A stretch of DNA of 64,000 nucleotides from a virus (taxonomy: Duplodnaviria > Caudoviricetes): positions 64,001 through 128,000 of the IMG/VR virus record IMGVR_UViG_3300021387_000648; one strand, written 5' to 3'. The position numbers and the translations under genes are program-made. Below the pieces are notes generated by a model. That model was not told where the DNA came from and made no database searches. It worked only from the letters and a program-made list of their open reading frames with translations. Of the stretch, positions 1-64,000 are shown one piece after another. Numbering within the stretch: position 1 is the first letter of the stretch; the number at the start of each line of letters is the position of its first letter.

Positions 1-106
1 ATCTACAAAATCGGTGTCATCTACGGCAATATCATCGAAAATGAAAAGCCGATCAGATTTTACTTCGAGATGGAGGCGGAAAGAAAAGCCCGAGAGGAGG
101 ACAGCA

Positions 107-322
107 ATGAGCAAGCAAACGATCTGTGACCTGTGCAAGAAGCCCATCACATTTGACCAAGTGGAAAAGGCCAGACATTTCAGAATCAAGGAAAGGCATT
201 TCCCCTTCTTCTCATTCGATGAATGGGCGGAAATAGATGCGCATGACGAATGTGTCAGAACGTTAATGGCTGCTTCGGTTGCTGGCGTTTACGACAGATC
301 TAAGGAAGGCAAGGCCGAATGA
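107..322 (+). CDS. hypothetical protein (CxxC, possible Zn finger)
   Basis: GAGGAGG RBS before ATG 107; CDLC motif. Confidence 0.6.
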   Translation: MSKQTICDLCKKPITFDQVEKARHFRIKERHFPFFSFDEWAEIDAHDECVRTLMAASVAGVYDRSKEGKAE

Positions 323-588
323 AGCTGAGGGAGATTCTTGGTGATACTCCGGTACCGGTCATCATGGAACGCACATTTTATCCGGAGAGGATGAACCCGG
401 AACTGGATGAAGAAGAGATCCGGAACGGCATGCTTTTCGGATATTGCGCGTGGGACGGAAAAAACCTTAGGCCTCTGGACGGGGACAACTATAGTCTTGA
501 TCGCGAAGTCGAACGGTTTGAGTGGGATCAGGAAGGGAACTTGACGTATTGGACGAGATACGAATGGGAAGGAGGATCAGACTCTTGA
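319..588 (+). CDS. hypothetical protein
   Basis: Overlaps the upstream stop (ATGA); phage-like ORF. Confidence 0.6.
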   Translation: MKLREILGDTPVPVIMERTFYPERMNPELDEEEIRNGMLFGYCAWDGKNLRPLDGDNYSLDREVERFEWDQEGNLTYWTRYEWEGGSDS

Positions 589-602
589 TTGAGTGCGGAT
601 TG

Positions 603-782
603 ATGAAGACAGCATATTTTCTTGACGGCGACCTGAACATCTATACAACACCGGTCGTGAACAGACGCGAGGCAATCCGGATAGCCGAGCAGCACGGCCA
701 AGAATTCATCGGATTTCTCACACCGAACGAGGCCGCAAGCATCGTGGAAGAACGGTCCGGAAAAGATTCTACACACCGATAA
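603..782 (+). CDS. hypothetical protein
   Basis: 3' part of ORF 522..782; likely start MKTAYF. Confidence 0.45.
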   Translation: MKTAYFLDGDLNIYTTPVVNRREAIRIAEQHGQEFIGFLTPNEAASIVEERSGKDSTHR

Positions 783-799
783 AAATGCACAAGAATATA

Positions 800-853
800 C
801 ACTAAAAATTGTACAGATTGTCAATTGCAAACAGCGGCCTGATATGGTAAAAT
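800..853 (+). promoter_or_regulatory. sigma70/SigA promoter with upstream 16-bp box
   Basis: TTGCAA(825)-17-TAAAAT(848); CACTAAAAATTGTACA box at 800-815. Confidence 0.65.
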
Positions 854-971
854 TATCATGCTGGCGGGTGGCTTTTCTTTTTGACCGCCGAGTGCTGAAA
901 GGCATTTGACGAATGCTTGAAAGGTAAAGAATCTGGCTCGCGAGGCCAGAAACCGGTACTGAGGAGGTGCT

Positions 972-1214
972 TTGATGAAAGAGTTCTTCGTGAAGGGTAC
1001 GGTTGCGTGGACGACAAGCTATGTGGCAGACGGCGAGAAAAGGTCAAAGGAAAGCGAAGCTGAGTTCGATCGGTTTGTGAAGGCCAATAGCGCCGAGAAT
1101 GCCAAAAAGGATGTCACAGACCGTGTGATTGAACAGAGAAGCCGCCGAAGCGCGTTCGGGACCAAGAGCAATGTCCGGATCACGGAAATTGCCGTGTATG
1201 AGAGAGTGGCGTGA
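972..1214 (+). CDS. hypothetical early protein
   Basis: GAGGAGGTG RBS; first gene after the promoter. Confidence 0.7.
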   Translation: MMKEFFVKGTVAWTTSYVADGEKRSKESEAEFDRFVKANSAENAKKDVTDRVIEQRSRRSAFGTKSNVRITEIAVYERVA

Positions 1215-2212
1215 TGCAAAACAAGATCCAGGACATCGTCCGATTCGCTACGGACTGCAAAACGGACGCGATGAGATGGAACATGCCGGACGAATTGCAG
1301 GACGAATATCCGTGGCCGTTTATTGAAAAAGTGACGACATGGATTGAGAAGTACGTGAGCGCGTCTGGCGGAGAAAAGGCCGACCAGACTGAGGTTGGAA
1401 ATCATGTGCAGTCCATGTACATCGCGTATCATTGGTGTAAGTTCAAGAAGATCTATTCGATGAACAGCACATTTGCCCGGTATCTGGCCGAAACAGAAGA
1501 TGCGCCAATCTCCGTGAACATTATCAGAAGGTTGCCTTTCCGAAGCTTTGCTCTGACATTTGACGATGACAAGAAAATAATCGATCTGTTCCCGCAGGTG
1601 TTCGGAAGTGTGGAATGCCTGCTGGTGACTGTCGGCATTGAGGCCGAAACAGATGTTTATATCAGCATTGCGCTTGTCGGAACGTCTGCAAGGGGAAAAA
1701 GAATCGTTGCAACCGGGATCACATCCCTGAAGGATGGAGATTGCTACGAGACTGCGCTTCGTGACGGGGATAAGATTCTCTATACGGGGAGTCTGGAAGA
1801 AGCTCGGATGGAATGGAGGCCGGTGTACCGCCTTGCTCTGAATGCATGTCAGTACTTTTGCGCGTCCAATGCAGAGGTCCGAGATGTGAAGATCTCGAAA
1901 AACAAGAAGCCAAAAGTGACGGTCAACGGGAAAGAGAAGCCGGTTGCGGTCAGCATGTCAGAGGTTGGCTTTAGAATCGGGAAGCGCTTCGAGGCGATGT
2001 ACGCACAGAGGGGAGAAAACGAGCAGCGCAGTGACGAGAGGTCATGGACACCAAAGCGCCCACACGTCAGGCGGGCCCACTGGCACCACTACTGGACGGG
2101 CCCGGGAAGAACGGTGCTGGAACTGCGGTGGTTAGAGCCGGTGTTTGTGATGGGCGATTCGGACAGAGTTGACGCCGTGGTCCACAAAGTCGGAAGAGAA
2201 AATGCGAGCTGA
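1211..2212 (+). CDS. AcrVA2/FinQ-family-like protein
   Basis: 333 aa; C-terminal RPHVRRAHWHHYWTG...WLEPVFV motif that I recognise from the AcrVA2 family. Confidence 0.55.
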   Translation: MMQNKIQDIVRFATDCKTDAMRWNMPDELQDEYPWPFIEKVTTWIEKYVSASGGEKADQTEVGNHVQSMYIAYHWCKFKKIYSMNSTFARYLAETEDAPISVNIIRRLPFRSFALTFDDDKKIIDLFPQVFGSVECLLVTVGIEAETDVYISIALVGTSARGKRIVATGITSLKDGDCYETALRDGDKILYTGSLEEARMEWRPVYRLALNACQYFCASNAEVRDVKISKNKKPKVTVNGKEKPVAVSMSEVGFRIGKRFEAMYAQRGENEQRSDERSWTPKRPHVRRAHWHHYWTGPGRTVLELRWLEPVFVMGDSDRVDAVVHKVGRENAS

Positions 2213-2223
2213 GAGGAAAACAG

Positions 2224-2466
2224 ATGGCAAGAAAACAACCGGAGACGATCAAGGAAAAATTCGCCTCCATGCGGATCGGACGGTATAAATCCGAGGTGAA
2301 GGTCTGGCAGTATTATTCGATCTTCAACTTCTGCCGGACTGCCGGAATCGACCGCGAAGAGTCGGACCGCGTGGCAAAGTGGTGCAGAGATGCCGCAAGC
2401 GTCGGAAGTGAGTATATCACGCCGGAACTGTCCATTCGGATTGTGGAGAAAGAAATCATCGTATGA
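2224..2466 (+). CDS. hypothetical protein
   Basis: GAGAGG RBS, 80 aa. Confidence 0.65.
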   Translation: MARKQPETIKEKFASMRIGRYKSEVKVWQYYSIFNFCRTAGIDREESDRVAKWCRDAASVGSEYITPELSIRIVEKEIIV

Positions 2467-2497
2467 TTAAAGAAATTTTTGATAAGGGGGTGATCAG

Positions 2498-3358
2498 GTG
2501 AACAAATTCGATTCGCTGGGCGATAGGATGAAAGGGTACGAAAACGTACAGAGATACTATCTCACGCGCCGCGTTCCGGTTATTGTTCGCCTTTAGCTTG
2601 ATGGCAAAGCGTTCCATTCCTTCACGAAAGGGATGCAGAAGCCTTTTGACCGGTTCTTGATGACTGTGATGCAGGAAACCATGCTGAGCCTGTGCAAAGA
2701 GATTCAGGGCTGCGTATTCGGGTACACCCAGTCGGATGAGATCACATTGGTGCTGACCGACTATAAGACCATCAAGACGGATGCGTGGTTTGGCTATAAC
2801 GTCCAGAAGATGGCAAGTGTGTCCGCGTCAATCGCAACATTGGAGTTCAACCGGATCTTCCGAGAAAAAAGTAATTACGTCAAGGCAGCGGCTTTCTTGG
2901 AGGGGAAAAAGGACGAATCCGGGGTGCTGAATCCGGAAGACGGTCTTGTGAGAAGGTCAATGCTTCTGGCTTCAAAGTATAACAAGGCCCTGTTCGATTC
3001 CAGATGCTTCGCGGTCCCGGAAGATGAGGTGTGCAACTGCCTGATCTGGCGGCAGCAGGACGCCACTCGAAACAGCATTGAAGCTGCTGGACAGGCAAAC
3101 TTCTCACACTCCGAACTGCATGGAAAAAGCTGCAACGAGATCCAAGACATGCTCTTCACCAAGAAGGGAATCAACTGGAACGACTACCCGACAGACTTCA
3201 AGCGCGGAGCGGCGTGCTATAGGGTTAAGAGGACAGAGACAATGGAAGACCCGCGAAATCCAGGGAATACAATCACGGTGGAGAGAAACAGGTGGGTCGT
3301 GGACACCGAGATCCCGATATTTACTCAAGACCGCGAGTTTGTAGAGAAGTGGCTGTGA
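2498..3358 (+). CDS. tRNA(His) guanylyltransferase Thg1-like protein, interrupted by an in-frame TAG (2594-2596)
   Basis: GTG 2498 with RBS gives MNKFDSLGDRMKGYE...VPVIVRL*LDGKAFH; downstream YTQSDEI, FDSRCF and WRQQDATRNS Thg1 motifs. Confidence 0.85.
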
Positions 3359-3397
3359 TTGAAGCAAAATCAAAAAAGAAAAATGGAGGAATGAGCA

Positions 3398-3970
3398 ATG
3401 AACATGTTCAACGGTATGTTTGGCAAGGTGGCAAACGGCATGTGCCGTCTGTCGATGAACGGCGGAATTGCCGTCAAGACCAGTGACGGGTACAAAACCT
3501 ACAACGTGAAGACAAACAAGCTGACCAATTGCAGCAACTTTGTCTTCGACATCGGCGAAGAGTTCTTCTTCGTGATTCCAACGAATAAGGTGGAGAAGGG
3601 CGACATTATCATTGCGTCCGGTAAACCGAAGTGCGTGATCGCTGTCGATAAGGACACACTGACGGTGATCAACTACGAAGATTCGACTGTCCAGAACATT
3701 TTGCCTGAGCGCCACGTGTTCATGGGCAACACGTACTTTTACGGTAAGATCGTGAGCATGTTCGGGAACAGCATCACGAACGGCAAGAAGGGCACCGACA
3801 AGCTCATGAAGTACTGGATGATGTCCGAGATGATGAAGGGCGGAACTCCCGGCGGAAACCAGATGAGTTCAATGCTTCCGCTTATGATGATGGGCGGAAA
3901 CTTCTCGGATATGTTCGACGGGATCTTCGATTCCGACGAAGAGGATGAAGAAACGGAGGCTGAAGAGTAA
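3398..3970 (+). CDS. hypothetical protein (Met-rich C-terminus), first gene of the vWA/AdSS cluster
   Basis: GGAGGA RBS; translationally coupled to the vWA gene. Confidence 0.75.
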   Translation: MNMFNGMFGKVANGMCRLSMNGGIAVKTSDGYKTYNVKTNKLTNCSNFVFDIGEEFFFVIPTNKVEKGDIIIASGKPKCVIAVDKDTLTVINYEDSTVQNILPERHVFMGNTYFYGKIVSMFGNSITNGKKGTDKLMKYWMMSEMMKGGTPGGNQMSSMLPLMMMGGNFSDMFDGIFDSDEEDEETEAEE

Positions 3971-4839
3971 TGGGCGGAGGAGCATGGACAAGCACAGCCT
4001 ATTGTAACTATACCGTTGCGACAAAAGCAATGAACGCCAGAGAATATGCGTCCTGTGACAGCATCAATGTACAGCAGGCGTTCAAGATGCGGGAGATTCA
4101 TCCGGACCTGAATCCAATGAACGTCATGCGCAGTTGCCGCGACACGGAAGAGCATCCGAAAACCGTTCCCGTCATTCTTGCACTGGACGTGACCGGCTCA
4201 ATGGGCAAGGCGGCGACGGAGGTTTCCAAAAAGCTTGGACCGATCATGGAGGATATCTACGAGCACAGCTCTGTGTCTGACGTGGAGTTCTGCATCATGG
4301 CAATCGGCGACCTCTACTGCGATGCGGCACCGATTCAGATCTCTCAGTTTGAGTCGGATGTTCGTATCGCGGAGCATCTGGACAAGGTCTGGTTTGAGGG
4401 CGGAGGCGGAGGAAACGCCTATGAGTCCTACACAACAGCGTGGTATATGGGCCTGAATCACTGCGATCTGGACTGCTGGAAACGCGGGAAGAAGGGCGTC
4501 ATTATCACGATGGGTGACGAGCAGATTAACCCGTATCTCCAGCAAAGAGAGCTTGGGCTGCGCGTGGGAGATAAGCTACAGGCGGACATCGAGACCCGCA
4601 CCCTGTTTGAAGAGGCGAGCGAGAAGTTCGATATCCACCACATTTCTGTGGACGATCCGGAGTCTTCTTACAGCCGTTACAACCGCAATGGCGGAATTGA
4701 CGCATCTTGGAAGCCGGTTCTCGGCGACAACTATCACGTATCGACGATTAGCGGCTTGCAGCAGATGATTTCCGGCATTATCACAGGACATGCCGGTGAC
4801 AGCATGCCGGAAGAGGCTCCAAGCGAAATCAGATGGTGA
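3970..4839 (+). CDS. von Willebrand factor A (vWA) domain protein
   Basis: LALDVTGSMG MIDAS motif, GGGGGNAYESY, ITMGDE. Confidence 0.85.
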   Translation: MGGGAWTSTAYCNYTVATKAMNAREYASCDSINVQQAFKMREIHPDLNPMNVMRSCRDTEEHPKTVPVILALDVTGSMGKAATEVSKKLGPIMEDIYEHSSVSDVEFCIMAIGDLYCDAAPIQISQFESDVRIAEHLDKVWFEGGGGGNAYESYTTAWYMGLNHCDLDCWKRGKKGVIITMGDEQINPYLQQRELGLRVGDKLQADIETRTLFEEASEKFDIHHISVDDPESSYSRYNRNGGIDASWKPVLGDNYHVSTISGLQQMISGIITGHAGDSMPEEAPSEIRW

Positions 4840-4850
4840 GGTGAGAATCA

Positions 4851-5996
4851 GTGGAACACAATGTCAAAATCGTAATCGGAGCGAATTACGGAGACGAGGG
4901 CAAGGGCCTGATGTCGCGGTATTTTGCCAAACAGTTCTTGGAGAACGGGCAGAAACCGATAACCGTATTTCACAACGGCAGCGCTCAGAGGGGGCACACC
5001 GTTGACTACGAAGACGGGACCAGACATGTGTTCCACAATTTTTGTGCAGGAGCAAAGGACGGAAGCTTGACGTACTATGCGGATACGTTCCTTGTCCATC
5101 CAATGGACTTTCGCAGAGAGGCAGAAGAGCTTGGGTTTGTGCCGCCTGTATATTGCAGTCCTCAGTGTGTTGTGGTAACGCCTCTGGATATGCTGGCGGA
5201 CCATATCATAGAGGACTATATCGCGGCAGAAAGCGGCGCGAGGGAATACGGGAGCTGCGGCTATGGTACATGGAGTGCGACAGACCGTTTGAAAGAAAGA
5301 CCGGACCTTGCCTACACGCTGATGCACTTCGCGACAGGGGATTATCGCCTGATGATGGAAACCCTGATGGACTGGGTAAAGAGCAGACTCGTGACGTTTC
5401 AAGTGGATCTGGACCTCATCCCGCACTGGAAAGAGCACGTGGATCGGAAGTCCGGACGGTTTGAATTCCTTTGCGCACACTTCAAGTCTGACTTGAACTT
5501 TTTCCTCCAGCATATCAGGCTCAGAGCCTTTTGCGAGGTCTGGAATCAAAACAGGGCTATCATCTTTGAGGGGGCTCAGGGGCTTCTTCTGGATAAAGAC
5601 AGAGACGGAATCTGGACAACGACGTCCAACACGGGATTGCTGAATCCCGTTCGTTTTCTGCGCGGCTACGAAGACTACAAGGCAGAGGTCTGCTATGTGA
5701 CGCGGACCTATGTCACGAGACATGGCGAAGGGCCTCTGGAAAATGAGACGTTTGTCGGCGAGGTGGGAGAGAACATCTTCGACCGCACGAACGTCTTCAA
5801 CGAATTTCAGGGTGGACTTCGATATGCGGTCATTCCAAAGGTAGATACATCGGAGATGGAACGGGACTACAAGGCGGCAAGCGGATTGCCGATGGACATG
5901 ACCGTTGCGGTTACGCACTGCAACGAGAGGGAGATTGCCGGTGGAGACTACCGGTCTTACAGCCCAACACAGATACTTCAAGTCAAAAAGAGGTGA
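4851..5996 (+). CDS. adenylosuccinate synthetase-like protein (PurA family, divergent)
   Basis: GANYGDEGKG, QRGHTV, GSCGYG, FEGAQGLLLD, RTYVTRHGEGP. Confidence 0.85.
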   Translation: MEHNVKIVIGANYGDEGKGLMSRYFAKQFLENGQKPITVFHNGSAQRGHTVDYEDGTRHVFHNFCAGAKDGSLTYYADTFLVHPMDFRREAEELGFVPPVYCSPQCVVVTPLDMLADHIIEDYIAAESGAREYGSCGYGTWSATDRLKERPDLAYTLMHFATGDYRLMMETLMDWVKSRLVTFQVDLDLIPHWKEHVDRKSGRFEFLCAHFKSDLNFFLQHIRLRAFCEVWNQNRAIIFEGAQGLLLDKDRDGIWTTTSNTGLLNPVRFLRGYEDYKAEVCYVTRTYVTRHGEGPLENETFVGEVGENIFDRTNVFNEFQGGLRYAVIPKVDTSEMERDYKAASGLPMDMTVAVTHCNEREIAGGDYRSYSPTQILQVKKR

Positions 5997-6000
5997 TAGC

Positions 6001-6516
6001 ATGGATAAGAGGAAAATCAAATGTCGGACATGCATTCATAACGGTGAAAGAGGCTGGGATGGTCGGTGCTTCGACTGCGTGTATCCAGATTCCATAGATG
6101 GAAAACAATACGAATTGTATGAGCCGATCTTTGAACTCTCCGGGGAACACAGATGTGACTATTGCAACGGCCTTATTGGGGAGGGCGGTGTGTGCCAAAG
6201 GTGCGGTGCGGAATTCAGTGTTACGCGGCTCCCAAAGGCTGATGGAAGCTATGTGCCGGTTGGTGTTATTCAAGAAAAGGAAAGCCAAGCGTTCGTGCTT
6301 GGCGGCACCTTCGTTGTGACTGAGGCTCAAGCAAAAGTTTTTAAGGACAGTGCAGAAAACTATGCAAAACAGCACATCACAAGGATGATTGCGGAAAAAA
6401 TTGCTCAGGAAGAGCTTATTGAGCTTGTGAAGAGCGAGTTCCCGGATGTTGGAGGAACATTTTACACAGGACGTCTCCGTGTACTACGCCCGGAGTTCAA
6501 ATTTGGAGAGAACTAA
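6001..6516 (+). CDS. hypothetical Cys-rich protein
   Basis: GAGGTG RBS; several CxxC motifs. Confidence 0.6.
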   Translation: MDKRKIKCRTCIHNGERGWDGRCFDCVYPDSIDGKQYELYEPIFELSGEHRCDYCNGLIGEGGVCQRCGAEFSVTRLPKADGSYVPVGVIQEKESQAFVLGGTFVVTEAQAKVFKDSAENYAKQHITRMIAEKIAQEELIELVKSEFPDVGGTFYTGRLRVLRPEFKFGEN

Positions 6517-6519
6517 AAG

Positions 6520-7137
6520 ATGATGGAAGAACTGGTGAATAACGCGGTATATCGGGCGTGCAGAGAAGTTTACGAGGATGCTCCAAAGATCCGCATCAAA
6601 GGGAAAGAGTATCCGCCAGACCCGTTGGAGGGCTTCTACTACAATGCGGGATACCACACACGGTTTGATTTTCTCCCGGGAGTAGACGGAAGGTCTGGAC
6701 TTTGGAAAAAAGGTAGCCTGTTCCGTAAAGCGTGGCTGTACTTCAATGACAACGGCGACAAGATATTCCAAGGCTATGTGCGAGATCGGTTCGGGGGCGA
6801 CCTGAAATCCGGAATGATCCAGATGACGAACTACAACAGTCTGAGAGACGATTACATCAAATACTTCGGCGAGCGAAGGAGGAAACACTTGGAACAGGAA
6901 CAGAAAGCGCTCGAAGTGGCTGGCGCTGCGCTGAGCGTAAGAAAGAGAACTCCGCAGAGTCACGGAGGTGTTGCAAATCTTCTGAAGGTTCTGACAAAGA
7001 CCATGACGGAACAGGGCAGCAGCATTCAGACCATCGCGAAAGTACAGTACGCGGTTTGCATTCAGGCGGGAATTGCCCTTCCAACTGACTTCCTGACTGA
7101 CGTGATCGTGGCCGAGGAGATTATCAATGGAGAATGA
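6520..7137 (+). CDS. hypothetical protein
   Basis: ORF within the operon. Confidence 0.65.
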   Translation: MMEELVNNAVYRACREVYEDAPKIRIKGKEYPPDPLEGFYYNAGYHTRFDFLPGVDGRSGLWKKGSLFRKAWLYFNDNGDKIFQGYVRDRFGGDLKSGMIQMTNYNSLRDDYIKYFGERRRKHLEQEQKALEVAGAALSVRKRTPQSHGGVANLLKVLTKTMTEQGSSIQTIAKVQYAVCIQAGIALPTDFLTDVIVAEEIINGE

Positions 7138-7468
7138 TATTCGAGAGGAATATATTTCCAAGAGCGACGTTATCGACATCGTGTGCGGGCAGTACTGCGC
7201 AAGTAGCGATGAGACAGAAAACGCGCTTGGCGAAATCATCGACGCAGTGAAGGAACATCCGCCTGCGGACGTGGAAGAAAAGCGGCGGTGGCACGATCTG
7301 AGGAGCGATCCTGATGACCTTCCGGAAAAACAGGGAACCTATCTGATCGTCACCAATCAGGGCAAAGTCGTTTCTGCCACTTATGCGCCGAATTTCAAGA
7401 AATTCAACGGATCTGCGGGAAAGAGCGCGACACATTGGCAGAACACGCCGGAGCCGCCAAAGGAGTAA
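7127..7468 (+). CDS. hypothetical protein (DUF551-like C-terminus)
   Basis: THWQNTPEPPKE ending typical of DUF551-like phage proteins. Confidence 0.6.
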   Translation: MENDIREEYISKSDVIDIVCGQYCASSDETENALGEIIDAVKEHPPADVEEKRRWHDLRSDPDDLPEKQGTYLIVTNQGKVVSATYAPNFKKFNGSAGKSATHWQNTPEPPKE

Positions 7469-7476
7469 CTTGAGCA

Positions 7477-7688
7477 TGGAGAAGCAGGAAACGCCAGAGA
7501 CAAATAGCTGGGTGTATGTCGGAAAGGACGGACTGTACGAGGTAGGAACCGTCTTTGAGGCGGAAAGTGGAAGCAACTGCATCGGAGATGGATTCTACCT
7601 TAAAACGAGGCCGCACACGTGCTCTATGGCTGGGTGCGCTTCCTGCGGAAATCAGCTTTGTCCGATTACGTGTATGGTATCCGGCTGA
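7477..7688 (+). CDS. hypothetical Cys-rich protein (start approximate)
   Basis: AAGGAG RBS before MEKQETP. Confidence 0.4.
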
Positions 7689-7703
7689 TGAGAGGAGACA
7701 ACA

Positions 7704-8072
7704 ATGGACGAGACTACCGATCAAGTGGAGGAACTGTTCTCTGAAGGCAAAGAACGTACAAGATGGACGCGCCGGAAGCAGATGTGGCGGAAGATCCGCA
7801 GAAACATCCGTATCAATGTCAGAGGTGAGTCACGAAAGGGCGGAGGCTTGAAAGGGAAGGTCGAGGCCCAAACACACCGTCTGTACAAAGGTCCGCATTG
7901 GAACAACTGCGGCGGATACGCATATAACACCAAGAATCTCGGGCCAAGCAACAGAGACAAGCGAAATCTTGAGAATCAAAAGGAACAGATGGAGGAGACG
8001 AAGCATGAAAAAGATTGTGATGGTACTTTTTGTGCTGATTGTGGCTGTTTTTCTTGTCGGGTGCGGCAGTAA
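7704..8072 (+). CDS. hypothetical basic protein
   Basis: GAGGAG RBS. Confidence 0.5.
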   Translation: MDETTDQVEELFSEGKERTRWTRRKQMWRKIRRNIRINVRGESRKGGGLKGKVEAQTHRLYKGPHWNNCGGYAYNTKNLGPSNRDKRNLENQKEQMEETKHEKDCDGTFCADCGCFSCRVRQ

Positions 8073-8265
8073 CAGACAGTGGTTTGACACGACCTACGAA
8101 TTCGACTACGCCATGATCAGGCTCCCGGACGGCAAGGTTGTGGAAGGAACTGTGGAGACGTGGAGAGACTTTGATGACGGAGATCAGCTTCAAGTCCGGA
8201 TAAACGGAACGACTTATCTGACCAATTCCTGTAATGTTGTTCTGAAAGCGAGGAATGGCGGATGA
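8005..8265 (+). CDS. putative lipoprotein
   Basis: MKKIVMVLFVLIVAVFLVG-C signal peptide with lipobox; GGAGGAG RBS. Confidence 0.75.
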   Translation: MKKIVMVLFVLIVAVFLVGCGSNRQWFDTTYEFDYAMIRLPDGKVVEGTVETWRDFDDGDQLQVRINGTTYLTNSCNVVLKARNGG

Positions 8266-8471
8266 CTGGACTGAGGCCTGGAGACAAGGTACGCATGACC
8301 GATAAGTACTTTGAAGGCGAACAGCACGCCGGAAAGGTATGGAAGGTTCGGTCATGGCCGTGGACCACCTGCGGAGAGGAAGTTGTACTTCTGGAAGGTT
8401 TCACAGGCGGATACGCCGTGGATGGGTTGGAATTGGTAGAGAGAAGCAGCGAGGAGGTTTTCGGACCATGA
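8262..8471 (+). CDS. hypothetical protein (SH3-like)
   Basis: LRPGDKVRM start; coupled to the upstream gene. Confidence 0.6.
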   Translation: MTGLRPGDKVRMTDKYFEGEQHAGKVWKVRSWPWTTCGEEVVLLEGFTGGYAVDGLELVERSSEEVFGP

Positions 8472-8794
8472 CAACGACAGAACTGATTGAACTCTTGAAA
8501 AAGAATGAGTTTGGTGGAATAACCGGCAGACCGAGAGAAATCTCTTTCAGATTTCGCGATATGATGATAGCGGACCCGGATATCGAAGTTGTCGGCACCG
8601 GTGACGGACTCATCACGGACATTGAGATTGAACTGGTACAGGAAGACGACAGCAGAATCTATTTCGGCGAGGACGGAGAAGAATACAAGGACCTCCTGAT
8701 GAGATACAAGGCCCTTGGAACGCCTGAAGAAATTGAGGCCGTTATCGACAAGCGGCTGATAGAGATTGCGGAAGATCAAAGGCGGGAAACGTGA
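8468..8794 (+). CDS. hypothetical protein
   Basis: GAGGAGG RBS. Confidence 0.65.
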   Translation: MTTTELIELLKKNEFGGITGRPREISFRFRDMMIADPDIEVVGTGDGLITDIEIELVQEDDSRIYFGEDGEEYKDLLMRYKALGTPEEIEAVIDKRLIEIAEDQRRET

Positions 8795-9297
8795 TGGCCG
8801 AGAAACCGAAACTCTTTGTCATGTGCGGCATGAGCGGCAGCGGGAAAACGACGTTCGCAAAGCGGTTTTGCGAAACGAGGGAACTCAGATACCTCAATCC
8901 GGATCAGTTCTACGAATTGTTCAACGGGGACGAGCGAAACCACAGCAATGAGTTCGACGTCTGGATGGCAGTTTATCGGGCCCTGCATATTGCCGAGCAG
9001 GAAAAAGTCGATACCATCCTTGATACAAACTGCCCGTCCTTTTCCGGACGAAACCAACTGATCGAATTCTTCCCGGACTTTGACCATCACCTCATCGTGA
9101 TACAGGCGGATCTGGACCTTTGCCTGAAAAACAATGCCAAGAGATACAGGCAGATACCGGAAAACGAGATGCGGCGAATGTGGACCGCCTTCCAGTACCC
9201 GGAAATCAGCGAATGGAAATACTGGAAGAGCATGATCTGGTACCGCAACATGAACAACCAAGGCTTCCAGCAGATGCACATGATCCGGCATATATAA
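8791..9297 (+). CDS. P-loop kinase (AAA_33 / polynucleotide kinase-like)
   Basis: CGMSGSGKTT Walker A, ILDTN. Confidence 0.8.
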   Translation: MMAEKPKLFVMCGMSGSGKTTFAKRFCETRELRYLNPDQFYELFNGDERNHSNEFDVWMAVYRALHIAEQEKVDTILDTNCPSFSGRNQLIEFFPDFDHHLIVIQADLDLCLKNNAKRYRQIPENEMRRMWTAFQYPEISEWKYWKSMIWYRNMNNQGFQQMHMIRHI

Positions 9298-9332
9298 GCC
9301 CCGTCATACTGTAAATTTTATATAGTTTTAGG

Positions 9333-9386
9333 CACTAATATTTGTACATATTGTCAATTGAAAATCCGGATGCTTTTTGGTATACT
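9333..9386 (+). promoter_or_regulatory. sigma70/SigA promoter with upstream 16-bp box
   Basis: TTGAAA(9358)-17-TATACT(9381); CACTAATATTTGTACA box at 9333-9348. Confidence 0.7.
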
Positions 9387-9448
9387 GTAGATGCTGAGAG
9401 GGAAGTTAACGGGTTGTTCCCGCTGCGGCGGGAGGAAGGAGATTGACA

Positions 9449-9814
9449 ATGGCGAAAGCTGCGAATCATTCATTCAAGGTCGGCGACATTCTGGCTTCTT
9501 CTTGGGGCTACGAACAGACGAACATCAGCCTGTATCAGGTTGTGGCCTTGAACGGCGCTTCGATGGTGACGGTCAAGCCGTGCCGTCTTCCGGTCAACAA
9601 GGTCCACGCGGTAAGCGGAATGTCTGAGGACATCTCTTTCAAGCTCCCGATGCCGGGAACGATTGTGGCGGATGAGAAAGCGGAGCCGATTCGCCGGAAG
9701 GTCAAGAACTATTACAAGGACAACAGGCCGGAGGGCGATCTGATTGAGATTTCGAGCTACGAGGACGCTCACCACTACAACGGCGAGAAGATGTATCGAA
9801 GCTGGTATGCATGA
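9449..9814 (+). CDS. hypothetical protein
   Basis: GAAGGAG RBS; SWGYEQTNI motif common in phage proteins. Confidence 0.7.
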   Translation: MAKAANHSFKVGDILASSWGYEQTNISLYQVVALNGASMVTVKPCRLPVNKVHAVSGMSEDISFKLPMPGTIVADEKAEPIRRKVKNYYKDNRPEGDLIEISSYEDAHHYNGEKMYRSWYA

Positions 9815-9887
9815 CGGCGAAAGCCGCTTTTCTTCTGCTGGGAAGATGCTTTGAAGCGTTCAAAAGATGATGAACGGAGGGGATACG

Positions 9888-10400
9888 ATGATCTGGACAC
9901 CGACAGAAATCAAGAGCGGGCTTGATGACCGGTTTTGGGACAAGTACCACTCTGAGGATGTGCCGCCGATGGAAGAGCCAGCCGAAACAAAGGCCGGTGA
10001 ACTGCTGAAAGCGGTCGGAATCATCGTCTTCCGGTATTTCAGCTACGGCGAAATGGTCGGCGGAGACTGGGACACGGAGTATGTCAATCCAGCAGCGAGA
10101 TTTATTGCCGAGACTTATCCGGGAACAGAACTCGCCGGAGCAATCAAGGCCATGTGGAAGGTGCAGTGGCACGATACTTACAAGAGCAGCTTGGCGGTCC
10201 TGACGAAAATAGTCATGGATTACTTGGACGACCACAAGGAACTCTTCACGGAGGAAAACGAGTGGGATTGCCTTGAATTCACGGGGCCGGAGGACAAGCC
10301 GGTTGACGATGAAGAGGAAGAAGACGAGGACGAATGGGGCGGCAAAAGCCAGCGAGAAATCGATCTGGCCGAGTATCCGCCGCTGGATTGGAGGAGGTAA
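9888..10400 (+). CDS. hypothetical acidic protein
   Basis: GGAGGG RBS. Confidence 0.65.
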   Translation: MIWTPTEIKSGLDDRFWDKYHSEDVPPMEEPAETKAGELLKAVGIIVFRYFSYGEMVGGDWDTEYVNPAARFIAETYPGTELAGAIKAMWKVQWHDTYKSSLAVLTKIVMDYLDDHKELFTEENEWDCLEFTGPEDKPVDDEEEEDEDEWGGKSQREIDLAEYPPLDWRR

Positions 10401-10404
10401 AGGT

Positions 10405-10728
10405 ATGATCAAAGCGGATGGAATCTGGGCATTTCACGGCACGATGATTTATTCACCGCCGAACCCGAAGTTTCGGAAGGAGATCAAGGGTGACTTCGTT
10501 CACCGGCAGTTCGACGGCGAGGGGTACTGGTACGACGGATGGTCCAGTTATGATGACCGGTTCTGCGAGGTTCACGAAGATCTGAGCGCGGCGGATCTGG
10601 TCGAGGAACTGGAAAAGCGGATTGCGGGCCTGAAGGGGCTTGTGGTTACTGGCGAGAATCTTCCGGAGATTCAGGCGATTATCGATAACACGGAGACGTG
10701 GATCGATGGCGTAAAGGCAAGAATTTGA
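10405..10728 (+). CDS. hypothetical protein
   Basis: GGAGGAGG RBS. Confidence 0.65.
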   Translation: MIKADGIWAFHGTMIYSPPNPKFRKEIKGDFVHRQFDGEGYWYDGWSSYDDRFCEVHEDLSAADLVEELEKRIAGLKGLVVTGENLPEIQAIIDNTETWIDGVKARI

Positions 10729-10752
10729 AAGGGAATGGGACTGATTTAAACT

Positions 10753-11562
10753 GTGATTGGAGCAATTATCGGAGATATCGTTGGATCTCGTTTCGAGTTC
10801 CACAACACAAATACAAAGAAGTTCGAGTTCTTCACGGAGGAATGCCGGTTTACAGATGACACCGTGATGACTCTGGCGGTGGCTGAAAGCCTGATGCGCA
10901 GCAGGAAGAACAACTACAAGGATCTCCCGAACGTGACCGCGCGGACAATGCACGAGATCGGCAGGCGCTATCCTCGTGCCGGGTACGGCGGACGATTCGC
11001 AAGATGGATGTTCTCGGAGATCTGGATTCCGTACAATTCCTGCGGAAACGGCAGCGCGATGCGCATTTCTGCCGTTGGAGATATTGCGGAGTCCGTCGAG
11101 GAAGCCAAGAAACTGTCTGCCGCTGTGACGGAGATCACGCACAATCATCCGGAAGGAATGAAGGGCGCGGAGGCTGCGGCGGTCGCAAAGGTGATGCTCA
11201 AGACTGGCAGCACGCTGAGTCAGGTCGAGAGCTATATCAACGACAACTACTACCGGCTTGACAAAACCGTCAATGAGCTTCGAGAGGAGACGCAGGGCCA
11301 GCATGGAAAAGAAATCTGCCAGGTTACCATGCCGCAGGCTTTCACTTGCCTGTTTGAAGGAACTGACTTTGAGGATGTCATTAGAAATTGCATCTCTATT
11401 GGGGGCGACAGCGATACGATTGCTGCTATTGCCGGTGGTATTGCTGAGGCGGTTTACCCGGTCCCGGTAGAAATGCAGAAGACGGCCAAGAAGTTCCTGA
11501 CGCGGGATCTGAGGGACATCGCTGCAAGATGGGAGAGGTTCACCGGTGGTAAAGAAGGCTAA
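10753..11562 (+). CDS. ADP-ribosylglycohydrolase (DraG/ARH family)
   Basis: GAIIGDIVGS, FTDDT, GNGSAMR, GGDSDTIAAIAG. Confidence 0.92.
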   Translation: MIGAIIGDIVGSRFEFHNTNTKKFEFFTEECRFTDDTVMTLAVAESLMRSRKNNYKDLPNVTARTMHEIGRRYPRAGYGGRFARWMFSEIWIPYNSCGNGSAMRISAVGDIAESVEEAKKLSAAVTEITHNHPEGMKGAEAAAVAKVMLKTGSTLSQVESYINDNYYRLDKTVNELREETQGQHGKEICQVTMPQAFTCLFEGTDFEDVIRNCISIGGDSDTIAAIAGGIAEAVYPVPVEMQKTAKKFLTRDLRDIAARWERFTGGKEG

Positions 11563-11797
11563 GGTTATTGAGCAGTATCAGGTCAACTTATACTGCGACA
11601 AGTGCGGAAAGAGAATCGATAAGTATTCTCAATTCCTGACGACATATCCTCCACAGTACGTATACCAATGCGAGTGCGGGTGGGAAACTACCACTACCGA
11701 TGTATACCCGCACACGGTTGTAGTGTTCGATGAGACAAATGCCGAGATCCTGCAGGATAAAGTCATTGAGATGTATTCTGGAAATGAAAATCAGTAA
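11546..11797 (+). CDS. hypothetical Zn-ribbon protein
   Basis: CDKCG...CECG. Confidence 0.6.
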   Translation: MVKKAKVIEQYQVNLYCDKCGKRIDKYSQFLTTYPPQYVYQCECGWETTTTDVYPHTVVVFDETNAEILQDKVIEMYSGNENQ

Positions 11798-12041
11798 AAC
11801 AGTTACGAAGACCTACAAGATTTCTTCCATACAGTATTGGGGAAAGTACGGTGAGTTTGTAAAACAGCGCAAAGAAGTGTTCGGCGGCGACGGCAAGATG
11901 AAGAAACTCTGCAAGTGCTTCAACTGCGGACACAGGTTTTCCGACGACGAGGATATCAATGCTGCGTTCATGATCAGGCACCAGAATGTGTTCGTCTGCA
12001 ACGAGTGTGCGAACAAGTTGCGTGGAGAAAACGAAGAGTAA
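11784..12041 (+). CDS. hypothetical Zn-finger protein
   Basis: CFNCG...CNEC. Confidence 0.6.
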   Translation: MKISKTVTKTYKISSIQYWGKYGEFVKQRKEVFGGDGKMKKLCKCFNCGHRFSDDEDINAAFMIRHQNVFVCNECANKLRGENEE

Positions 12042-12049
12042 GAAAAACC

Positions 12050-12317
12050 GGAGGGTGCGCCCTTGACGACCTTTTGTCCTTTCATCGTCGGGGTGGAGAA
12101 AAGTAATGAACGTAATAACTTAAAGCACCGCGAACCGCAGGCGTGACGCGGACACGTAAAGACAGAAAGCGGGTCCTCCCAAAAATCCTTACAGAAGATG
12201 AACAGGGCGTGATAGGGGCCTGTGAGTAATCCGAAACGCCTTCTGCCTGCAAGCGCCGGTCAGTTTTGAACGGTCTGACCGGCAAACAGTTCTGGATGGT
12301 GCACAATCCAGAACTGT
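12050..12317 (+). ncRNA. candidate structured RNA(s) upstream of the tRNA-Leu pair
   Basis: GGAGGG(12050)/TCCTCC(12179) closing stem; perfect hairpins at 12255-12283 (9 bp) and 12286-12317 (12 bp). Confidence 0.4.
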
Positions 12318-12324
12318 CATATAT

Positions 12325-12409
12325 GTGCCTGTGGTGGAACTGGTATTCACATCCGATTTAAGATCGGACGCCAAAAGGATTGAGAGTTCGAATCTCTCCG
12401 GGCACACCA
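12325..12409 (+). tRNA. tRNA-Leu(TAA)
   Basis: Cloverleaf, TCCGA-TTTAAGA-TCGGA, GTTCGAATC, CCA end. Confidence 0.92.
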
Positions 12410-12412
12410 CAA

Positions 12413-12489
12413 GCTTCCGTGCTGCAACCGGTAGACAGGGGCGGCTCAAACCCGTTTGTTTCCGAGTTCGAATCTCGGCGGAAGCACCA
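12413..12489 (+). tRNA. tRNA-Leu(CAA), short variable loop
   Basis: GGCGG-CTCAAAC-CCGTT, T-arm, ACCA end. Confidence 0.85.
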
Positions 12490-12513
12490 ATCAATTAGAA
12501 AAGGAGAGACAAG

Positions 12514-13158
12514 ATGGCAGTAGACATCCAGAAAGCGAAAGACGAATTCAGCATGATCTATGATCGCATCGAAAGAGATGGGGCTATGGCGCTGTATGAC
12601 TGGATGGAAAACGAGACAGACTTTTTCGTTGCTCCGGCAAGCAGCAAGTACCATCTTTGCGAACCGGGCGGATTGTGCCAGCACAGCATCAACGTATACA
12701 ACCGGCTCAAGATGTTCCTTGACTGTGAGTACGGCAAAAACAATCCTTACAGTGAAGAAACAATCGCAATTGTTTCGTTGCTGCACGACCTGTGTAAGAC
12801 CGGATTCTACGAAATGGACTGGAAAAACCAGAAAAACTACGATTCGGAAGTTGTCCGCAATGCGCCTCCAAAAGAGAGAAAGAGCGATAACAGGGGAGAG
12901 TTCATCTGGGAGAGTGTTCCCACCTACACGATCCGCGAGCAATTCATCTATGGTCACGGCGAGAAGAGCGTTTATCTGGTCCGCAACTATATGAATCTGA
13001 CGGACGAAGAGGCTCAGGCGATCCGGTTTCACATGGGAAGCTTCACCGAAGCCGACAAGAACAATGTTGGCAAGGTTTACGCCCAAAGCCCTCTGGCCTT
13101 CTACCTGAATATGGCGGATGGAGCCGCAACCTTCTTGGATGAGCCGAGGGGTGAGTGA
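12514..13158 (+). CDS. HD-domain phosphohydrolase (YhaM-like)
   Basis: APASSKYH...GGL..HS, LLHDLCK, HGEKS, IRFHMG. Confidence 0.85.
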   Translation: MAVDIQKAKDEFSMIYDRIERDGAMALYDWMENETDFFVAPASSKYHLCEPGGLCQHSINVYNRLKMFLDCEYGKNNPYSEETIAIVSLLHDLCKTGFYEMDWKNQKNYDSEVVRNAPPKERKSDNRGEFIWESVPTYTIREQFIYGHGEKSVYLVRNYMNLTDEEAQAIRFHMGSFTEADKNNVGKVYAQSPLAFYLNMADGAATFLDEPRGE

Positions 13159-13472
13159 TGGAAATTCCGGAAGCAAAGTCACTTAGATGGCTGGCAAATA
13201 TGTTCCCGTATACAGAAGGAGCGGTGGATCAGGTCGACAAAATGAGCAACTGCATCCATCTGTATGCGACGAACGGTGCGAACAAGATTGACGAACTGGC
13301 GAACAGAAAGCAGGGAACGTGGATCTATAACACAGACGGATGGACTCCACACCTTCGGTGTTCGGAATGCGGATTCAACTTTCCGGTTGTTGCTGCCGAA
13401 GATGGAGATCCTACGCCGAGAAAGTTTTGCTCCAACTGCGGAGCTCCCATGATGGAAGGAGAACTGATATGA
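13155..13472 (+). CDS. hypothetical Zn-ribbon protein
   Basis: CSECG...FCSNCGAPM. Confidence 0.65.
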   Translation: MMEIPEAKSLRWLANMFPYTEGAVDQVDKMSNCIHLYATNGANKIDELANRKQGTWIYNTDGWTPHLRCSECGFNFPVVAAEDGDPTPRKFCSNCGAPMMEGELI

Positions 13473-13879
13473 CCGCAAAAGAGATGGCGGAAATCCTCAA
13501 TGGCCGGGAATACGGCATGGAGGTAGATTCAGACGACAAAGCTGCAGCGAAAGCCAGCGGACTTGTGATCGTCTACGGGTACTCGGATGACTGCGCGGAA
13601 CTGGAAGGAGCGATCGATGACGAGGTGTCCTGCTACGATGGCGGCGGGTTCTCTGTCACCAAAGACCGCGTTTGGAACGGTCCGGATTGCGGCAACGACA
13701 GGTGCGAGTTCTACCAAGCCGCAAAGAAGGAAGCCAAATTAATTACTGCGGTTTGGTGTGATCCGGAATCTGGGGCGTCTTGGTCATACAAGACGGATAT
13801 CCCGCACGAGACCTTCAACATCTACGAAGACGGAGAACTGTTTTGTATCGGAATCGTATTCAGCATAGACGACCTGTAA
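13469..13879 (+). CDS. conserved phage hypothetical protein
   Basis: LNGREY, GYSDD, TDIPHETF motifs; RBS. Confidence 0.7.
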   Translation: MTAKEMAEILNGREYGMEVDSDDKAAAKASGLVIVYGYSDDCAELEGAIDDEVSCYDGGGFSVTKDRVWNGPDCGNDRCEFYQAAKKEAKLITAVWCDPESGASWSYKTDIPHETFNIYEDGELFCIGIVFSIDDL

Positions 13880-14107
13880 ACTGGCTGACGGAGCGGCAAA
13901 GGCAATATCTGGAAAGAGCCTGCCAAGCAGCCGGTCTGGCTCTTCCAAAGAATCCGGATACGATGCTCTTGCGCGGCGGTTCAAGGGGCGGCGGAAAGCT
14001 TTTCTTCAAATGGGCTTATGAGGCAGGAATTGAGAATCCGATGCTGATAAACGTCCTGACGGAAGAGGGCATGGAATTGAGAAAAAAGATACTTGGAGAT
14101 TTGTGAG

Positions 14108-15121
14108 GTGATAGCTACGAAGAAAGGAAAAGAGGTCCCGGTGATCCGGGACATGACGGAAGCGCAGACAAGGGAAATGTTCTATCGATGCGAGCCAATG
14201 CTGATCGGCTACGGCGGAAGTATCGCTTACGGGACGAATCTGCCGACTTCAGACGTGGATATTCGCGGGATCTACATGAATCCTCTGGATGAGTTTATCG
14301 GATGCCGTCCTGTATCGGAGCAGTACTGCCCATCGGGAACGGATATCACAATCTACAGCCTGAAGAAAATGATGCATCTGCTTTTGCAGTGCAATCCGAA
14401 CGTGATTGAAATTCTCGGGCTGAGGCCGGAGCACTACCTGTACAAAACCGAAGAAGGCCAGATGTTGGTGGACAACGCGGAAATCTTTCTGTCCAAGCAC
14501 GCGGCTTACACCTTCGGAAACTATGCAAAGTCGCAGTTGAACCGCCTGATGAACAAGTCCGGACGGGCAAACGATCAGGTGGTCTCGAACGAGGTCAGGT
14601 CCATTTCCAAAACGCTGAGCTCGATCCGCAAAAGGGAAGGCCTGCAAAACATCCGAATTGATGAGGTGGACGGCGTGCCGGTTCTGACCATCAATGAGTC
14701 TATGCCGATTGACAAGTTTGCCAGCATAACCAACGAGATCAATAACGTTCACTTGGACTACAAGTCCAGTTCCCGCAACCGCAAGGCCGTGGAGCACAGC
14801 AAACTGGCAAAGCATATGATGCATCTGCTGCGTCTGTACATGATGGGCATTGACATCTTGGAATCCCACAAGATCGTCACATATCGCGAGGCGGAGCACG
14901 ACCTTCTCATGGACATCCGCAACGGGAAGTACCTGAAAGAAGACAAGACCACGCCGACTGCTGAGTTCGACGAGCTTCTGGCGGATTACACGGCGCGGTT
15001 TGAAAAGGCGGTTGAGGAGACAACGCTTCCGAAGCGACCGGACACGGATAAGGCCAATGAACTGATGATGCGGCTTGTCTGCATGCACTATGACGGACTG
15101 TCAGGAGGAACGACACGATGA
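14108..15121 (+). CDS. nucleotidyltransferase (Pol-beta superfamily, YcgL/RlaP-like)
   Basis: GGSIAYGTNLPTSDVDIRG, CNPNVIEIL, KHMMHLLRL. Confidence 0.85.
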   Translation: MIATKKGKEVPVIRDMTEAQTREMFYRCEPMLIGYGGSIAYGTNLPTSDVDIRGIYMNPLDEFIGCRPVSEQYCPSGTDITIYSLKKMMHLLLQCNPNVIEILGLRPEHYLYKTEEGQMLVDNAEIFLSKHAAYTFGNYAKSQLNRLMNKSGRANDQVVSNEVRSISKTLSSIRKREGLQNIRIDEVDGVPVLTINESMPIDKFASITNEINNVHLDYKSSSRNRKAVEHSKLAKHMMHLLRLYMMGIDILESHKIVTYREAEHDLLMDIRNGKYLKEDKTTPTAEFDELLADYTARFEKAVEETTLPKRPDTDKANELMMRLVCMHYDGLSGGTTR

Positions 15122-15759
15122 CGGATATTGATAAGTTGAAAGAAGAATACAAGAATGTCAGAGCCGTATTCGGAGCTTTCAAGTGCCGTTTGGACGCGGC
15201 AATTCAGAAAGCGGAGTGTATCGCCAACGCGGAAGAAATCGCCTACCAGAAAGGATATGAAAGCGGCAAAGCTGAGGCAGAAATCCGGTTGCTCGATGAA
15301 AACGGCGAATGGGCCAAAAAGCTGAAGCAGACAGCCTATCAGAAAGGCACCCGGGACGGAAACGCCGAAGGCGCTCTGGCGGCGTGGGATATTGCCACGA
15401 TCATTGTGACGCCGGAGGAAGATGGTGGAACGATTCCGACAAAGGACCTGAGAGAACTGTTCGATGTCGAATGTGACTATGAGGTTTTCAAACGGTATAC
15501 TCCGAGCGAGGCTCTGGCAAAGCTTCAGGAGTACGACAAACAGATCCGGGTCGGAGATGAGGTCATTGCGGAAGGTGACGCAAAGTATATTGTCACGCAG
15601 ATCAAGAACAATGACGGATGCAAAACATACTCCGGCATCAATTCCGATGGAGAGACGTTTTGCTATTTTGAGACGGACGGCGTAACCAAGACAGGAAAAC
15701 ACATAGATCTCTCCAAAATGTTTTCTTCCATCCGGGAGGAATCAGAAAAGAATGAATGA
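15118..15759 (+). CDS. hypothetical protein
   Basis: AGGAGG RBS. Confidence 0.65.
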   Translation: MTDIDKLKEEYKNVRAVFGAFKCRLDAAIQKAECIANAEEIAYQKGYESGKAEAEIRLLDENGEWAKKLKQTAYQKGTRDGNAEGALAAWDIATIIVTPEEDGGTIPTKDLRELFDVECDYEVFKRYTPSEALAKLQEYDKQIRVGDEVIAEGDAKYIVTQIKNNDGCKTYSGINSDGETFCYFETDGVTKTGKHIDLSKMFSSIREESEKNE

Positions 15760-16678
15760 GTATTACCGGAATCTGTTTCGCGCGATTTCGGCGAACGACC
15801 TTCCCAAAACAAGGGCCTATGCTCAGGTAATTCTCCGGACGAACAGCACGGCAAAAGACGCCCAGTTCTGCGAAAATATTTTGCAGAAGATGGATGATCA
15901 GGACAAAGCCGGACCGGAGATCCCGTATAACCTGAAGGGGGTTATTCGGACAAGCAGTTCCCCATTCGGATTTCATGCAGACAGGTACTATCTTTCTCCG
16001 CGTGAGAAAACGGTAATCGAACACATCAAGAAGATGTATCAGGTGTCCGGGAAGCTCGCTGAGCTTGGAATCAGATACACCAATGCGGTTCTTCTGCATG
16101 GAGAATCCGGAACCGGTAAGACTACCTTCGCGCAGTACGCTGCAATCTTGCTTGGGCTTCCGTTCTTCTATGTGAGCATCACGCAACTGATCGACTCCTA
16201 CATGGGCAAGACGGGTCAGAACTTGGAGAATGTCTTCGAGTTTGCAAACTCACAGCCGTGTGTCCTCGTCCTGGACGAGATTGATCAGATCGGCTCCAAA
16301 AGGCGGGATGACGGCGGTGTGTCCGGAGAGATAAAGCGTGTGCTGATTACGATTCTGCAGAACATGGACAGACTCCCGAATCATGTTGTTCTGGTCGCCG
16401 CGACAAACCGCCCGGACTCATTGGATGATGCTCTTGTTCGCCGCTTTGCGGTCAAGCACGAAATCACCCGCCTGAATTTAGAAGAAAGCGAGGCTTTTGT
16501 CAGTCGGTACATGTCAAGTCTCGGCTTGGGGTGGGCAGGCTCCGTCAGAGCGTTCCTTTTGTCTTTGGGTGCAGACAAATGGAACTACACACCAGCTGAG
16601 CTTTCCCAGCATTTAAATGAAAAGATTGCCGAGGCGATCTACACGGGCGAGCCGGACCCGACGATTTATCTGAATTGA
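15752..16678 (+). CDS. AAA+ ATPase
   Basis: GESGTGKT, VLDEID, AATNR, ALVRRF. Confidence 0.9.
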   Translation: MNEYYRNLFRAISANDLPKTRAYAQVILRTNSTAKDAQFCENILQKMDDQDKAGPEIPYNLKGVIRTSSSPFGFHADRYYLSPREKTVIEHIKKMYQVSGKLAELGIRYTNAVLLHGESGTGKTTFAQYAAILLGLPFFYVSITQLIDSYMGKTGQNLENVFEFANSQPCVLVLDEIDQIGSKRRDDGGVSGEIKRVLITILQNMDRLPNHVVLVAATNRPDSLDDALVRRFAVKHEITRLNLEESEAFVSRYMSSLGLGWAGSVRAFLLSLGADKWNYTPAELSQHLNEKIAEAIYTGEPDPTIYLN

Positions 16679-16691
16679 GGAGGACGGACAG

Positions 16692-16967
16692 ATGAGGCGA
16701 AAGATTGCCAAGCGTCTGAAGAGGGAAATCGTCAGAATGGGGGCCGTCATCCAAAAAGACGGTTGGGATGTTCCGAGGAAAAGCGTCCCGAGAAAAGAGA
16801 ACGGCTACATCTTTAAAGTCATGTATCGGGGCTGGTCCATATTCGCAGCCGGTGAAGATGAACTGGAATCCTTCAGAATGGTCCTGGACGTCATGGAGCA
16901 CGACTGCGAAGAGATTTTTGTTCGCGAAAATAAAACCGATGGAGGAAACCAAGATGACCAAAGTTGA
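16692..16967 (+). CDS. hypothetical protein
   Basis: GAGGAGG RBS. Confidence 0.6.
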   Translation: MRRKIAKRLKREIVRMGAVIQKDGWDVPRKSVPRKENGYIFKVMYRGWSIFAAGEDELESFRMVLDVMEHDCEEIFVRENKTDGGNQDDQS

Positions 16968-17238
16968 GCAGCATGCTAAGGTCTGCAAGGAACTGAATGA
17001 GCTTTACAGCAGAAAGAATTCTGATTACGGAGATTCTTTCGGCAAGAGCTATGAGGAGTTTGGCCCGGTTATGGCGGCAATCCGGATGGGCGACAAGCTC
17101 AATCGATACAAGGCTCTGATCAAGGGGCGTCAGCAAGTCAATGACGAAAGCGTCAGGGACACCCTGATTGATCTTGCCAACTATGCTGTCATGACGGTTG
17201 TGGAGATGGATCTGCAAGCGAAGGGCGGCGAAACATGA
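16954..17238 (+). CDS. DUF1599 / nucleotide-modification-associated domain protein
   Basis: KNSDYGDSF...RMGDKLNR...DTLIDLANYAVM. Confidence 0.8.
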   Translation: MTKVEQHAKVCKELNELYSRKNSDYGDSFGKSYEEFGPVMAAIRMGDKLNRYKALIKGRQQVNDESVRDTLIDLANYAVMTVVEMDLQAKGGET

Positions 17239-17663
17239 CCGAAACAGAGACCAGCCGAGATCCGGTCGTCGGACGCCTTGACAAGGCCACGCTCGACACG
17301 CTGAGAATGGTGTACAAAAAAGGCACCAAAGTGGTAGCAATCAAGGTCTTTGGGTTTCCTTCCGGGAAGATCGGATACGTGAAAGAGGTCCTTCCAAACG
17401 GAAACATCAAACTCACGTGGGAGTCCGGAGAGGACACCGAGATCATATACGGGAAAGAAAGCATCCGGGAATTCACTGCTGGAAAGTGCATCTTGAAACG
17501 AGACAAGGAAGAGGCGGAAGGCGGCTGCGATGACTTCGTGTGCGAGCGCTGCGGATGGAACATCGATGTCGCCGAAGCACGTCTCCAAAGAATCCGAAAC
17601 GATGAGATGCATAGAAACCCGGACGGCACAAAAAGCCTCAGAGTCCAGAGCGCGAGAGTGTGA
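17235..17663 (+). CDS. hypothetical protein (DUF4314-like N-terminus)
   Basis: LRMVYKKGTKV...I.LTWESG pattern. Confidence 0.55.
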   Translation: MTETETSRDPVVGRLDKATLDTLRMVYKKGTKVVAIKVFGFPSGKIGYVKEVLPNGNIKLTWESGEDTEIIYGKESIREFTAGKCILKRDKEEAEGGCDDFVCERCGWNIDVAEARLQRIRNDEMHRNPDGTKSLRVQSARV

Positions 17664-17671
17664 TTTTGGGG

Positions 17672-17700
17672 TTGACTCAGGTCTAATTTTAGTGTATAAT
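17672..17700 (+). promoter_or_regulatory. sigma70/SigA promoter with degenerate box
   Basis: TTGACT-17-TATAAT. Confidence 0.75.
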
Positions 17701-17745
17701 TCGATTATACCAAAAAGCATTTGATGAAAGCTGCACAGTTCACTC

Positions 17746-17803
17746 TTTGTTCATGAAAGTGACACCTTGCCGTGTTAAAATGACTATGATGGAGAAAGTG
17801 TAG
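17746..17803 (+). repeat. 58-bp regulatory repeat, copy 1 (promoter-like)
   Basis: Near-identical to 37547-37604; ATGAAA-17-TAAAAT with TG extension. Confidence 0.7.
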
Positions 17804-17871
17804 ATACACTCCGAGATAGTAATTGAACGCGGCTGAGAGAAGCCGCGTTTTCCTTTTTTGAGGTGAGCGCG

Positions 17872-18570
17872 ATGATTGACAAAAGAGCGATCCGAAGGTA
17901 TCATAAACGGGTAGATTCGAGACTTGCAGCGAGAGGCAAACGGTTCGACGGGAACCGGTGGGAAGAAGACAAACACCCGAGAGCGAAGGACGGAAAGTTC
18001 GCCTCCGGGAACGGCGGACCATCAAAACAGAGCGAGAGCAAGCCAGCGGCGAATGCGGCAGGCTCGGCAAAGGCGGTTGCAAAATCGAGGATCGAGCTTG
18101 ACGGACCGTCTGGAAGCAAGGGCTTTGCTGACAAGTACATGGCGTCGCATCCCGATGTCGCAAAGGAGGCCTCGAAATACAGGGGCGTCCTGAACAAGGT
18201 AAAAACCTTCAAGGCGGACGAGGACGGAACCTTCAGCGCAACAACCGGAGAAAGGCTTGACCTGACCGAAGGGTTCTGCGTTACCTTCCACCAAAACCTG
18301 AAGATCGGCGACGAGTACGGCGCTTATGATGACGACACGTATTCCAAGATGTGTGCCATTACGAAGCACGAACTCAAGTCCAGCGATGTCTACATCGGCT
18401 ATTACGGGAATCCGGAAGTTTCGTTCAATTGCCCGGATGAGAAAACGGCGATGGACTTTGCGATCAAGCATAACCAGAAGTCGATTTACAACTGCAAGAC
18501 CGGAAAGACCATTCTGAATAAGCACTACAATCCGGAGACAAATCCGATAGAGGGCGATAACGATGGCTAA
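17872..18570 (+). CDS. putative virion cargo protein with Arg-rich leader
   Basis: AIRRYHKRVDSRLAARGKRFDG leader, then WEEDKHPRAKDGKF motif. Confidence 0.7.
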   Translation: MIDKRAIRRYHKRVDSRLAARGKRFDGNRWEEDKHPRAKDGKFASGNGGPSKQSESKPAANAAGSAKAVAKSRIELDGPSGSKGFADKYMASHPDVAKEASKYRGVLNKVKTFKADEDGTFSATTGERLDLTEGFCVTFHQNLKIGDEYGAYDDDTYSKMCAITKHELKSSDVYIGYYGNPEVSFNCPDEKTAMDFAIKHNQKSIYNCKTGKTILNKHYNPETNPIEGDNDG

Positions 18571-18862
18571 GATCGATATTGGAAAACTGAATGAATCCGT
18601 TTCATCCTTTGTGGAAAACCCGCATTGGAAGAAGTATCTGGAAGAAGCTCCGTCCGGCGAGTGCAAGGCGTACATCAAACTGAACTTCTATCTCAGTGAC
18701 ATCGAATCAGACGGCCCGGAGAAAGACGCGGTGATCGACAAGATGAACGCCTACGAGGACAAGCTTGGCCTTGCAGACTGGAAGCACCTGCTGAAATACG
18801 CAGGGAACAATCCCTTCGCCGGTAAGTGCAAGAAGCGGATTGCAGAGCTCTCGGAACAATAA
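18563..18862 (+). CDS. hypothetical protein (possible partner/immunity)
   Basis: Coupled downstream of the cargo gene. Confidence 0.6.
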   Translation: MAKIDIGKLNESVSSFVENPHWKKYLEEAPSGECKAYIKLNFYLSDIESDGPEKDAVIDKMNAYEDKLGLADWKHLLKYAGNNPFAGKCKKRIAELSEQ

Positions 18863-18912
18863 ACGATACGGGTTGGTAAACCCCGGTATGAAAAACCGAA
18901 AGCTTCCAATAT

Positions 18913-18988
18913 TGCGGCGTGGTAGCAGTGGTAGCTCGCTGCCCTCATAAGGCAGAGGTCGTTGGTCCAAATCCAACCGCCGCAACCA
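18913..18988 (+). tRNA. tRNA-Met(CAT)
   Basis: CTGCC-CTCATAA-GGCAG, ACCA end. Confidence 0.88.
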
Positions 18989-18993
18989 TAAGG

Positions 18994-19130
18994 TCGGGCA
19001 GCTCCCGAATGATCTCAGTAGCTTGTCGGTGTGCCTGAGAGAGAATAACAAAGGCCTTTCTGAAAACTCCTTGCGCGTGAACGGTCGTGCGCAGGCTGGG
19101 GCGCGAGTGAGATAATCTAAGAAAGGAAAC
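18994..19130 (+). ncRNA. candidate structured RNA (motif repeated at 20880; possibly skipping-rope-like)
   Basis: TCGGG-CAGCT-CCCGA ATGAT CTCAG...CTGAG AGAGAATA. Confidence 0.45.
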
Positions 19131-19140
19131 CGCACAATAC

Positions 19141-19217
19141 AGCCCTGTGGTGCAGTTGGTGAACACGTCGGCCTGTCACGCCGAAGATCGCGGGTTCAAG
19201 TCCCGTCAGGGTTGCCA
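19141..19217 (+). tRNA. tRNA-Asp(GTC)
   Basis: TCGGC-CTGTCAC-GCCGA, GCCA end. Confidence 0.92.
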
Positions 19218-19525
19218 ATACGTCTCATCTGAGCGTGGCACAACACAGTCTGTTGACGCAAGGACTGTACGGGCGAAATCAGATGCCGGGGCGGGGTTAC
19301 ATCCCACGGAGCGTCACCGTGCTCGCAAAAAACGGACTCGGTATGTCCCAAGTCATCGTGAGAGTATACACCTTGGATGGCACAAAGCGTTTAGAAGTGC
19401 CCGATCAGCCTTCTGCGCGTATCCCGGACGGTCCGGGACCAAGGACTGTGAAGAGCGTGTTCGATTCCGCGAACTCGAAGGTTCGACTCCTGACAGTGCT
19501 GGTGCAATATCAGTCCTTTTTATAC

Positions 19526-19614
19526 GCGGAATGATGCCGTCCGGCGACGGCTGCGGCCTTGAAAACCGTGGGTAGCAGAGATGCTATGGGGGTCGGCACC
19601 TCCGTTCCGCGCCA
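19526..19614 (+). tRNA. tRNA-Ser(TGA), non-canonical 8/4 fold
   Basis: 8-bp acceptor stem, 6-bp D-stem with 4-nt loop, long variable arm, 4-bp T-stem, GCCA. Confidence 0.85.
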
Positions 19615-19617
19615 GAT

Positions 19618-19707
19618 GCAGTGTTGCCAGAGCGGTAATGGGCCCGCTTGGAAAGCGGAAGCCAGGTTGAGAAGCCTGCGAAGGTTCGATCCCTTCACGC
19701 TGCGCCA
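19618..19707 (+). tRNA. tRNA-Ser(GGA)
   Basis: TTGGAAA loop, long variable arm, GCCA. Confidence 0.9.
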
Positions 19708-19710
19708 GAT

Positions 19711-19800
19711 GCTTCGTTATGCCGGACGGCTCCGGTCCTTGCCTCGAAAGCAGAGGGTGCCCGATGAGGGCATGGGGGTCGGCACCTCAGCGAAGCGCCA
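19711..19800 (+). tRNA. tRNA-Ser(CGA), non-canonical 8/4 fold
   Basis: GCTTCGTT/AGCGAAGC 8 bp, GCCGGA-CGGC-TCCGGT D-arm, GGGG-GTCGGCA-CCTC T-arm. Confidence 0.85.
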
Positions 19801-19803
19801 CAA

Positions 19804-19878
19804 AGAGCCGTCGTCTAAGGGTAAGACACGAGGCTTTGACCCTCGTATGTGAAAGTTCGAGTCTTTCCGGCTCCGCCA
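19804..19878 (+). tRNA. tRNA-Gln(TTG)
   Basis: CGAGG-CTTTGAC-CCTCG. Confidence 0.9.
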
Positions 19879-19882
19879 GTAT

Positions 19883-19968
19883 GGAAGAGTGGCCGAGTTG
19901 GTCAAAGGCAGCGGACTGTAAATCCGTTGGCACTGCCTACACAGGTTCGAATCCTGTCTCTTCCACCA
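19883..19968 (+). tRNA. tRNA-Tyr(GTA)
   Basis: GCGGA-CTGTAAA-TCCGT. Confidence 0.93.
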
Positions 19969-19971
19969 CAA

Positions 19972-20048
19972 GGTCCCATCGACTAACAGGCAAGGTCACC
20001 AGCCTTTCACGCTGGCAATGCTCGGTTCAAATCCGGCTGGGATCACCA
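19972..20048 (+). tRNA. tRNA-Glu(TTC)
   Basis: CCAGC-CTTTCAC-GCTGG. Confidence 0.9.
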
Positions 20049-20051
20049 CAT

Positions 20052-20127
20052 GGGGTCGTAGCTCAGTTGGGAGAGCGCCTGCCTTGCAAGCAGGAGGCAG
20101 AGGGTCCGAGCCCCTCCGATTCCACCA
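20052..20127 (+). tRNA. tRNA-Ala(TGC)
   Basis: CCTGC-CTTGCAA-GCAGG. Confidence 0.9.
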
Positions 20128-20130
20128 CAT

Positions 20131-20207
20131 GGTCTCTTCGTCTAAAAGGATAGGACGCAAGCCTCTCAAGCTTGTAATGCTGAGTTCAAGTCTCGCAGAG
20201 ATCACCA
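20131..20207 (+). tRNA. tRNA-Glu(CTC)
   Basis: CAAGC-CTCTCAA-GCTTG. Confidence 0.88.
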
Positions 20208-20329
20208 GCACATCTGACCGCCGAGGACGCGTACTCGGGAGATACCCGCAGATAGACGGAGAAGAAGCGGGGCTGAGCGGCACGGTGCAGACCCGACACC
20301 CGCAGGGTCCATGCCGCAAGCGGGTATAT

Positions 20330-20406
20330 GGCTCATTAGCTCAGTTGGTTAGAGCGCACGGCTGTTAACCGTGATGTCGAAAGTTCGAGTCTTTCATGAG
20401 CCTCCA
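20330..20406 (+). tRNA. tRNA-Asn(GTT)
   Basis: CACGG-CTGTTAA-CCGTG. Confidence 0.9.
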
Positions 20407-20703
20407 CCAAGTGGCTGTGCTGCAGTGTTTGCATCGAAGCACCTCCTTTCGTAAATCCACACGTCTGCTGGCCGTGCTTGCGCTACGGTTGTTGGATGAA
20501 ACAAAGCAGAGCCGTGAACCGGAACAACGTGCGTACTGGGAACGCACGCCGGGAAATCGGCACAATACAGAACTGTTGGCTTTGATTCCTGCCTTGTACC
20601 GAAGGCTTCGGTCCCACCGAGGCGATGGATGTAGGTAGCAGCTGGGGATTATGAAAGCCGCAGACCCGATTAAAGCTCCGCGAGACGGACTATCGGGCAA
20701 TAC

Positions 20704-20778
20704 AGGTTGGTGGTGTAATGGCAACATGCCGGTCTCCAAAACCGTGCGATCAGGGTTCGAGTCCTTGCCTTCCTGCCA
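20704..20778 (+). tRNA. tRNA-Trp(CCA)
   Basis: CGGT-CTCCAAA-ACCG; two U-U mismatches in the acceptor stem. Confidence 0.85.
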
Positions 20779-20788
20779 AAAAGAATAC

Positions 20789-20877
20789 GGAGCGTTGGCC
20801 GAGTTGGTAAGGCACCGGATTGCTAATCCGTGGTTAGGGGCAACCCTACGAATGTTCGAGTCATTCACGTTCCGCCA
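20789..20877 (+). tRNA. tRNA-Ser(GCT)
   Basis: CGGA-TTGCTAA-TCCG, long variable arm. Confidence 0.9.
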
Positions 20878-20879
20878 TT

Positions 20880-21348
20880 TCCGGGTAGCTGCCGGATGAT
20901 GTCAGAGCAGATGCACCAGAGGCCTGACAGAGAATATGAATGGTAGACCGACCAAAGCGGGGCGGAAGCCCTGCACAAGGCCTATGGCGGTACTACAAGT
21001 GAGGGCAACGTCGAAGGAACGCGACTGATTTGTGCGGGATGGCAGACCCACAAAAAAGAACAAACACGCCCCGCTGCGGGTGACAGCGCCAAAGGAAGCT
21101 GAGACGTCCGGTTTCCGGGTCTCTCACTTAAAGCGGGGAATAGGCCGAATAAAACAGGAACTTGGCCGTAGGGCAGTGAAAGCGCGAATGCGTTGTAGCT
21201 GACTGATGATGGCAGACAGAGCAAACGGCTGTAACGACAGGACGTGTGAATTAGCCGTCTACTGAAAGGGAAAGAAATCCCGTAAAAGCTGTTTGCTCAC
21301 AATTCTATATCGGATACCGTCATGCCGAAAGGTGTGGCGGTATCTTTG
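20880..21348 (+). ncRNA. candidate large structured (pseudoknotted) ncRNA ending in a hairpin
   Basis: Several long-range complementary pairs; no credible ORF; 3' hairpin GATACCGTCATGCC-GAAA-GGTGTGGCGGTATC. Confidence 0.5.
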
Positions 21349-21367
21349 CTTTGGGGAGAGAGCAGAA

Positions 21368-21616
21368 ATGAGTAAGTCGAAGGATATTCGCACGCTCTGC
21401 GCCTCCTGCAGAGCAGAATACGAGGAAGCCGGATTTGAACTGATCAAAGTCTGGGTGAAAAACAAAGAGGAATGTGACTGGTGCCGCGTGAGACTTGGAT
21501 GGACCTATGAAATACGCGGAAAGAGACAACATCTTCGTAGCTCAGATGGCAAGAGCGCTGAATACTCCCAATTCAGGGGTCGCGAGTTCAAGTCTCGCCG
21601 AAGATGGACGCGATAG
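21368..21616 (+). CDS. small Cys-rich protein; 3' end overlaps the tRNA-like element
   Basis: CASC...CDWC; GGGGAG RBS. Confidence 0.5.
   Translation: MSKSKDIRTLCASCRAEYEEAGFELIKVWVKNKEECDWCRVRLGWTYEIRGKRQHLRSSDGKSAEYSQFRGREFKSRRRWTR
21531..21606 (+). tRNA. tRNA-like element with abnormal anticodon arm, no CCA
   Basis: Canonical acceptor, D and T arms; CTGAA-TACTCCCAA-TTCAG. Confidence 0.65.
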
Positions 21617-21792
21617 GCCGCAGTTTGCGGATTTTCTGCGGCGCTTTCATGTTAGTCGCTCCTCCGCCCCACGATTGCTGGCTGCTGCTTGGGAAGTAAC
21701 AGTCGCGGGCAAACAAGCAATGCCGGTGGAAATCCGGCCTATTGACGAACCTACAGCCTGCGGAAACGCGGGCTTTTTCTTTTGGAGGAACT

Positions 21793-22266
21793 ATGGAACT
21801 GATTCAGGTCCCGATTGACCAACTGAAACCTTATCAAAATAACCCGAGATACATAGATGACGCGATTGACGCGGTCGTCGAAAGCATTGATCAGGTCGGG
21901 TACATCACGCCGATTATCGTGGATGAAAACTGGCAGATCCTTGCCGGGCATTCCAGATGGAAGTCGTTGAACGAACTGGGTGAGGACGAAATTGACGTCA
22001 TTCTCGTCCCGGGACTGACTGAAGAGCAGAAGCGCAAATTCCGACTGCTGGATAACAAGACGGCAGAGATTGCGTCGTGGGATCTCGATAAGCTCCAAGA
22101 GGAACTGGAGATGGTCGATTTCGACGGATACGATTTCTGGTCGAAGGAACTGGAACAGATGGCCGACAACCTGATCGCCGACAAGCCGAAGAAGAAAGTG
22201 ATCATCTGCCCGAAGTGCGGAAAAGTCGTGCAGGGCTTGGTGGATATGGACCAATACGACGAATAA
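21793..22266 (+). CDS. ParB/Srx N-terminal domain protein
   Basis: LKPYQNNPR, PIIVDE...ILAGHSR, FRLLDNK. Confidence 0.88.
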   Translation: MELIQVPIDQLKPYQNNPRYIDDAIDAVVESIDQVGYITPIIVDENWQILAGHSRWKSLNELGEDEIDVILVPGLTEEQKRKFRLLDNKTAEIASWDLDKLQEELEMVDFDGYDFWSKELEQMADNLIADKPKKKVIICPKCGKVVQGLVDMDQYDE

Positions 22267-22267
22267 T

Positions 22268-22726
22268 ATGGAAAAACATCTTGTAACTATGAAACTGAGC
22301 GAGATTATTCCCTACAAGAATAATCCTCGTAAAAATAAAAGCGCGGTCAAGACCGTTGCGGAGAGCATTCGACAGACCGGATACAACAACCCGATTATTG
22401 TTGATGAGAACAAAGTGATTCTGGCCGGACACACAAGGCGTCTGAGCCTGATCCAGCAGGGAGTTGAAGAGGTACAGGTGCTTCAGGTGCTTGGACTTTC
22501 TGAGACGGCAAAGAAAAAGTTCCGGCTTCTGGACAACAAAGTCGGAGAGTTCGCGTCGTGGGACTACGTTGCTCTGACAGAGGAACTGGCGACGCTGGAT
22601 TTTGGCGGTCTTGCTCTGGACTGGGGCGTTGAGTTCAACATGGACGATGCGGAGCCGAAGGAAAAGAAAAAGAGGGAAAAGCCGGAGTATGTCTGCCCGG
22701 AGTGCGGTTTCCACTTCAAGGCCTGA
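22268..22726 (+). CDS. ParB/Srx N-terminal domain protein (paralog)
   Basis: PYKNNPR, ILAGHTR, FRLLDNK, CPECG. Confidence 0.88.
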   Translation: MEKHLVTMKLSEIIPYKNNPRKNKSAVKTVAESIRQTGYNNPIIVDENKVILAGHTRRLSLIQQGVEEVQVLQVLGLSETAKKKFRLLDNKVGEFASWDYVALTEELATLDFGGLALDWGVEFNMDDAEPKEKKKREKPEYVCPECGFHFKA

Positions 22727-22735
22727 GGTCGAACA

Positions 22736-23188
22736 ATGGTAGAACTGACACCGAGCTGCATGGACAGGAATCTGTTCATGAGAATGGCAAAGGATTATGT
22801 GGACACCCTCAGCCAATACGATCATGAAATCAAGTGGGATGAACTGGCTTGGGAACAAGGGATGTGGTACTCACAGTTTATTGTAGAGGACCGGACCGTG
22901 CAGGGGTTCATACAGACCGAAATCGTCCCGTTCAACGTTTTCCCGAGTGCGTTTTATATCGCTGAGTTCTATGTTGTTCCTGAGGCAAGGCACCGGCACA
23001 TCGGCACGGAGGCTGTAAAGGCCGCTACTCAGTCGTGGAGCGGGGATGTGTTTTTATATATCCTCGATAAAAATGTTCCGGCACGCTTCTTCTGGACCGA
23101 CGTAGAGGCGGAACTTGGATGGAAGCGAATAGAGAGACCGGAGATCCGAAAAGAATCCGGATGCGAGCTCAGAGTGTACAAAACCTGA
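22736..23188 (+). CDS. GNAT acetyltransferase
   Basis: IAEFYVVPEARHRHIG, N..ARFFW. Confidence 0.8.
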   Translation: MVELTPSCMDRNLFMRMAKDYVDTLSQYDHEIKWDELAWEQGMWYSQFIVEDRTVQGFIQTEIVPFNVFPSAFYIAEFYVVPEARHRHIGTEAVKAATQSWSGDVFLYILDKNVPARFFWTDVEAELGWKRIERPEIRKESGCELRVYKT

Positions 23189-23202
23189 AAGGATGAGAAA
23201 GC

Positions 23203-24336
23203 GTGGATGACATTGTAAAGAAATACCGCATGCGCCGAGATGCAAGGATTGCGGCCAAAAAAGCCCACGCGGACGACCAGTGGATCACAATGCGAGGAAC
23301 GCATGTCCTGATAGACGGCGGCGGACAGGTATCAAAGGGACCTGAAAAGCTGAAAAACGTTGTGAAGCAGGGCGGCGGGTACAAGTCAAAAGCTGACCGG
23401 AAGTACGGAAGCAGCGACAAATACAGCAAGGCGATGAATAACGGCTGGAATGTGAAACCAGCCGTGGAACAGCCAAAAAGAGAACGAAGACCGCTTGCAG
23501 ACATACACAAAGAGTTTGAAGACAACAGGTACCGTCTGGAAGACTCTTTGAAGAAACGCGACAAGGCCAAAGAAAACTATGAGATGAGCAAGGGCAATTA
23601 CGATTTGTACATGGATGATCCGGGAACGTCTGAAGAGTTCAAAGAGATGTTCCGGAAAGACCTTGCCATGACTCAGAAAAAATATCAGGAAGCAAAGAGC
23701 GAAGTAGACCGGCTTTCGGAGAAAGACAGAGCCTTGAAAAAAGAACTGTCTGAAGAGCGCGACGCGGTCAAGAAAGAAGACCAAGCGGCAATCAGGTCCG
23801 GTCCTGTGGCATACGTCAGGTCTGAAAAAGTCGTTACGGCGATTCGTGGCAACGAGAGCTTGATCAGAAAGAAAGATTACGAAAAAGGAGCTTGCGTGGA
23901 CAAAAACGGCAGGCTCTTGTTTGAGGCAACTGACGGCAAAGCGAGTCAGATCGACCTTGAAGCGTATAAGGACAAACTGAAAGACTCCGTGTTCACACAT
24001 AACCATCCCCGGGGTTCAACACTCAGCGTGGATGACGTCAGCTGTGCCGTCGCTCATGGAATGGCGGAAGTAAGGGCTTGTCATCGAGGCGGTACATACT
24101 CTCTCGTCAGGCAGTATTCGCTTGATGGCGAAAAGCCTGCAAATTACATGGACTTCGCTTGGGACTATCAGGAAAGCGTCGCAAAGTATGACCGCGAAGT
24201 TATCGATCCGATCTGGAGACGTGGACCGCAGGTACAGGAAACTGCGGACAGGTGCAATAAAATGTACGACGATTACCGCCGTCTGTGGCTGGAACTGAAT
24301 TCGAAGAAATACGGATGGATTTATTCGGAGGAGTAG
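23203..24336 (+). CDS. putative virion cargo: Arg-rich leader + C-terminal JAB/MPN-like (HNHP) domain
   Basis: YRMRRDARI...HADD-QWITMRGTHV; YEKG...FTHNHPRGSTLSVDD. Confidence 0.7.
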   Translation: MDDIVKKYRMRRDARIAAKKAHADDQWITMRGTHVLIDGGGQVSKGPEKLKNVVKQGGGYKSKADRKYGSSDKYSKAMNNGWNVKPAVEQPKRERRPLADIHKEFEDNRYRLEDSLKKRDKAKENYEMSKGNYDLYMDDPGTSEEFKEMFRKDLAMTQKKYQEAKSEVDRLSEKDRALKKELSEERDAVKKEDQAAIRSGPVAYVRSEKVVTAIRGNESLIRKKDYEKGACVDKNGRLLFEATDGKASQIDLEAYKDKLKDSVFTHNHPRGSTLSVDDVSCAVAHGMAEVRACHRGGTYSLVRQYSLDGEKPANYMDFAWDYQESVAKYDREVIDPIWRRGPQVQETADRCNKMYDDYRRLWLELNSKKYGWIYSEE

Positions 24337-24340
24337 GATC

Positions 24341-24478
24341 ATGAAATACACAAGGGAAGAACTGCAAAAAGGGGTCACGGTACTTGATAAGTCCGAGAAA
24401 GACTGCATTTATCGGGTCCCGACTCCTGAGAAGAAAAAACAACCGGAGAAGAAGACAGGCCGACCGGAAAGGACGTGA
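24341..24478 (+). CDS. small hypothetical protein (possible immunity)
   Basis: MKYTREELQKG...; below the ORF-track cutoff, RBS present. Confidence 0.45.
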   Translation: MKYTREELQKGVTVLDKSEKDCIYRVPTPEKKKQPEKKTGRPERT

Positions 24479-24482
24479 CAGC

Positions 24483-24659
24483 ATGGGACAGGCGAAACCG
24501 AAGATGGACGGGATTAAGGACAAGTACCTCAATATCATCGAACATGTCTACGGCATTCCAAGGATCTTGCTGGAAGACATGACCTATGACAAGATCGATG
24601 ACTATGTCTACAACGAACTGCAAAGGCGCGAAAGAGAAAAAGAATCCACCAAGAAATGA
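24483..24659 (+). CDS. small hypothetical protein
   Basis: GAAAGGA RBS before MGQAKPK. Confidence 0.5.
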   Translation: MGQAKPKMDGIKDKYLNIIEHVYGIPRILLEDMTYDKIDDYVYNELQRREREKESTKK

Positions 24660-24761
24660 GGACGGCTTGAGATGGACGAACTTATGACCATCATGAGGAA
24701 ACATTGGAAGCAGATCCTCGGGGAAGAGGAAACGGAAAACGAAGAATAAGAGAGGGACGGC

Positions 24762-25418
24762 ATGAACATCGTAAAATCTGCAATTGTCATTGAAGACGGT
24801 CCGGACTACCAAGAACTGCTCCAGAAGATCGAGCGGATCGGACGGACCTGCTACAAGAGCGAAGACAAAATCGGCATTGGGAGTGCCGAGAAATTTGTCA
24901 ACCGCCTGATTGCGTCCGGTCACGAGTCGGTCATCGAACACGGAAGCATCACGGTGAGGGTGATCTGTGACCGTGGAGTCAGTCACGAGATCGTCCGGCA
25001 CAGGCTGGCAAGCTACAGCCAGGAAAGTTCAAGATACTGCAACTACACGGCGGATAAGTTCGGGAACGAGATTACCGTCATTGATATAGCCACAGGTTTT
25101 CAATATGACCTGTCAAGTGAAAAAGACATCAAGAAATACCAGATCTGGACCCAAGCAATGCTGGACGCGGAGAAGCACTACTTTGAGATGATCGAAGCCG
25201 GTGCCAAGCCGGAAGAGGCAAGAAGCGTGCTTCCAAACTCCACAAAGACAGAGATCGTCATGACGATGAATCTCAGAGAGTGGAGACACTACTTCCGGAT
25301 GAGATGCAGCAGCAGGGCCCATCCGCAGATTATCGAAGTCAGCAAAATGATTCTCAAGGTATTTGCGGAACGCTATCCTGCATTCTTTAGAGACCTTGCG
25401 CAGGAATACTCCGCCTGA
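24762..25418 (+). CDS. thyX: FAD-dependent thymidylate synthase
   Basis: HESVIEH, HEIVRHRLASYSQESSRY, ARSVLP, MNLREWRH. Confidence 0.95.
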   Translation: MNIVKSAIVIEDGPDYQELLQKIERIGRTCYKSEDKIGIGSAEKFVNRLIASGHESVIEHGSITVRVICDRGVSHEIVRHRLASYSQESSRYCNYTADKFGNEITVIDIATGFQYDLSSEKDIKKYQIWTQAMLDAEKHYFEMIEAGAKPEEARSVLPNSTKTEIVMTMNLREWRHYFRMRCSSRAHPQIIEVSKMILKVFAERYPAFFRDLAQEYSA

Positions 25419-25442
25419 TTTGGCGTCAGCAGATACAATGAG

Positions 25443-26645
25443 GTGACAAAGATGGAGAGACATGTAGCAGCCTACAAGAGGCGCAGAGCACAAAGGCTCT
25501 GTGAGCGATACGGAGTCAGATATGACTCGTCGAATTTAGATTCAGGACTTGGCTGGCTGTTTGGTCTTGCCACGGATCTTGGAATCAAGACAAAGGGTAT
25601 GGAGATTCCTGAAATCTTCAAGGCTGTGAATGAGAAGCGTGCCCAGAAAGGGCTTGAACCTGTTGGACACAAGGGAAATGTTTCCGGAAAGAAGGGCTCA
25701 TTCAAGCAGACAAGCCGGAAGGGGCCGGAGGTAAACAAGTCCCTCGTGTCCAATGCAAAGGAGGAAGCCAAAAAGAATATGGCGACCTCCTACAAAACTG
25801 CGAGCGGAGCTAATTTCCCAAAGCCAAAGGCTGGCGCGAAGTTTGACAACAGTGTTATGTCCGGCGTTGAAAAGAGCGCAAAGGAACTCGGAAAAGAAAA
25901 GGAATTTGACGACATCGTGAAGAGCCTGAAACCGACCGATTATGTCTATATGAAAGACCCCGTGACGGGTGATCAGGTTGCTTCCGTTCCTGGCTTGGCT
26001 CAGCGTTTCGATAAGACAATGACCGGGCGGTCAGAAGAGTGCCAGAGGATCTACGACCAGAAAATCAAGAAGGGCGCACAGATCTCGAAAGACATGATTG
26101 ATGCAGTCAACGGAATCGGGTGCCGTCTGTCCGGACTGGAGAACTGCTTCAAGGGCGGCGACTCCACGTCAAGGAAGATTTCTACCAAACGCAGCGAGGC
26201 AGAAGCAAGAGGAAAAGAAACCAAGACGGACGAAGGATACACTGCTGGTTTTGGTGATATCATCCGATTCACGGCCTTGTGTGACCACGATGACATCGCA
26301 GAAACGGTGACAAAGCTGGAAAGCGCTATGCAGAAGAAGGGCTATGAGCTCAACGAAAGAGACAATAAGTGGGTGACCGGAGACGGCAGCTACAAAGGCG
26401 TGCATGTTGAATTCATTTCTCCGACTGGCGAGCGCTTTGAGGTTCAGGTACATTCTACTGTCGCTCTGGCATTCAAAAACAAGGGTCACAGATACTATGA
26501 CAATGCACGCGTAGAAGACGTGAGCACTGCGAAGGGCAAGAAGCGCCACGATGCCGCCATTGAGAAATGCAAGAGCATCTGGAAGACTTGCCCGATCCCC
26601 AAAGGAATTGAGGACCTGAAACCGATCCCAAAAAAGAAACGGTAG
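25443..26645 (+). CDS. putative virion cargo toxin: Arg-rich leader + RelA/SpoT-type alarmone synthetase domain
   Basis: DIIRFT, YKGVH, FEVQVHS motifs; leader YKRRRAQRL...RYDS. Confidence 0.8.
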   Translation: MTKMERHVAAYKRRRAQRLCERYGVRYDSSNLDSGLGWLFGLATDLGIKTKGMEIPEIFKAVNEKRAQKGLEPVGHKGNVSGKKGSFKQTSRKGPEVNKSLVSNAKEEAKKNMATSYKTASGANFPKPKAGAKFDNSVMSGVEKSAKELGKEKEFDDIVKSLKPTDYVYMKDPVTGDQVASVPGLAQRFDKTMTGRSEECQRIYDQKIKKGAQISKDMIDAVNGIGCRLSGLENCFKGGDSTSRKISTKRSEAEARGKETKTDEGYTAGFGDIIRFTALCDHDDIAETVTKLESAMQKKGYELNERDNKWVTGDGSYKGVHVEFISPTGERFEVQVHSTVALAFKNKGHRYYDNARVEDVSTAKGKKRHDAAIEKCKSIWKTCPIPKGIEDLKPIPKKKR

Positions 26646-26659
26646 ATCGGATCTTATCC

Positions 26660-26688
26660 TTGACAATGTACTAAAATTAGTGTATAAT
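26660..26688 (+). promoter_or_regulatory. consensus promoter for the immunity/hydrolase genes, with 16-bp box
   Basis: TTGACA-17-TATAAT; TGTACTAAAATTAGTG in the spacer. Confidence 0.85.
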
Positions 26689-26709
26689 GACCATGGAGGT
26701 GAGCGGGCT

Positions 26710-26958
26710 TTGAGTGTGAGAAAAGAAGTGTTCTATTATCAGGATCGCGATGACGATTCAGGGATTGCTCGTTCGGTTCGTGATGAGACCGGGACTGACT
26801 ATCAGTTCTGGAACTATGAGAAGCACGACTGGGTATCTCCGAAAGATTCGATTGCGATGGACTTCTGCCATGACTACGACAACACGCGCGTGATCAGTGA
26901 GGAGGAGGCAAAAAAGGCAATCGAAGAGGCTGAAAAGGAGATTGAAAGCCGAAAGTAA
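26710..26958 (+). CDS. putative immunity protein for the alarmone synthetase
   Basis: Small acidic protein ending ISEEEAKK, between SAS and SAH. Confidence 0.65.
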   Translation: MSVRKEVFYYQDRDDDSGIARSVRDETGTDYQFWNYEKHDWVSPKDSIAMDFCHDYDNTRVISEEEAKKAIEEAEKEIESRK

Positions 26959-26970
26959 GGGGATGGTAGC

Positions 26971-27390
26971 TTGATTTCGATGGTCTGGCAGGCAGAGGCC
27001 TTTGCAAAGGAAAGGCACTTTGGACAGTTTGACCGCGCCGGAGTTCCGTATATCGAGCATCCGCGTGCGGTTGCGGCGAAGGTGGACACGGATACGGAAA
27101 AGGTTGTCGCGTTCCTGCATGACACGGTGGAGGACACCAACACAACGCTGGACGAGATCCGGAACAAGTTTGGCACTGAGGTCGCGGACGCGGTTGAATG
27201 CCTGACTCACAAAAAGGGTGTTCCGTATATGGAATACGTCAAGGGAATCAAAACGAACGACCTTGCGCGGAGGGTGAAGCTGGCGGACCTGAGCCATAAC
27301 ATGGATCTGAGCCGTCTGCCAAAGGTGACCGATGCAGACCTGAAGCGCGTGGAGAAATACAAGGCTGCTTACGACTTTCTGGTCGAGTAA
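26971..27390 (+). CDS. small alarmone hydrolase (Mesh1/HD family)
   Basis: H.GQ.DRAG.PYIEHP, LHDTVED, VKLADLSHN. Confidence 0.9.
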   Translation: MISMVWQAEAFAKERHFGQFDRAGVPYIEHPRAVAAKVDTDTEKVVAFLHDTVEDTNTTLDEIRNKFGTEVADAVECLTHKKGVPYMEYVKGIKTNDLARRVKLADLSHNMDLSRLPKVTDADLKRVEKYKAAYDFLVE

Positions 27391-27485
27391 AGGCCGACCG
27401 GGCGTTCGTTCGAGATAGATAACGAGATGATAAGGACGACGCTCTGAGGGGTGCCGTCCTATATTTTTGCATAGGACGGTGCGAG

Positions 27486-29201
27486 ATGGAAAAGAGCCGA
27501 GCGAAAGCGATTGCGGACTACCGCAGGAGAAGAATACAACGGCTGAGAGCCAGATTCGACGATGATAACGACGAGAACAATGCCCCGGCACCGGCTGGCG
27601 GGCATGGAAATACAAAACTTCCGTTCGGACTTTGCCGGAGGGAAGGCATCAAGGTAGACCCGACTTGGACCCCGAAGGATGCGTGGAACGCTCTGGAAGG
27701 CAAGGGATACTCTGCCAAGGAAGCATATAAAGAACTGAAGGAAACCGGCAAGGTGGCACCGAAGGCACCGCAGAAGCCTGCGAGGACGCCTGCTGAGATC
27801 AAGAAGATGGGCAAGTCCGTTTCCGACCTGAAGAAGGCTATAAAGAAGCGTGACAAGCTTGAAAAAGAACTGGATACGGCCAACATCGAGATTTCGAGAG
27901 CGATTAACACCAAAGCGAGGTATGAGTCCGCGTCCGAAAAGTACAAGAAGATGGCCGACGAGATGGTCCAAAAGTACGGTTCCGAAGAAAACATTCCGTC
28001 CAAAAGAGAGGGAGAATACGGCTATCCTCCTTTGGCGAGCTATCAACTGTATCGTGACAACGAGAGAAGCTATGCCAAGGACGCCGAGAACATCGGAAAG
28101 ACGATCCCGGACCTGATGCAGAAGCACGAAGACCTTCAGAAACAGTTGGCTGAGTATCCGAGCAAAGAAGATCACAAGAAACAGTATGATCAGGCGGTTG
28201 ACGACCTGCTGTCCAGTTCTCCGTACACCGACAAGGTACGCGACTATAGAACAATCGAGGAAGAGTCTGAGGGCGCGAGGGAGATTCTGGAAAATGCAAA
28301 GAAGAATGTCGAATATGCCCAATCGCATATCGAGTTCTATGAATCGATGGCCCGGAGAGCAAGAGAACGTGGAGACGAGGAAACCGCGAAGTTCTATGAG
28401 GGCAACGGTCTTGCTGCCAACAGAAAGCTTCTCGAAGTCAATCAGGCCAATGTCGACAAGTACTCCAAGCAGGTCGAGGACTATGACAGACGGATGAACG
28501 AGGCAAAGGGCGACGCTGCGGACAAGGACTGGAAGCAGATTTATGAGCTTTCGGTCGAGAAAGACACCGTGCAGGATGGACCATATACCGAGCTTGAAAG
28601 AGCGGCTGAATCTCTGTCAAGGGAAAAGGTCAAATACGTTAATCCGGTCAAGTATATGACTCCGCCGTCAGAGGAGAAGATCATCTTCGACCTGCGCGGC
28701 AGTGACAAGACAAGCGGCTCCTGCGCTTCTCTGGCGTTTGCCTATTTCGTAAACAAGTCCGGATACAGGGTGCTTGACTTCCGTGGCGGAGCATCACGAC
28801 GGTTCTTCTCGTATAACTGCGGTGATGTGATCCGGAGACTTGGCGGAACGGTCACACACGACAGCGACGGCTTCAAAATCGCAAACGACCATCTTTCGCA
28901 GGTGGAAGAGGGCAAGGAGTACTATTTCGCGGCAGGAAAGCATGCTGCGGTTGTCAGAAAGAAAAACGGAAAGCTTGAGTTCCTCGAACTGCAAGACAGA
29001 ACTGGCGGATGGGAAGAGCTCAATGACTCCGTTCTCAAACAGCGGTTCAAGGTCAAAAGGACCAGCCGTCGCGGCAGTGAGTATTCGTATCTGATCAGCG
29101 GAGACAAGCTGACCGGAAACAAAGAGCTTATTTCCCTGACGGGATATATCAATACGGCATCGGACAAGCAGAAGAAAGGCGCTGGGGGTGGTATCAAGTG
29201 A
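27486..29201 (+). CDS. putative virion cargo toxin: Arg-rich leader + HGNT domain + papain-fold C-terminus
   Basis: GSCASLAFAY (Cys), GKHAAV (His), LELQ. Confidence 0.7.
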   Translation: MEKSRAKAIADYRRRRIQRLRARFDDDNDENNAPAPAGGHGNTKLPFGLCRREGIKVDPTWTPKDAWNALEGKGYSAKEAYKELKETGKVAPKAPQKPARTPAEIKKMGKSVSDLKKAIKKRDKLEKELDTANIEISRAINTKARYESASEKYKKMADEMVQKYGSEENIPSKREGEYGYPPLASYQLYRDNERSYAKDAENIGKTIPDLMQKHEDLQKQLAEYPSKEDHKKQYDQAVDDLLSSSPYTDKVRDYRTIEEESEGAREILENAKKNVEYAQSHIEFYESMARRARERGDEETAKFYEGNGLAANRKLLEVNQANVDKYSKQVEDYDRRMNEAKGDAADKDWKQIYELSVEKDTVQDGPYTELERAAESLSREKVKYVNPVKYMTPPSEEKIIFDLRGSDKTSGSCASLAFAYFVNKSGYRVLDFRGGASRRFFSYNCGDVIRRLGGTVTHDSDGFKIANDHLSQVEEGKEYYFAAGKHAAVVRKKNGKLEFLELQDRTGGWEELNDSVLKQRFKVKRTSRRGSEYSYLISGDKLTGNKELISLTGYINTASDKQKKGAGGGIK

Positions 29202-29479
29202 AGCGGATCTATAAGGAGAACAAGGACGACAAGGTTTGGTGGCTGGACAATGAGAAAGCGATTGGAGAATTCGCCTTTACGCTTGACAAGAAAACGTTCT
29301 ACAATCTGTTCGCGGACTATCCGGACAAACTGTCCGTGCAGGACTGGATCACGTTCAATGAGGAGAATGAGTATTGGGTGAAGTTCTTCAAAGAGAGGAA
29401 CGAGGACTATGTGATGAAGCACGCCGAAGAGCTTGAGAAGCTTGGGCGTGAAGACCTGATCAGGGCAATCATGAGCTGA
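29198..29479 (+). CDS. putative immunity protein (DUF7675-like)
   Basis: DKVWWLDN...YNLFADYP...ENEYW..FF; coupled to the toxin gene. Confidence 0.6.
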   Translation: MKRIYKENKDDKVWWLDNEKAIGEFAFTLDKKTFYNLFADYPDKLSVQDWITFNEENEYWVKFFKERNEDYVMKHAEELEKLGREDLIRAIMS

Positions 29480-29526
29480 GCGGGGTATCCGGCAGCAAAG
29501 AAGAGGGAGAATTAAATACGTATCTT

Positions 29527-29555
29527 AGACGTCACTGAAAGGTGGCGTCTTTTTT
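29527..29555 (+). terminator. intrinsic terminator
   Basis: AGACGTCACT-GAA-AGGTGGCGTCT followed by a T-run. Confidence 0.6.
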
Positions 29556-29577
29556 ATATCCAGGAGGAGCAAATAAA

Positions 29578-30294
29578 ATGCCGAGGAAAAAAACCGAGAC
29601 CGCACCGGTTGCTGAGGCAAAAAAGAAAAAACCGAGTACGGCAAGTAAAACCACAAGATCCCGAGAAAGCAAGGAGAAGACCACCGCGACAAAGAAGACG
29701 ACCGCCCAGAAGAAGCCGAGGACCAAAAAGGATCAGGCTCCCAAGGAGCAGAAAATTGAGGTTGTCGAGGGCGAAGTTGTACAGAAAAAAGCACCCAAGA
29801 AAAAGGGCGTAGGAGGAAATAACAATTTAGTTCCATTTTCGCAACGAACAGAGGACGAACAGAGAAAAATTGCTACAATGGGCGGTATTGCATCGGGAGA
29901 GGCAAGACGCAAGAAAAAGAACCTCAGAGAATTCGGAAGAGACTTCCTGATGCAGGCGACATCACCGGTCTTTCAAAGTCTGATGGAGACCCACCAAGTC
30001 GAGCAGGATGACATGACAAATGCTGCGGCTCTGTTCGTAAGGCTGTTCAACAAGGCGATGAGCACAGGGGACCTGAATGCCGCGCGGCAGGTTGTCGAAT
30101 GGGCAGGAATGGCACCGCTTCAGGAAATGAGGGAGAATGAGGCGGTCGCGAGAATGTCACAGGTGATCCAGCTTGCTCAGGGTGATACAGAAGATGAAGA
30201 AGAGGAAACGAGCGATGTGATCATCTATCTTCCGGACAATGGAATAAAAGTCGGAAGCCCGGAGGACTACGGACTGAACCTCACCGAGGAGTGA
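29578..30294 (+). CDS. terS: terminase small subunit (putative)
   Basis: NL.PF..RT.DEQR.IA.MGG.ASG.ARR; immediately upstream of terL. Confidence 0.7.
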   Translation: MPRKKTETAPVAEAKKKKPSTASKTTRSRESKEKTTATKKTTAQKKPRTKKDQAPKEQKIEVVEGEVVQKKAPKKKGVGGNNNLVPFSQRTEDEQRKIATMGGIASGEARRKKKNLREFGRDFLMQATSPVFQSLMETHQVEQDDMTNAAALFVRLFNKAMSTGDLNAARQVVEWAGMAPLQEMRENEAVARMSQVIQLAQGDTEDEEEETSDVIIYLPDNGIKVGSPEDYGLNLTEE

Positions 30295-30300
30295 TGACCG

Positions 30301-31707
30301 ATGGCGACAAGGACTCTGCGTCCCCAAGAAGGTCCGCAGACGGCTTTTCTTGCCAGTTCGGCTTCTGTAACCATATATGGCGGAGCTGCGGGCGGAGGAA
30401 AAACCTACGCAGAGCTTTTGGCACCGCTGAGATACAAGGACGTCAAGGGCTTTAACTATACCATTTTCAGACGCGAGTATAAGCAGATCTTCAACGCTGG
30501 CGCACTCTGGGACGAGGCGATGGAGATGTACTCCGGAATCAGGAGGGCCGTGCCGAAGTACACGACCGGCCAATGGCTGTTCCGGGACAAGAAGGGAAGC
30601 GTCGTATCAAAGATTACCTTTGCCCATATCGAGAACGACCTTGCCGTTCACACATATCAGGGCTCTCAGCTATGCGGCATTGCTTTTGACGAACTGACGC
30701 ACTTCACGGAAAAGCAGTTCTTCTATATGCTGACCCGTAACAGAAGTACGTGTGGTGTGCCTCCGTTTGTCCTTGCGACAACGAACCCGGACGCGGACTC
30801 CTGGGTGGCAGAATTCATCTCATGGTGGATCGATCAGGAAACCGGATATGCGATACCGGAAAGAAGCGGCGTGATCCGCTGGATGGTCCGAATTGACGAC
30901 AAGGTAAGATGGGGCGATTCAAGGGAAGAACTGATAGAGACCTATCACCTTACCACAAAAGAAGAGCTGGCAATGATCAAGTCGGTGACCTTCATTGCTT
31001 CGAGTATCTATGATAACAAGGCCCTGCTGAAATCTGACCCGTCCTATCTTGGCAACCTGATGATGCAGCCGGAAGTCGAAAGAGAGAGACTTCTCAAAGG
31101 GAACTGGAAGATCAAGGCGGCAGCGGGACTCTATTTCAAGCGCTCTCAGGTTACGATGGTGGATGAAGATCCCTTGATGATGAGGGAGATTGTCCTGACG
31201 TGCAGAGCGTGGGACCTTGCGGCAACAGAAGACGACGCGGCAAAAGACCCAGACTACACGGCTGGCGTCCTGATGGGCCGATTCAAGAGCGGGGAAGTAA
31301 TCGTTCTGGATGTGATTAATCAGAGAGTCAAGGCTGGCGAGGTCGAAAAGCTTATCTATAACACGACTGTAGCGGACGCGCAGAAATACGGCTTTGCCTA
31401 CAGAGTCCGTATCCCCCAAGACCCGGGCGCGGCAGGAAAGATCGTTGCCAATTCCTACGTGCAGAAGCTTTCCGGGTACTCCGTGATCACAGAGAGAGTA
31501 ACCGGCAGTAAGGTGAACAGGGCGACGCCGTTTGCGGCCCAGTGGCAGAACGGGCATGTGAAGGTTTTGAAGGGCGAGTGGAATGATATGTATTTCAAGC
31601 AACTTGAGTCATTCCCAGAATCCAAACACGACGATATGGTCGACGGTAGCTCCGACTCTTTCAATGAACTGAGCAAGCCGCTGTTTGACCCGAGCAATCT
31701 CATATAA
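30301..31707 (+). CDS. terL: terminase large subunit
   Basis: YGGAAGGGKT, FDELTHF, TTNP, AWDLAA, HDDMVD. Confidence 0.95.
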   Translation: MATRTLRPQEGPQTAFLASSASVTIYGGAAGGGKTYAELLAPLRYKDVKGFNYTIFRREYKQIFNAGALWDEAMEMYSGIRRAVPKYTTGQWLFRDKKGSVVSKITFAHIENDLAVHTYQGSQLCGIAFDELTHFTEKQFFYMLTRNRSTCGVPPFVLATTNPDADSWVAEFISWWIDQETGYAIPERSGVIRWMVRIDDKVRWGDSREELIETYHLTTKEELAMIKSVTFIASSIYDNKALLKSDPSYLGNLMMQPEVERERLLKGNWKIKAAAGLYFKRSQVTMVDEDPLMMREIVLTCRAWDLAATEDDAAKDPDYTAGVLMGRFKSGEVIVLDVINQRVKAGEVEKLIYNTTVADAQKYGFAYRVRIPQDPGAAGKIVANSYVQKLSGYSVITERVTGSKVNRATPFAAQWQNGHVKVLKGEWNDMYFKQLESFPESKHDDMVDGSSDSFNELSKPLFDPSNLI

Positions 31708-31732
31708 TTCTTTTGTAAGGTTGGTGTATCTG

Positions 31733-33292
31733 ATGGCCGACAAAGATGCGATTAGACGATACAAGCAAAGACGTGACGCCAGACTTGGCTTCAAGACATC
31801 CATGCACTATGACAGCGTGGACGAGTACAGGAGACGCCGCGCGGAACGTCTTGGAATCCGCCTTGACGCCGATGACGATGAAAACAAGGGTGGGACAGGC
31901 AGACGCGGCGGTCATGGAAACACCAAGATCCCCTTTGGACTCTGCCAAAGAGAGGGGATTGAGGTAAAGCCCGGATGGACACCGCAAGACGCATGGAACG
32001 CCTTGGAGGGCAAGGGCTATTCTGCGGGCGAGACGTACAAGGAACTGAAGCAGACGGGCAAGGTCTCCAAGAAAACCGGAGGCACGGCCAAAGCAGCAAC
32101 GCCGTGGAAGAAAGACTATGCTGCAATGGACTATGATACCATTGCCAAGGAGTACGAGGACCACAACCGCCGTTATAAGGAGTCAGAAGAAAAGTACCGG
32201 ACAAAGGACAAGAGCATCAAGGCAATCAATTCGATGGCAAAGCGCATCAAGACCATGAAGGAGCGCGGCGACTATCACGGAGAGAGCTATGAAGAGCTTG
32301 AAAAGGCTGCAAACCAAGATCCGTCTGACCTTGACGGAGACTCTTTTGCCCGGTACTATGCGCAGAACTTCGCAAAAAAGGCCATGGACATGTTCGGTCG
32401 CGATGTTTTTTCAAAGAGTGATGACGAAATTGCCAAGATGGCGGCGGAGAGAGTGGAAGAGCTTGAAAACATCAACTTTGCAACGCTTAACGAGGAGCGT
32501 GCCGCGATCCAGAAGGCGATGACCGAAAAGGCAAAAGAGAAGTATCCGAATATATCCGATTGTGATACGCCTACAGCCTTGGAGGCGAGGCTTCGAGGCG
32601 ACGACTTCTTCCAGACCGGAGACCTCCTGTCCGGCACGATGGCTTATCATGCTCTTGACACAAAAACGATCGGCGGCATCGGGAAGGCGATGGATGGCAT
32701 TAAGCAGAAGTTCCCGGAACTGAAAGGGAAACTGCATCCATTCCTCGTAGGCGATGATGTGGAAGCAAATGCGTATGCCCACTGCGAAATCAGCGCGTGG
32801 AGCGATGCGCAGGTTGTTTTGAGCAGCAAGAGATTCGGCGACGGTGAGAAGCTTCAGGAGAGCCTGAAGAACGACGTGAAGGAAGGCTTCCATCCGAGAG
32901 GGACGGCAAGCTTTGAGGCGGTTGTTACTCACGAGTACGGTCACGCAATCGACGACTGGCTGAGCAAAACGTACAAGGAAGAGCTTGGCGGAAAGCCGTT
33001 CTGCCAATATGTGATCGGCAGGATCATGGAAAACCACACGCATGAGGATAAATACAGTATCATGCGGAAGGTGAGCAAGTATGCGGTAAACAACAAGTCT
33101 CCTGAAGGAATGGAGTTCCTTGGCGAGGCGTTTTCGGAATACTGCTGCGCAAAGAAGCCGAGACCTATTGCAATGGAAGTGGGGCAGATTATGAAAGAGT
33201 TCATCCAAAACCCAAAGAGTGCTCTTGAACCGAAAAAGCCCAAGTGGACGTTTGCACCGCCAGACGACGAAGACGACGCCCCACTGTTTTAA
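31733..33292 (+). CDS. putative virion cargo: double Arg-rich leader + HGNT domain + zincin metallopeptidase
   Basis: THEYGHAID...SKYA...EFLGEAF. Confidence 0.75.
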   Translation: MADKDAIRRYKQRRDARLGFKTSMHYDSVDEYRRRRAERLGIRLDADDDENKGGTGRRGGHGNTKIPFGLCQREGIEVKPGWTPQDAWNALEGKGYSAGETYKELKQTGKVSKKTGGTAKAATPWKKDYAAMDYDTIAKEYEDHNRRYKESEEKYRTKDKSIKAINSMAKRIKTMKERGDYHGESYEELEKAANQDPSDLDGDSFARYYAQNFAKKAMDMFGRDVFSKSDDEIAKMAAERVEELENINFATLNEERAAIQKAMTEKAKEKYPNISDCDTPTALEARLRGDDFFQTGDLLSGTMAYHALDTKTIGGIGKAMDGIKQKFPELKGKLHPFLVGDDVEANAYAHCEISAWSDAQVVLSSKRFGDGEKLQESLKNDVKEGFHPRGTASFEAVVTHEYGHAIDDWLSKTYKEELGGKPFCQYVIGRIMENHTHEDKYSIMRKVSKYAVNNKSPEGMEFLGEAFSEYCCAKKPRPIAMEVGQIMKEFIQNPKSALEPKKPKWTFAPPDDEDDAPLF

Positions 33293-33311
33293 TTTAAGAA
33301 ACCGAAAAAGT

Positions 33312-33338
33312 GGCTGATCTGCGGATCAGCCTCTTTTT
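33312..33338 (+). terminator. intrinsic terminator
   Basis: GGCTGATC-TGCG-GATCAGCC followed by TCTTTTT. Confidence 0.65.
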
Positions 33339-33363
33339 GTCGTTATACAGGGAGGAATAAGCA

Positions 33364-36300
33364 ATGGATACTCTCGCAATTGCTCTGTACCGGCAGCGAA
33401 GGGAAGAACGCCTTGCTGCGCGTGGGATCAGAGTCAAGAAAAGGCAGTACCGAAAATCCAAGGACCTGAAAAAACTGGATAAACAGCCTCCGGTGCCGAC
33501 CTTCCGGAAAGACGCGGACGGAGACGATGATCAGCAGAACGAGCAGAAGCGAGGCGGTGGCGGCGGTCACGGTAATACGAAGCTTCCGTTCGGCCTGTGC
33601 CAGAAATACGGCATCGAGATCGGCGATGGATGGACGCCAAAGGACGCGTGGGATGCTTTGGCCGGTAAAGGTGTGACTCCCGGAGAGATTTACCGGAAAC
33701 TGAGAGCTGGCGAAGAGATCGGCCCGGACATCAAGACGGAGCCGCCGAAGAAAGACCCGGTCAAGACCGTGGACGGTTCCGGAGGCAAATACTATCTCAA
33801 AGACCTGAAGGCGCGTCAGACTTGGGGCTATCGCGGTGAAAGGCCGTGGGCTCTGGAAGGAACGCCGGAGTGGCATGATGATGTTCCGGAGGACGAAAGA
33901 CACGGATACCGGTCTACATGGCTTGGCAGATTCGCAACGCTGACAGACATGTATTACTTCCTGAAAAGGAAGGGCGTGGAAGAGTTCATGGACCCTGAGA
34001 CAGGAGAACTGGTGAATCCGGTCGAGATGGAGCTTCCGACCATGCTGTATTCGGACGGCGAGCGCGGATACAGTGCTATGGCGATCGGTATGAAGAAGGA
34101 CCTGTATGCAATCACCGGCACAGACTTTATGGGAAAGAAAAGGGCTGTGAAGGAGTTCCGGTCTCTGGAAGACGCAAAGCAGTGGCTTGAACGTCACGGT
34201 GTTTCCGAGGATGATGTGAAACTGTCTCCTGCACTCAAAAAGAGAGAGACGGAGCGTCTGAGCTGGCTGACTTCCGACCGGAAAGAATACATGGAGGTCG
34301 ACGGCGTCAGATACGGCGACCTGAGAATGCAGAAAGAGCGCTATGGCGGATGGTATGAGTTGTTCGGCGAAGATGAGGACGGACGACAGAAGAAACTGAG
34401 CTTCTCATCCAAGACCGAACTGCTGAAATACCTGAAGGATCAGGGCGTCGAGAAGGTCCGAGACCAAGACAAGAGCATTGTGAATCCGACCGAACTGGAT
34501 ATTCCGGATGCTCTTGTAAAAATCGACAACACATCTTATCAGAGCTTCGAGTACCAGCTTAGAGGCGGGGACCTGATACTTTACGGCATAGATCTTGACG
34601 GAGAAACACATTCCATCGACTACATGAGGAAGTACGAGACCTTCGAGGCCTTCCGGGAGAGGATGGCCGAAAAGGGCATTGAGTCCGACGACTGGATCAG
34701 CGAAGACGACGACGTCAAGGAGCATATCAAGAGAGTCAGGAAGGAGCAGGAGGATCAGGAACGCCGGAGGAAAGAGTTCCCGAGCAAGGCTGTTCCGGTG
34801 CTGGGCGGCATGTACATGGAGCCGAAACTGGTTTGGAACGGTCCCGGCAGTTCTTTGGAACTGAGAGGATACGACAGCTACGGCAGAGACTATTGCATCG
34901 CCACGCAGAGCAACATGGCTGACATGATCGACCTGATGGAAAAGAACGGACTGAATCCGGACGACCTTATCAAGGACCATGAGCTTCGGGCAGAATACGA
35001 CCGCATCGACAAGATCAGGAAAGACTTTGACGCTACGGCGGAAGACTTCGGATCTGGCAAGTATGCGGATATCTCTGTTTCTGTGGATAGTCTCGGGGAA
35101 TACCGCCTTGTCGGATACGAGAGAAGCGGCAAGCTGCGCAGACTCACCTACGGCGGCGACATGTATTCTCTCACGGACCAGATGGAAAAGGGCGGTATCA
35201 CAGATATCGACAAGTACATCAAGGATGACAAGATCCGTCAGGAGTACGAGACCTTCAAAAAGCGTATTGCAGAGTTCGAGCAGAAGGCAATCGATATCGA
35301 CGGCTACAGACTGTCAGACGTTGAAGTTGTGGCAGCGGATGACCCCGGCAAGTTCAAGGTGATCGGCTACGACAAGAAGGGCAGCAGGAAAACCATGTCC
35401 ATGAGCACGGACATGTATTCCACGGTTCGGTATGCCCAGTCGAGAGGATTGAATGTTGAAGACTTCATCAAGCAGCCGGAGGTCAAGCAGGCTTATCAGG
35501 AGTACAAGAAGATTCAGGAGAAGTTCGATTCTGAGGCCAAGGACTTCGGCGGCGAAAAGTATCTGGACCTGAAAATGGAGTATGACAGTGACGGATGGTA
35601 CCGTCTGAAGGGCACAGATATCCGAGGCAGACGCAAAACGATTGTCGAATCCACAAGCGCCTACACGATGGACGAGAAGCTCAAGACCTCCGGCATGAGC
35701 AGCGACCTGACGATAGATTCCTTTGATCCGTCCGAGAGTATGAAGGAGCGGAAAAAGGTTCTGCAGAAGGCCAAAGACGCGGTTGCGAGCGGCGAGTATT
35801 ATGACATGGGTATCGACGGTCAGGCCTTTAAGTCAATCCACGCGGACAAGATCGGGGACAAGTGGTCTATCAAGGGCGTGGACATCGACGGGAAGGAAAA
35901 ACAGATCATTGAGACCGCCGACTGGGATGAGACGGTAGACACCCTTGAAAAGTTCAATGTTAAGGACTACAAGCTTCTCACCAAAGACGGGACCTATGGC
36001 AGACCGGCAGACGGCATGCGTCACGTGATGCTGCTGAGAGGAACAGACGGATCGTTCCGGGTATATGCGGACAGCGCGTCCAAAGGAACGCACGCTGAGG
36101 TGTACTCCACGACGACCGAGGAAGCAGCCAAACAATGGCTTCGAGATAACAATGTGGATACCGGCAGCATCAAGACCAGAGGAATGAATCCGAACGACGA
36201 TGCACCGAGAAGCCACACCCAGCCGTCCCTGAGCAAGTTCGATGTGTACCGCATGGACCGGATCAGCAAGAGCTATATCGACGACCTGACAGCCGATGAA

Positions 36301-37095
36301 AAGAGCGAGATCGCCGAAATGCTGACAACGGTATTTCAGACGGGAGCTTATCGTGTAGCGAGAAGCACATCGAGCTTCGGCGCGATCATCGAGAACGGCT
36401 ATAAGAGCCAAGTAGAAACCGGAAAAGGCGGTTCCGGTGCTGCGCAGGACAAGGAGCTTAGAAAGAAAGCTTCGAAAATCTTCTACGGTCACGATGGCCT
36501 TGACGACAAGGATTATGAGAAGTGCGGTTATATCGGCTTTGCGGATGAAGCGGAAGACTGGGACGACAGCGCTCATCCGGGCTATGGCGGCAGAAGCCCC
36601 CTGACCTACACCCTGCGGAAAGACACTATGAAGGACCGCACGACCTACACCTACGGCGATTCACTGAATACGAGACGCTGGATGGCCTGCGCTGGCTATG
36701 CCGGGGACAAGCCGACAATCGAGGGCATGTCTGCATTGGACAGCGACTACTACGTCAAGAATGCTCTGGAATCCTACCGAAGGTACAAGAACGGCGAGAT
36801 CAGCTACAAGGAAATGTTCGATGATATCCGAAGGTATGCAAACAACGGGTACATTGAACTTCAATTCCACGGCCCCGTTACGGTTGCGGATATCGAGAAG
36901 GTCTCTTTCAACAGCAAGAAGGATCTGGAAGCGGCGTTCAACAAAATGTCCGACACCCGCAGAAAGAAAGTCATCGGCCTGCTGCGCCAGAACGGAGTCC
37001 AGCTGATCTATCGAGAGAACAGACGAAGCGAATTTCAGGACGCTTGGGAATGGATAAAAGATCAATATCCAGGTGACTTTTCGGCAGAAGTGTGA
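33364..37095 (+). CDS. putative virion cargo: Arg-rich leader + HGNT domain + tandem repeats + DUF3626/ART-like C-terminus
   Basis: Repeated L.G.D..G units; KSQVETG, RTTYTYGDSL, YIELQFHG. Confidence 0.7.
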   Translation: MDTLAIALYRQRREERLAARGIRVKKRQYRKSKDLKKLDKQPPVPTFRKDADGDDDQQNEQKRGGGGGHGNTKLPFGLCQKYGIEIGDGWTPKDAWDALAGKGVTPGEIYRKLRAGEEIGPDIKTEPPKKDPVKTVDGSGGKYYLKDLKARQTWGYRGERPWALEGTPEWHDDVPEDERHGYRSTWLGRFATLTDMYYFLKRKGVEEFMDPETGELVNPVEMELPTMLYSDGERGYSAMAIGMKKDLYAITGTDFMGKKRAVKEFRSLEDAKQWLERHGVSEDDVKLSPALKKRETERLSWLTSDRKEYMEVDGVRYGDLRMQKERYGGWYELFGEDEDGRQKKLSFSSKTELLKYLKDQGVEKVRDQDKSIVNPTELDIPDALVKIDNTSYQSFEYQLRGGDLILYGIDLDGETHSIDYMRKYETFEAFRERMAEKGIESDDWISEDDDVKEHIKRVRKEQEDQERRRKEFPSKAVPVLGGMYMEPKLVWNGPGSSLELRGYDSYGRDYCIATQSNMADMIDLMEKNGLNPDDLIKDHELRAEYDRIDKIRKDFDATAEDFGSGKYADISVSVDSLGEYRLVGYERSGKLRRLTYGGDMYSLTDQMEKGGITDIDKYIKDDKIRQEYETFKKRIAEFEQKAIDIDGYRLSDVEVVAADDPGKFKVIGYDKKGSRKTMSMSTDMYSTVRYAQSRGLNVEDFIKQPEVKQAYQEYKKIQEKFDSEAKDFGGEKYLDLKMEYDSDGWYRLKGTDIRGRRKTIVESTSAYTMDEKLKTSGMSSDLTIDSFDPSESMKERKKVLQKAKDAVASGEYYDMGIDGQAFKSIHADKIGDKWSIKGVDIDGKEKQIIETADWDETVDTLEKFNVKDYKLLTKDGTYGRPADGMRHVMLLRGTDGSFRVYADSASKGTHAEVYSTTTEEAAKQWLRDNNVDTGSIKTRGMNPNDDAPRSHTQPSLSKFDVYRMDRISKSYIDDLTADEKSEIAEMLTTVFQTGAYRVARSTSSFGAIIENGYKSQVETGKGGSGAAQDKELRKKASKIFYGHDGLDDKDYEKCGYIGFADEAEDWDDSAHPGYGGRSPLTYTLRKDTMKDRTTYTYGDSLNTRRWMACAGYAGDKPTIEGMSALDSDYYVKNALESYRRYKNGEISYKEMFDDIRRYANNGYIELQFHGPVTVADIEKVSFNSKKDLEAAFNKMSDTRRKKVIGLLRQNGVQLIYRENRRSEFQDAWEWIKDQYPGDFSAEV

Positions 37096-37101
37096 TATAA
37101 T
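37073..37101 (+). promoter_or_regulatory. promoter for the downstream small gene
   Basis: GTGACT-17-TATAAT with TG extension, overlapping the toxin stop codon. Confidence 0.6.
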
Positions 37102-37118
37102 ATAAAGGGTGATAAAAG

Positions 37119-37481
37119 ATGAAGCTGATAGGAAAACTGGATGGTCTTCCACTCTTTGAGATTGAGGAAGGAAAGTATATCGCCGTCAATCCGGACACGG
37201 AAACCTGCAAGGTCTTGTGGAGCTGGCTTGCGGTGCTTGGCAGATGGTACGACACCTTCGAGAAGTGCGAAGAGTGCGAAGATGAAGTGGCGTGCCTGCA
37301 TCTGATCGAGCAGAACAAGGAAGAGCTTGCGGAGCATCTGACCACCATTGGGAAAGAGAAAGAGTCGGACGACTTCCCAGAGTGGATGGAAAAGCAGCAG
37401 GAGTTTTATGACTGGCTGGACAGCAACCGGGAGTATGACTTCACGGAAGGCTACGTGGACGAGGAAGAGGACGAAGATTGA
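37119..37481 (+). CDS. acidic hypothetical protein (possible immunity)
   Basis: Follows the toxin-like gene and has its own promoter. Confidence 0.65.
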   Translation: MKLIGKLDGLPLFEIEEGKYIAVNPDTETCKVLWSWLAVLGRWYDTFEKCEECEDEVACLHLIEQNKEELAEHLTTIGKEKESDDFPEWMEKQQEFYDWLDSNREYDFTEGYVDEEEDED

Positions 37482-37546
37482 CAGTTCTCTTTTTGTTTCC
37501 ACGACGGATGACAAGCGGCACTTTATAAGTGCTTTAAGGTTTACGG

Positions 37547-37604
37547 TTTGTTCATGAAAGTGACACCTGCTTGTGATAAAATTACTATGATGGTATAGGT
37601 GTAG
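37547..37604 (+). repeat. 58-bp regulatory repeat, copy 2 (promoter-like)
   Basis: Near-identical to 17746-17803. Confidence 0.7.
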
Positions 37605-37726
37605 GGTGCAAAAGGAACCGACACCACCAAAGAAAACAATAGGACCCGGTAACGTTCTTGGCGTTACCGGGCTTTTTCTCTTTATGCGCAGAAGGGCGCT
37701 GCCCTTCCGGAAAGGAGGGCGCAACG

Positions 37727-40075
37727 TTGGCAAAGACCAAAACACGGAAACAGGCGCAGTTCAATATGGACTTCGCGGACGGCACGGCCAAGATGCTGGA
37801 ATCGTATACGGGTGTGCAGGCGGTGCGTCCGCTGAATGACAGAGTGTTCCGGGGCGATGGCGGCTACCAGAACATGCTGACCAAGTACGGAACGTCCAGA
37901 GATGCAAGCGAGTACTATAACTACGTTGCGGATGCGGATGTTACCGACATGGAACTGGCGACGTTCTACGAGCAGAACGGTTTGTTCGCAAGGGTGATTG
38001 ATGCCCCTGCGGAGGAGGCTGTGAAGCACGGCTTTGAGATTGTCGATCTGGAAGACGACAGCATTCAGGGCTTCACCGACGAGTGCCTTGATGAACTGGA
38101 CTGGGAAGAAACTGCGATGCAGAGCCTTAAATGGGCCAGACTGTTCGGCGGTTCGATTGCGGTGCTTCTGATCAATGACGGTCGAAGCATCGACAGACCG
38201 GTCAACTGGGACCAAATCAAGTCCATCGACGATATCCGGGTGTTCGACCGGTCGGTGATTTCACCGGACTATTCGAGCATGTACGAATATGACAACCTCA
38301 AAGGACAGGACCCATTCCGGACCAGAGGCAGCAGGCTTGGGTATCCGGAGTGGTTTCATGTGTCCGGCAGAAACGGATCGTTCACGGTCCATGAGACCCG
38401 GTGCCTGATTTTCCAGAACGGGGTGCTTCCGGAGAACACCACGACATCTCAGTATCAGTTCTGGGGTATTCCGGAGTACGTCCGAATTAATCGGGCGATC
38501 CGGGATGTGGAGATTGCGCACGGGATGGCACCGAAGATGCTTGACCGTTCGGTGCAGGCGATCTATAAGATGGCAAATCTCTCCAACCTTCTTCAATCGG
38601 AACAGGGCGAGGACGTTGTTTTGAAAAGGCTGAAGATCATCGACATGGCAAAGGGCTTGATGAACAGCATGGTCCTTGACGCCAACGGTGAGGACTACGA
38701 CTTTAAGTCCTTCTCCTACACCGGAGTCTCCGATGTCATCAACACGACCTGCAACTATCTGTCTGCGCTGACCAATATCCCGCAGACAATCCTGTTCGGA
38801 AGATCTCCTGCTGGTATGAACGCAACCGGTTCTTCCGATTTGGAAAACTATTACAACTATGTAGAGAGAATCCAGAAGCGGATGCTGCGAAGCAATTTGC
38901 GGTATCTGCTTTCTGTTATCCTCCAAGCGGGCAAACACACCGGCGAAATCAAGAAGATCCCCAAAATCAAGATCGAGTTCAACTCTCTGTGGTCCATGAC
39001 GGAAACCGAAAAGGTTGCTCTGGATCTCCAGAAGGCACAGGTTGAAAGTGCCAAGGCGCAGACCGCAGCGGCTTATGTGCAGATGCAGGCAATTGATCCG
39101 GGCGAGGTCCGGAAAAAGCTTGCTGATGAAGGTGAGTTCGATGTGGAAACGCTGCTGGATGATTTCAGCGAGGAAGAACTGGAAGAGAACGACCCGAAGA
39201 ATCAGCAGCAGGAGGGCGGAGACCCGATGGCCGCGATGATGGGCGGCGGAGGCGGCGGTGGCGAGAATCCGTTTGCCGCGATGATGGGCGGTGGCGGTGA
39301 ACAGCCGCAGGCCCCAGAGAAACCCGCAGAGCCAAAGCAGCCGGAACAGCAGCCGAAGCATGAGACGCCGAAGCCTCCGAAAGAGGAAGAAGAGCTCAAA
39401 AAGCAGCTGACGAAGAAGACAGAAGGCAATTCCCCCGATGCGGCCCCTGAGGCGACAAAGCTTCCGAAGGACATGGACTTCTCTGATGAGGTAAACAAAG
39501 ACGCCGAGAACGAGATTTCCGAAGAGCCGAAGGAAGAGATGGTGCAAAAGCCCGAGCCGCACAAACAGGAAAATGTGTGGGACAGGCTGGAAGTCAAGGA
39601 CGCCGAAGACGAGAAGCCGATGGGCGGAGTCGGAGTCCTGATCATTCAGGGCAACAAGATCCTGACCGGTACCAGAATCGCCGGTGACGCTGGCGGCTAT
39701 GGCCTGCTTGGCGGCCCGGGCGGTCACATCGAGTACATGGAGACTCCGGAAGAAGCAGCCTGCCGGGAGACGGAAGAAGAGTTCGGAATTCGACCGATTG
39801 ACCTGAAGGAAATCGGGACCATCGTTGACGATGACGAATCTGTCAAGGTATCGCATATCTTCACGGCGACGATGTACTCCGGAATCCTGCAGTGCGACGA
39901 CGTGGAGATGAGAGAAGCGGTCTGGCACGACCTTGCCGACCTGACGAACATGCAAGGCCTGCTGTTCAAGCCGTTTGCCGACAGCCTTAATATCCTTCTT
40001 GAAGAAATCTATCGGGAGGATGAGAAAGGCGAGCCGGTCTGCATCTCTGCTGAGGAAGCGGTCAAGCAGATTTGA
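37727..40075 (+). CDS. portal protein (DUF1073-type) fused to a C-terminal Nudix hydrolase
   Basis: ARLFGGS, IPQTILFGRSPAGMNATG.SDLENYY; Nudix box GGHIEYMETPEEAACRETEEEFGI. Confidence 0.88.
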   Translation: MAKTKTRKQAQFNMDFADGTAKMLESYTGVQAVRPLNDRVFRGDGGYQNMLTKYGTSRDASEYYNYVADADVTDMELATFYEQNGLFARVIDAPAEEAVKHGFEIVDLEDDSIQGFTDECLDELDWEETAMQSLKWARLFGGSIAVLLINDGRSIDRPVNWDQIKSIDDIRVFDRSVISPDYSSMYEYDNLKGQDPFRTRGSRLGYPEWFHVSGRNGSFTVHETRCLIFQNGVLPENTTTSQYQFWGIPEYVRINRAIRDVEIAHGMAPKMLDRSVQAIYKMANLSNLLQSEQGEDVVLKRLKIIDMAKGLMNSMVLDANGEDYDFKSFSYTGVSDVINTTCNYLSALTNIPQTILFGRSPAGMNATGSSDLENYYNYVERIQKRMLRSNLRYLLSVILQAGKHTGEIKKIPKIKIEFNSLWSMTETEKVALDLQKAQVESAKAQTAAAYVQMQAIDPGEVRKKLADEGEFDVETLLDDFSEEELEENDPKNQQQEGGDPMAAMMGGGGGGGENPFAAMMGGGGEQPQAPEKPAEPKQPEQQPKHETPKPPKEEEELKKQLTKKTEGNSPDAAPEATKLPKDMDFSDEVNKDAENEISEEPKEEMVQKPEPHKQENVWDRLEVKDAEDEKPMGGVGVLIIQGNKILTGTRIAGDAGGYGLLGGPGGHIEYMETPEEAACRETEEEFGIRPIDLKEIGTIVDDDESVKVSHIFTATMYSGILQCDDVEMREAVWHDLADLTNMQGLLFKPFADSLNILLEEIYREDEKGEPVCISAEEAVKQI

Positions 40076-40087
40076 TATTATAAAGCA

Positions 40088-40116
40088 TTGACAGTGTACT
40101 AATTTTAGTGTATAAT
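40088..40116 (+). promoter_or_regulatory. consensus promoter with 16-bp box
   Basis: TTGACA-17-TATAAT; TGTACTAATTTTAGTG. Confidence 0.85.
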
Positions 40117-40139
40117 ACAGTTGGATTGCGAGGGGTAGA

Positions 40140-40961
40140 ATGCTGAGCAAACAAGGCGAGCGGCAGCTTGATGAGATGGCCGCGATATCTGAAGAGCTTG
40201 GCGCTATCGTTCCGAACAACGGCTGGACGCCTTATGCGAGGAAGATCCTGCTGAGGCTCCAAGAACTGAGTATCAGTCTTTTTGGACAGTCCGAGGTCCG
40301 AGAGGATGCAAGCATCGGCGAGATTCTTGCGGCAAAGAAGAATTCGGCCCTGCCGGATGACCTGACAGAACAGGAAAAAGCGCAGGGCTATTACTTCCGG
40401 ACCGTCAACGGAAACAGCATCAAGTTCAGTTCCGAAACAGGACTCCCGGTGGACGGACAGCCGAAAGCGTTTGGCGCACAAGACCTGCAAGAGATGGTCG
40501 ACAACGCTCTGGCAAGTATTGAGGCCAAGCGGGAAGGCAAAGAGCCGGAAGAGCCGGAACATAGAGACAGATACAGCAGCCCGTATCCGATGGAGCAGAT
40601 TTCCGCCGAGGGCGAAAACTTCCCGTGCATAGGGTTTACGGAGAACAACCTTCGCGTTCACAAGGAGCAAAGGCACCCCGAGCAGTATGCGAACATGACA
40701 GCCGAGGAGTATAACGAGCACGCAAAGAAACTTCTGATGAAGAAGTGCGGTCCGGATATCTGGGGCTATCGCTGTTCGGACGGGAGCATCTGCCGGTTCA
40801 ACAGACTCACCGGCGAGTATGCAAAAGGATATCCCGGAGGGAATATCAAAACGTGTTTCTATCCGACACGGCTGAATGCGGCGGACCCGACAGACATAGA
40901 TTTGGATTTTGCGAGGAACTATTTTATGGCGAGGAAGGAAGCGGAACAGTATGATCGATAG
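40140..40961 (+). CDS. putative RNase-type polymorphic toxin
   Basis: L..H...RH..QY..MT.EEY...A..LL...IKTCFYP pattern; upstream of a CPCC gene. Confidence 0.55.
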   Translation: MLSKQGERQLDEMAAISEELGAIVPNNGWTPYARKILLRLQELSISLFGQSEVREDASIGEILAAKKNSALPDDLTEQEKAQGYYFRTVNGNSIKFSSETGLPVDGQPKAFGAQDLQEMVDNALASIEAKREGKEPEEPEHRDRYSSPYPMEQISAEGENFPCIGFTENNLRVHKEQRHPEQYANMTAEEYNEHAKKLLMKKCGPDIWGYRCSDGSICRFNRLTGEYAKGYPGGNIKTCFYPTRLNAADPTDIDLDFARNYFMARKEAEQYDR

Positions 40962-41220
40962 AGAGGACTACTTCAAGCCGCACATGTGCCCGGTATGCGG
41001 AAAGTTCGAGTTTCCGACACACGGGTCCTACGAGATCTGCGAGGAATGCGGATGGGAAGACGACGGAATGCAGGAGACCGATCCTGAGGCCGGTGGTGCC
41101 AACTGGGAAGGACTGGCAGGGTACAGAGCGCTGTATCAGGCCGGGAAACATAATCTGCCTACTGCCGAGAGACGGGAATGGCTGATCGAAAACGGGTATC
41201 TCCAATCAAAGAATAGCTGA
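40951..41220 (+). CDS. Cys-rich CPCC-family immunity-like protein
   Basis: CPVCG...YEICEECGWEDDG...GGAN. Confidence 0.75.
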   Translation: MIDREDYFKPHMCPVCGKFEFPTHGSYEICEECGWEDDGMQETDPEAGGANWEGLAGYRALYQAGKHNLPTAERREWLIENGYLQSKNS

Positions 41221-41300
41221 CCTGCCACGTGTAGGAACAGTTTCTGAAGACGTTTCGCAAGAGCGAGGCGTCTTTTGCTTTTATCGGAAGGTGGTGCGTT

Positions 41301-42083
41301 ATGACTGATGCTGTAGCTGAATACAGAAAGCGGAGACAGCAGAGGCTTGATGCACGCTTTCACCGCGATGCCCCCGAAGAGGAGGCAAACGGAAACAATA
41401 ACACGCCGGTCAAAAGAACCGGTGGACACGGAAACACGCGCCTGCCGTTCGGCCTGTGCCAACGGTACGGTATTGACGTGGACAGTTCGTGGAGTCCGAG
41501 AGATGCATGGGATGCTCTGGCGGAGAAGGGCATAACGCCTGAGGCGGAGTTTGCCAAGCGAAACGGCGGAGCGAGCTTTATCAGGACCAGAAGCGGCGCA
41601 ACATACAAAAACCTGAGCGCGACCAAAGTAAATGACGGCAAGTACACCCTGAGAGGCGACTTCACAGACCGCACATTGAGCGGAAGGCCGATCACGGCCA
41701 CTGCTGCCGCGTTCCACACGTTCCTGAATAAGGAGGAAATGTACGCTTGCCTTCAGGAGCACGGAATCAGCCGGTTTAAGGACCCGGATACCGGGGAGAC
41801 GGTGAACCCGAGCAAGATGAAGCTGCCGAAGACGGTTGCCAAGGTCGGGGAAACGCGGTACAAGGATCTTGTACTTGGCACGCGGTACAACAAGACCGGA
41901 CACCCTTACAGCAGGCGTGGATTTACAGTCACAGGCACCGACTTCACCGGGCACCGTACAACCTTGAAGATCTTCGAGAAGATTTCCGATGCAAAAGCCT
42001 ACGCTGCGAAAATCGGCTGCAAGGAATCTGACCTGAGGACGTCTCCGGATCTCAAAAAGTACGCAACGCCGAAGATCGGCTGA
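41301..42083 (+). CDS. Arg-rich leader + HGNT domain protein; short paralog of 33364
   Basis: DPDTGETVNP...TGTDFTG matches DPETGELVNP...TGTDFMG. Confidence 0.75.
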   Translation: MTDAVAEYRKRRQQRLDARFHRDAPEEEANGNNNTPVKRTGGHGNTRLPFGLCQRYGIDVDSSWSPRDAWDALAEKGITPEAEFAKRNGGASFIRTRSGATYKNLSATKVNDGKYTLRGDFTDRTLSGRPITATAAAFHTFLNKEEMYACLQEHGISRFKDPDTGETVNPSKMKLPKTVAKVGETRYKDLVLGTRYNKTGHPYSRRGFTVTGTDFTGHRTTLKIFEKISDAKAYAAKIGCKESDLRTSPDLKKYATPKIG

Positions 42084-42103
42084 CAATCAGAGAGGGGTAC
42101 AGA

Positions 42104-43045
42104 ATGGACGAGAAGCCCGTAAGGGGTATAGATGTACTCCGAAGAAAAAGAGTTCGAAACGGACAGATAAGAGAGCACGGCGAAATTTCACCAAGGCGGA
42201 GACCGACCTATCCGATCTCCGCCGAGCGTGAATGCATGCGCGGCACTCTGGCCTATACAGAGATGGTGATTCAGACGGTGCAGCCCGCGATCAACAGCGT
42301 GATGCGGCAGTACGTGGAGCGCGGCGAGGTACGGCAGGACGCGACCGGAGAGTTTATTTCAACCGCGAGAGGACTTCGCTTGGCGGCGGCTGAAAGGCTG
42401 GACCGTAAAAAAGGCGCTCTGGCAAAGCTTGAAAGGCAGTATGCCAGAAGCGGAAGCCTTGCCAAAAACCACTCGATCGAAGACTGGAATGATCAGGTCC
42501 GTGATGCCCTTGGCTTTGAGATCAACGTCAAGAGCTATCAAGAGGATATGGAAAGCATGGTCCAGCGCTGGATTCACGAAAACGTGAGCAAGATCCAGTC
42601 GATTCCGAACGAGTACCTTGCCGAGGTCGAGTCGATTATCCGGTGGGGCTACGAAACCAAACAGCCGAAGGTCAACGTCTACCGGAGACTGGAAAAACTG
42701 ATCGGCCTGACAAAGTCCAAAGCAATGATGATTGCAAGGGACCAGTTGGGAACACTCAATTGCCAGATGACGAGATACGAGCACGAAAGCGCTGGCGTCG
42801 GCAAGTATAAGTGGATCACCAAGCGTGACAGTCGAGTAAGAGACAGCCACAGGGCCTTGCATGGAACGGTCCACAAGTGGAGCGAGCCGCCTGCCGAGTG
42901 GTACATGACGAAATCAAGAGGGATTGTGTACACTGGAAGATACTGCCACCCGGGCGAAAGCTACGGCTGTCGCTGCGTAGCGTCGCCGGTATTTGATATA
43001 GACATTGCAAAACGCTATCTGGCGAACAAGTTTAAGCCTTTGTAG
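42104..43045 (+). CDS. minor head protein (MuF / SPP1 gp7 family), short form with no toxin
   Basis: IARDQ, W.TKRDSRVRDSH..LHG, HPGE.YGCRCVA. Confidence 0.9.
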   Translation: MDEKPVRGIDVLRRKRVRNGQIREHGEISPRRRPTYPISAERECMRGTLAYTEMVIQTVQPAINSVMRQYVERGEVRQDATGEFISTARGLRLAAAERLDRKKGALAKLERQYARSGSLAKNHSIEDWNDQVRDALGFEINVKSYQEDMESMVQRWIHENVSKIQSIPNEYLAEVESIIRWGYETKQPKVNVYRRLEKLIGLTKSKAMMIARDQLGTLNCQMTRYEHESAGVGKYKWITKRDSRVRDSHRALHGTVHKWSEPPAEWYMTKSRGIVYTGRYCHPGESYGCRCVASPVFDIDIAKRYLANKFKPL

Positions 43046-43058
43046 AGTGAGAAAAGTG

Positions 43059-43087
43059 TTGACACTGTACTAATATTAGTGTATAAT
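43059..43087 (+). promoter_or_regulatory. consensus promoter with 16-bp box
   Basis: TTGACA-17-TATAAT; TGTACTAATATTAGTG. Confidence 0.85.
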
Positions 43088-43103
43088 AAAGGTGGTCGGA
43101 GAG

Positions 43104-44726
43104 ATGGACAATTCCGTTAATCGATATAGGAACCGCAGAAAAACGAGAGTTGCCGGAAGACGGAAGGCAAGGCTTGACAGCGTGGAGGCCTACAGACAGC
43201 GCAGAGAGCAGAGGCTTCAGGAACGCTTTGACGCGAGTGCGCGTCTGGCCTACGGAATTGCAAAGAGCATGGGAATCAAGACCGAGGGCATGGAGCCCAA
43301 AGAGGTCTGGGCCGCGATCAAGAAGAAAGATCCCGGCGCTGCTGAGGCGGCTGCAAAAAGCTTCGGCAACAGAGGACCGAAAGGCAATGTGACCGGAAAA
43401 AGCGGTGAGCGCAGCAAGCAGACTTCCCGTGCGAAGTATCAGGGGAACTGGATGCCGCCAAAGGTCAAGGGCCTTGATGCCGCGACGGTGAACAACACGC
43501 TTTCCGGCTGCGACAAGGTCGGCGGACAGCACTATGCCAAGGGCACCAAGGTCGCCAATGAGAAGCCGACGCTGAGAACCTTTACCACGCATGGTATGGA
43601 TCACATCCAGCAGGTGGTCGAGAAGACCAATCAGGCTGCGGACGTGATTGAGCAGCTTCAGGGAAATCACCGTTTTCGCGGTGCCAAGATGGACCGGAAA
43701 CTGATGCTTGTGTCTGCTTGGTTTCATGACACCGGCATGGACGGCGGCGACATCAATTGGAGCAAAGACAACGGAGACGGTATCCGTGGCAATCACGGAA
43801 TGAATTCCGCGATGCATATTCTTGAGCACTCTGCGGAACTTCAAAAGCTTGGCGTTAATCCGAGTCAGGCCGCGTTTATTGCCTTTGCCCACACGAAGAG
43901 TAAATCCGGAGTCAATGACCTGATGAGTCCGGAAGACTGGAAGGTTGGTCTGGACAAGATCGAAACCGCCGTTAACGAGTATAATGAGCGGAACCCGAAT
44001 AAGAAAATCAAGTTTGACCGCGACTCTGTGTTCGGCGGGGAACCGAACGAAGAGAACATCCGCCACATGGCTTCGCAGGTTGCGGCGGTACGTCTTGGAG
44101 ACGCCAACAGAGAAGCCAACATTCCACTTCGGGCCCAGAGCGGCGGTAAGTACGACATCGACAAGATGGCAACGCCGGATCAGTGCGGGTCTTGGCAGGA
44201 TGAGGTCAACAACTCCAAGATCAGCATCAAGGACGACAACGGCGTGCATGACCTGAATGACGACAAGGACGGGTTCATCGGAGAGCTCGGACAGGAGAGC
44301 CGAGACTTTTCCAAAAAGGTTGTTCTTGGTGAGCGGAATATGGTCAAGGTTGACACGGTCCTGCATAACGGCAGTCTTGCTTTGAGCGTGTCGCTCCGAG
44401 GCGGAAACGATGTTCCGCACTGCACGGTGGAGGCGCTTCTGGAACGCTGCGGCGAACTGAATACCATCAACGGTATTCCGAGAAGCATGCAGATCAAGAT
44501 GACCGGAGTCAAGAGCGCGAATGACATGAATCCGAACGCCACGGGAGCCTATGACGACATGTGGAAACGGATTGAGACCGAGGTTGACAAGAAGACCGGA
44601 AAGCCGAAGTACGGCGGCATTGACGCCCTGACGCTTGTTTGCGAAGACGGCACGAAGATTGAGTACAAGAGAGAACCGAACGGCGGAAACAACAGAGAAT
44701 GGAACAACGGAGGGAACAGCAAATGA
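43104..44726 (+). CDS. putative virion cargo: double Arg-rich leader + HD phosphohydrolase domain
   Basis: THGMDH..., WFHDTGM, IRGNHG, AH, RLGD. Confidence 0.72.
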   Translation: MDNSVNRYRNRRKTRVAGRRKARLDSVEAYRQRREQRLQERFDASARLAYGIAKSMGIKTEGMEPKEVWAAIKKKDPGAAEAAAKSFGNRGPKGNVTGKSGERSKQTSRAKYQGNWMPPKVKGLDAATVNNTLSGCDKVGGQHYAKGTKVANEKPTLRTFTTHGMDHIQQVVEKTNQAADVIEQLQGNHRFRGAKMDRKLMLVSAWFHDTGMDGGDINWSKDNGDGIRGNHGMNSAMHILEHSAELQKLGVNPSQAAFIAFAHTKSKSGVNDLMSPEDWKVGLDKIETAVNEYNERNPNKKIKFDRDSVFGGEPNEENIRHMASQVAAVRLGDANREANIPLRAQSGGKYDIDKMATPDQCGSWQDEVNNSKISIKDDNGVHDLNDDKDGFIGELGQESRDFSKKVVLGERNMVKVDTVLHNGSLALSVSLRGGNDVPHCTVEALLERCGELNTINGIPRSMQIKMTGVKSANDMNPNATGAYDDMWKRIETEVDKKTGKPKYGGIDALTLVCEDGTKIEYKREPNGGNNREWNNGGNSK

Positions 44727-45118
44727 AGTATGTCGGCAAGAGCGTGATTCGCGGCGATGTGGTCAGTTACAAGTTTGCGGCTGACGAGATGAAGACGGAA
44801 AAGGACTGCTTCCGGTTCGCGGCTGTGGCCTGCGGCTACGGCGAGCTTGAGATCGTCGAGTGCCGTGGCTACTCGGACATGGACACCCACGAGAACTATT
44901 GCAGCTTCAAAACGCAGAAAGAGTTCGTGGGTGGCCTTGACAAGGTCAAGAAGATCGATGCTGATGTGATTGAAGTCCGCACGAAGGTTGACGGGTCCCG
45001 CGTGACCATCTCGATCACTCCGTGCTGGGATAACGAAGCAGGAAACACGGTTAACGTTTCCGGACCGGAGGAAGCGGTTAAGAAAGTAGCCGCCATGATC
45101 CAGAAGAAAAACGGCTGA
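44723..45118 (+). CDS. hypothetical protein (possible immunity)
   Basis: Coupled to the upstream gene; GGAGGG RBS. Confidence 0.6.
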   Translation: MKYVGKSVIRGDVVSYKFAADEMKTEKDCFRFAAVACGYGELEIVECRGYSDMDTHENYCSFKTQKEFVGGLDKVKKIDADVIEVRTKVDGSRVTISITPCWDNEAGNTVNVSGPEEAVKKVAAMIQKKNG

Positions 45119-45141
45119 TACATCAATCGGAGGTAGAAAAC

Positions 45142-45351
45142 ATGATTGGTCCGTCCCCTGAGTTCACAAGCAGCAAGTACTTTGTCGCAGATCCCGAGTG
45201 GCACATGCTTCCGGGTGCTTCCGACAAGGACAAGAAGGAACTGGAAGAGTTCATGAACGGCGGCGGTTATCCGAACATCTGGAAGTCGGAGAACCCGAAA
45301 ATGAAGAAGCCCTACTACACATGGTCGGGTAAGATCGTCGATAAAGGTTAA
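45142..45351 (+). CDS. small hypothetical protein
   Basis: GGAGGT RBS. Confidence 0.6.
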   Translation: MIGPSPEFTSSKYFVADPEWHMLPGASDKDKKELEEFMNGGGYPNIWKSENPKMKKPYYTWSGKIVDKG

Positions 45352-45408
45352 TAAACAAAGCGTTGCTGACGGGCAGCGCTTTTTTCATATCCGAATGGCG
45401 GTGATTAG

Positions 45409-48400
45409 TTGCATAAGATCGGCTACATCACTGCAGAGCTGAGCCTGCTGTGCCAAGAGTATAAGACCGCTGAGGAGCCGAAGGCGTCCAAGTTGGGCGA
45501 GGAGATCCGGAAACTGGTAGAGTCCCTGACAGAGAGCTTTGATCAGGTTCGTAATGACGGCGTGTTTTTCGCAGGTGACTTGGACGACCATCACCACGAA
45601 TACGAAACCATCTATCCGGGCGATGAGCGCAAAGAGCACGATGACGCAGATTCCAGTGAATATGACTGGGTCACGATCAAAGGTACGCACGTTCCCCTTG
45701 ATGATGAGGGAAACATGACCGGCGAGGTTGCCAAAAAGATCAAGGCTACCTCAAAGGGACCGGCCAAAGCAGGACAGCGCGAACTGAATCTGAGCGACAG
45801 CACAAAGCCTAAGAGAACCGACTATGACTTGGACCCGGCAGACGGGCACCAAGAGTTCATAAGCAAGAATGTGGACAAGCTCATGCCCATCTTTGAAGAG
45901 AAGGGCATGGACGGCGTGAAAGAAGAATGGCTCAAGGCCAGACTTCAAAACGCGACCGGAAACCTCCGACGCATCAGTGATCAGGAAACCGACGAGATCC
46001 TGCAAAACGGCATTGACAAAGGTGTCGCCAGCATGTGGATCACCGAGTATGATCCGGGCGTCAAGGAAAAGCTTGCACATCAGCTGACCAAAAACAGCGA
46101 GATACATAACGCGGCATTGAACGTTATGTATAAGAACTATCAATACCACTGCAAAGCGCAGGGCGAAGAGGATCTGCCGTTTGAAGACTTCCTCGTTACA
46201 CCGGTTAAGATGTATAGAGGCGGAAGCGGCAAGGAGCACAAGAAGGCCCTTGCGTTTTCTTCTTATACGTTTGACAGAGCAGCTGCGGAAAAGTTCAAAG
46301 CCAGCAACGAAGGCCACGGAAGAGCCACTGACGACGGCGTGATTTACGAGGCGGAGATCCGCCCGATTGACACCTTCGGCTCTTTGAACACGAGCGGCGA
46401 GATGGAGATTTTTGTCCCCGGCTTTATTGCACCGAACGGAAGATTCGATGCGGACGAAGAGTCGGAAGGTGATTCCTCATCCAAAAACCACGGCAACACC
46501 AAACTGCCTTATGGCCTGTGCAGGAAGTACGGCATTGAGGTGCAAAACGGCTGGACCCCGAGGGAAGCGTGGGAAGCGCTGGAAGGGAAAGGCGTGAGCG
46601 CTGCTGAGGAATACAAGAAACTCCGCGAGCGTGGGAAAGCAGAACAAAAAACTGTCGTTTCCCCGGAAAGACACACTGCTGCGAAGAAGTCCTGCATAGA
46701 AAAGCAGACTGAAGTAGCCCAGCAGACGAAAGAGCTTAATCGAAAGATCATCGATGCGACGAACCGCCGAATTGATACAGAGTTTGGTCCTTTGTCACGT
46801 GCCAAAAGTGAACTTCTCCAAGCCGAACGCGGTGCCGTTGAAGCGAAAAGGAGAAAAGACCTGATCGCAGGCAGGACCAAAGAAGAGCTTGAATCGGAAG
46901 TGGATGCTCTGTATAAACGTGTTCGCGAGGCCCAAGAGCTTAATGAAAAGCTCTACGACAGGCCGGAACGCGGAACACCGGAACGCGAGGCATGGAACGC
47001 ATGGTGCGAGCAGCACGGCGGCAGAAGCGAGATTATCAAGAAAATCGACACTGAGCTCTTATCCAAGGACGGAGCTCTTGAAAAATACAACGCTCTGAGC
47101 AATATCCTCAATAACGACTACGACCGCTACGGTCCGGACGGCGGATATAAAGAGGCCAGCAGAAAAGTACGGGGCGTCAAGAAAAAGATTGCCGGGTACG
47201 AAAAAGAGGTTCAGGACGCAGAGGCCGAGGTTGAAGAATACAAACGGCAGATTGCGGAAGCGAAAGAAAGTCTGAAGCCTGTCCGGCAGGAATACTACGA
47301 TTCCGTCACGGAAAGATTTCCAACATTCGACGACTGTAAGACGGTCGAAGATATCGCGGAGCGGCTTTCTGCTGAGGGTGCCTTTGACGGGGACGACATC
47401 GTGTGCGACTTTGGACACAAGGTGTCTCTGGATACCGCAAAGGCGACAGCGAAGTCCTTTGTAGACTATATCAATAAGGTGCCTTTCATGAAAGGGCACT
47501 GCGGGCGTCTTGTGATTGAAGACATGACAGCCGAGGACGCAGGCGTCTACGGCTACTCACAGAGAGGCAAGGGCGTCCGCCTGAATAACCGGTTCTACGG
47601 AGACGAGCAGAAGTTTGAAGAGTCTTGGCAGCGGTGCATGACGGACAAGTTCCATCCGCCCGGACTCACAAAGGAAAGTGTTGTCCAGCATGAGTATTCT
47701 CATCAGTTGGACGACTACATGTCAGATGCCTTGAAGCTCCACAGCGGTAATTTTTCCACGCTGGTGATGAACGAGGTTATGTCCAAGCTCGGAATGAGCA
47801 GGGACGAGTGCAAGAGAGCCGTGTCCGGATACTCCGTCAACAACAAAAGCGGCGGTGACGTCGAGTGGTTTGCGGAAGCGATGTCCGAGTATACGGGCAG
47901 CGCGAATCCGAGACCGGTTGCAGTTGCGGTCGGCGAATGCGTTATGAAATACGCCCAGCAACTTCAGACGCAGCGTCATGACGCAGCTGATGACGATGGA
48001 CGGTGGGTAACCACAGAAAACGACCATCATGTGCATATCAATGAGCAGGGAATCCCGGACAAGGGAAATCCTTATGTGCTTTCCACCATGCGCGGCGAAG
48101 GTCCAAACCCGAAAAGCAGGGAAGAGCTTGTGAGGAACCGCCTGCGGAAAAGAAGCAGACAGGTGAAAGCCCTATTCCAGAGCCTTGAAGATGCGGAATG
48201 TGACGAAGAAGCCGCATACGATGAGAGAAACAAGGCGGACAATGCCCTTCGCCGTTTGAATCTCCAAAGGAAGATCGTTGCGAACGACAAGAAGATGCTT
48301 GAAGACCTCGGCTATGGCGAAGGCGATAAAGAGGTCATGGAGAGAGACCTTGAAGAGCTCAAATCCGAAATGGACAGCATTCTTCAAGGCAGGAGCAAGT

Positions 48401-49764
48401 GGAGCCTCCAAGACGAAGAGAAAAAATCATTTACTGAAGTCGAAGCCAAGTACAATAAGCTTGACTTTGCGATCAAGTCTTATGACGAGTGCTACGGTCC
48501 GGATGCGTTCTCTGAGGAAAAGGTGAGTCAGGCGGAGGAACACGCCGCCAAGGCCAGACAGAGGGCCCACGATGCAACCGTGAGACGAGAGAAGGCGCAC
48601 AAGGAAGCACACGCGGTTTCCGGAAAACTGGATCAGGAGCGGTTTCTTACAAGTGATGAGAGGTCATCCGCGATTCAGGAGATCCAGCATTCGTCCACAT
48701 GGGACGGAATGTCCGATGAGGCAAAGGCATCTGCGTTTGAAAGCCTGCAAGGGGCGTCTGATGCGCAGCTGCTTCTGTTGCAAAAGACAGCCGGTCATGT
48801 TAGAATCATGGACGGCGAAGGAAGGGTTTCTCCCTCCGGCGCTGATTCGTTCTATTCCAAAGGAACAGGGACGATCGTGATGTCGGCAGAGGACATGCGG
48901 AAGCCAAGTATCCTGTGGCATGAATACGGTCACTATCTGGATGACCCGGATCAGAGCGACTGCTATTCGCACAAGAAAAGAAACTTGTCCAGCGATACGG
49001 AATACAGGTCGTCTCTGTCGCAGGCCTTGTATGATGGAAGCGCGATGCACAGCAAAGAATCCGCAGCCGATATGAATAAGCTGCTGCGGGAGTCCGGCGT
49101 CGAAGACTACACAATCGAAGAGAGTCCTTACGGGCATTATCTGATTGTGAAGAATTCCGAAGGCGGGATGATAGAAGATGCCTACGACACGGCGTTCTTC
49201 AAGATTGCGTCTGCCGTGGACAGCCAGTTCAACAAGTTCCAGTTCGCTGACAGCGAGTACGACGACTATCTGAGGTCGATCGGCTGTCCGCTTTCCAGCG
49301 AAGAGCCAAAGTATGGCGACTACATAGAGTTCTATTATACGCCGAAGCGGAGGCTTCTCCGGGAACGTGAGAAACACAAGGGCGCAAGAGAAGAGTACAA
49401 TCGTCTGCATCGAGAATACAGAGAGAAGAGAGAAGCCGCGATTGCCAAGAACCCGGACGAGTACTACGACAAAACCCGGGAATACGAGGAGCGGTGCAGG
49501 CAGCGCGAGAAAATGATCGGTCCGGTTTCGGATATCATTTGCGGTATGTTCAACGGACGCGGACCTTGGGTTTGCGGCGGTCACAGTTCGGATTACTATT
49601 CCAGAAGCACGGCACCATACAGCGAGGCGGTAGCCAACTACCACCAGATGCGCATGATGGGCTGGACCGAAGGACTCAATCTCCTGAAGTCTATTGCGCC
49701 GAGTGTCCACAACAGTCTTGAAAAAGCCTATGACGAATGGCTTTGGAGGAATGTAGACCTATGA
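45409..49764 (+). CDS. polyvalent cargo polyprotein: ART-like + zincin + second HExxH module
   Basis: YRG/SSYT/EMEI; QHEYSH...EWFAEA; WHEYGH; internal RFDA and RHDA junctions. Confidence 0.75.
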   Translation: MHKIGYITAELSLLCQEYKTAEEPKASKLGEEIRKLVESLTESFDQVRNDGVFFAGDLDDHHHEYETIYPGDERKEHDDADSSEYDWVTIKGTHVPLDDEGNMTGEVAKKIKATSKGPAKAGQRELNLSDSTKPKRTDYDLDPADGHQEFISKNVDKLMPIFEEKGMDGVKEEWLKARLQNATGNLRRISDQETDEILQNGIDKGVASMWITEYDPGVKEKLAHQLTKNSEIHNAALNVMYKNYQYHCKAQGEEDLPFEDFLVTPVKMYRGGSGKEHKKALAFSSYTFDRAAAEKFKASNEGHGRATDDGVIYEAEIRPIDTFGSLNTSGEMEIFVPGFIAPNGRFDADEESEGDSSSKNHGNTKLPYGLCRKYGIEVQNGWTPREAWEALEGKGVSAAEEYKKLRERGKAEQKTVVSPERHTAAKKSCIEKQTEVAQQTKELNRKIIDATNRRIDTEFGPLSRAKSELLQAERGAVEAKRRKDLIAGRTKEELESEVDALYKRVREAQELNEKLYDRPERGTPEREAWNAWCEQHGGRSEIIKKIDTELLSKDGALEKYNALSNILNNDYDRYGPDGGYKEASRKVRGVKKKIAGYEKEVQDAEAEVEEYKRQIAEAKESLKPVRQEYYDSVTERFPTFDDCKTVEDIAERLSAEGAFDGDDIVCDFGHKVSLDTAKATAKSFVDYINKVPFMKGHCGRLVIEDMTAEDAGVYGYSQRGKGVRLNNRFYGDEQKFEESWQRCMTDKFHPPGLTKESVVQHEYSHQLDDYMSDALKLHSGNFSTLVMNEVMSKLGMSRDECKRAVSGYSVNNKSGGDVEWFAEAMSEYTGSANPRPVAVAVGECVMKYAQQLQTQRHDAADDDGRWVTTENDHHVHINEQGIPDKGNPYVLSTMRGEGPNPKSREELVRNRLRKRSRQVKALFQSLEDAECDEEAAYDERNKADNALRRLNLQRKIVANDKKMLEDLGYGEGDKEVMERDLEELKSEMDSILQGRSKWSLQDEEKKSFTEVEAKYNKLDFAIKSYDECYGPDAFSEEKVSQAEEHAAKARQRAHDATVRREKAHKEAHAVSGKLDQERFLTSDERSSAIQEIQHSSTWDGMSDEAKASAFESLQGASDAQLLLLQKTAGHVRIMDGEGRVSPSGADSFYSKGTGTIVMSAEDMRKPSILWHEYGHYLDDPDQSDCYSHKKRNLSSDTEYRSSLSQALYDGSAMHSKESAADMNKLLRESGVEDYTIEESPYGHYLIVKNSEGGMIEDAYDTAFFKIASAVDSQFNKFQFADSEYDDYLRSIGCPLSSEEPKYGDYIEFYYTPKRRLLREREKHKGAREEYNRLHREYREKREAAIAKNPDEYYDKTREYEERCRQREKMIGPVSDIICGMFNGRGPWVCGGHSSDYYSRSTAPYSEAVANYHQMRMMGWTEGLNLLKSIAPSVHNSLEKAYDEWLWRNVDL

Positions 49765-50084
49765 TGACAGAACAGAACGAACTAATCAAGCTGTTGAATG
49801 ACGGCTTCTTTAACGATGCTGAATTCTTCCAGAAAGCCTACATCGACAAAAAGGGCGTCATGGATATGGACGGCGTCACGAGGCTTTGGGAGTCTTTCCG
49901 TGGCAGAAAGTACACGATGAAGTACTATATGGTCCACGGGAACACGATCCCAACCTGGGGAGTACCAAGCAGGTACAGAGACCCCGACGAAGCAGAAAAG
50001 GTTTACAAAGCCTGCCTTGAAGAAGGCGTAACTTGGCAGGAGAAGCTTAACTACAAGCCTCCGAAGTCAAACGAGGTTTGGTAA
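49761..50084 (+). CDS. hypothetical protein (possible immunity)
   Basis: Coupled to the polyprotein stop. Confidence 0.6.
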   Translation: MMTEQNELIKLLNDGFFNDAEFFQKAYIDKKGVMDMDGVTRLWESFRGRKYTMKYYMVHGNTIPTWGVPSRYRDPDEAEKVYKACLEEGVTWQEKLNYKPPKSNEVW

Positions 50085-50103
50085 ACCGCATAATATTGTG
50101 AAG

Positions 50104-50134
50104 AAGCACTGAGCAAAAAGCTCGGTGCTTTTTT
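50104..50134 (+). terminator. intrinsic terminator
   Basis: AAGCACTGAGC-AAAAA-GCTCGGTGCTT followed by a T-run. Confidence 0.7.
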
Positions 50135-50202
50135 AATACCCGCGAGATGCTTAAAAGCATTTTGCGAAAGCTGCACTGTTTCTTGGAAGGAGAGATGCAG
50201 AG

Positions 50203-51774
50203 ATGATACTTCACGGAGTCGTGCGCTACGACAGCATGCCCATGCCGAGAGCGTACTTCACCCCCGAAGGTTACCTGAAGGACAGGCCGATTCTGACCTC
50301 CTGCGGAATCTTCGAGTATACAAATCCTGACGGGAGCGTCAGGCGGGAGCTTCGGCTTCCGGAGGATGTTTTTTCTCCTGAAAGCCTGAGAAGTTACATC
50401 GGAAAGCCTGTTGTTCTGACTCATGAAGCGGGGCTGATTGACAAGAACAACGTGGCTGAGAATCAGATTGGAACTATTCTCAGCGAGGGAGAGCGAAGTG
50501 GCAATGACGTCAAGGCCGAGATCATCATCCATGACACGGACGCTATGAAGTCTGCTGGGCTGAAAGAGCTGAGTCTTGGATATAACCTCGATTTGGATGA
50601 AACGCCCGGCGTCTGGAATGGTCAACGCTACGACGCTGTTCAGAAGAACATCCGCATTAACCACCTTGCTCTTGTTCGCGAGGCGCGAGCAGGAGAACAG
50701 GCGCGGCTGAATCTTGACAGCCGCGACCAAGTAAATTTGCTCAAAGGGGGAAAAAGAATGAGCAAGAAAACCAAGCGCGTTCCTCACGCTGATGCCGTTC
50801 TTACTGACGAAGAGCTGGATAAGGCGCTTGAGGAGTACGACAAGAAGTACGGAAAGACCGAACCCGCCGCCCAGACCGACGCAGACGATGAAGAGGTTGT
50901 CAAAACCGAAGAAGTCGTCGAGCAGCCCGCCCCGTCTGATGACGTGGAAGCAACGGTCGAGGCAGTCAAAGCACGCCGCGACAAGCGCGACGAAGAGGGA
51001 GATCCGGAAGACGTCGATGCTGCAATGGGCATGATTGCACATCAGGACGAAGACATCCAGACCCTTATTGATCTGGTGGACACCCTCCGTGCCCGTCTGG
51101 ACATGACCAAAGCCGCCAATTCCGACGAGGAAGAAGTCCCGGCTGAGGAAGAGCCCACCGAGGAAGTTCCCGAGGAAGAAGTCAAAGCGGACGAAGTCGA
51201 CGACCTCGAAACCCTGAAAGGCAACGAGGACGAAGACGACGTCGTCGAGGAAGAGATTCCGGAAGACGAAGAGGAAGAGCTTGTGACCGACGCCGACGAG
51301 GACGAAGAGGTTATCCCCGAAGACGAGGAAAACCCTGACGAGGACGACACCGTGGACAAGGAAGAAGAGGAAGATCTGTTCGCCGAAGACGGCGAGGATT
51401 GCGAAGACTACACCGGCAAGCGTATGAACGCCGACTCGGTGGAGCGTCTGGTCAACATGAAGATCGCCCTTGGCGAACTCGGTGACAGAGTCGGAATCAA
51501 GGGTCTGGCCCGCAAGCCGGTCCGTGACGCGAAGATCGCAATTATCCGTGCAGCAGGTCTTAAGACCCGCATGGACGGAAAGAGCGACCGTTACGTCAAC
51601 GAGGCCTTTGGTCTTGCCCGCGACGTGATCAAGGCCCGCAGCCGCAAGACCACTGCGGACCAGAAGAGACAGATGTACAACAAGAAAACTGCACACATGG
51701 ACTCTGTTGACGGCGGATCTGCCTTCGAAGCCCGCGAGCGCATGATCGCCAAATACAACAAGGGTCGCAAGTAA
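50203..51774 (+). CDS. DUF2213 prohead protease/scaffold
   Basis: TPEGYL, GIFEY, R.PEDVF, KELSLGY, INHLALV..AR.G; long acidic linker. Confidence 0.85.
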   Translation: MILHGVVRYDSMPMPRAYFTPEGYLKDRPILTSCGIFEYTNPDGSVRRELRLPEDVFSPESLRSYIGKPVVLTHEAGLIDKNNVAENQIGTILSEGERSGNDVKAEIIIHDTDAMKSAGLKELSLGYNLDLDETPGVWNGQRYDAVQKNIRINHLALVREARAGEQARLNLDSRDQVNLLKGGKRMSKKTKRVPHADAVLTDEELDKALEEYDKKYGKTEPAAQTDADDEEVVKTEEVVEQPAPSDDVEATVEAVKARRDKRDEEGDPEDVDAAMGMIAHQDEDIQTLIDLVDTLRARLDMTKAANSDEEEVPAEEEPTEEVPEEEVKADEVDDLETLKGNEDEDDVVEEEIPEDEEEELVTDADEDEEVIPEDEENPDEDDTVDKEEEEDLFAEDGEDCEDYTGKRMNADSVERLVNMKIALGELGDRVGIKGLARKPVRDAKIAIIRAAGLKTRMDGKSDRYVNEAFGLARDVIKARSRKTTADQKRQMYNKKTAHMDSVDGGSAFEARERMIAKYNKGRK

Positions 51775-51794
51775 TTAATAGGGAGGATATCCAA

Positions 51795-52283
51795 ATGAGT
51801 GCACAGACTGTTTATCGCTTCACTACCCCTGTCGGTCAGGCCGGTGGCATTTACGACCTGGCCCCGTATGAGGTCAACTCTTTCATGAATGAATCTGCTG
51901 ACGGCGCTCTGAAGTTCGGCATGGGCGTCGTGCAGGGTGCCAATCCCGGTAAGGGCATTGCCGTTCCTACTTCCACTGCCACTGCCGCCAAGTTCGAGGG
52001 CATTGTCACCAACCGCCGCACTTCCGAAAATGCCATGTTCGGCGGCGTCGAGCTGAATCAGCACATCACCGTTGGCGTTATGCGCTATGGCCGCATCTGG
52101 GGCCTGCTTGCCGCAAACGAGACTCCGGCTTACGGTGATCCCGTGTATCTGGTCGTCTCCGGCAATGACGCCGGTTGCTTTGCAAAGACCAGCACCAACA
52201 ACGTTGCTGTGAAGGGCGTGTTCCTCAGTGGCGCTCAGGACGGCATTGCGCTGATCGAGCTCTTCCACCAGGCTCAGGCGTAA
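51795..52283 (+). CDS. head decoration/cement protein
   Basis: Position between scaffold and MCP; FGMGVVQG...GRIWG. Confidence 0.7.
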   Translation: MSAQTVYRFTTPVGQAGGIYDLAPYEVNSFMNESADGALKFGMGVVQGANPGKGIAVPTSTATAAKFEGIVTNRRTSENAMFGGVELNQHITVGVMRYGRIWGLLAANETPAYGDPVYLVVSGNDAGCFAKTSTNNVAVKGVFLSGAQDGIALIELFHQAQA

Positions 52284-52312
52284 TCCGAGAATTGACAGGA
52301 GGATAATGGATC

Positions 52313-53350
52313 ATGAAAAAGACTCACAACAAGTACGACCGTTTTGAGGTCGATACCATCAAGCGCTCCGCAATCCCTGCGTCGCTGCTCCAGATTCAAG
52401 GTCTCGCTCGTTTCGACAGCGCAGACGCCGCTTCCATCTGGTTTGCCCGCGAACTTGACTATGTCAAGAGCGAAGCCTACGAAGCCGAATACCCCGAGCT
52501 GATGGCCTATCAGCTCTTCCCGATCGACACCGAGGCGGATGCTGGTGCAGAAACCATCACCTACTACGTGTACGATAAGGAAGGCACTGCGAAGGTCATT
52601 GACAACTATAGCACTGACCTTCCCCGTGCTGATGCCTTCGGTAAGGCCAACACCGCGCAAGTGAAGTCCATCGGCAGCAGCTATGGCTACAGCGCTCAGG
52701 AAATGCGTGCTTCCCGTATGGCAGACAAGCACCTCGATGCCCGCAAGGCTGACAGTGCCCACTACCAGATCGATGCCGAGATCAACCGCATTGCATGGGC
52801 TGGCGATCCCGGCCACAACCTGCTTGGCATTCTGTCCGTTGGTCAGAATATCCCGACCTACACCATCACCGCTGGCGGCACCACCGGCCAGACCTCTTGG
52901 CTGAAAAAGGATGCTGATGAGATCCTTCAGGACCTCATGAACATGTATTCTCAGGTCTCCAAGACCACCAAGAACATCGAGCGTCCGGATACGCTGGTCC
53001 TGCCGACCAACATTCACACCGCCCTGTCCATGAAGCGTGTCGGCGATACCGCCGATACCGTTCTGACCTTCATTCAGCGCAACGCTCCGTGGCTGAAGAA
53101 GATCGAGATGGCGGCTGAGCTGAACGACGACGAAACCAGCACCAACCCCTATGCCGCTGCGTCCAACGGCTCCGGCGTTGCTCTCCTGTACACCAACAAC
53201 AAGAAGAAGCTCGCGCTTCACAATCCGATGCCCTTCATTCAGTACCCGGTGCAGGTCCGCAACCTCGAAACGCTCGTTCCCTGCGAAGCTCGTACCGCAG
53301 GCATGATCATTCCTTACCCGATGTCCGCGCTGATTGCGATCGGCGTGTAA
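52313..53350 (+). CDS. major capsid protein (DUF2184 family)
   Basis: FARELDYV, DLPRAD, NRIAWAGD, PDTLVLP, ARTAG..I.YP; followed by a terminator. Confidence 0.9.
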   Translation: MKKTHNKYDRFEVDTIKRSAIPASLLQIQGLARFDSADAASIWFARELDYVKSEAYEAEYPELMAYQLFPIDTEADAGAETITYYVYDKEGTAKVIDNYSTDLPRADAFGKANTAQVKSIGSSYGYSAQEMRASRMADKHLDARKADSAHYQIDAEINRIAWAGDPGHNLLGILSVGQNIPTYTITAGGTTGQTSWLKKDADEILQDLMNMYSQVSKTTKNIERPDTLVLPTNIHTALSMKRVGDTADTVLTFIQRNAPWLKKIEMAAELNDDETSTNPYAAASNGSGVALLYTNNKKKLALHNPMPFIQYPVQVRNLETLVPCEARTAGMIIPYPMSALIAIGV

Positions 53351-53370
53351 TCGGCACAGAGTAACCGCAA

Positions 53371-53406
53371 GGGGCTTCTCCACCACAGGAGAGGCCCCTG
53401 TTTTTC
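53371..53406 (+). terminator. intrinsic terminator after the MCP
   Basis: GGGGCTTCTCC...GGAGAGGCCCC followed by TGTTTTT. Confidence 0.65.
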
Positions 53407-53437
53407 TACAGACTTTTTAGAAGGAGAGACGAAACAA

Positions 53438-53776
53438 ATGATCATTACCAACACTACTGATAGAGCAGGAAACGCCCCGAAAGTGATCGGCTTTGGAAGC
53501 AGGCTCTTTGCCCAGCCCGGTGAAACCATCCACATTCCCGACCGCATCGCCTACTGCGACGAGTATGACGAAGACGGCAACAAGACCGGCAGAAAAGTCA
53601 TTCTTCCCGGCATTCTGGCGCAGGCCAAGCTCGGCATGCTGACCTACGAAGAGACCAAGGCCGCAAAGGCTGAGCCCGTCAAGGAAGAGGCTCCTGCCGA
53701 AGAGGCTGCTGCTGATGCTGCGGCAGAACCGGAGAAGAAGCCCGCACGCGGAGGCCGGAACAAGAAGGCTGAGTAA
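53438..53776 (+). CDS. hypothetical head-associated protein
   Basis: Position after the MCP. Confidence 0.65.
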   Translation: MIITNTTDRAGNAPKVIGFGSRLFAQPGETIHIPDRIAYCDEYDEDGNKTGRKVILPGILAQAKLGMLTYEETKAAKAEPVKEEAPAEEAAADAAAEPEKKPARGGRNKKAE

Positions 53777-53788
53777 AGGAGAACGTCC

Positions 53789-54223
53789 ATGACTGCATTC
53801 ACCGAAGAGGAATACACGAAGTTAATAACGATGATCAAAACCATCGGCGGCGGTGAGTTTAACTCCATGTCCGAAGAAGATTTGAGGTTCTGGATTGACT
53901 TTGTGCAGCCGATGGTGAGCAGAAAGCAGTTTGGAAACCTTTACTATCAGGCGATTACTCTGATGATCTGCCACAAGCTGAAAATGGCCGGATTCGGTGA
54001 AAACACACTCGGCGACCTTGGAAAGATCGGAAACGCCTATGCAGCGTCCAGTGTGTCTGACGGCGGAAGCTCTATCAGCTTTGCAAGCGCCGGTCCGGGC
54101 AACCTGCAAGTGGATGCGGAATACACCATGACGATCTACGGCACGCAATTCCTGCAACTGAGACGCATGGCGATTGTTCCGATCCACGTCTCCGGAGAGG
54201 AGAACTTCTATGGCAGGGTTTGA
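53789..54223 (+). CDS. head-tail adaptor (DUF4054-like)
   Basis: L.ICHKL...S.SDG.SSISF...T.YG.QFLQL. Confidence 0.75.
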
Positions 54224-54722
54224 GGCAATCTACAAACAGACGGTAACGCTGTTCAATCGTGTTCCGATAGCCCATGACAGCGGAGAATTCATCTGGTACC
54301 CGACTGTGCTGGAAGGTGTGCACCTTGTCACGGACGAGTCCGCATCGTGGAACAACAACGGCGGTATGAAAAACGACAATGTGCGGCTGCATATCCGGTA
54401 TCTGGTGTCCGGGACCGACGCGCTGATCAAGTGCAGAAACCCGGGTGAAACAGAGGTTGTGCAGAAGAAGTACTATCTGCCGAAAGAGTACCGGCGTCTG
54501 CTGGCTCCGGAAGAGGCTATCACCTTCCAGTTTGGGAACAAGTACTACGACTTCTTCATAGAGGGCGAGCTTGACGAGGATTTTCCCGTTCCAATCAGTG
54601 ATGTGTCCTTTACAAGGCAAGGATTTCTGGACTACATGAACACGCGATACGACCATGTGTTCGTGATTACGTCAGTATCCCGATACAATCTGATCCCGCA
54701 TTTCGAGATCATGGCGAGGTGA
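54210..54722 (+). CDS. head closure protein (putative)
   Basis: TVTLFN...HFEI; synteny. Confidence 0.6.
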
Positions 54723-54727
54723 TAAGC

Positions 54728-55141
54728 ATGGCGATTTTAGGACCGACTTTCAAAGACCTTACGATGAAAGACCAGTTCATGACCTGCAACATTCACTTCG
54801 CGAGATTCAACGGAAACTTCCGGCGTGCTCAAATCTGGTTTGACAGAACGCTTGTGGAAAAGATGCAGCCCTTTGTACCACGTAAAACCGGCGAATACCT
54901 GAGAAAGATCAATCAGGAAAACGCTGGCAAGTGGGGAACCGGAAAGATCGTAACCACGGTCCCGCCTCAAGGTAAGCGGCTATATCCGGGAATCAACCCG
55001 AATACAGGGCGACCGTTCCACTGGACGAATCCGAACACGCAGCCGAGATGGGGAACTTACACCTATGAACGCTATAAAGCTGATTTCCTCAAGGGAATCA
55101 AGCATATCATAGTCAAAGGGGAGTATCCGAAGAATGGCTGA
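54728..55141 (+). CDS. minor capsid / tail completion protein
   Basis: M.PFVP.KTG motif; synteny. Confidence 0.6.
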   Translation: MAILGPTFKDLTMKDQFMTCNIHFARFNGNFRRAQIWFDRTLVEKMQPFVPRKTGEYLRKINQENAGKWGTGKIVTTVPPQGKRLYPGINPNTGRPFHWTNPNTQPRWGTYTYERYKADFLKGIKHIIVKGEYPKNG

Positions 55142-55634
55142 GAAACAGTATCAGCAAGATGTGGATGGTTATGAGGAAGTAACCAAGGCTCTGATGAACA
55201 TGGTCCGGAACTATCCGGGACTCCGCGAGGATGAGGTTGTCATGTTCAATACGGCAGAGCCGGAAAATGGGGTTACGGTATTTGCGACATCCGGTTCGTT
55301 CATCATGGATGACCATGAGAGCATAACCGGGCATGTTTGGCAGACCTGCCTGTATCCCTTTACGATCATTTATAGGGCTTCTGGATTGAACGAGCGCAGG
55401 AAGATTGAAGTTCAGGAATGGATGGACACCTTCGCAAAGTGGCTTACCAGACAGCCCGTGAATATAAATGAACACACAGAGTGGCTGAGTGACTGGCCGA
55501 AACTTACGGGAAACCGGAGAATCCGACAGATCAGCCGCCAAACGCCTGTCTACCTCAGTCAGGAGGAAGACAGCAAAGTAGAGAACTGGATCATGCAGCT
55601 GCAAATCCAGTATCTCAATGAATTTGACCGATGA
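55134..55634 (+). CDS. tail terminator-like protein
   Basis: Synteny upstream of the tail tube genes. Confidence 0.55.
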   Translation: MAEKQYQQDVDGYEEVTKALMNMVRNYPGLREDEVVMFNTAEPENGVTVFATSGSFIMDDHESITGHVWQTCLYPFTIIYRASGLNERRKIEVQEWMDTFAKWLTRQPVNINEHTEWLSDWPKLTGNRRIRQISRQTPVYLSQEEDSKVENWIMQLQIQYLNEFDR

Positions 55635-55646
55635 GGTGATGCAGAT

Positions 55647-56219
55647 ATGCTTGAAAGAAAATATCTCGTTCATTACGTCAAGGTGCCGACCAATGTTGAA
55701 GACTACGCGGAGAAAATCGGCACCACAAACGAAAGTCAGATTCAGTGGACCTGGGTTCGCATCGGTCAGCACCTCGAAAACTTCGCTGAAGAAATGAACC
55801 CGCAGGTCGATATCCGGAAGAACATCTGGGGTTATCAGACCGCAATCCACAACGGGTATCAGGTCAGCAGCAACGTGGACACCTTCTACGAGACTGACCA
55901 TGAATCTGACAACGACTACTATCTGGACAAATTCCTCGAAGCGATCGTGCTCCATCGCTGGCAGGGTGACATGTGCAGGACCGAGCGCGTTGACGCCCGC
56001 GTCTCTCTGGATGTCATCACGGGTGGAGTGATCAGTTCTGAGGCCGGAAACCTTCTGTGGGCATGGAAAGAGGATTGCTACCTCGTTCCGCAGTCTCACG
56101 GCGGCGATACTTCCGGTGCGCAGATTCCGTTCCAGATCTCCAACCTTGGAAACAGGGAAGATGTGACGACCAAGTTTACTGTCACAAACAAAGTCATGGC
56201 AATTGCGTCTGGAAGCTGA
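55647..56219 (+). CDS. major tail tube protein, paralog 1
   Basis: ERKYL.HY, E.MNPQV...KNI.G, PQS.GGDTSG.Q.PF. Confidence 0.7.
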   Translation: MLERKYLVHYVKVPTNVEDYAEKIGTTNESQIQWTWVRIGQHLENFAEEMNPQVDIRKNIWGYQTAIHNGYQVSSNVDTFYETDHESDNDYYLDKFLEAIVLHRWQGDMCRTERVDARVSLDVITGGVISSEAGNLLWAWKEDCYLVPQSHGGDTSGAQIPFQISNLGNREDVTTKFTVTNKVMAIASGS

Positions 56220-56248
56220 GCTCGCTTTACATCTGCAAAGCGAGGTGA

Positions 56249-56785
56249 GTGTCTTTGATTGAAAGAAAGTATCTGGCGCATTTTATTGACGCAAATCACG
56301 TCTACACGCTTGACGCGAGCAACCTGCCGAACAACTTCACGACTTCAACGAACTACACTCGCCTTGGCGAGCACCTTGAACAGTACAGCGAGGAACTGAA
56401 TCCTCAGGTGGACGTTCACAGGAACATTCTCGGAGAGCCGTATGTGATTCACGCAGGATACCAGCCGCAAAGCTCTGTAGATACTTTCTACGTCTCGAAC
56501 AAGCCTACTGACGCAAACAAAGCGCTCAGCGATTGGATTCAGAATATTGTGCTCGAACGTCTCACTGGAGACGATACGAGAACGACCATGATCGATGCAA
56601 TGATCGACATGAGTGATCCGACCGGTCTTGCTGTTTGGGCGTACAAAGAGGACGTTCTTGTCGTGCCGCAGACCTTCGGCGGAGATACGTCCGGTATACA
56701 ATCGCCTTTCCAGATCATCAAAGCCGGAAAGAGAGTGAAGGTGAAATTCAGCCTCTCCACTCTGAAGATTACAGGATTGGCGTAG
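56249..56785 (+). CDS. major tail tube protein, paralog 2
   Basis: Same motifs as paralog 1. Confidence 0.7.
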   Translation: MSLIERKYLAHFIDANHVYTLDASNLPNNFTTSTNYTRLGEHLEQYSEELNPQVDVHRNILGEPYVIHAGYQPQSSVDTFYVSNKPTDANKALSDWIQNIVLERLTGDDTRTTMIDAMIDMSDPTGLAVWAYKEDVLVVPQTFGGDTSGIQSPFQIIKAGKRVKVKFSLSTLKITGLA

Positions 56786-56871
56786 CAGTGTAGCTTGGGC
56801 CGGTTCTGATAAAGAATCGGCCTTTTAGCTATTTGTAGGGAAAAACCGATTCAAGAGGAGGTAATTGAATC

Positions 56872-57375
56872 ATGGATGAGCGCAAAACCGCAAACCTGAC
56901 GCCGGGTGAAGACGGCCTGTTCGTAGAAGACGGTTATATCAGGATACCGGTATATAACCAACTTAAGGAACAGATTGGAACATTCAAGTTCAGCCCGACC
57001 GACGTCAACATCATCAACCGGTACAACGAAGTGGCAGACAAGTTTGGAACGGTCGTGAAACCGCTTAGAAACACAAGCATTGATCCGAACGGCGAGGCTG
57101 CGGACGACGATTCCGTCAGGGCTCTCAATGAGGCCGAGGATGCCATGATCGAACTGTTCGACTATCTGCTTGGCACCGACTCCAGAGAAGCGTTTTTCAG
57201 TCAGGTGCACGTTTTCACGCCGGTCAACGGCAACTTCTACTGTGAGAACGTCTTCAAGTCCATTGGGGCTTATCTGGAAAAGAAATTTCAAACTGAACTT
57301 AACAAGATCGATGCCCGAATCGATAAGCATGTGCACGGGTATCGAACTGGAAGACATAGACGCGGCGACCGATGA
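56872..57375 (+). CDS. tail assembly chaperone
   Basis: Position between tail tube and Gp15/TMP. Confidence 0.65.
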   Translation: MDERKTANLTPGEDGLFVEDGYIRIPVYNQLKEQIGTFKFSPTDVNIINRYNEVADKFGTVVKPLRNTSIDPNGEAADDDSVRALNEAEDAMIELFDYLLGTDSREAFFSQVHVFTPVNGNFYCENVFKSIGAYLEKKFQTELNKIDARIDKHVHGYRTGRHRRGDR

Positions 57376-57941
57376 ACTATCGGCTTCCGCAAACTCTCAC
57401 CGTAAACGGACGGGAAGAGCCGATCCGGTGGGAGTATACAGCAGTTCTGGATGCTATTGCGGCACTTAATGACGGGGACCTTGAAGACTCGGAAAAGGTC
57501 CTCGCTTTTTTGTGGATTATCTACGAGAACTTTGAGCACTTCCACAGAGAAGACTATGCGCCTGCATTTGAGGCAGCTATGAACTTTGTGAACAACGATC
57601 TTGATGAACAGAAAAAAGACAACATCAAGATGGTCGACTTTGAACAGGACTTCAGGCTGATTGTCTCGGCGATCAACCGCGTGTCGGGAAAAGAGATCCG
57701 GGATGAGGACGACGTCCACTGGTGGACCTTCCTGTCGTGGTTTATGGAAATCGGAGAATGCACCTATTCAACGGTACTGAATATCCGAAGCAAAAGAGCA
57801 AAGGGCAAGAAACTGGAGCCTTGGGAAAAAGAATTCTTTGAAGAAAACAAAGACATCGTGCTGCTGCATCCGAAGCTTACGGCGGAAGAGCGCAGACAGC
57901 TTGAAGAGGATGAACGCATACTGAAAGAACTGCTTGGATAA
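57372..57941 (+). CDS. Gp15-family tail assembly protein
   Basis: DFEQD..LI, HWWTF...FMEIGE, IR.K..KGKKLE.WE. Confidence 0.8.
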   Translation: MNYRLPQTLTVNGREEPIRWEYTAVLDAIAALNDGDLEDSEKVLAFLWIIYENFEHFHREDYAPAFEAAMNFVNNDLDEQKKDNIKMVDFEQDFRLIVSAINRVSGKEIRDEDDVHWWTFLSWFMEIGECTYSTVLNIRSKRAKGKKLEPWEKEFFEENKDIVLLHPKLTAEERRQLEEDERILKELLG

Positions 57942-57964
57942 AAAAGCAAAGGTGGTGATGGCTT

Positions 57965-60412
57965 GTGGAAGATGCGATTACAGTAATGGCGAATCTATCC
58001 ACAAAAGGCTTTGAAAAAGGCACAAAAGAAATGACGCAGGCGATCAAGTCGCTGACCAGAACCGCGAAGTCTTTTGGTAGAACAATGCTTTCCACGATCG
58101 TCGGTGTCGGCTCGGTTATTGGTGTTCTGACGAAGTCCATCAGCACCTACATGTCACAGAATGAAGCGCTCAGTCAAAGGATGAACGCGATCTGGACGGC
58201 TCTCGGAAATGTACTCGGTCCTATCATCGAGCAGATTATTGAGTGGATTTCCACAGCGGTATCGTATTTTCTTGGATTCCTGCAATTACTTGGTGTTACC
58301 GGAAAGTCTGCTTCCGAACTGTCGAAGCAGGCAAAGAAGAATACGCAGGAACTTCAGAGAACCTTGCTTGGGTTCGATGAACTGAATGTTTTGCAGGACA
58401 ATACGCAGCAAGATAAAAGCAACCCATTGCGGGACCTTGAACCGTCCGAGTTCATGAAGAAGATTGCCGACCTGCTGAAAAACGGAATGTTTGAAGAGGC
58501 CGGAAGAGAGCTTGCGCGAAAACTGAATGAGATGATAGCAAAGATCCCGTGGGGAGAACTTGGCGCAAAGCTCAGATACTACTTCATGGGGCTCCTCGAT
58601 CTGCTTTATGGGTTCGTCGATGAATTCGACTGGAAGGCGCTTGGCGCAGGAATCAGGGACTTTATTGTAAACCTGTTTTCAAATCCTCAGGAGATTGCAG
58701 AGAAGATCATGCGGCTGATCAAAGCTGCATGGGATGCGGTGCTTGATTTTATCTGGGGCCTGTTCTGGGGCGATACGGAAGAGGAACCCCCTCTGATTGC
58801 AGCCTTCAGAAAGCTCGGCGATAAGATCTATGAGCTGGCTCAGGATATTCTTCCGATACTGGAAAGGCTGTATAACGACTTCATAAAACCGACTATAGAC
58901 TGGCTGGTAAATGAGGCGCTTCCGAAAGTTGTAGACTTTCTTACGAAGGTCGTAGATAAGATCGATGCGTGGATCAATAAGAATCCGGACAAAGCGGTAG
59001 AGCTCTTGAAAGGTGCTGTAGAACTGCTGATCGGTCTGAAAGTTGGTGCGTGGTTTAGGGATCTGATTACCGGAGCGACGAACGCAATCAAGCCGGTTAC
59101 AGACCTCGTAAAGGCTCTTGCAGGGGGCGGCGCTGGCGGTGCGGCTGGCGGTGCCGGAGCAGCCGGAAGTAGTGTTGCAGGAGCTTCCACTGCAGCATCT
59201 ACGGGGGCGGCTGGCGCTGCATCAGCAATTGGCGTTTTGGGCGCTGCGGCTGGCGGTGCTGCTGCTGGACTTGGAGTTTATGCTGTTTCTTTGTGGGATG
59301 CAAAACTCAGTTCGGATTATGCCAAAGAAGCGATGGATGAGACGGGCGGCTCTGTCGAACTGATGGCGCAGAAGATGAACGAATTCCAAGTGACCGCAAG
59401 TCATTTGGATGAGTGTATGAACGACACCACCGGATACACTACCGCACTTGGATGGAGCATGCAGGAAAGCAGATATGCTATGGAAGCATATAACGAATTC
59501 CTGCCGATCCTCGCCGAACAGCTTGGACTTACCACAGAACAGCTTCAAGCTCAGATTGAAGCCGCAGGCGGAGACGTTACGAAGATCGAAGCCCTCGGGA
59601 ATGCGATGGCTACTTCCGCGCAGGCGATGGAAGAAAACCGGGAGTCGATTGCGAAAACCAATGAGGAGTACAAAACCACATCTGGCGAAATCACGCAAAA
59701 CGCTCAGGAAATGGCTGCTGGCGTAAACGCTGCGACCGAGGAGATCAAGACTCAGACGGAAGCCAACACGGCAGCGGCAAACACTGCGGCAACCCAAAAC
59801 GCAGAGGCTATGAATCAGAACGTGTCTGGACAGTACAGCGAACTGGAAGGCGAGGCGGCGACCCACGCTGAAAACATTCTGACAAAGACCGATTCAACAT
59901 TCCAGCAGGTAGCAGGAAACGCAAGCATCTGGGGCTCAGATATGGTAGGCAACTTTATTTATGGTATTCAGTCGCAGATGCCAGCGCTCGAAGCACAGCT
60001 TCAGGCAATCGCGAATATGATCAACGCCTACATCCACTTCACAAAGCCTGACAAGGGACCTCTGGCGGACTTTGACACCTATGGCCCTGACATGATCAAG
60101 GAATTCGTCGGCGGCATTGAAAGCCAAAAGGGAAAGCTGGAACAGGCTATGACGGACATTGCGGAAACCGTATCGTTCCGGATGCCTGCTGTTGCGGGCG
60201 GCTCTGTTGTCCCGTACAGCGTGTCCAGCGCTGGCGGAGGCTCTGGCGGAGCGGACCTTGGAAGCATGATGGAACGGTTCATGTCTGCACTGGATACCTT
60301 CGAGGATTCAATCCAGAACATGCAGCTTGTCGCCCAGTTCGGCAGTTTCCGTGTCATCGCGGAGGCAGTGGAAAAAGAGATGCGGCGAAAAGCGAGATCC
60401 GAAGGGAGGTAA
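57965..60412 (+). CDS. tape measure protein
   Basis: LGFDELNVL, helical W/L repeats, IHFTKPDKGPL. Confidence 0.85.
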   Translation: MEDAITVMANLSTKGFEKGTKEMTQAIKSLTRTAKSFGRTMLSTIVGVGSVIGVLTKSISTYMSQNEALSQRMNAIWTALGNVLGPIIEQIIEWISTAVSYFLGFLQLLGVTGKSASELSKQAKKNTQELQRTLLGFDELNVLQDNTQQDKSNPLRDLEPSEFMKKIADLLKNGMFEEAGRELARKLNEMIAKIPWGELGAKLRYYFMGLLDLLYGFVDEFDWKALGAGIRDFIVNLFSNPQEIAEKIMRLIKAAWDAVLDFIWGLFWGDTEEEPPLIAAFRKLGDKIYELAQDILPILERLYNDFIKPTIDWLVNEALPKVVDFLTKVVDKIDAWINKNPDKAVELLKGAVELLIGLKVGAWFRDLITGATNAIKPVTDLVKALAGGGAGGAAGGAGAAGSSVAGASTAASTGAAGAASAIGVLGAAAGGAAAGLGVYAVSLWDAKLSSDYAKEAMDETGGSVELMAQKMNEFQVTASHLDECMNDTTGYTTALGWSMQESRYAMEAYNEFLPILAEQLGLTTEQLQAQIEAAGGDVTKIEALGNAMATSAQAMEENRESIAKTNEEYKTTSGEITQNAQEMAAGVNAATEEIKTQTEANTAAANTAATQNAEAMNQNVSGQYSELEGEAATHAENILTKTDSTFQQVAGNASIWGSDMVGNFIYGIQSQMPALEAQLQAIANMINAYIHFTKPDKGPLADFDTYGPDMIKEFVGGIESQKGKLEQAMTDIAETVSFRMPAVAGGSVVPYSVSSAGGGSGGADLGSMMERFMSALDTFEDSIQNMQLVAQFGSFRVIAEAVEKEMRRKARSEGR

Positions 60413-60418
60413 TAGTCA

Positions 60419-60796
60419 ATGACGGCAAAACAGAATAGCTATTACTTCTATATCGGGAACATCAATATTGCACCGTTCATTGAAGAATTCAAGTGGGAAT
60501 ACAACGATGTAGACGCGCCCAAATCCGGGCGTACACTTGACGCGGTCATGCACAGAGGAAGGGTGACGGACAAGCGGAAGATCTCAATCAAGCTTGTGCC
60601 GGTAACCCTTGCCCAGTGCACGAAGATCATATCAGCGCTGAGGACGCAGTATATAGGCATTAATACCAACATGCTTCCGGAAGGAGCCGTGTCATTCACC
60701 GCTTATAACAGTTCAAGAAACGGCGGCATTGGATTCATCGACACGAGCGGCGCGGTGATGAACCGGGACGTATCATTCAATATCATCGAGAGATAA
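60419..60796 (+). CDS. distal tail-like protein
   Basis: D...SGRTLD..MHR...SFNIIE; follows the TMP. Confidence 0.65.
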   Translation: MTAKQNSYYFYIGNINIAPFIEEFKWEYNDVDAPKSGRTLDAVMHRGRVTDKRKISIKLVPVTLAQCTKIISALRTQYIGINTNMLPEGAVSFTAYNSSRNGGIGFIDTSGAVMNRDVSFNIIER

Positions 60797-60811
60797 AAGC
60801 GAGGTGGACCG

Positions 60812-61558
60812 ATGCAAGAGGTAAACTCCACCTACCGAGAAATATTTGACAGCGGAGATTATATCTCCGAGGCCTATGTGGTTATAAACGGAGTAACGTA
60901 CCAGCAATCAAAGCTCTATAGCATGTGCACACGAAAGAAGCTCTTCAAAGAGAAAAAGCCCATGTTCGGAAATGCGATTGCAGGTGAGATTGAGATTTCG
61001 ATGGAAGACCCGGAACGGGAGATCCCGCGCGGGGCTTCCATCAAACCGTATTTCCGGCTGAGAAGCGGAAACAAGGTATCTCCGTGGTACCAGAAGGGCG
61101 AATTCTTCATCAATACCAGAGAAGCAGACGACGAAACAGGACGGCTTGAAATCTACGGCTACGATGCTTTGCGAAAAGCGGAAAGGGACTACCCGTCATC
61201 CACCCTGTCGTGGACAGCAACAAGCCCGAACGCTTACGCCGTCGTCAAAGAAATCGTCGCGCACATGTTCGGAGTCTCGTATTCAACAGTCAACGGCAGA
61301 CCGACAAACTATATTGAGCAGGACACCATAACAAAGCTGCAAGCGGCAACGCATATCATCGGATTCCCTGCACAGTATACGATGCGGGAAGTTCTGGAAA
61401 GCATTGCGACCATGTACGGTGGCAACTTCATCATGTCCGATACCGGCAAGCTCAGCCTCGTCGGATTTGTCGATATGCTGGAAGAGACCTTCTATCTTAT
61501 TACGGAGAACGGAAGACGAATTACCTTCGGCGGAACAAGAATTCTGCTAAGGGCGTGA
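60812..61558 (+). CDS. tail/baseplate hub protein
   Basis: G.F.I...I.GYD; T.REVL..IA..YGGN. Confidence 0.6.
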   Translation: MQEVNSTYREIFDSGDYISEAYVVINGVTYQQSKLYSMCTRKKLFKEKKPMFGNAIAGEIEISMEDPEREIPRGASIKPYFRLRSGNKVSPWYQKGEFFINTREADDETGRLEIYGYDALRKAERDYPSSTLSWTATSPNAYAVVKEIVAHMFGVSYSTVNGRPTNYIEQDTITKLQAATHIIGFPAQYTMREVLESIATMYGGNFIMSDTGKLSLVGFVDMLEETFYLITENGRRITFGGTRILLRA

Positions 61559-61575
61559 AAGGAGATTGATGCGGA

Positions 61576-63567
61576 ATGTCTGACAGCGTAACATTGGAAT
61601 ACGGGGCAGGTCAATTCAGCACCTCTCCAAAATTCGCGCCCTATGACATGATTATCCTTGCTCTGGATGAGAACAACTACATCTCAAGCCCGGGTGCGAA
61701 GATCCTTGAAGTAACCGATTCATCCGCCATGACTGATACCTCGAAAAGCTACGCCTACACAGGAAGTGAAAGAGGCTATACGGCAAACAAGTGGTATTCC
61801 TACAGCGGCAGCGCATGGGTTGCTGGAAGCAACTACACACCGTGGGCCAACCGGAATACGGGGACATACACCTTCACATGGAATACGACGCAAAACAAGT
61901 GGCGGTACAACACTTCGAGCACCTACTACACGACGGAGCAACTGTACTCCACCTACGGCATAGAGGTCCACTTCGCAAGCGTAACCGGATTCACAGACCA
62001 GCCAAAAGCCGGGGACGTGATTACGGTTGTGCTGATCAAGACGACAGACTCGAACGTCAATGACAAACAGAACGTTTCTTTGAACATCACCATGACCAGA
62101 AGCGGCACCTGCATGGAAGCGGCGTGCCCTCTGGTCAAACCAGCAGAACGTCAGTCCGTGGCGGACAACCTTCTGAAAGACCTTTATGGCTATGAGTATC
62201 AGCCGTATTCGGCGACAACAGCGATTGTAGACCCCGCTGCGGAGATCGGCGATGCAATCCATGCTTACGGATACTACAGCGGAATCTACGAGCAGGAATT
62301 GACCTTCGACTCCATGATGGCGTCGGATATCGGGGCCCCGTGGGAAGAAGAGGTCGACAACGAACTGGAATACGAGTCAAGCACGGACCGCAACTACAAA
62401 CGGAAGTTCGCTGACATTGCGGCGGAGTTTCTGATTAAGGCCGACGAGATTTCCGCACGGGTTACCAAAGAAGGTGCGGGGGACGGCTTTAGCTGGTCTC
62501 TGGTATACGACAGTTGGACGGTCAAAAAAGGAAATACAGAGGTCCTGAAGGTCGATGCGAACGGGCTTCATGTCACTGGCGATGGTACGTTCACAGGAAC
62601 GATTTATGCGAACGCCGGTGAGTTTACCGGTGACATCAAAGGCGGCACCATCCATATTGGAAACAACTTTTCTGTTGACATCAACGGAAACATGAGCGCG
62701 TCGAACGCCTCATTCAGCGGGTCAATTTCCGGTTCTACCATAACAGGCGGCTCTATCAATATTGGAGAGAACGGAAGCGGCGGATATAACTTTAGCGTGG
62801 ACCAAAACGGAAATCTTTCAGCAAACAATGGTACGTTTGCTGGGAGTGTGTATGCGAAAAACGTTGTATGGAGTCAAACTAATGCTTCATACGGTACTTT
62901 CAGTGGCGGTGGAATTACTCCAAGTTCAATTTATGGCACAGATACCGGTCCTCTCGTAGAAGCGGTTAGGCAGAGGCTTTCTTGGGCCAATGACTATAAC
63001 AACGCGACCGGACAGAATACAACGAATTTTCCTGCATATTTTAGAGCGGGGCACTTTACGACTCCAAACAGCTATTACGGTCCATCGTTCATTATTTCAA
63101 ACAGCAATGGATACAATGAGATACACTTGGAGTCGCATTACCATACATTTACAGAGAGCAATGGCACCATCAAAATCGGCGGACCGTCCCTGACACAAGG
63201 GTCTTTTAATATAGCCGATACCAAGACATATAAGGACATGGTATCGGCGCTTACTGTTTCGTCCTCACGGTCTACCGTTACTGCAAACGAGAGCAGCGAT
63301 GGCAAGTTCTATAACATCAATGTAGTTCTAAAAAATGCGGCAGGAAACCAAATCACAACTTTAGGTGGTAGTTCTGGAACGGGTGTCTGGTCAAATGGCT
63401 ATAGTGCAGGAGCACAAGATGTTAAAAATAGTGTATATGCCACACTATCTAATAGCGGATGGGAAGACCACGGATCTTATGCGTCGATTACTTATTATGC
63501 GAAAGCTTGGTATGGAAACACTCAACTTGGCATCACCCAATCTGGAACAGCAAAGTGGAATTATTGA
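61576..63567 (+). CDS. tail tip / receptor-binding fibre protein
   Basis: DPAAEIGD; GTF.G.I / F.VD.NGN.SA beta-repeats. Confidence 0.7.
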   Translation: MSDSVTLEYGAGQFSTSPKFAPYDMIILALDENNYISSPGAKILEVTDSSAMTDTSKSYAYTGSERGYTANKWYSYSGSAWVAGSNYTPWANRNTGTYTFTWNTTQNKWRYNTSSTYYTTEQLYSTYGIEVHFASVTGFTDQPKAGDVITVVLIKTTDSNVNDKQNVSLNITMTRSGTCMEAACPLVKPAERQSVADNLLKDLYGYEYQPYSATTAIVDPAAEIGDAIHAYGYYSGIYEQELTFDSMMASDIGAPWEEEVDNELEYESSTDRNYKRKFADIAAEFLIKADEISARVTKEGAGDGFSWSLVYDSWTVKKGNTEVLKVDANGLHVTGDGTFTGTIYANAGEFTGDIKGGTIHIGNNFSVDINGNMSASNASFSGSISGSTITGGSINIGENGSGGYNFSVDQNGNLSANNGTFAGSVYAKNVVWSQTNASYGTFSGGGITPSSIYGTDTGPLVEAVRQRLSWANDYNNATGQNTTNFPAYFRAGHFTTPNSYYGPSFIISNSNGYNEIHLESHYHTFTESNGTIKIGGPSLTQGSFNIADTKTYKDMVSALTVSSSRSTVTANESSDGKFYNINVVLKNAAGNQITTLGGSSGTGVWSNGYSAGAQDVKNSVYATLSNSGWEDHGSYASITYYAKAWYGNTQLGITQSGTAKWNY

Positions 63568-63589
63568 CAATAAGAGATAAGGGGAAATA

Positions 63590-63865
63590 GTGGTGACACT
63601 GAAAGCAAAAAACGGGAACGAATACGAATGCGACCTTTGTATCGAAAGCCGCAGCACGCAACGGCTGTACATTCATTTTGTTGGCATGACGCTGATGGAG
63701 GCGGTCATGCTTTTCGGCGGTCAGAACGTTCTGCCGTTTGAAGGATATCCGGAATATGTTGTTCTGGAATCAATTTCGGACGCGGTTGGCGGCGTCAATG
63801 TGGACCTGAAAAAGCGGGAAATCATAGAAGAACAAACGGAGGTAGAACATGGCGAAGAAGAATAA
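63590..63865 (+). CDS. hypothetical protein
   Basis: AAGGGG RBS. Confidence 0.6.
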   Translation: MVTLKAKNGNEYECDLCIESRSTQRLYIHFVGMTLMEAVMLFGGQNVLPFEGYPEYVVLESISDAVGGVNVDLKKREIIEEQTEVEHGEEE

Positions 63866-64000
63866 GTATTGCATGATTGAGAAGGGTTTGCTTGCAAACC
63901 TGATCGTCACATTGAAGCAACTGAATGTGCAGGGCTACGACAGCATGAACATGCTTGTCGGCTGCGTGTCCTTGCTTTCCGGAATGTATGAAAATGGCGT
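63849..64000 (+). CDS. hypothetical protein (partial, runs off the window)
   Basis: GGAGGT RBS; MAKKNKY... Confidence 0.5.
   Translation, partial: MAKKNKYCMIEKGLLANLIVTLKQLNVQGYDSMNMLVGCVSLLSGMYENG

Follow-up and report, generated by a model that had tools for sequence, protein, structure and literature searches.

In the present study, we analyzed a 64,000-nucleotide stretch of phage DNA (the window), which corresponds to bases 64001-128000 of a 146-kb IMG/VR record, and found that the catalytic motif of thg1, its tRNA-repair gene, is interrupted by the six nucleotides TAGCTT (2594..2599, + strand), namely, a stop codon TAG (2594-2596) followed by a CTT codon (2597-2599). We regard it as probable, at roughly 60%, that this hexanucleotide is a target-site-disrupting insert that provides immunity to a homing endonuclease as part of a mobile cassette, and that the gene is rescued by a +6 ribosomal hop. 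The cassette would comprise a free-standing LAGLIDADG homing endonuclease gene (HEG) directly upstream of thg1, the first ~32 codons of thg1, and the insert. The endonuclease is presumed to cut thg1 alleles in which the highly conserved DNA for R-L-D-G-K-A-F-H is uninterrupted, the cassette would be copied into the cut allele during its repair from the donor, and the insert between the Leu and Asp codons would make the carrier immune. The phage represented by the window may later have lost the HEG by deletion, leaving a 12-codon remnant and the insert.

Regarding the identity of the interrupted gene, thg1 starts at GTG 2498, and the Shine-Dalgarno (SD) sequence AAGGGGG (2484..2490, +) lies ahead of this codon and is kept at the 3' end of the HEG in related loci (L146, L156, and L165). 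Codons 31-36 are CGC CTT TAG CTT GAT GGC (2588-2605), and the frame past the TAG remains open as far as TGA (3356-3358), for a total of 286 codons. The readthrough translation matched Pfam Thg1 with an E-value of 6.9e-27 (94.4 bits against a cut-off of 29.2) as well as Thg1C, and matched BtTLP, the TLP of Bacillus thuringiensis (PDB 4kgk), at 1e-60. An earlier note, made from the letters alone, had described a GTG with a good ribosome-binding site, a Thg1-like gene, and this series of six codons, all of which were confirmed. In the alignment with 4kgk, the window protein has a two-residue insertion against PVIVR--IDG, which falls between the equivalents of R28 and D30, of which the former binds the incoming GTP and the latter is a ligand of Mg2+ (PMC3701042). 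The GTP-binding Arg and the catalytic carboxylates are present, with R31, D35, and S79-D80-E81 of the window protein aligning with R28, D30, D75, and E76 of BtTLP. The R-x-D spacing of the Thg1/TLP family of 3'-5' nucleotidyltransferases (PF04446) is not found in one continuous frame, with TAG and CTT standing between L32 and D35. The insert divides the gene into an N-terminal block of 32 codons, running from GTG to the CTT at 2591-2593 (2498..2593, +) and inherited together with the HEG cassette as a single block, and a C-terminal part (2600..3358, +), which begins with GAT (D35, a metal ligand) and continues for 252 codons to TGA, and which is recognized by its Pfam and 4kgk matches, its intact ORF, and differences rich in synonymous changes. 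A megablast search of window positions 1200-5000 against GenBank phages gave no match.

TAG acts as a regular stop codon in this phage. TAG terminates 10 of the 60 long ORFs in the window, including all four positions previously cited as real stops (24336, 26645, 43045, and 56785), and, among the real genes of the window, thg1 alone contains a TAG in its reading frame. The reported lack of a tRNA with a CUA anticodon in the window was extended to the whole 146-kb genome, in which none of the 14 tRNAs has this anticodon and no suppressor tRNA was found. A reassignment of TAG similar to that in genetic code 15 was rejected on the basis of these findings.

The insert is not peculiar to one assembly. 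An identical TAGCTT was found on more than 35 contigs, which stem from assemblies and studies independent of one another (IMG/VR, JGI, ENA, Logan, and NCBI) and from many samples. CTT TAG CTT was also present in two IMG/VR contigs and one JGI contig with 92% protein identity, and the remaining relatives in these viral scans, at 65-69% identity or less, had an uninterrupted R-[LIV]-D-G. In a collection of 15 billion proteins, the 90% cluster of the downstream ORF holds both intact and interrupted alleles; the intact alleles encode 284 aa and have no insert, and the "truncated" alleles of 241 and 225 aa all carried the insert wherever their DNA was retrieved. Among the cluster members listed, interrupted alleles were found on ~39 contigs and intact alleles on ~27. 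A contig from an RNA library (X16) also spans the insert, with only 20 nt on its left side, and two other contigs (X15 and X17) carry the N-block of the intact allele; none of the three is evidence of transcription or editing. An assembly or sequencing error, or a one-off pseudogene confined to the window contig, which the earlier note had listed as an alternative and for which nothing speaks beyond the general prior for metagenomic contigs, has a negligible probability and is already refuted by the recurrence of the same six nucleotides.

Inserts of several lengths were found at the same Leu|Asp codon boundary in related cassettes, comprising TAGCTT, TAGTTT, TAGCTA, TAACTA, TAACTG, TAGTT, TAGC, and T. 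The 6-nt class includes CTT TAG CTT (window type, L156 type, and L165), CTT TAG TTT (L169), CTT TAG CTA (L175), CTT TAA CTA (L191), and CTT TAA CTG (L192). The 5-nt class is represented by ATT TAG TT GAC, with landing on GUU (L220), the 4-nt class by TGT TAGC GAC, with landing on AGC (L170), and the 1-nt class by CTT T GAC (L185-L190, L194, L195, L197, and L208) and CTT C GAC (L184). L194 (AQFT02000004.1) is a prophage in a cultured gut bacterium, Eubacterium plexicaudatum ASF492. A pattern scan for the 1-nt form mostly returned chance matches outside thg1, and only L197 and L208 were real. The removal of the insert restores R-x-D-G in every class, and the take-off codon agrees at positions 2 and 3 with the triplet that stands just ahead of the resume codon, with CUU paired with CUU, CUA, CUG, or UUU, AUU with GUU, and UGU with AGC, although AGC is a weak landing site for tRNA-Cys. 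In the window, take-off from the CTT at 2591-2593, landing on the CTT at 2597-2599, and resumption at GAT would restore RLDG as encoded in the 81 canonical contexts, all of which lack the hexanucleotide. The codon that follows the take-off codon is TAG in the window, TAA in phages with a recoded TAG, UGA in the 1-nt T forms, and CGA in L184. The 1-nt T form reproduces the prfB heptamer CUU UGA C, at which a +1 shift gives Leu-Asp and, thus, RLDGK.

The earlier note had suggested a search of relatives for a codon-stop-codon arrangement with covarying take-off and landing codons, and this pattern was found in related cassettes. Its proposal of a programmed +6 bypass accordingly stands in the part that concerns matched, covarying codons around a kept stop, and the hop product itself is a prediction from these sequences. 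The same series of inserts bears on stop-codon readthrough, in which a near-cognate tRNA would read TAG to give a 286-aa protein with R-L-X-L-D-G and the stop would keep expression low. The frame is open across the TAG, and a C directly after TAG provides a weak context for termination; however, readthrough would add two residues between the GTP-binding Arg and the Mg-ligand Asp, in a genome without a suppressor tRNA, and a sense insertion at this boundary was present in none of the ~145 uninterrupted loci. The 4- and 5-nt sister inserts are beyond rescue by readthrough, as is the 1-nt form, which could be rescued only by tRNA slippage and, thus, argues against this explanation. Taken together with the absence of a sense codon in place of the stop in any interrupted lineage, readthrough is very unlikely.

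The retention of the stop and its neighboring codons extends over long evolutionary distances. In a tree of the HEGs, the 4- and 6-nt forms fall in three deep clades separated by branches of 0.4-0.8 amino-acid substitutions per site, and synonymous sites are, therefore, saturated, in agreement with dS values above 1 in thg1. Over this divergence, changes in the hexamer were confined to "stop + Leu/Phe codon" [(5/18)^4 = 0.006]. All 10 of the Leu lineages used CTT as the take-off codon, whereas at canonical sites CTT accounted for 13 of the 39 Leu codons (p=2e-5), and the preceding Arg codon was CGY in 11 of 12 interrupted lineages and 33 of 81 canonical ones. CUU_U is the best known +1 shift site in bacteria (PMC5009743). 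The HEG ORFs of L191 and L192 contain 7 and 8 in-frame TAGs, respectively, and no other stop, with some of these TAGs at Gln positions, which indicates that they belong to TAG-recoded phages, and it is precisely in these two loci that the inserts start with TAA. This fits the need for a true stop, based on one sister pair.

The inserts are associated with a LAGLIDADG HEG. In three interrupted loci (L145-L147), a 310-aa ORF lies between an upstream 80-aa ORF and thg1; it contains a LAGLIDADG_2 domain (Pfam 1e-13) with HTH domains on either side, and its stop TGA overlaps the thg1 GTG (GTGA). A full-length HEG is present in L146 (437-1366), L156-L166, and others, whereas the window has no ORF with a LAGLIDADG domain and holds a remnant only. 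The 80-aa ORF at 2224..2466 (+) in the window marks the left flank of the HEG insertion point, since the same ORF is followed by the HEG in L146 and L156-L164 and directly by thg1 in the intact alleles L149-L151. It is followed by a 12-codon mini-ORF (MIKEIFDKGVIR*; 2463..2501, +), the ATG of which overlaps the stop of the 80-aa ORF (ATGA) and the TGA of which overlaps the GTG of thg1 (GTGA). The HEG of L146 ends in ...NLFKKGVIR* and the mini-ORF in ...KGVIR*, and, together with the shared GTGA overlap, this identifies the mini-ORF as the putative C-terminal remnant of a deleted HEG. The KGVI remnant was found in 15 of 15 HEG-less interrupted loci and in none of 123 canonical loci, and all three HEG-less interrupted contexts, the window included, carry a remnant of the HEG C terminus. 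A contig from a DNA run (X3) has ~1 kb of extra sequence between window positions 2453 and 2484.

HEG relatives with identities from 98% down to ~40% were collected from contigs in Logan and ENA, from 19 loci in IMG/VR, and from 3 bacterial genomes; a scan of viral contigs with a single HEG protein as the query gave no match, and an alignment-based scan found relatives. Every HEG relative that could be placed lay directly upstream of a thg1 gene. Among 105 distinct contexts, canonical DNA encoding RLDGKAFH was present in 0 of 19 HEG-adjacent contexts and 81 of 86 HEG-less contexts (Fisher p=1e-16). The HEG-adjacent contexts consisted of 14 interrupted alleles and 5 intact alleles with the altered motif D-M-[RK]-A-G-H (a motif carried, for example, by L171), and these two types accounted for 3 and 2 of the HEG-less contexts, respectively. 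We infer that the HEG recognizes the DNA encoding RL|DGKAFH, such that carriers must alter this DNA, and, on the basis of this association, the HEG is predicted to cleave naive thg1 alleles. The insert is probably the mark of a LAGLIDADG HEG target site, the HEG itself having been deleted in the window. The suggestion in the earlier note that the insert tunes thg1 to low or conditional expression is wrong with respect to the reason for the insert, and its alternative of a scar from a mobile element was half right, in that the insert is linked to a HEG that has since been lost from the window. We found nothing in the literature on Thg1 together with a homing endonuclease or a frameshift that describes such a system.

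Upstream of the insert, the intact allele L149 differed from an interrupted allele by ~30% over a stretch of 96 nt, and the two were nearly identical downstream, which places a recombination junction exactly at the insert. The N-block is identical in all window-type alleles, and an identical HEG and N-block were found on C-parts that have diverged by a dS of ~0.9, indicating homing. The same observations support a different explanation, a selfish knock-out, in which the insert serves as an immunity patch of the HEG and inactivates a dispensable thg1 gene, intact ORFs reflect recent invasion, and no recoding occurs. Identical N-blocks and HEGs within groups, combined with highly diverged C-parts, point to recent homing, as this explanation proposes, and the polymorphisms downstream of the insert are reticulate and partly common to intact alleles. 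Therefore, the low dN/dS values and the integrity of the ORFs may largely stem from intact alleles that were recently invaded.

This caveat applies to the selection analysis on the two sides of the stop, which the earlier note had proposed and in which dN/dS between interrupted lineages was 0.08-0.3 in the N- and C-parts alike, values that may be partly inherited from recently invaded intact alleles. The interrupted alleles keep their start codon, an N-ORF of 31-36 codons, and a C-ORF of 226-269 codons, with L189 as the sole exception; this locus has a further frameshift due to an extra A in an A-run, and thg1 is truncated in L024 and L108, all of which favor a knock-out. Between the window and L001, codons 35-243 differ by ~30 synonymous and 3 non-synonymous changes, and changes private to the TAG haplotypes comprise 23 synonymous and 6 non-synonymous ones. 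The absence of window-L001 differences in codons 1-34 was considered as a sign of a constraint on the RNA and rejected because equally long stretches without differences occur nearby and the inheritance of the cassette explains the block. A test that is less exposed to the caveat of recent invasion compares the remnant with the adjoining N-block in HEG-less window-type alleles, in which 6 variable sites were found in the 35-nt remnant and none in the 102 nt of the N-block and insert (p=2e-4). A knock-out does not account for this difference, and, in this phage population, the interrupted alleles without a HEG equal or exceed the intact alleles in number among the cluster members listed. It also leaves unexplained why a stop has been kept over saturated divergence, as TAG or TAA and as TAA where TAG is sense, with YTN as the next codon, why the take-off CTT is invariant in Leu lineages, why, in the Ile and Cys forms, the landing triplet changes along with the take-off codon, and why the 1-nt form recreates CUU UGA C. 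Considering the evidence on both sides, we view a knock-out without recoding as possible, but unlikely.

Another explanation that retains a function for the locus is a gene in pieces, in which a 32-aa N-terminal peptide and a C-terminal protein starting from ATG 2633 (M46) assemble, or one fragment acts alone. The 241-aa ORF from 2633 is annotated by gene callers, and genes that are split by a HEG and, nevertheless, functional are known in T4-like phages. However, the product from M46 would not contain the strand with the catalytic Asp35, and no SD stands at a suitable distance ahead of 2633. In the other interrupted lineages, position 46 is occupied by Leu or Phe, and, thus, there is no conserved start at this position. 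Moreover, codons 34-45 carry only synonymous changes, including the three changes between the window and L001 that lie between the TAG and M46, and we consider a gene in pieces to be extremely improbable. Reinitiation at the landing codon was rejected because CUU, CUA, and UUU do not serve as start codons and the TTG present there is out of frame. Transcriptional slippage was also dismissed, since the T-run is merely 3-4 nt, as was a "micro-intron" of 4-6 nt, for which there is no known mechanism.

Returning to the hop, a ribosome with CUU in the P site and UAG in the A site would in the majority of cases terminate or slip by +1. In a fraction of cases, peptidyl-tRNA-Leu may un-pair from CUU 2591 and re-pair at CUU 2597, 6 nt further on, and decoding would resume at GAU 2600, yielding an enzyme with the exact wild-type R-L-D-G. 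The sister cassettes may reach the same outcome through a +1 shift at CUU UGA C, or through hops of +4 and +5, and the step that would unify these events is the re-pairing of peptidyl-tRNA while a stop or slow codon holds the A site. A weakness of this reading is that CUU_UAG is itself a strong +1 shift site, and a +1 shift at this position in the window is unproductive because it leads into a dead-end frame of 21 codons that ends at 2660. Furthermore, synthetic stop-hops were reportedly inefficient in the 1987 work of Weiss et al.

With respect to signals that may promote the hop, the 8-bp hairpin described in the earlier note (CATTCCTT/AAGGGATG; 2615..2635, +) folds in the window with one G-U pair, but is not conserved; at the corresponding site, L156, L165, and L169 have just CCTT/AAGG, a by-product of the F-T-K-G codons, and the hairpin is probably incidental. 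No conserved SD-like or structural stimulator was detected around the insert across the interrupted lineages, and an Rfam search of window positions 2300-2900 revealed nothing relevant. Short CGYC/GRCG or RX:KA complementarity was enriched in interrupted alleles, and a stem-loop formed by the R-L codons with the K-A codons (CGUC/GACG) was considered as a candidate, but this enrichment cannot be separated from the effect of the fixed Arg and Leu codons (CGY CTT). That no conserved stimulator was detected, taken together with the unproductive +1 shift and the inefficiency of synthetic stop-hops, makes the knock-out a live rival of the hop.

Among known systems, the closest is the mobA/gene 60 cassette of phage T4, of which the thg1 cassette may best be read as a minimal analogue. 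The gap in gene 60 protects against the nuclease of the upstream HEG, and the T4 cassette is found in many phages, sometimes without the HEG (PMC5009743; bioRxiv 2022.08.31.505936, a preprint by Manning and Atkins). In both systems, the target gene is directly preceded by a free-standing HEG, a short stretch of non-coding sequence is inserted after a few dozen codons (46 in gene 60 and 32 in the window) at an invariant catalytic motif, the codons of take-off and landing match, with a UAG right after take-off, and the insert is taken to protect against the nuclease, which for thg1 is a prediction from sequence comparisons. The two systems differ in the length of the gap, which is 50 nt in gene 60 and 1-6 nt in thg1, and in that thg1 has no recognizable take-off stem-loop, mini-SD, or nascent-peptide signal. 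MobA is an HNH-type enzyme, whereas the HEG linked to thg1 belongs to the LAGLIDADG family. In addition, the target in T4 is a topoisomerase, and the hosts of the thg1 cassettes are gut Clostridia.

In synthetic E. coli stop-hops, matched codons surround a stop and 9 nt encode one amino acid (PMC5009743, citing Weiss et al. 1987). The arrangement of Leu codon-UAG-Leu codon is shared with thg1, and one sister cassette (L175) has CUU UAG CUA; the E. coli examples are reporter constructs, whereas the thg1 sites are natural. A review on recoding in 2016 stated that no natural in-frame stop-hop was known (PMC5009743), and the codon arrangement in the window suggests that a hop in its thg1 would be the first natural stop-hop. 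The prfB (RF2) frameshift site shares with the 1-nt cassettes the identical CUU UGA C heptamer, at which the shift yields Leu-Asp, and with the window the core of CUU_U plus a stop. In contrast to prfB, the thg1 sites lack both the SD stimulator located 3 nt upstream and the logic of autoregulation, and in the 6-nt form of the window a +1 shift does not lead to a product. In the mitochondria of Magnusiomyces capitatus, the byp elements are short mobile inserts in which the codons for take-off and landing match and the codon in the A site cannot be decoded (PMC5009743). They resemble the thg1 cassettes in being short, mobile, and bypassed inserts with matching codons. The byp elements are 27-55 nt long, and differ from the thg1 inserts in being mitochondrial and unlinked to the target of a homing endonuclease.

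T4 gene 60 has long been regarded as a near-unique curiosity. The thg1 locus provides a graded natural series (+1, +4, +5, and +6, with TAG or TAA and varied take-off codons) at one codon boundary, in one enzyme, and with one endonuclease family. We consider it somewhat better than an even chance that the thg1 genes of gut phages contain an entire family of natural translational micro-bypasses of 1 to 6 nt, among them the first in-frame stop-hop known from nature, which evolved as immunity patches against a LAGLIDADG HEG directed at the DNA for the catalytic motif of the enzyme. This series bears on how short bypasses work, on the way in which genes are shaped by homing endonucleases and the translation machinery together, and on the frequency with which gene callers wrongly label such genes as truncated or dead, and it predicts the target site of a new LAGLIDADG enzyme. 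If this explanation is true, the shape of each patch would be set by the slips and hops that a ribosome is able to make.

Besides the genes that carry short insertions, a number of related loci encode intact Thg1-like proteins in which the conserved D-G-K-A-F-H motif is replaced by D-M-[RK]-A-G-H (GAT ATG AGR GCT GGA CAT), and these alleles would be a third way to evade the putative LAGLIDADG homing endonuclease. Genes with this motif occur with the free-standing endonuclease gene (HEG) at loci L171-L174, L176-L183, and L104, and also at loci with no HEG (L033-L037, L051, and L137-L140). The replacement points to a critical role for the 3' half-site in recognition by the putative endonuclease as well as to a Thg1-like enzyme that tolerates Met in place of Gly and Gly in place of Phe beside the catalytic Asp.

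Regarding the relatives with HEG-thg1 pairs, the pair is adjoined by an RNA ligase gene in L170 (1356-1997) and by a serine hydroxymethyltransferase gene in L169 (367-1200); the cassette comprising the HEG, the N-terminal block of thg1, and the insert moves together with thg1 through differing gene neighborhoods. A second homing-endonuclease-like ORF (LAGLIDADG_3/Hom_end; L220, 2508-3120) was located directly downstream of the 5-nt-interrupted thg1 of L220, and, therefore, this gene has HEGs on both sides.

The C-terminal 40 codons of the window thg1 (3225-3355, codons 244-283) are mosaic: they differ sharply from those of the close relative L001 and of intact alleles in the same cluster, and are similar to those of the more distant P0004/P0005 group, which shows recombination inside the gene. 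Genuine truncation occurs in some phages, namely L024 and L108, in which the first ~36 codons of thg1 are absent and the upstream sequence is unrelated. The L189 gene contains a second frameshift (about 3290-3310) from an additional A within TTTAAAATATTCC, at the point where F-N-I-P is encoded in relatives; this could reflect gene decay or a further slippery site, or be an artifact of assembly.

TAG appears to be a sense codon in the phages L191, L192, L189, and L193 (IMG/VR contigs 3300031994_000158, 3300021400_000239, 3300029305_009391, and 3300021400_001615, respectively). Between 2 and 8 TAGs lie in frame in each of their HEG ORFs, which are otherwise free of stops, and some of these TAGs fall on conserved Gln positions; reading TAG as sense increased coding coverage from 0.68 to 0.83 in the L191 contig and from 0.49 to 0.75 in the L189 contig.

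In the window, the 333-aa ORF upstream of thg1 (1211-2212) had no match in a Pfam scan at 1e-3, although the precomputed annotation of relatives gives it an AcrVA2-like label (PF26125). On the downstream side, 1.5 kb separates thg1 from an adenylosuccinate-synthetase-like gene (4851-5996; Pfam 1.7e-21). The 14 tRNA genes at 12325-21607 include neither tRNA-His nor a suppressor tRNA; this set (two each for Leu, Ser, and Glu, and one each for Met, Asp, Gln, Tyr, Ala, Asn, Trp, and Gly) fits with the Thg1-like enzyme acting to repair the 5' ends of tRNAs.

Follow-up and report, generated by a model that had tools for sequence, protein, structure and literature searches.

The window analysed here, a 64,000-nucleotide stretch from the contig of a large, uncultured phage of gut type, holds a head gene module in which eight genes begin with the same Arg-rich leader and continue into unrelated C-termini. 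The products of these genes are referred to as putative head cargo. The features of the module are:

17872..18570, + strand: cargo 1; leader at 17881-17955 (..RFDG), HPRxxxGKF motif, C-terminal domain without an assigned fold
18563..18862, + strand: candidate partner or immunity gene, 99 aa, overlapping cargo 1 by 8 nt
23203..24336, + strand: cargo 2; leader (..HADD), WITMRGTHVLID motif, coiled coil, C-terminal HNHPxG..SxxD
25443..26645, + strand: cargo 3 (g25443); leader (..RYDS), small alarmone synthetase domain at aa 192-395
26680..27390, + strand: two genes, for a 92-aa acidic protein (net charge -10) and a 139-aa HD_4 hydrolase (HD_4 3e-9)
27486..29201, + strand: cargo 4 (g27486); leader (..RFDD), HGNT module, coiled coil, C-terminal toxin-like domain at aa 384-568
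29198..29479, + strand: DUF7675 partner gene (PF24723 2e-22), overlapping cargo 4 by 4 nt
31733..33292, + strand: cargo 5 (g31685); tandem leaders (..HYDS, ..RLDA), HGNT module, coiled coil, zincin motif HEYGH at aa 416 (31685 ORF)
33364..37095, + strand: cargo 6, 1243 aa; leader, long basic spacer up to RKDA, HGNT module, repeats, possible DUF3626/OspC-like tip
37119..37481, + strand: very acidic 120-aa protein (net charge -25), after cargo 6
37658..40075, + strand: portal protein (Phage_portal_3 2.3e-72) with a C-terminal NUDIX domain (5.9e-14)
40140..40961, + strand: 273-aa protein (g40140); weak match to a second, helical-hairpin header, C-terminus resembling a portal C-terminal extension
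41301..42083, + strand: cargo 7 (g41301), 260 aa; leader helix at aa 2-21, linker at 23-44, three-helix HGNT module at 48-87, then beta domains
42104..43045, + strand: MuF minor head protein, 313 aa (Phage_Mu_F 1.7e-16; phrog_324 4.7e-46)
43104..44726, + strand: cargo 8; tandem leaders (..RLDS, ..RFDA), GIAKSMGIKTEGMEP module, possible HD/PDE-like body (WFHDTGMD)
44699..45118, + strand: 139-aa protein, overlapping cargo 8 by 28 nt
45409..49764, + strand: polyprotein (g45409), 1451 aa; helical-hairpin header, then three units, with two HExxH zincins
49737..50084, + strand: 115-aa protein, overlapping the polyprotein by 28 nt
50203..51774, + strand: DUF2213 scaffold and putative prohead protease (PF09979 3.2e-32; phrog_530 'head maturation protease' 8.6e-72; Pa193 gp24 scaffold 9b40_G 9e-13)
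52313..53350, + strand: major capsid protein (MCP; PF09950 1.7e-53), with RFDS at aa 33-36 (52409-52420)

All eight genes and ten leader copies listed in the preliminary description are present, with gene starts at 17872/17863, 23203, 25443/25452, 27486, 31733 (two copies), 33364, 41301 and 43104 (two copies). The copies lie within the first ~50 residues and follow the consensus D[AS][VI]xxY[RK]xRRxxR[LIV]x(3-7)[RH]xD[ASGD]. A leader HMM, built locally from nine copies and run on the six-frame translation of the 146,458-bp contig, matched these eight ORFs only (domain E 1e-12 to 4e-4, ORF position <=50), with the best match beyond them at E = 0.18; by this search, the leader is absent from the rest of the 146-kb genome. 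Because six codons are in use at the conserved Arg positions, and identical residues agree at 39% of third codon positions, the leader is conserved as protein and not as DNA, and a DNA- or RNA-level element or a recombination box is ruled out. Each copy contains 5-7 Arg/Lys within ~16 residues, and the helix keeps a hydrophobic stripe (V/I, Y, L, F). A Tat or Sec signal is likewise ruled out, since no hydrophobic segment follows the Arg-rich stretch. In the AlphaFold2 model of g41301 (mean pLDDT 77.9), the leader forms an isolated helix (aa 2-21) with a disordered acidic linker (aa 23-44) behind it; Foldseek found no PDB fold match to this model at E<=0.001. The leader stands before at least four different adaptor modules; modules seen behind it include the HGNT three-helix module, W[VI]TxxGxHV and HPRxxxGKF. 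These observations support the leader as a portable N-terminal module ahead of unrelated, polymorphic, toxin-like C-termini within the head module.

Pfam gave no match in any of the eight leader proteins, and the C-terminal assignments of the preliminary description fared unevenly. The alarmone synthetase of cargo 3 is supported by matches to SaSAS (8vx3, 1.2e-7) and to the XopAD C-terminus (5.6e-14), and the zincin of cargo 5 by its HEYGH motif and by phrog_7153 (zinc protease). The DUF3626-like tip of cargo 6 is a language-model lead (Atlas score 0.90, DUF3626 clusters being 16 of 30 matches; phrog_8314 is also matched), as is the HD/PDE-like body of cargo 8 (Atlas lead to SidE_PDE/HD clusters, score 0.83). 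The JAB/RadC-like C-terminus of cargo 2, for which neither Pfam nor PHROG gave a match, and the papain-like domain are possible assignments at the level of motifs.

Three cargo C-termini are cassettes that, along with their putative immunity partners, occur in other phages as fusions to MuF-like minor head proteins. The C-terminus of g25443 matches the C-terminal part of phrog_7625 ('head morphogenesis', 2.6e-16), and together with its two downstream genes it has the gene layout of the MuF-fused Apk2/Tis1/Aph1 (PMC10083569). Cargo 4 matches phrog_7104 (5.4e-36) and also phrog_4728; 17 Streptococcus/Butyrivibrio phage records have its C-terminal domain joined to a minor head protein, the fusion with its DUF7675 partner adjoins the portal gene in Streptococcus phages, and the pairing with DUF7675 is conserved in these phages, IPP67 among them. 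The C-terminus of g31685 matches the C-terminal part of phrog_324 ('head morphogenesis', 3.8e-12). The NUDIX domain at the C-terminus of the portal protein is a cargo domain fused to the portal, and aa 14-99 of cargo 1 match phrog_15528, the C-terminal extension of a portal family. The same family is matched by g40140 (2.3e-18), whose header alignment, at 22% identity, is a lead only. As described previously, the MuF gene itself is a plain Phage_Mu_F protein that stands alone, without toxin or extra domain, and most cargo genes are followed by a small coupled gene (7 of 9, with an overlap of 4-28 nt or a gap of 23-47 nt). No family match was found for the 99-aa gene at 18563..18862.

The 1451-aa polyprotein shows the same elements in internal positions. 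Its units meet at HDDA(77), RFDA(345) and RHDA(856); behind each of these come an acidic linker and either a WVT or an HGNT module. In the homologs P0107 and P0093, the junction of units 2 and 3 has a complete Arg-rich leader. Zincin motifs (HEYGH/HEYSH) are found in g31685 and twice in g45409. The header of g45409 represents a second N-terminal type, unrelated to the leader, to which g40140 shows a weak match. Neither this header nor the several adaptor motifs behind the leader figured in the preliminary description.

Outside this genome, an exhaustive search with a leader plus HGNT profile yielded 464 clusters at 50% identity (237 at E<=1e-10), all unnamed and metagenomic. The leader is present in 179 of 235 fetched family matches, begins within the first 20 aa in 163 of these 179, and occurs in two copies in 64 (about one third). 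Conservation is stronger in the HGNT module, where N45, P49, G51, P66, L73 and G77 are invariant in 104 sequences, than in the leader; neither has a Pfam or PHROG name. The family C-termini form at least 25 BLAST clusters, with Pfam domains that include ADP-ribosyl cyclase, Zeta toxin, ADPrib_exo_Tox and HEPN. Of 24 related loci, 20 contain 2-5 same-strand leader ORFs interspersed among TerL, portal, MuF, DUF2213 and MCP genes. A separate MuF gene is always adjacent to leader cargo, and members of the g41301 family always lie directly upstream of it. Among cultured phages, tblastn with g41301 gave no match in 50,697 GenBank phage records; the nearest cultured relative, FP_Brigit (capsid protein 53%), has the head module, and no leader genes or such cargo were found in it.

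The leader ends in R-φ-D-[ASG] (R 80%, F, M or L 68%, D, A 52%, then acidic residues, in a logo of 194 proteins). This motif is common to the leaders, the MCP, the N-terminus and C-terminal region of the DUF2213 protein, and the polyprotein junctions. Sister lineages have other basic helices, with the same terminal R-φ-D motif. Among coding-strand ORFs, 30 of 1117 combine an N-terminal basic stretch with R.D[ASG], versus none of 1174 on the opposite strand. In the MCP it lies near the N-terminus, and its column reads [RH]-F-D-[SG] in 123 of 123 homologs; structural reasons could account for this conservation. Searching the PDB by profile did not lead to the Pa193 and E217 capsid proteins, and the Pa193 N-arm is modelled from residue 66. 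The DUF2213 protein has conserved sites at RYDS(8), xADA(195), TDAD(225) and RMDG(456), the N-terminal one being 98% conserved, FP_Brigit included, and a poly-acidic tract at approximately aa 200-400. Its PHROG label and the invariant H74/S124/H154 make it a putative protease. No Pfam cross-match to known prohead protease families was found, even at E<=10, and the AlphaFold2 model of the N-terminal domain (pLDDT 40-60) is too poor for a fold search.

Four known arrangements resemble this one. In T4, the capsid-targeting sequence (CTS) on IPI-III and Alt is removed by the prohead protease gp21 (PMC9026906). Like the CTS, the leader is a short N-terminal propeptide on unrelated proteins, the cargo varies among related phages, and the end motif also marks capsid, scaffold and protease proteins, cleavage being predicted in the present case. 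However, there is no sequence similarity between the two: the T4 CTS has 10 residues and ends in L/I-x-E, whereas the leader is a ~20-residue Arg-rich helix with an acidic linker, often duplicated, that ends in R-φ-D-small. Moreover, the putative protease is a DUF2213 scaffold fusion instead of the S77 protease gp21, and toxin cassettes with partner genes make up the cargo. No homology to the T4 CTS or to gp21 (S77) was found, and the system may, by analogy, work like a CTS without being a member of that group. The MuF polymorphic toxins of temperate phages (Jamet et al., 2017, PMC5576092; Apk2/Tis1/Aph1, PMC10083569) share variable toxin-like C-termini followed by small immunity-like genes beside portal and head genes, and at least three C-terminal cassettes are homologous to theirs. 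In contrast to these toxins, none of the eight proteins contains the MuF domain (PF04233), MuF being the separate toxin-less gene at 42104-43045, and a single genome, that of a 146-kb phage with a tRNA array, encodes 8-10 such proteins rather than one.

Polyvalent proteins (Iyer et al., 2017, PMC5512222) have similar effectors (RelA/SpoT, zincin MPTase, ART-like, RadC/JAB-like), adjoin virion genes and are predicted to be delivered with DNA. Their zincin-like MPTase hub and virion-gene neighbourhood are both found here (g31685, g45409 and phrog_7153, in the head module), and g45409, in which three units and two HExxH motifs are combined, is genuinely multi-unit. Unlike in polyvalent proteins, most units have a gene to themselves, with a leader and a single effector domain apiece; a text search of PMC5512222 found no description of an Arg-rich leader, R-φ-D junction or HGNT module. 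Finally, the giant phages phiKZ and SPN3US (gp245 protease) have propeptide-bearing ejection or inner-body proteins, and many of the proteins inside their heads are reported to be cleaved at a common motif by the prohead protease and ejected into the host (PMC10052503, PMC7411985). They belong to another phage lineage, and their cut falls after Glu; a portable common leader ahead of toxin/immunity cassettes is not known from them.

On balance, and somewhat better than evenly favoured, the leader is taken to be a loading and processing signal for virion cargo that resembles the T4 CTS. We infer packaging, a docking partner, cleavage, injection, toxicity and immunity, as follows. The cargo proteins would be packed in the phage head and delivered with the DNA by means of a portable address-and-cut signal, consisting of the ~20-residue Arg-rich amphipathic helix, the R-φ-D-[A/S/G] end and the disordered acidic linker. 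The helix would dock the cargo on the assembling scaffolding core, the likeliest partner being the 100-170-residue poly-acidic tract of the DUF2213 protein. The N-terminal protease domain of that protein would then cut at the R-φ-D site, freeing the cargo within the head; the capsid protein, the scaffold and the polyprotein junctions have this site as well. Short adaptor modules and then exchangeable toxin-like enzymes would follow the cut site, and the small downstream gene paired with most enzymes would shield the producing cell. In favour of this reading, scaffolds have a stronger acidic tract where the cargo is more numerous (Spearman 0.46, p = 4.5e-4, 55 loci), relatedness being uncorrected; phylogeny confounds this correlation and there are exceptions (L106). 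Complex prediction with DUF2213 aa 1-310, MuF and g41301 aa 1-95 gave ipSAE values of 0.15 and 0.00, against a mark of 0.32, which count neither way on binding. The portable capsid-loading tag of the preliminary description is partly supported, namely in its N-terminal module, head context, MuF-type cassettes and shared capsid/scaffold motif. Loading independent of MuF gains no support, a separate MuF gene being always adjacent, and injection, some ten effectors, cleavage at xD, toxicity and immunity stay predictions. Nor is the leader strictly N-terminal: in a few homologous polyproteins it lies between units. It can therefore do without a free N-terminus, the emphasis on an "address tag" may be misplaced, and the leader may equally be a junction or processing element.

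An unlikely alternative takes this further: the leader would be a processing or junction element only, and the adaptors (HGNT, WVT, HPR..GKF) would direct packaging by binding the stand-alone MuF in trans or the portal. The stronger conservation of HGNT (six invariant residues in 104 sequences), the invariable place of the HGNT-bearing g41301 family immediately upstream of MuF and the internal leaders at unit junctions agree with it, whereas retention of one leader ahead of at least four different adaptors speaks against it. Under the same alternative, cargo zincins may do the cutting; such domains are present in g31685 and g45409, and zincins have been proposed as the processing hub of polyvalent proteins (PMC5512222). 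However, R-φ-D-small is kept in the MCP and the DUF2213 N-terminus of phages without nearby cargo or zincin genes, such as FP_Brigit and L050, and this points to a universal head protease rather than a cargo zincin.

Less probable still is that the mature cargo keeps its leader and that the Arg-rich helix binds packaged DNA, so that the cargo is condensed with the genome and leaves the head with it. The Arg/Lys content of the leader and the tandem copies in about one third of the family would suit such binding, as would the DNA binding of the MuF homolog SPP1 gp7, on the summary given in PMC10083569; however, an acidic linker lies right behind every leader, the conserved hydrophobic stripe is more typical of protein-protein docking, and head proteins that do not bind DNA share the terminal motif. 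We give as little weight to the view that the proteins never enter the virion and are late-expressed toxins or takeover enzymes, either working inside the infected cell or freed at lysis, with the leader serving regulation, oligomerisation or autoinhibition. The role of MuF-fused toxins is itself still debated (PMC10083569), and immunity-like partners are typical of interbacterial toxins too. Against this view, the genes lie within the head module on the same strand throughout the clade, other phages carry the cargo domains as fusions to minor head proteins or to portal C-termini, the motif is common to MCP and scaffold, and the leader has neither a signal peptide nor a following hydrophobic segment.

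If loading and processing by the leader hold true, the T4 capsid-targeting principle would extend to an unrelated and very common gut/rumen-type phage group. The same toxin/immunity cassettes would then sit on a second, independent carrier, which bears on whether and how MuF-type toxins travel in the virion. A short portable leader with a defined end motif could potentially be used to load proteins into phage heads. A broader reading, possible and rather doubtful at present, is a clade-wide code of the DUF2213/E217-type head module, in which a basic amphipathic helix plus R-φ-D-small would ensure electrostatic draw to the acidic tract of the scaffold, cutting and injection. Each phage would thereby deliver ten or more partner-neutralised toxin-like enzymes, exchanged with the MuF- and portal-fused cargo of other phages.

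Matching with a simple pattern locates the leader ten times. Every copy falls within the first ~50 residues of one of eight + strand genes, exactly where the preliminary description had placed it. The unit reads D[AS][VI]xxY[RK]xRRxxR[LIV], then 3-7 residues and [RH]-x-D-[ASGD], and is duplicated in tandem in two genes, 31733 and 43104. A local HMM run against the six-frame translation of the whole contig recovers only the same eight ORFs (next best match, E = 0.18). Six different codons encode the conserved arginines, and where residues are identical the third codon position agrees in 39%. Selection therefore acts at the level of the leader peptide rather than of a DNA or RNA element. In an AlphaFold2 model of the 260-aa product of g41301 (22 homologs as input), a lone leader helix (aa 2-21, pLDDT 63-68) is separated by a disordered linker (aa 23-44) from a three-helix module (aa 48-87, pLDDT about 80), with beta domains after it.

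Across the window cargo, the [RH]xD[AS] site is followed by an acidic linker and then by one of a few short modules:

HGNT module, GGHGNTKLPFGLCxxxGIxVxxxWTPxDAW: genes 27486, 31733, 33364 and 41301; internal in 45409
W[VI]TxxGTHV module: gene 23203; twice in 45409
HPRxxxGKF module: gene 17872
GIAxxxGIKTxGMEP module: genes 25443 and 43104

The 1451-aa product of g45409 has no Arg-rich helix and consists of three units with junctions HDDA(77), RFDA(345) and RHDA(856), an acidic linker lying behind each. Two of its homologs, P0107 and P0093, carry a complete Arg-rich leader (..DAVEAYKARRQKRLDAKSDDEEGRWVTTEN..) at the unit 2/3 junction, so the leader is not confined to N-termini but also serves at junctions; from this junction of the window protein it has been lost. 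The products of g45409 and, weakly, g40140 start with a different, helical-hairpin header of ~70 aa, also found upstream of the HGNT module in relatives. This second N-terminal header (45409-45690 and 40140-40340, ~50-80 aa; also in proteins P0178, P0180, P0186 and P0202) is unrelated to the leader, reads ..ELSLLCxEYK..KLxExIQKLVExL.. and ends in xDAD plus an acidic linker; HGNT or WVT modules come next, sometimes with an Arg-rich helix between.

The window covers bases 64,001-128,000 of a single 146,458-bp contig of a large tailed phage, and the genes of the whole region all lie on the + strand. The packaging and head genes are as follows:

30301-31707, +, TerL
37658-40075, +, portal with C-terminal NUDIX domain
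42104-43045, +, MuF
50203-51774, +, DUF2213 protein
51795-52283, +, cement protein
52313-53350, +, major capsid protein (MCP), PF09950

By capsid protein, the nearest cultured phage is Faecalibacterium phage FP_Brigit (53% identity), and the closest homolog of the DUF2213 protein carries the label of a Clostridium sp. MAG. In the portal, a low-complexity linker of ~150 aa precedes the C-terminal NUDIX domain, an arrangement kept in relatives (locus L002, 799 aa). Portals of other clade members reach 1025-1181 aa, which suggests that cargo is fused directly to the portal.

The C-termini of the family are polymorphic and toxin-like, forming at least 25 BLAST clusters (last 220 residues, 209 members). 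Few are recognized by Pfam: ADP-ribosyl cyclase, Zeta toxin, ADPrib_exo_Tox, HEPN_RiboL-PSP, M90 and an ATLF-type zincin. Among the domains proposed for the window cargo in the preliminary description, the alarmone synthetase and the zincin are upheld. The product of g25443 has a small alarmone synthetase domain (8vx3, 1.2e-7), and a 92-aa acidic gene and then an HD_4 hydrolase lie downstream, a layout matching that of MuF-fused Apk2 with Tis1 and Aph1 (PMC10083569). The zincin in the product of g31685 (HEYGH) is similar to the C-terminal part of a "head morphogenesis" PHROG of MuF type. Otherwise Pfam and NCBIfam give no match on the window cargo proteins; a language model gives leads to a DUF3626/OspC-like tip in g33364 and an HD/PDE-like body in g43092, and the papain-like and JAB-like identities are putative, read from motifs. 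The combination of the g27486 C-terminal domain with its overlapping DUF7675 gene recurs in 17 phage records (16 Streptococcus, 1 Butyrivibrio). The record examined was that of Streptococcus phage IPP67, where this domain stands behind a "minor head protein" N-domain (phrog_2494), and the fusion directly follows the portal gene. A portal-family C-terminal extension is matched by g17863 and g40140. These matches in MuF-type, minor head and portal proteins argue that the leader cargo consists of the same sorts of cassette as are covalently joined to proteins inside the head in other phages, but sits behind a different N-terminus.

The terminal motif of the leader recurs in the head proteins. In a logo of 194 cargo junctions, where D, the downstream acidic and the upstream basic residues are imposed by the site rule, the positions that are not imposed hold R (80%) or H (8%) at P3, F, M or L (68%) at P2, and A (52%) or D (29%) at P1′, with an acidic run next. 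Residues 33-36 of the MCP are [RH]-F-D-[SG] in 123/123 homologs (R 109, H 13; F 122; D 123; S 114). The DUF2213 protein, labeled head maturation protease in PHROGs, is a homolog of Pa193 gp24 (9b40_G, 9e-13), a putative scaffolding protein (PMC11456595). Its residues 8-11 are R-x-D-S (R8 98%, D10 98%, S11 92%; L in 59% at position 9), a motif that FP_Brigit shares despite having no cargo genes. Further sites are x-x-D-A at 195-198 (D in 100%), T-D-A-D at 225-228 and R-[LM]-D-G at 456-459 (D and G in 100%). This placement is the same as in T4, where the L/I-x-E sites of gp21 lie near the protease's own N-terminus and in capsid, scaffold and cargo propeptide ends (PMC9026906). H74, S124 and H154 are invariant in the DUF2213 N-domain, for which the AlphaFold2 model is of low confidence and Pfam shows no cross-hit to protease families. 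Cleavage at the R-φ-D site by this putative protease has about an even chance of being correct. Beneath the hexons of the Pa193 capsid, helical densities ~16 residues long are reported as unassigned, and the capsid N-arm is described from residue 66 (PMC11456595). In phages with this type of head module, either could have to do with leader helices or with processing of N-termini; profile searching of the PDB did not recover the Pa193 capsid proteins.

A leader + HGNT profile scored against 1.84 billion representative proteins gives 464 clusters at E<=1e-3, of which 237 reach E<=1e-10. A word-index search gives 422 proteins, all metagenomic, that lack informative names and are practically devoid of Pfam annotation. 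The local HMM detects the leader in 179/235 fetched matches, starting within the first 20 residues in 163 of the 179; 64 of them have two copies, and only four members, all >900 aa, have an internal one. tblastn of g41301 against 50,697 GenBank phage records gives no match. Of 24 related loci, 20 have 2-5 leader ORFs each, which without exception share the coding strand and are interspersed among homologs of TerL, portal, MuF, DUF2213 and MCP. Lineages further away that share this head module have other basic helices in the leader's place. In locus L003, nine paralogs lying immediately before MuF carry ARxRMIxRxLxLDA[DE]; L096 has RIRxSLxxRR[FM]D[GA], then GGPGSGNWGHxGRPGxxGGS or WITLKSNGEHVPL; and L035 has EIRRRHxAIxxxIxR[FI]D[AS], then WITVKGTHIPL. 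To gauge chance occurrence, ORFs >=150 aa of 80 related loci were screened for a basic stretch at the N-terminus with R-φ-D-[ASG] behind it; 30/1117 coding-strand ORFs have this combination vs 0/1174 on the opposite strand. Directly behind the R-φ-D site lies GGPGSGNWGHxGRPGxxGGS (L096:1289-9400) or WITxKxxGxHxPL (L035:4638-8600); together with HPRxxxGxF, these motifs look like widespread neo-N-terminal tags.

The most economical reading of the leader cargo would be a system like the capsid targeting sequence (CTS) of T4, to which the leader has no homology. The scaffolding core would recruit the protein through its basic helix, and cleavage at R-φ-D-small by the head protease would follow. 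The freed cargo, now starting with an acidic linker and a short adaptor module, would stay within the head and leave with the DNA. That the leader proteins are virion cargo is quite probable, and a non-virion role for them unlikely. That the leader is a loading or processing signal is somewhat favored; a leader that is retained and binds DNA seems improbable. The MuF independence proposed in the preliminary description stays a conjecture: the adaptor modules could bind the toxin-less MuF, whose gene always lies beside the most conserved HGNT protein. With regard to known systems, the leader proteins carry the cassettes of MuF toxins but lack the MuF fusion that defines them. The concept overlaps with that of polyvalent proteins, but most units in the window are separate genes, and the 2017 survey of polyvalent proteins mentions neither an arginine-rich leader nor an R-φ-D-type junction (PMC5512222).

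For the CTS-like reading, a tentative and rather doubtful docking partner of the leader is the poly-acidic tract of the DUF2213 protein (~residues 200-400, window 50800-51400), where net charge falls to -27 per 40 residues; the whole protein has 133 Asp+Glu in 523 aa. The tract peaks at -34 in L003, with its nine leader paralogs, vs only -11 in FP_Brigit, with none. Among 55 related loci with >=8 kb of upstream sequence, those with more detected cargo genes tend to have a stronger tract (Spearman 0.46, p = 4.5e-4), but because the loci share ancestry this correlation is a hint, not a test. L096 and L084 are apparent exceptions, but carry cargo with leader variants missed by the HMMs; L106 is still an exception. 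A complex prediction for DUF2213 residues 1-310, MuF and residues 1-95 of g41301 scored ipSAE 0.15 and 0.00 (mark, 0.32) and speaks neither for nor against binding.

The small coupled gene behind cargo 2 (24384-24659, TTG start) is strongly basic, with a net charge of +11, whereas the partner genes of other cargo are acidic or neutral; it may be miscalled or not an immunity gene. The window has at least 14 tRNA genes. Twelve form an array between cargo 1 and the ParB-like genes (18913-21607), where the listed ORFs are probably not genes, and two tRNA-Leu genes lie upstream of it (12325-12489). ThyX, two ParB-like genes, a GNAT and a Cys_rich_CPCC protein are scattered among the cargo and packaging genes (24762-25418, 21742-23188, 40909-41220).
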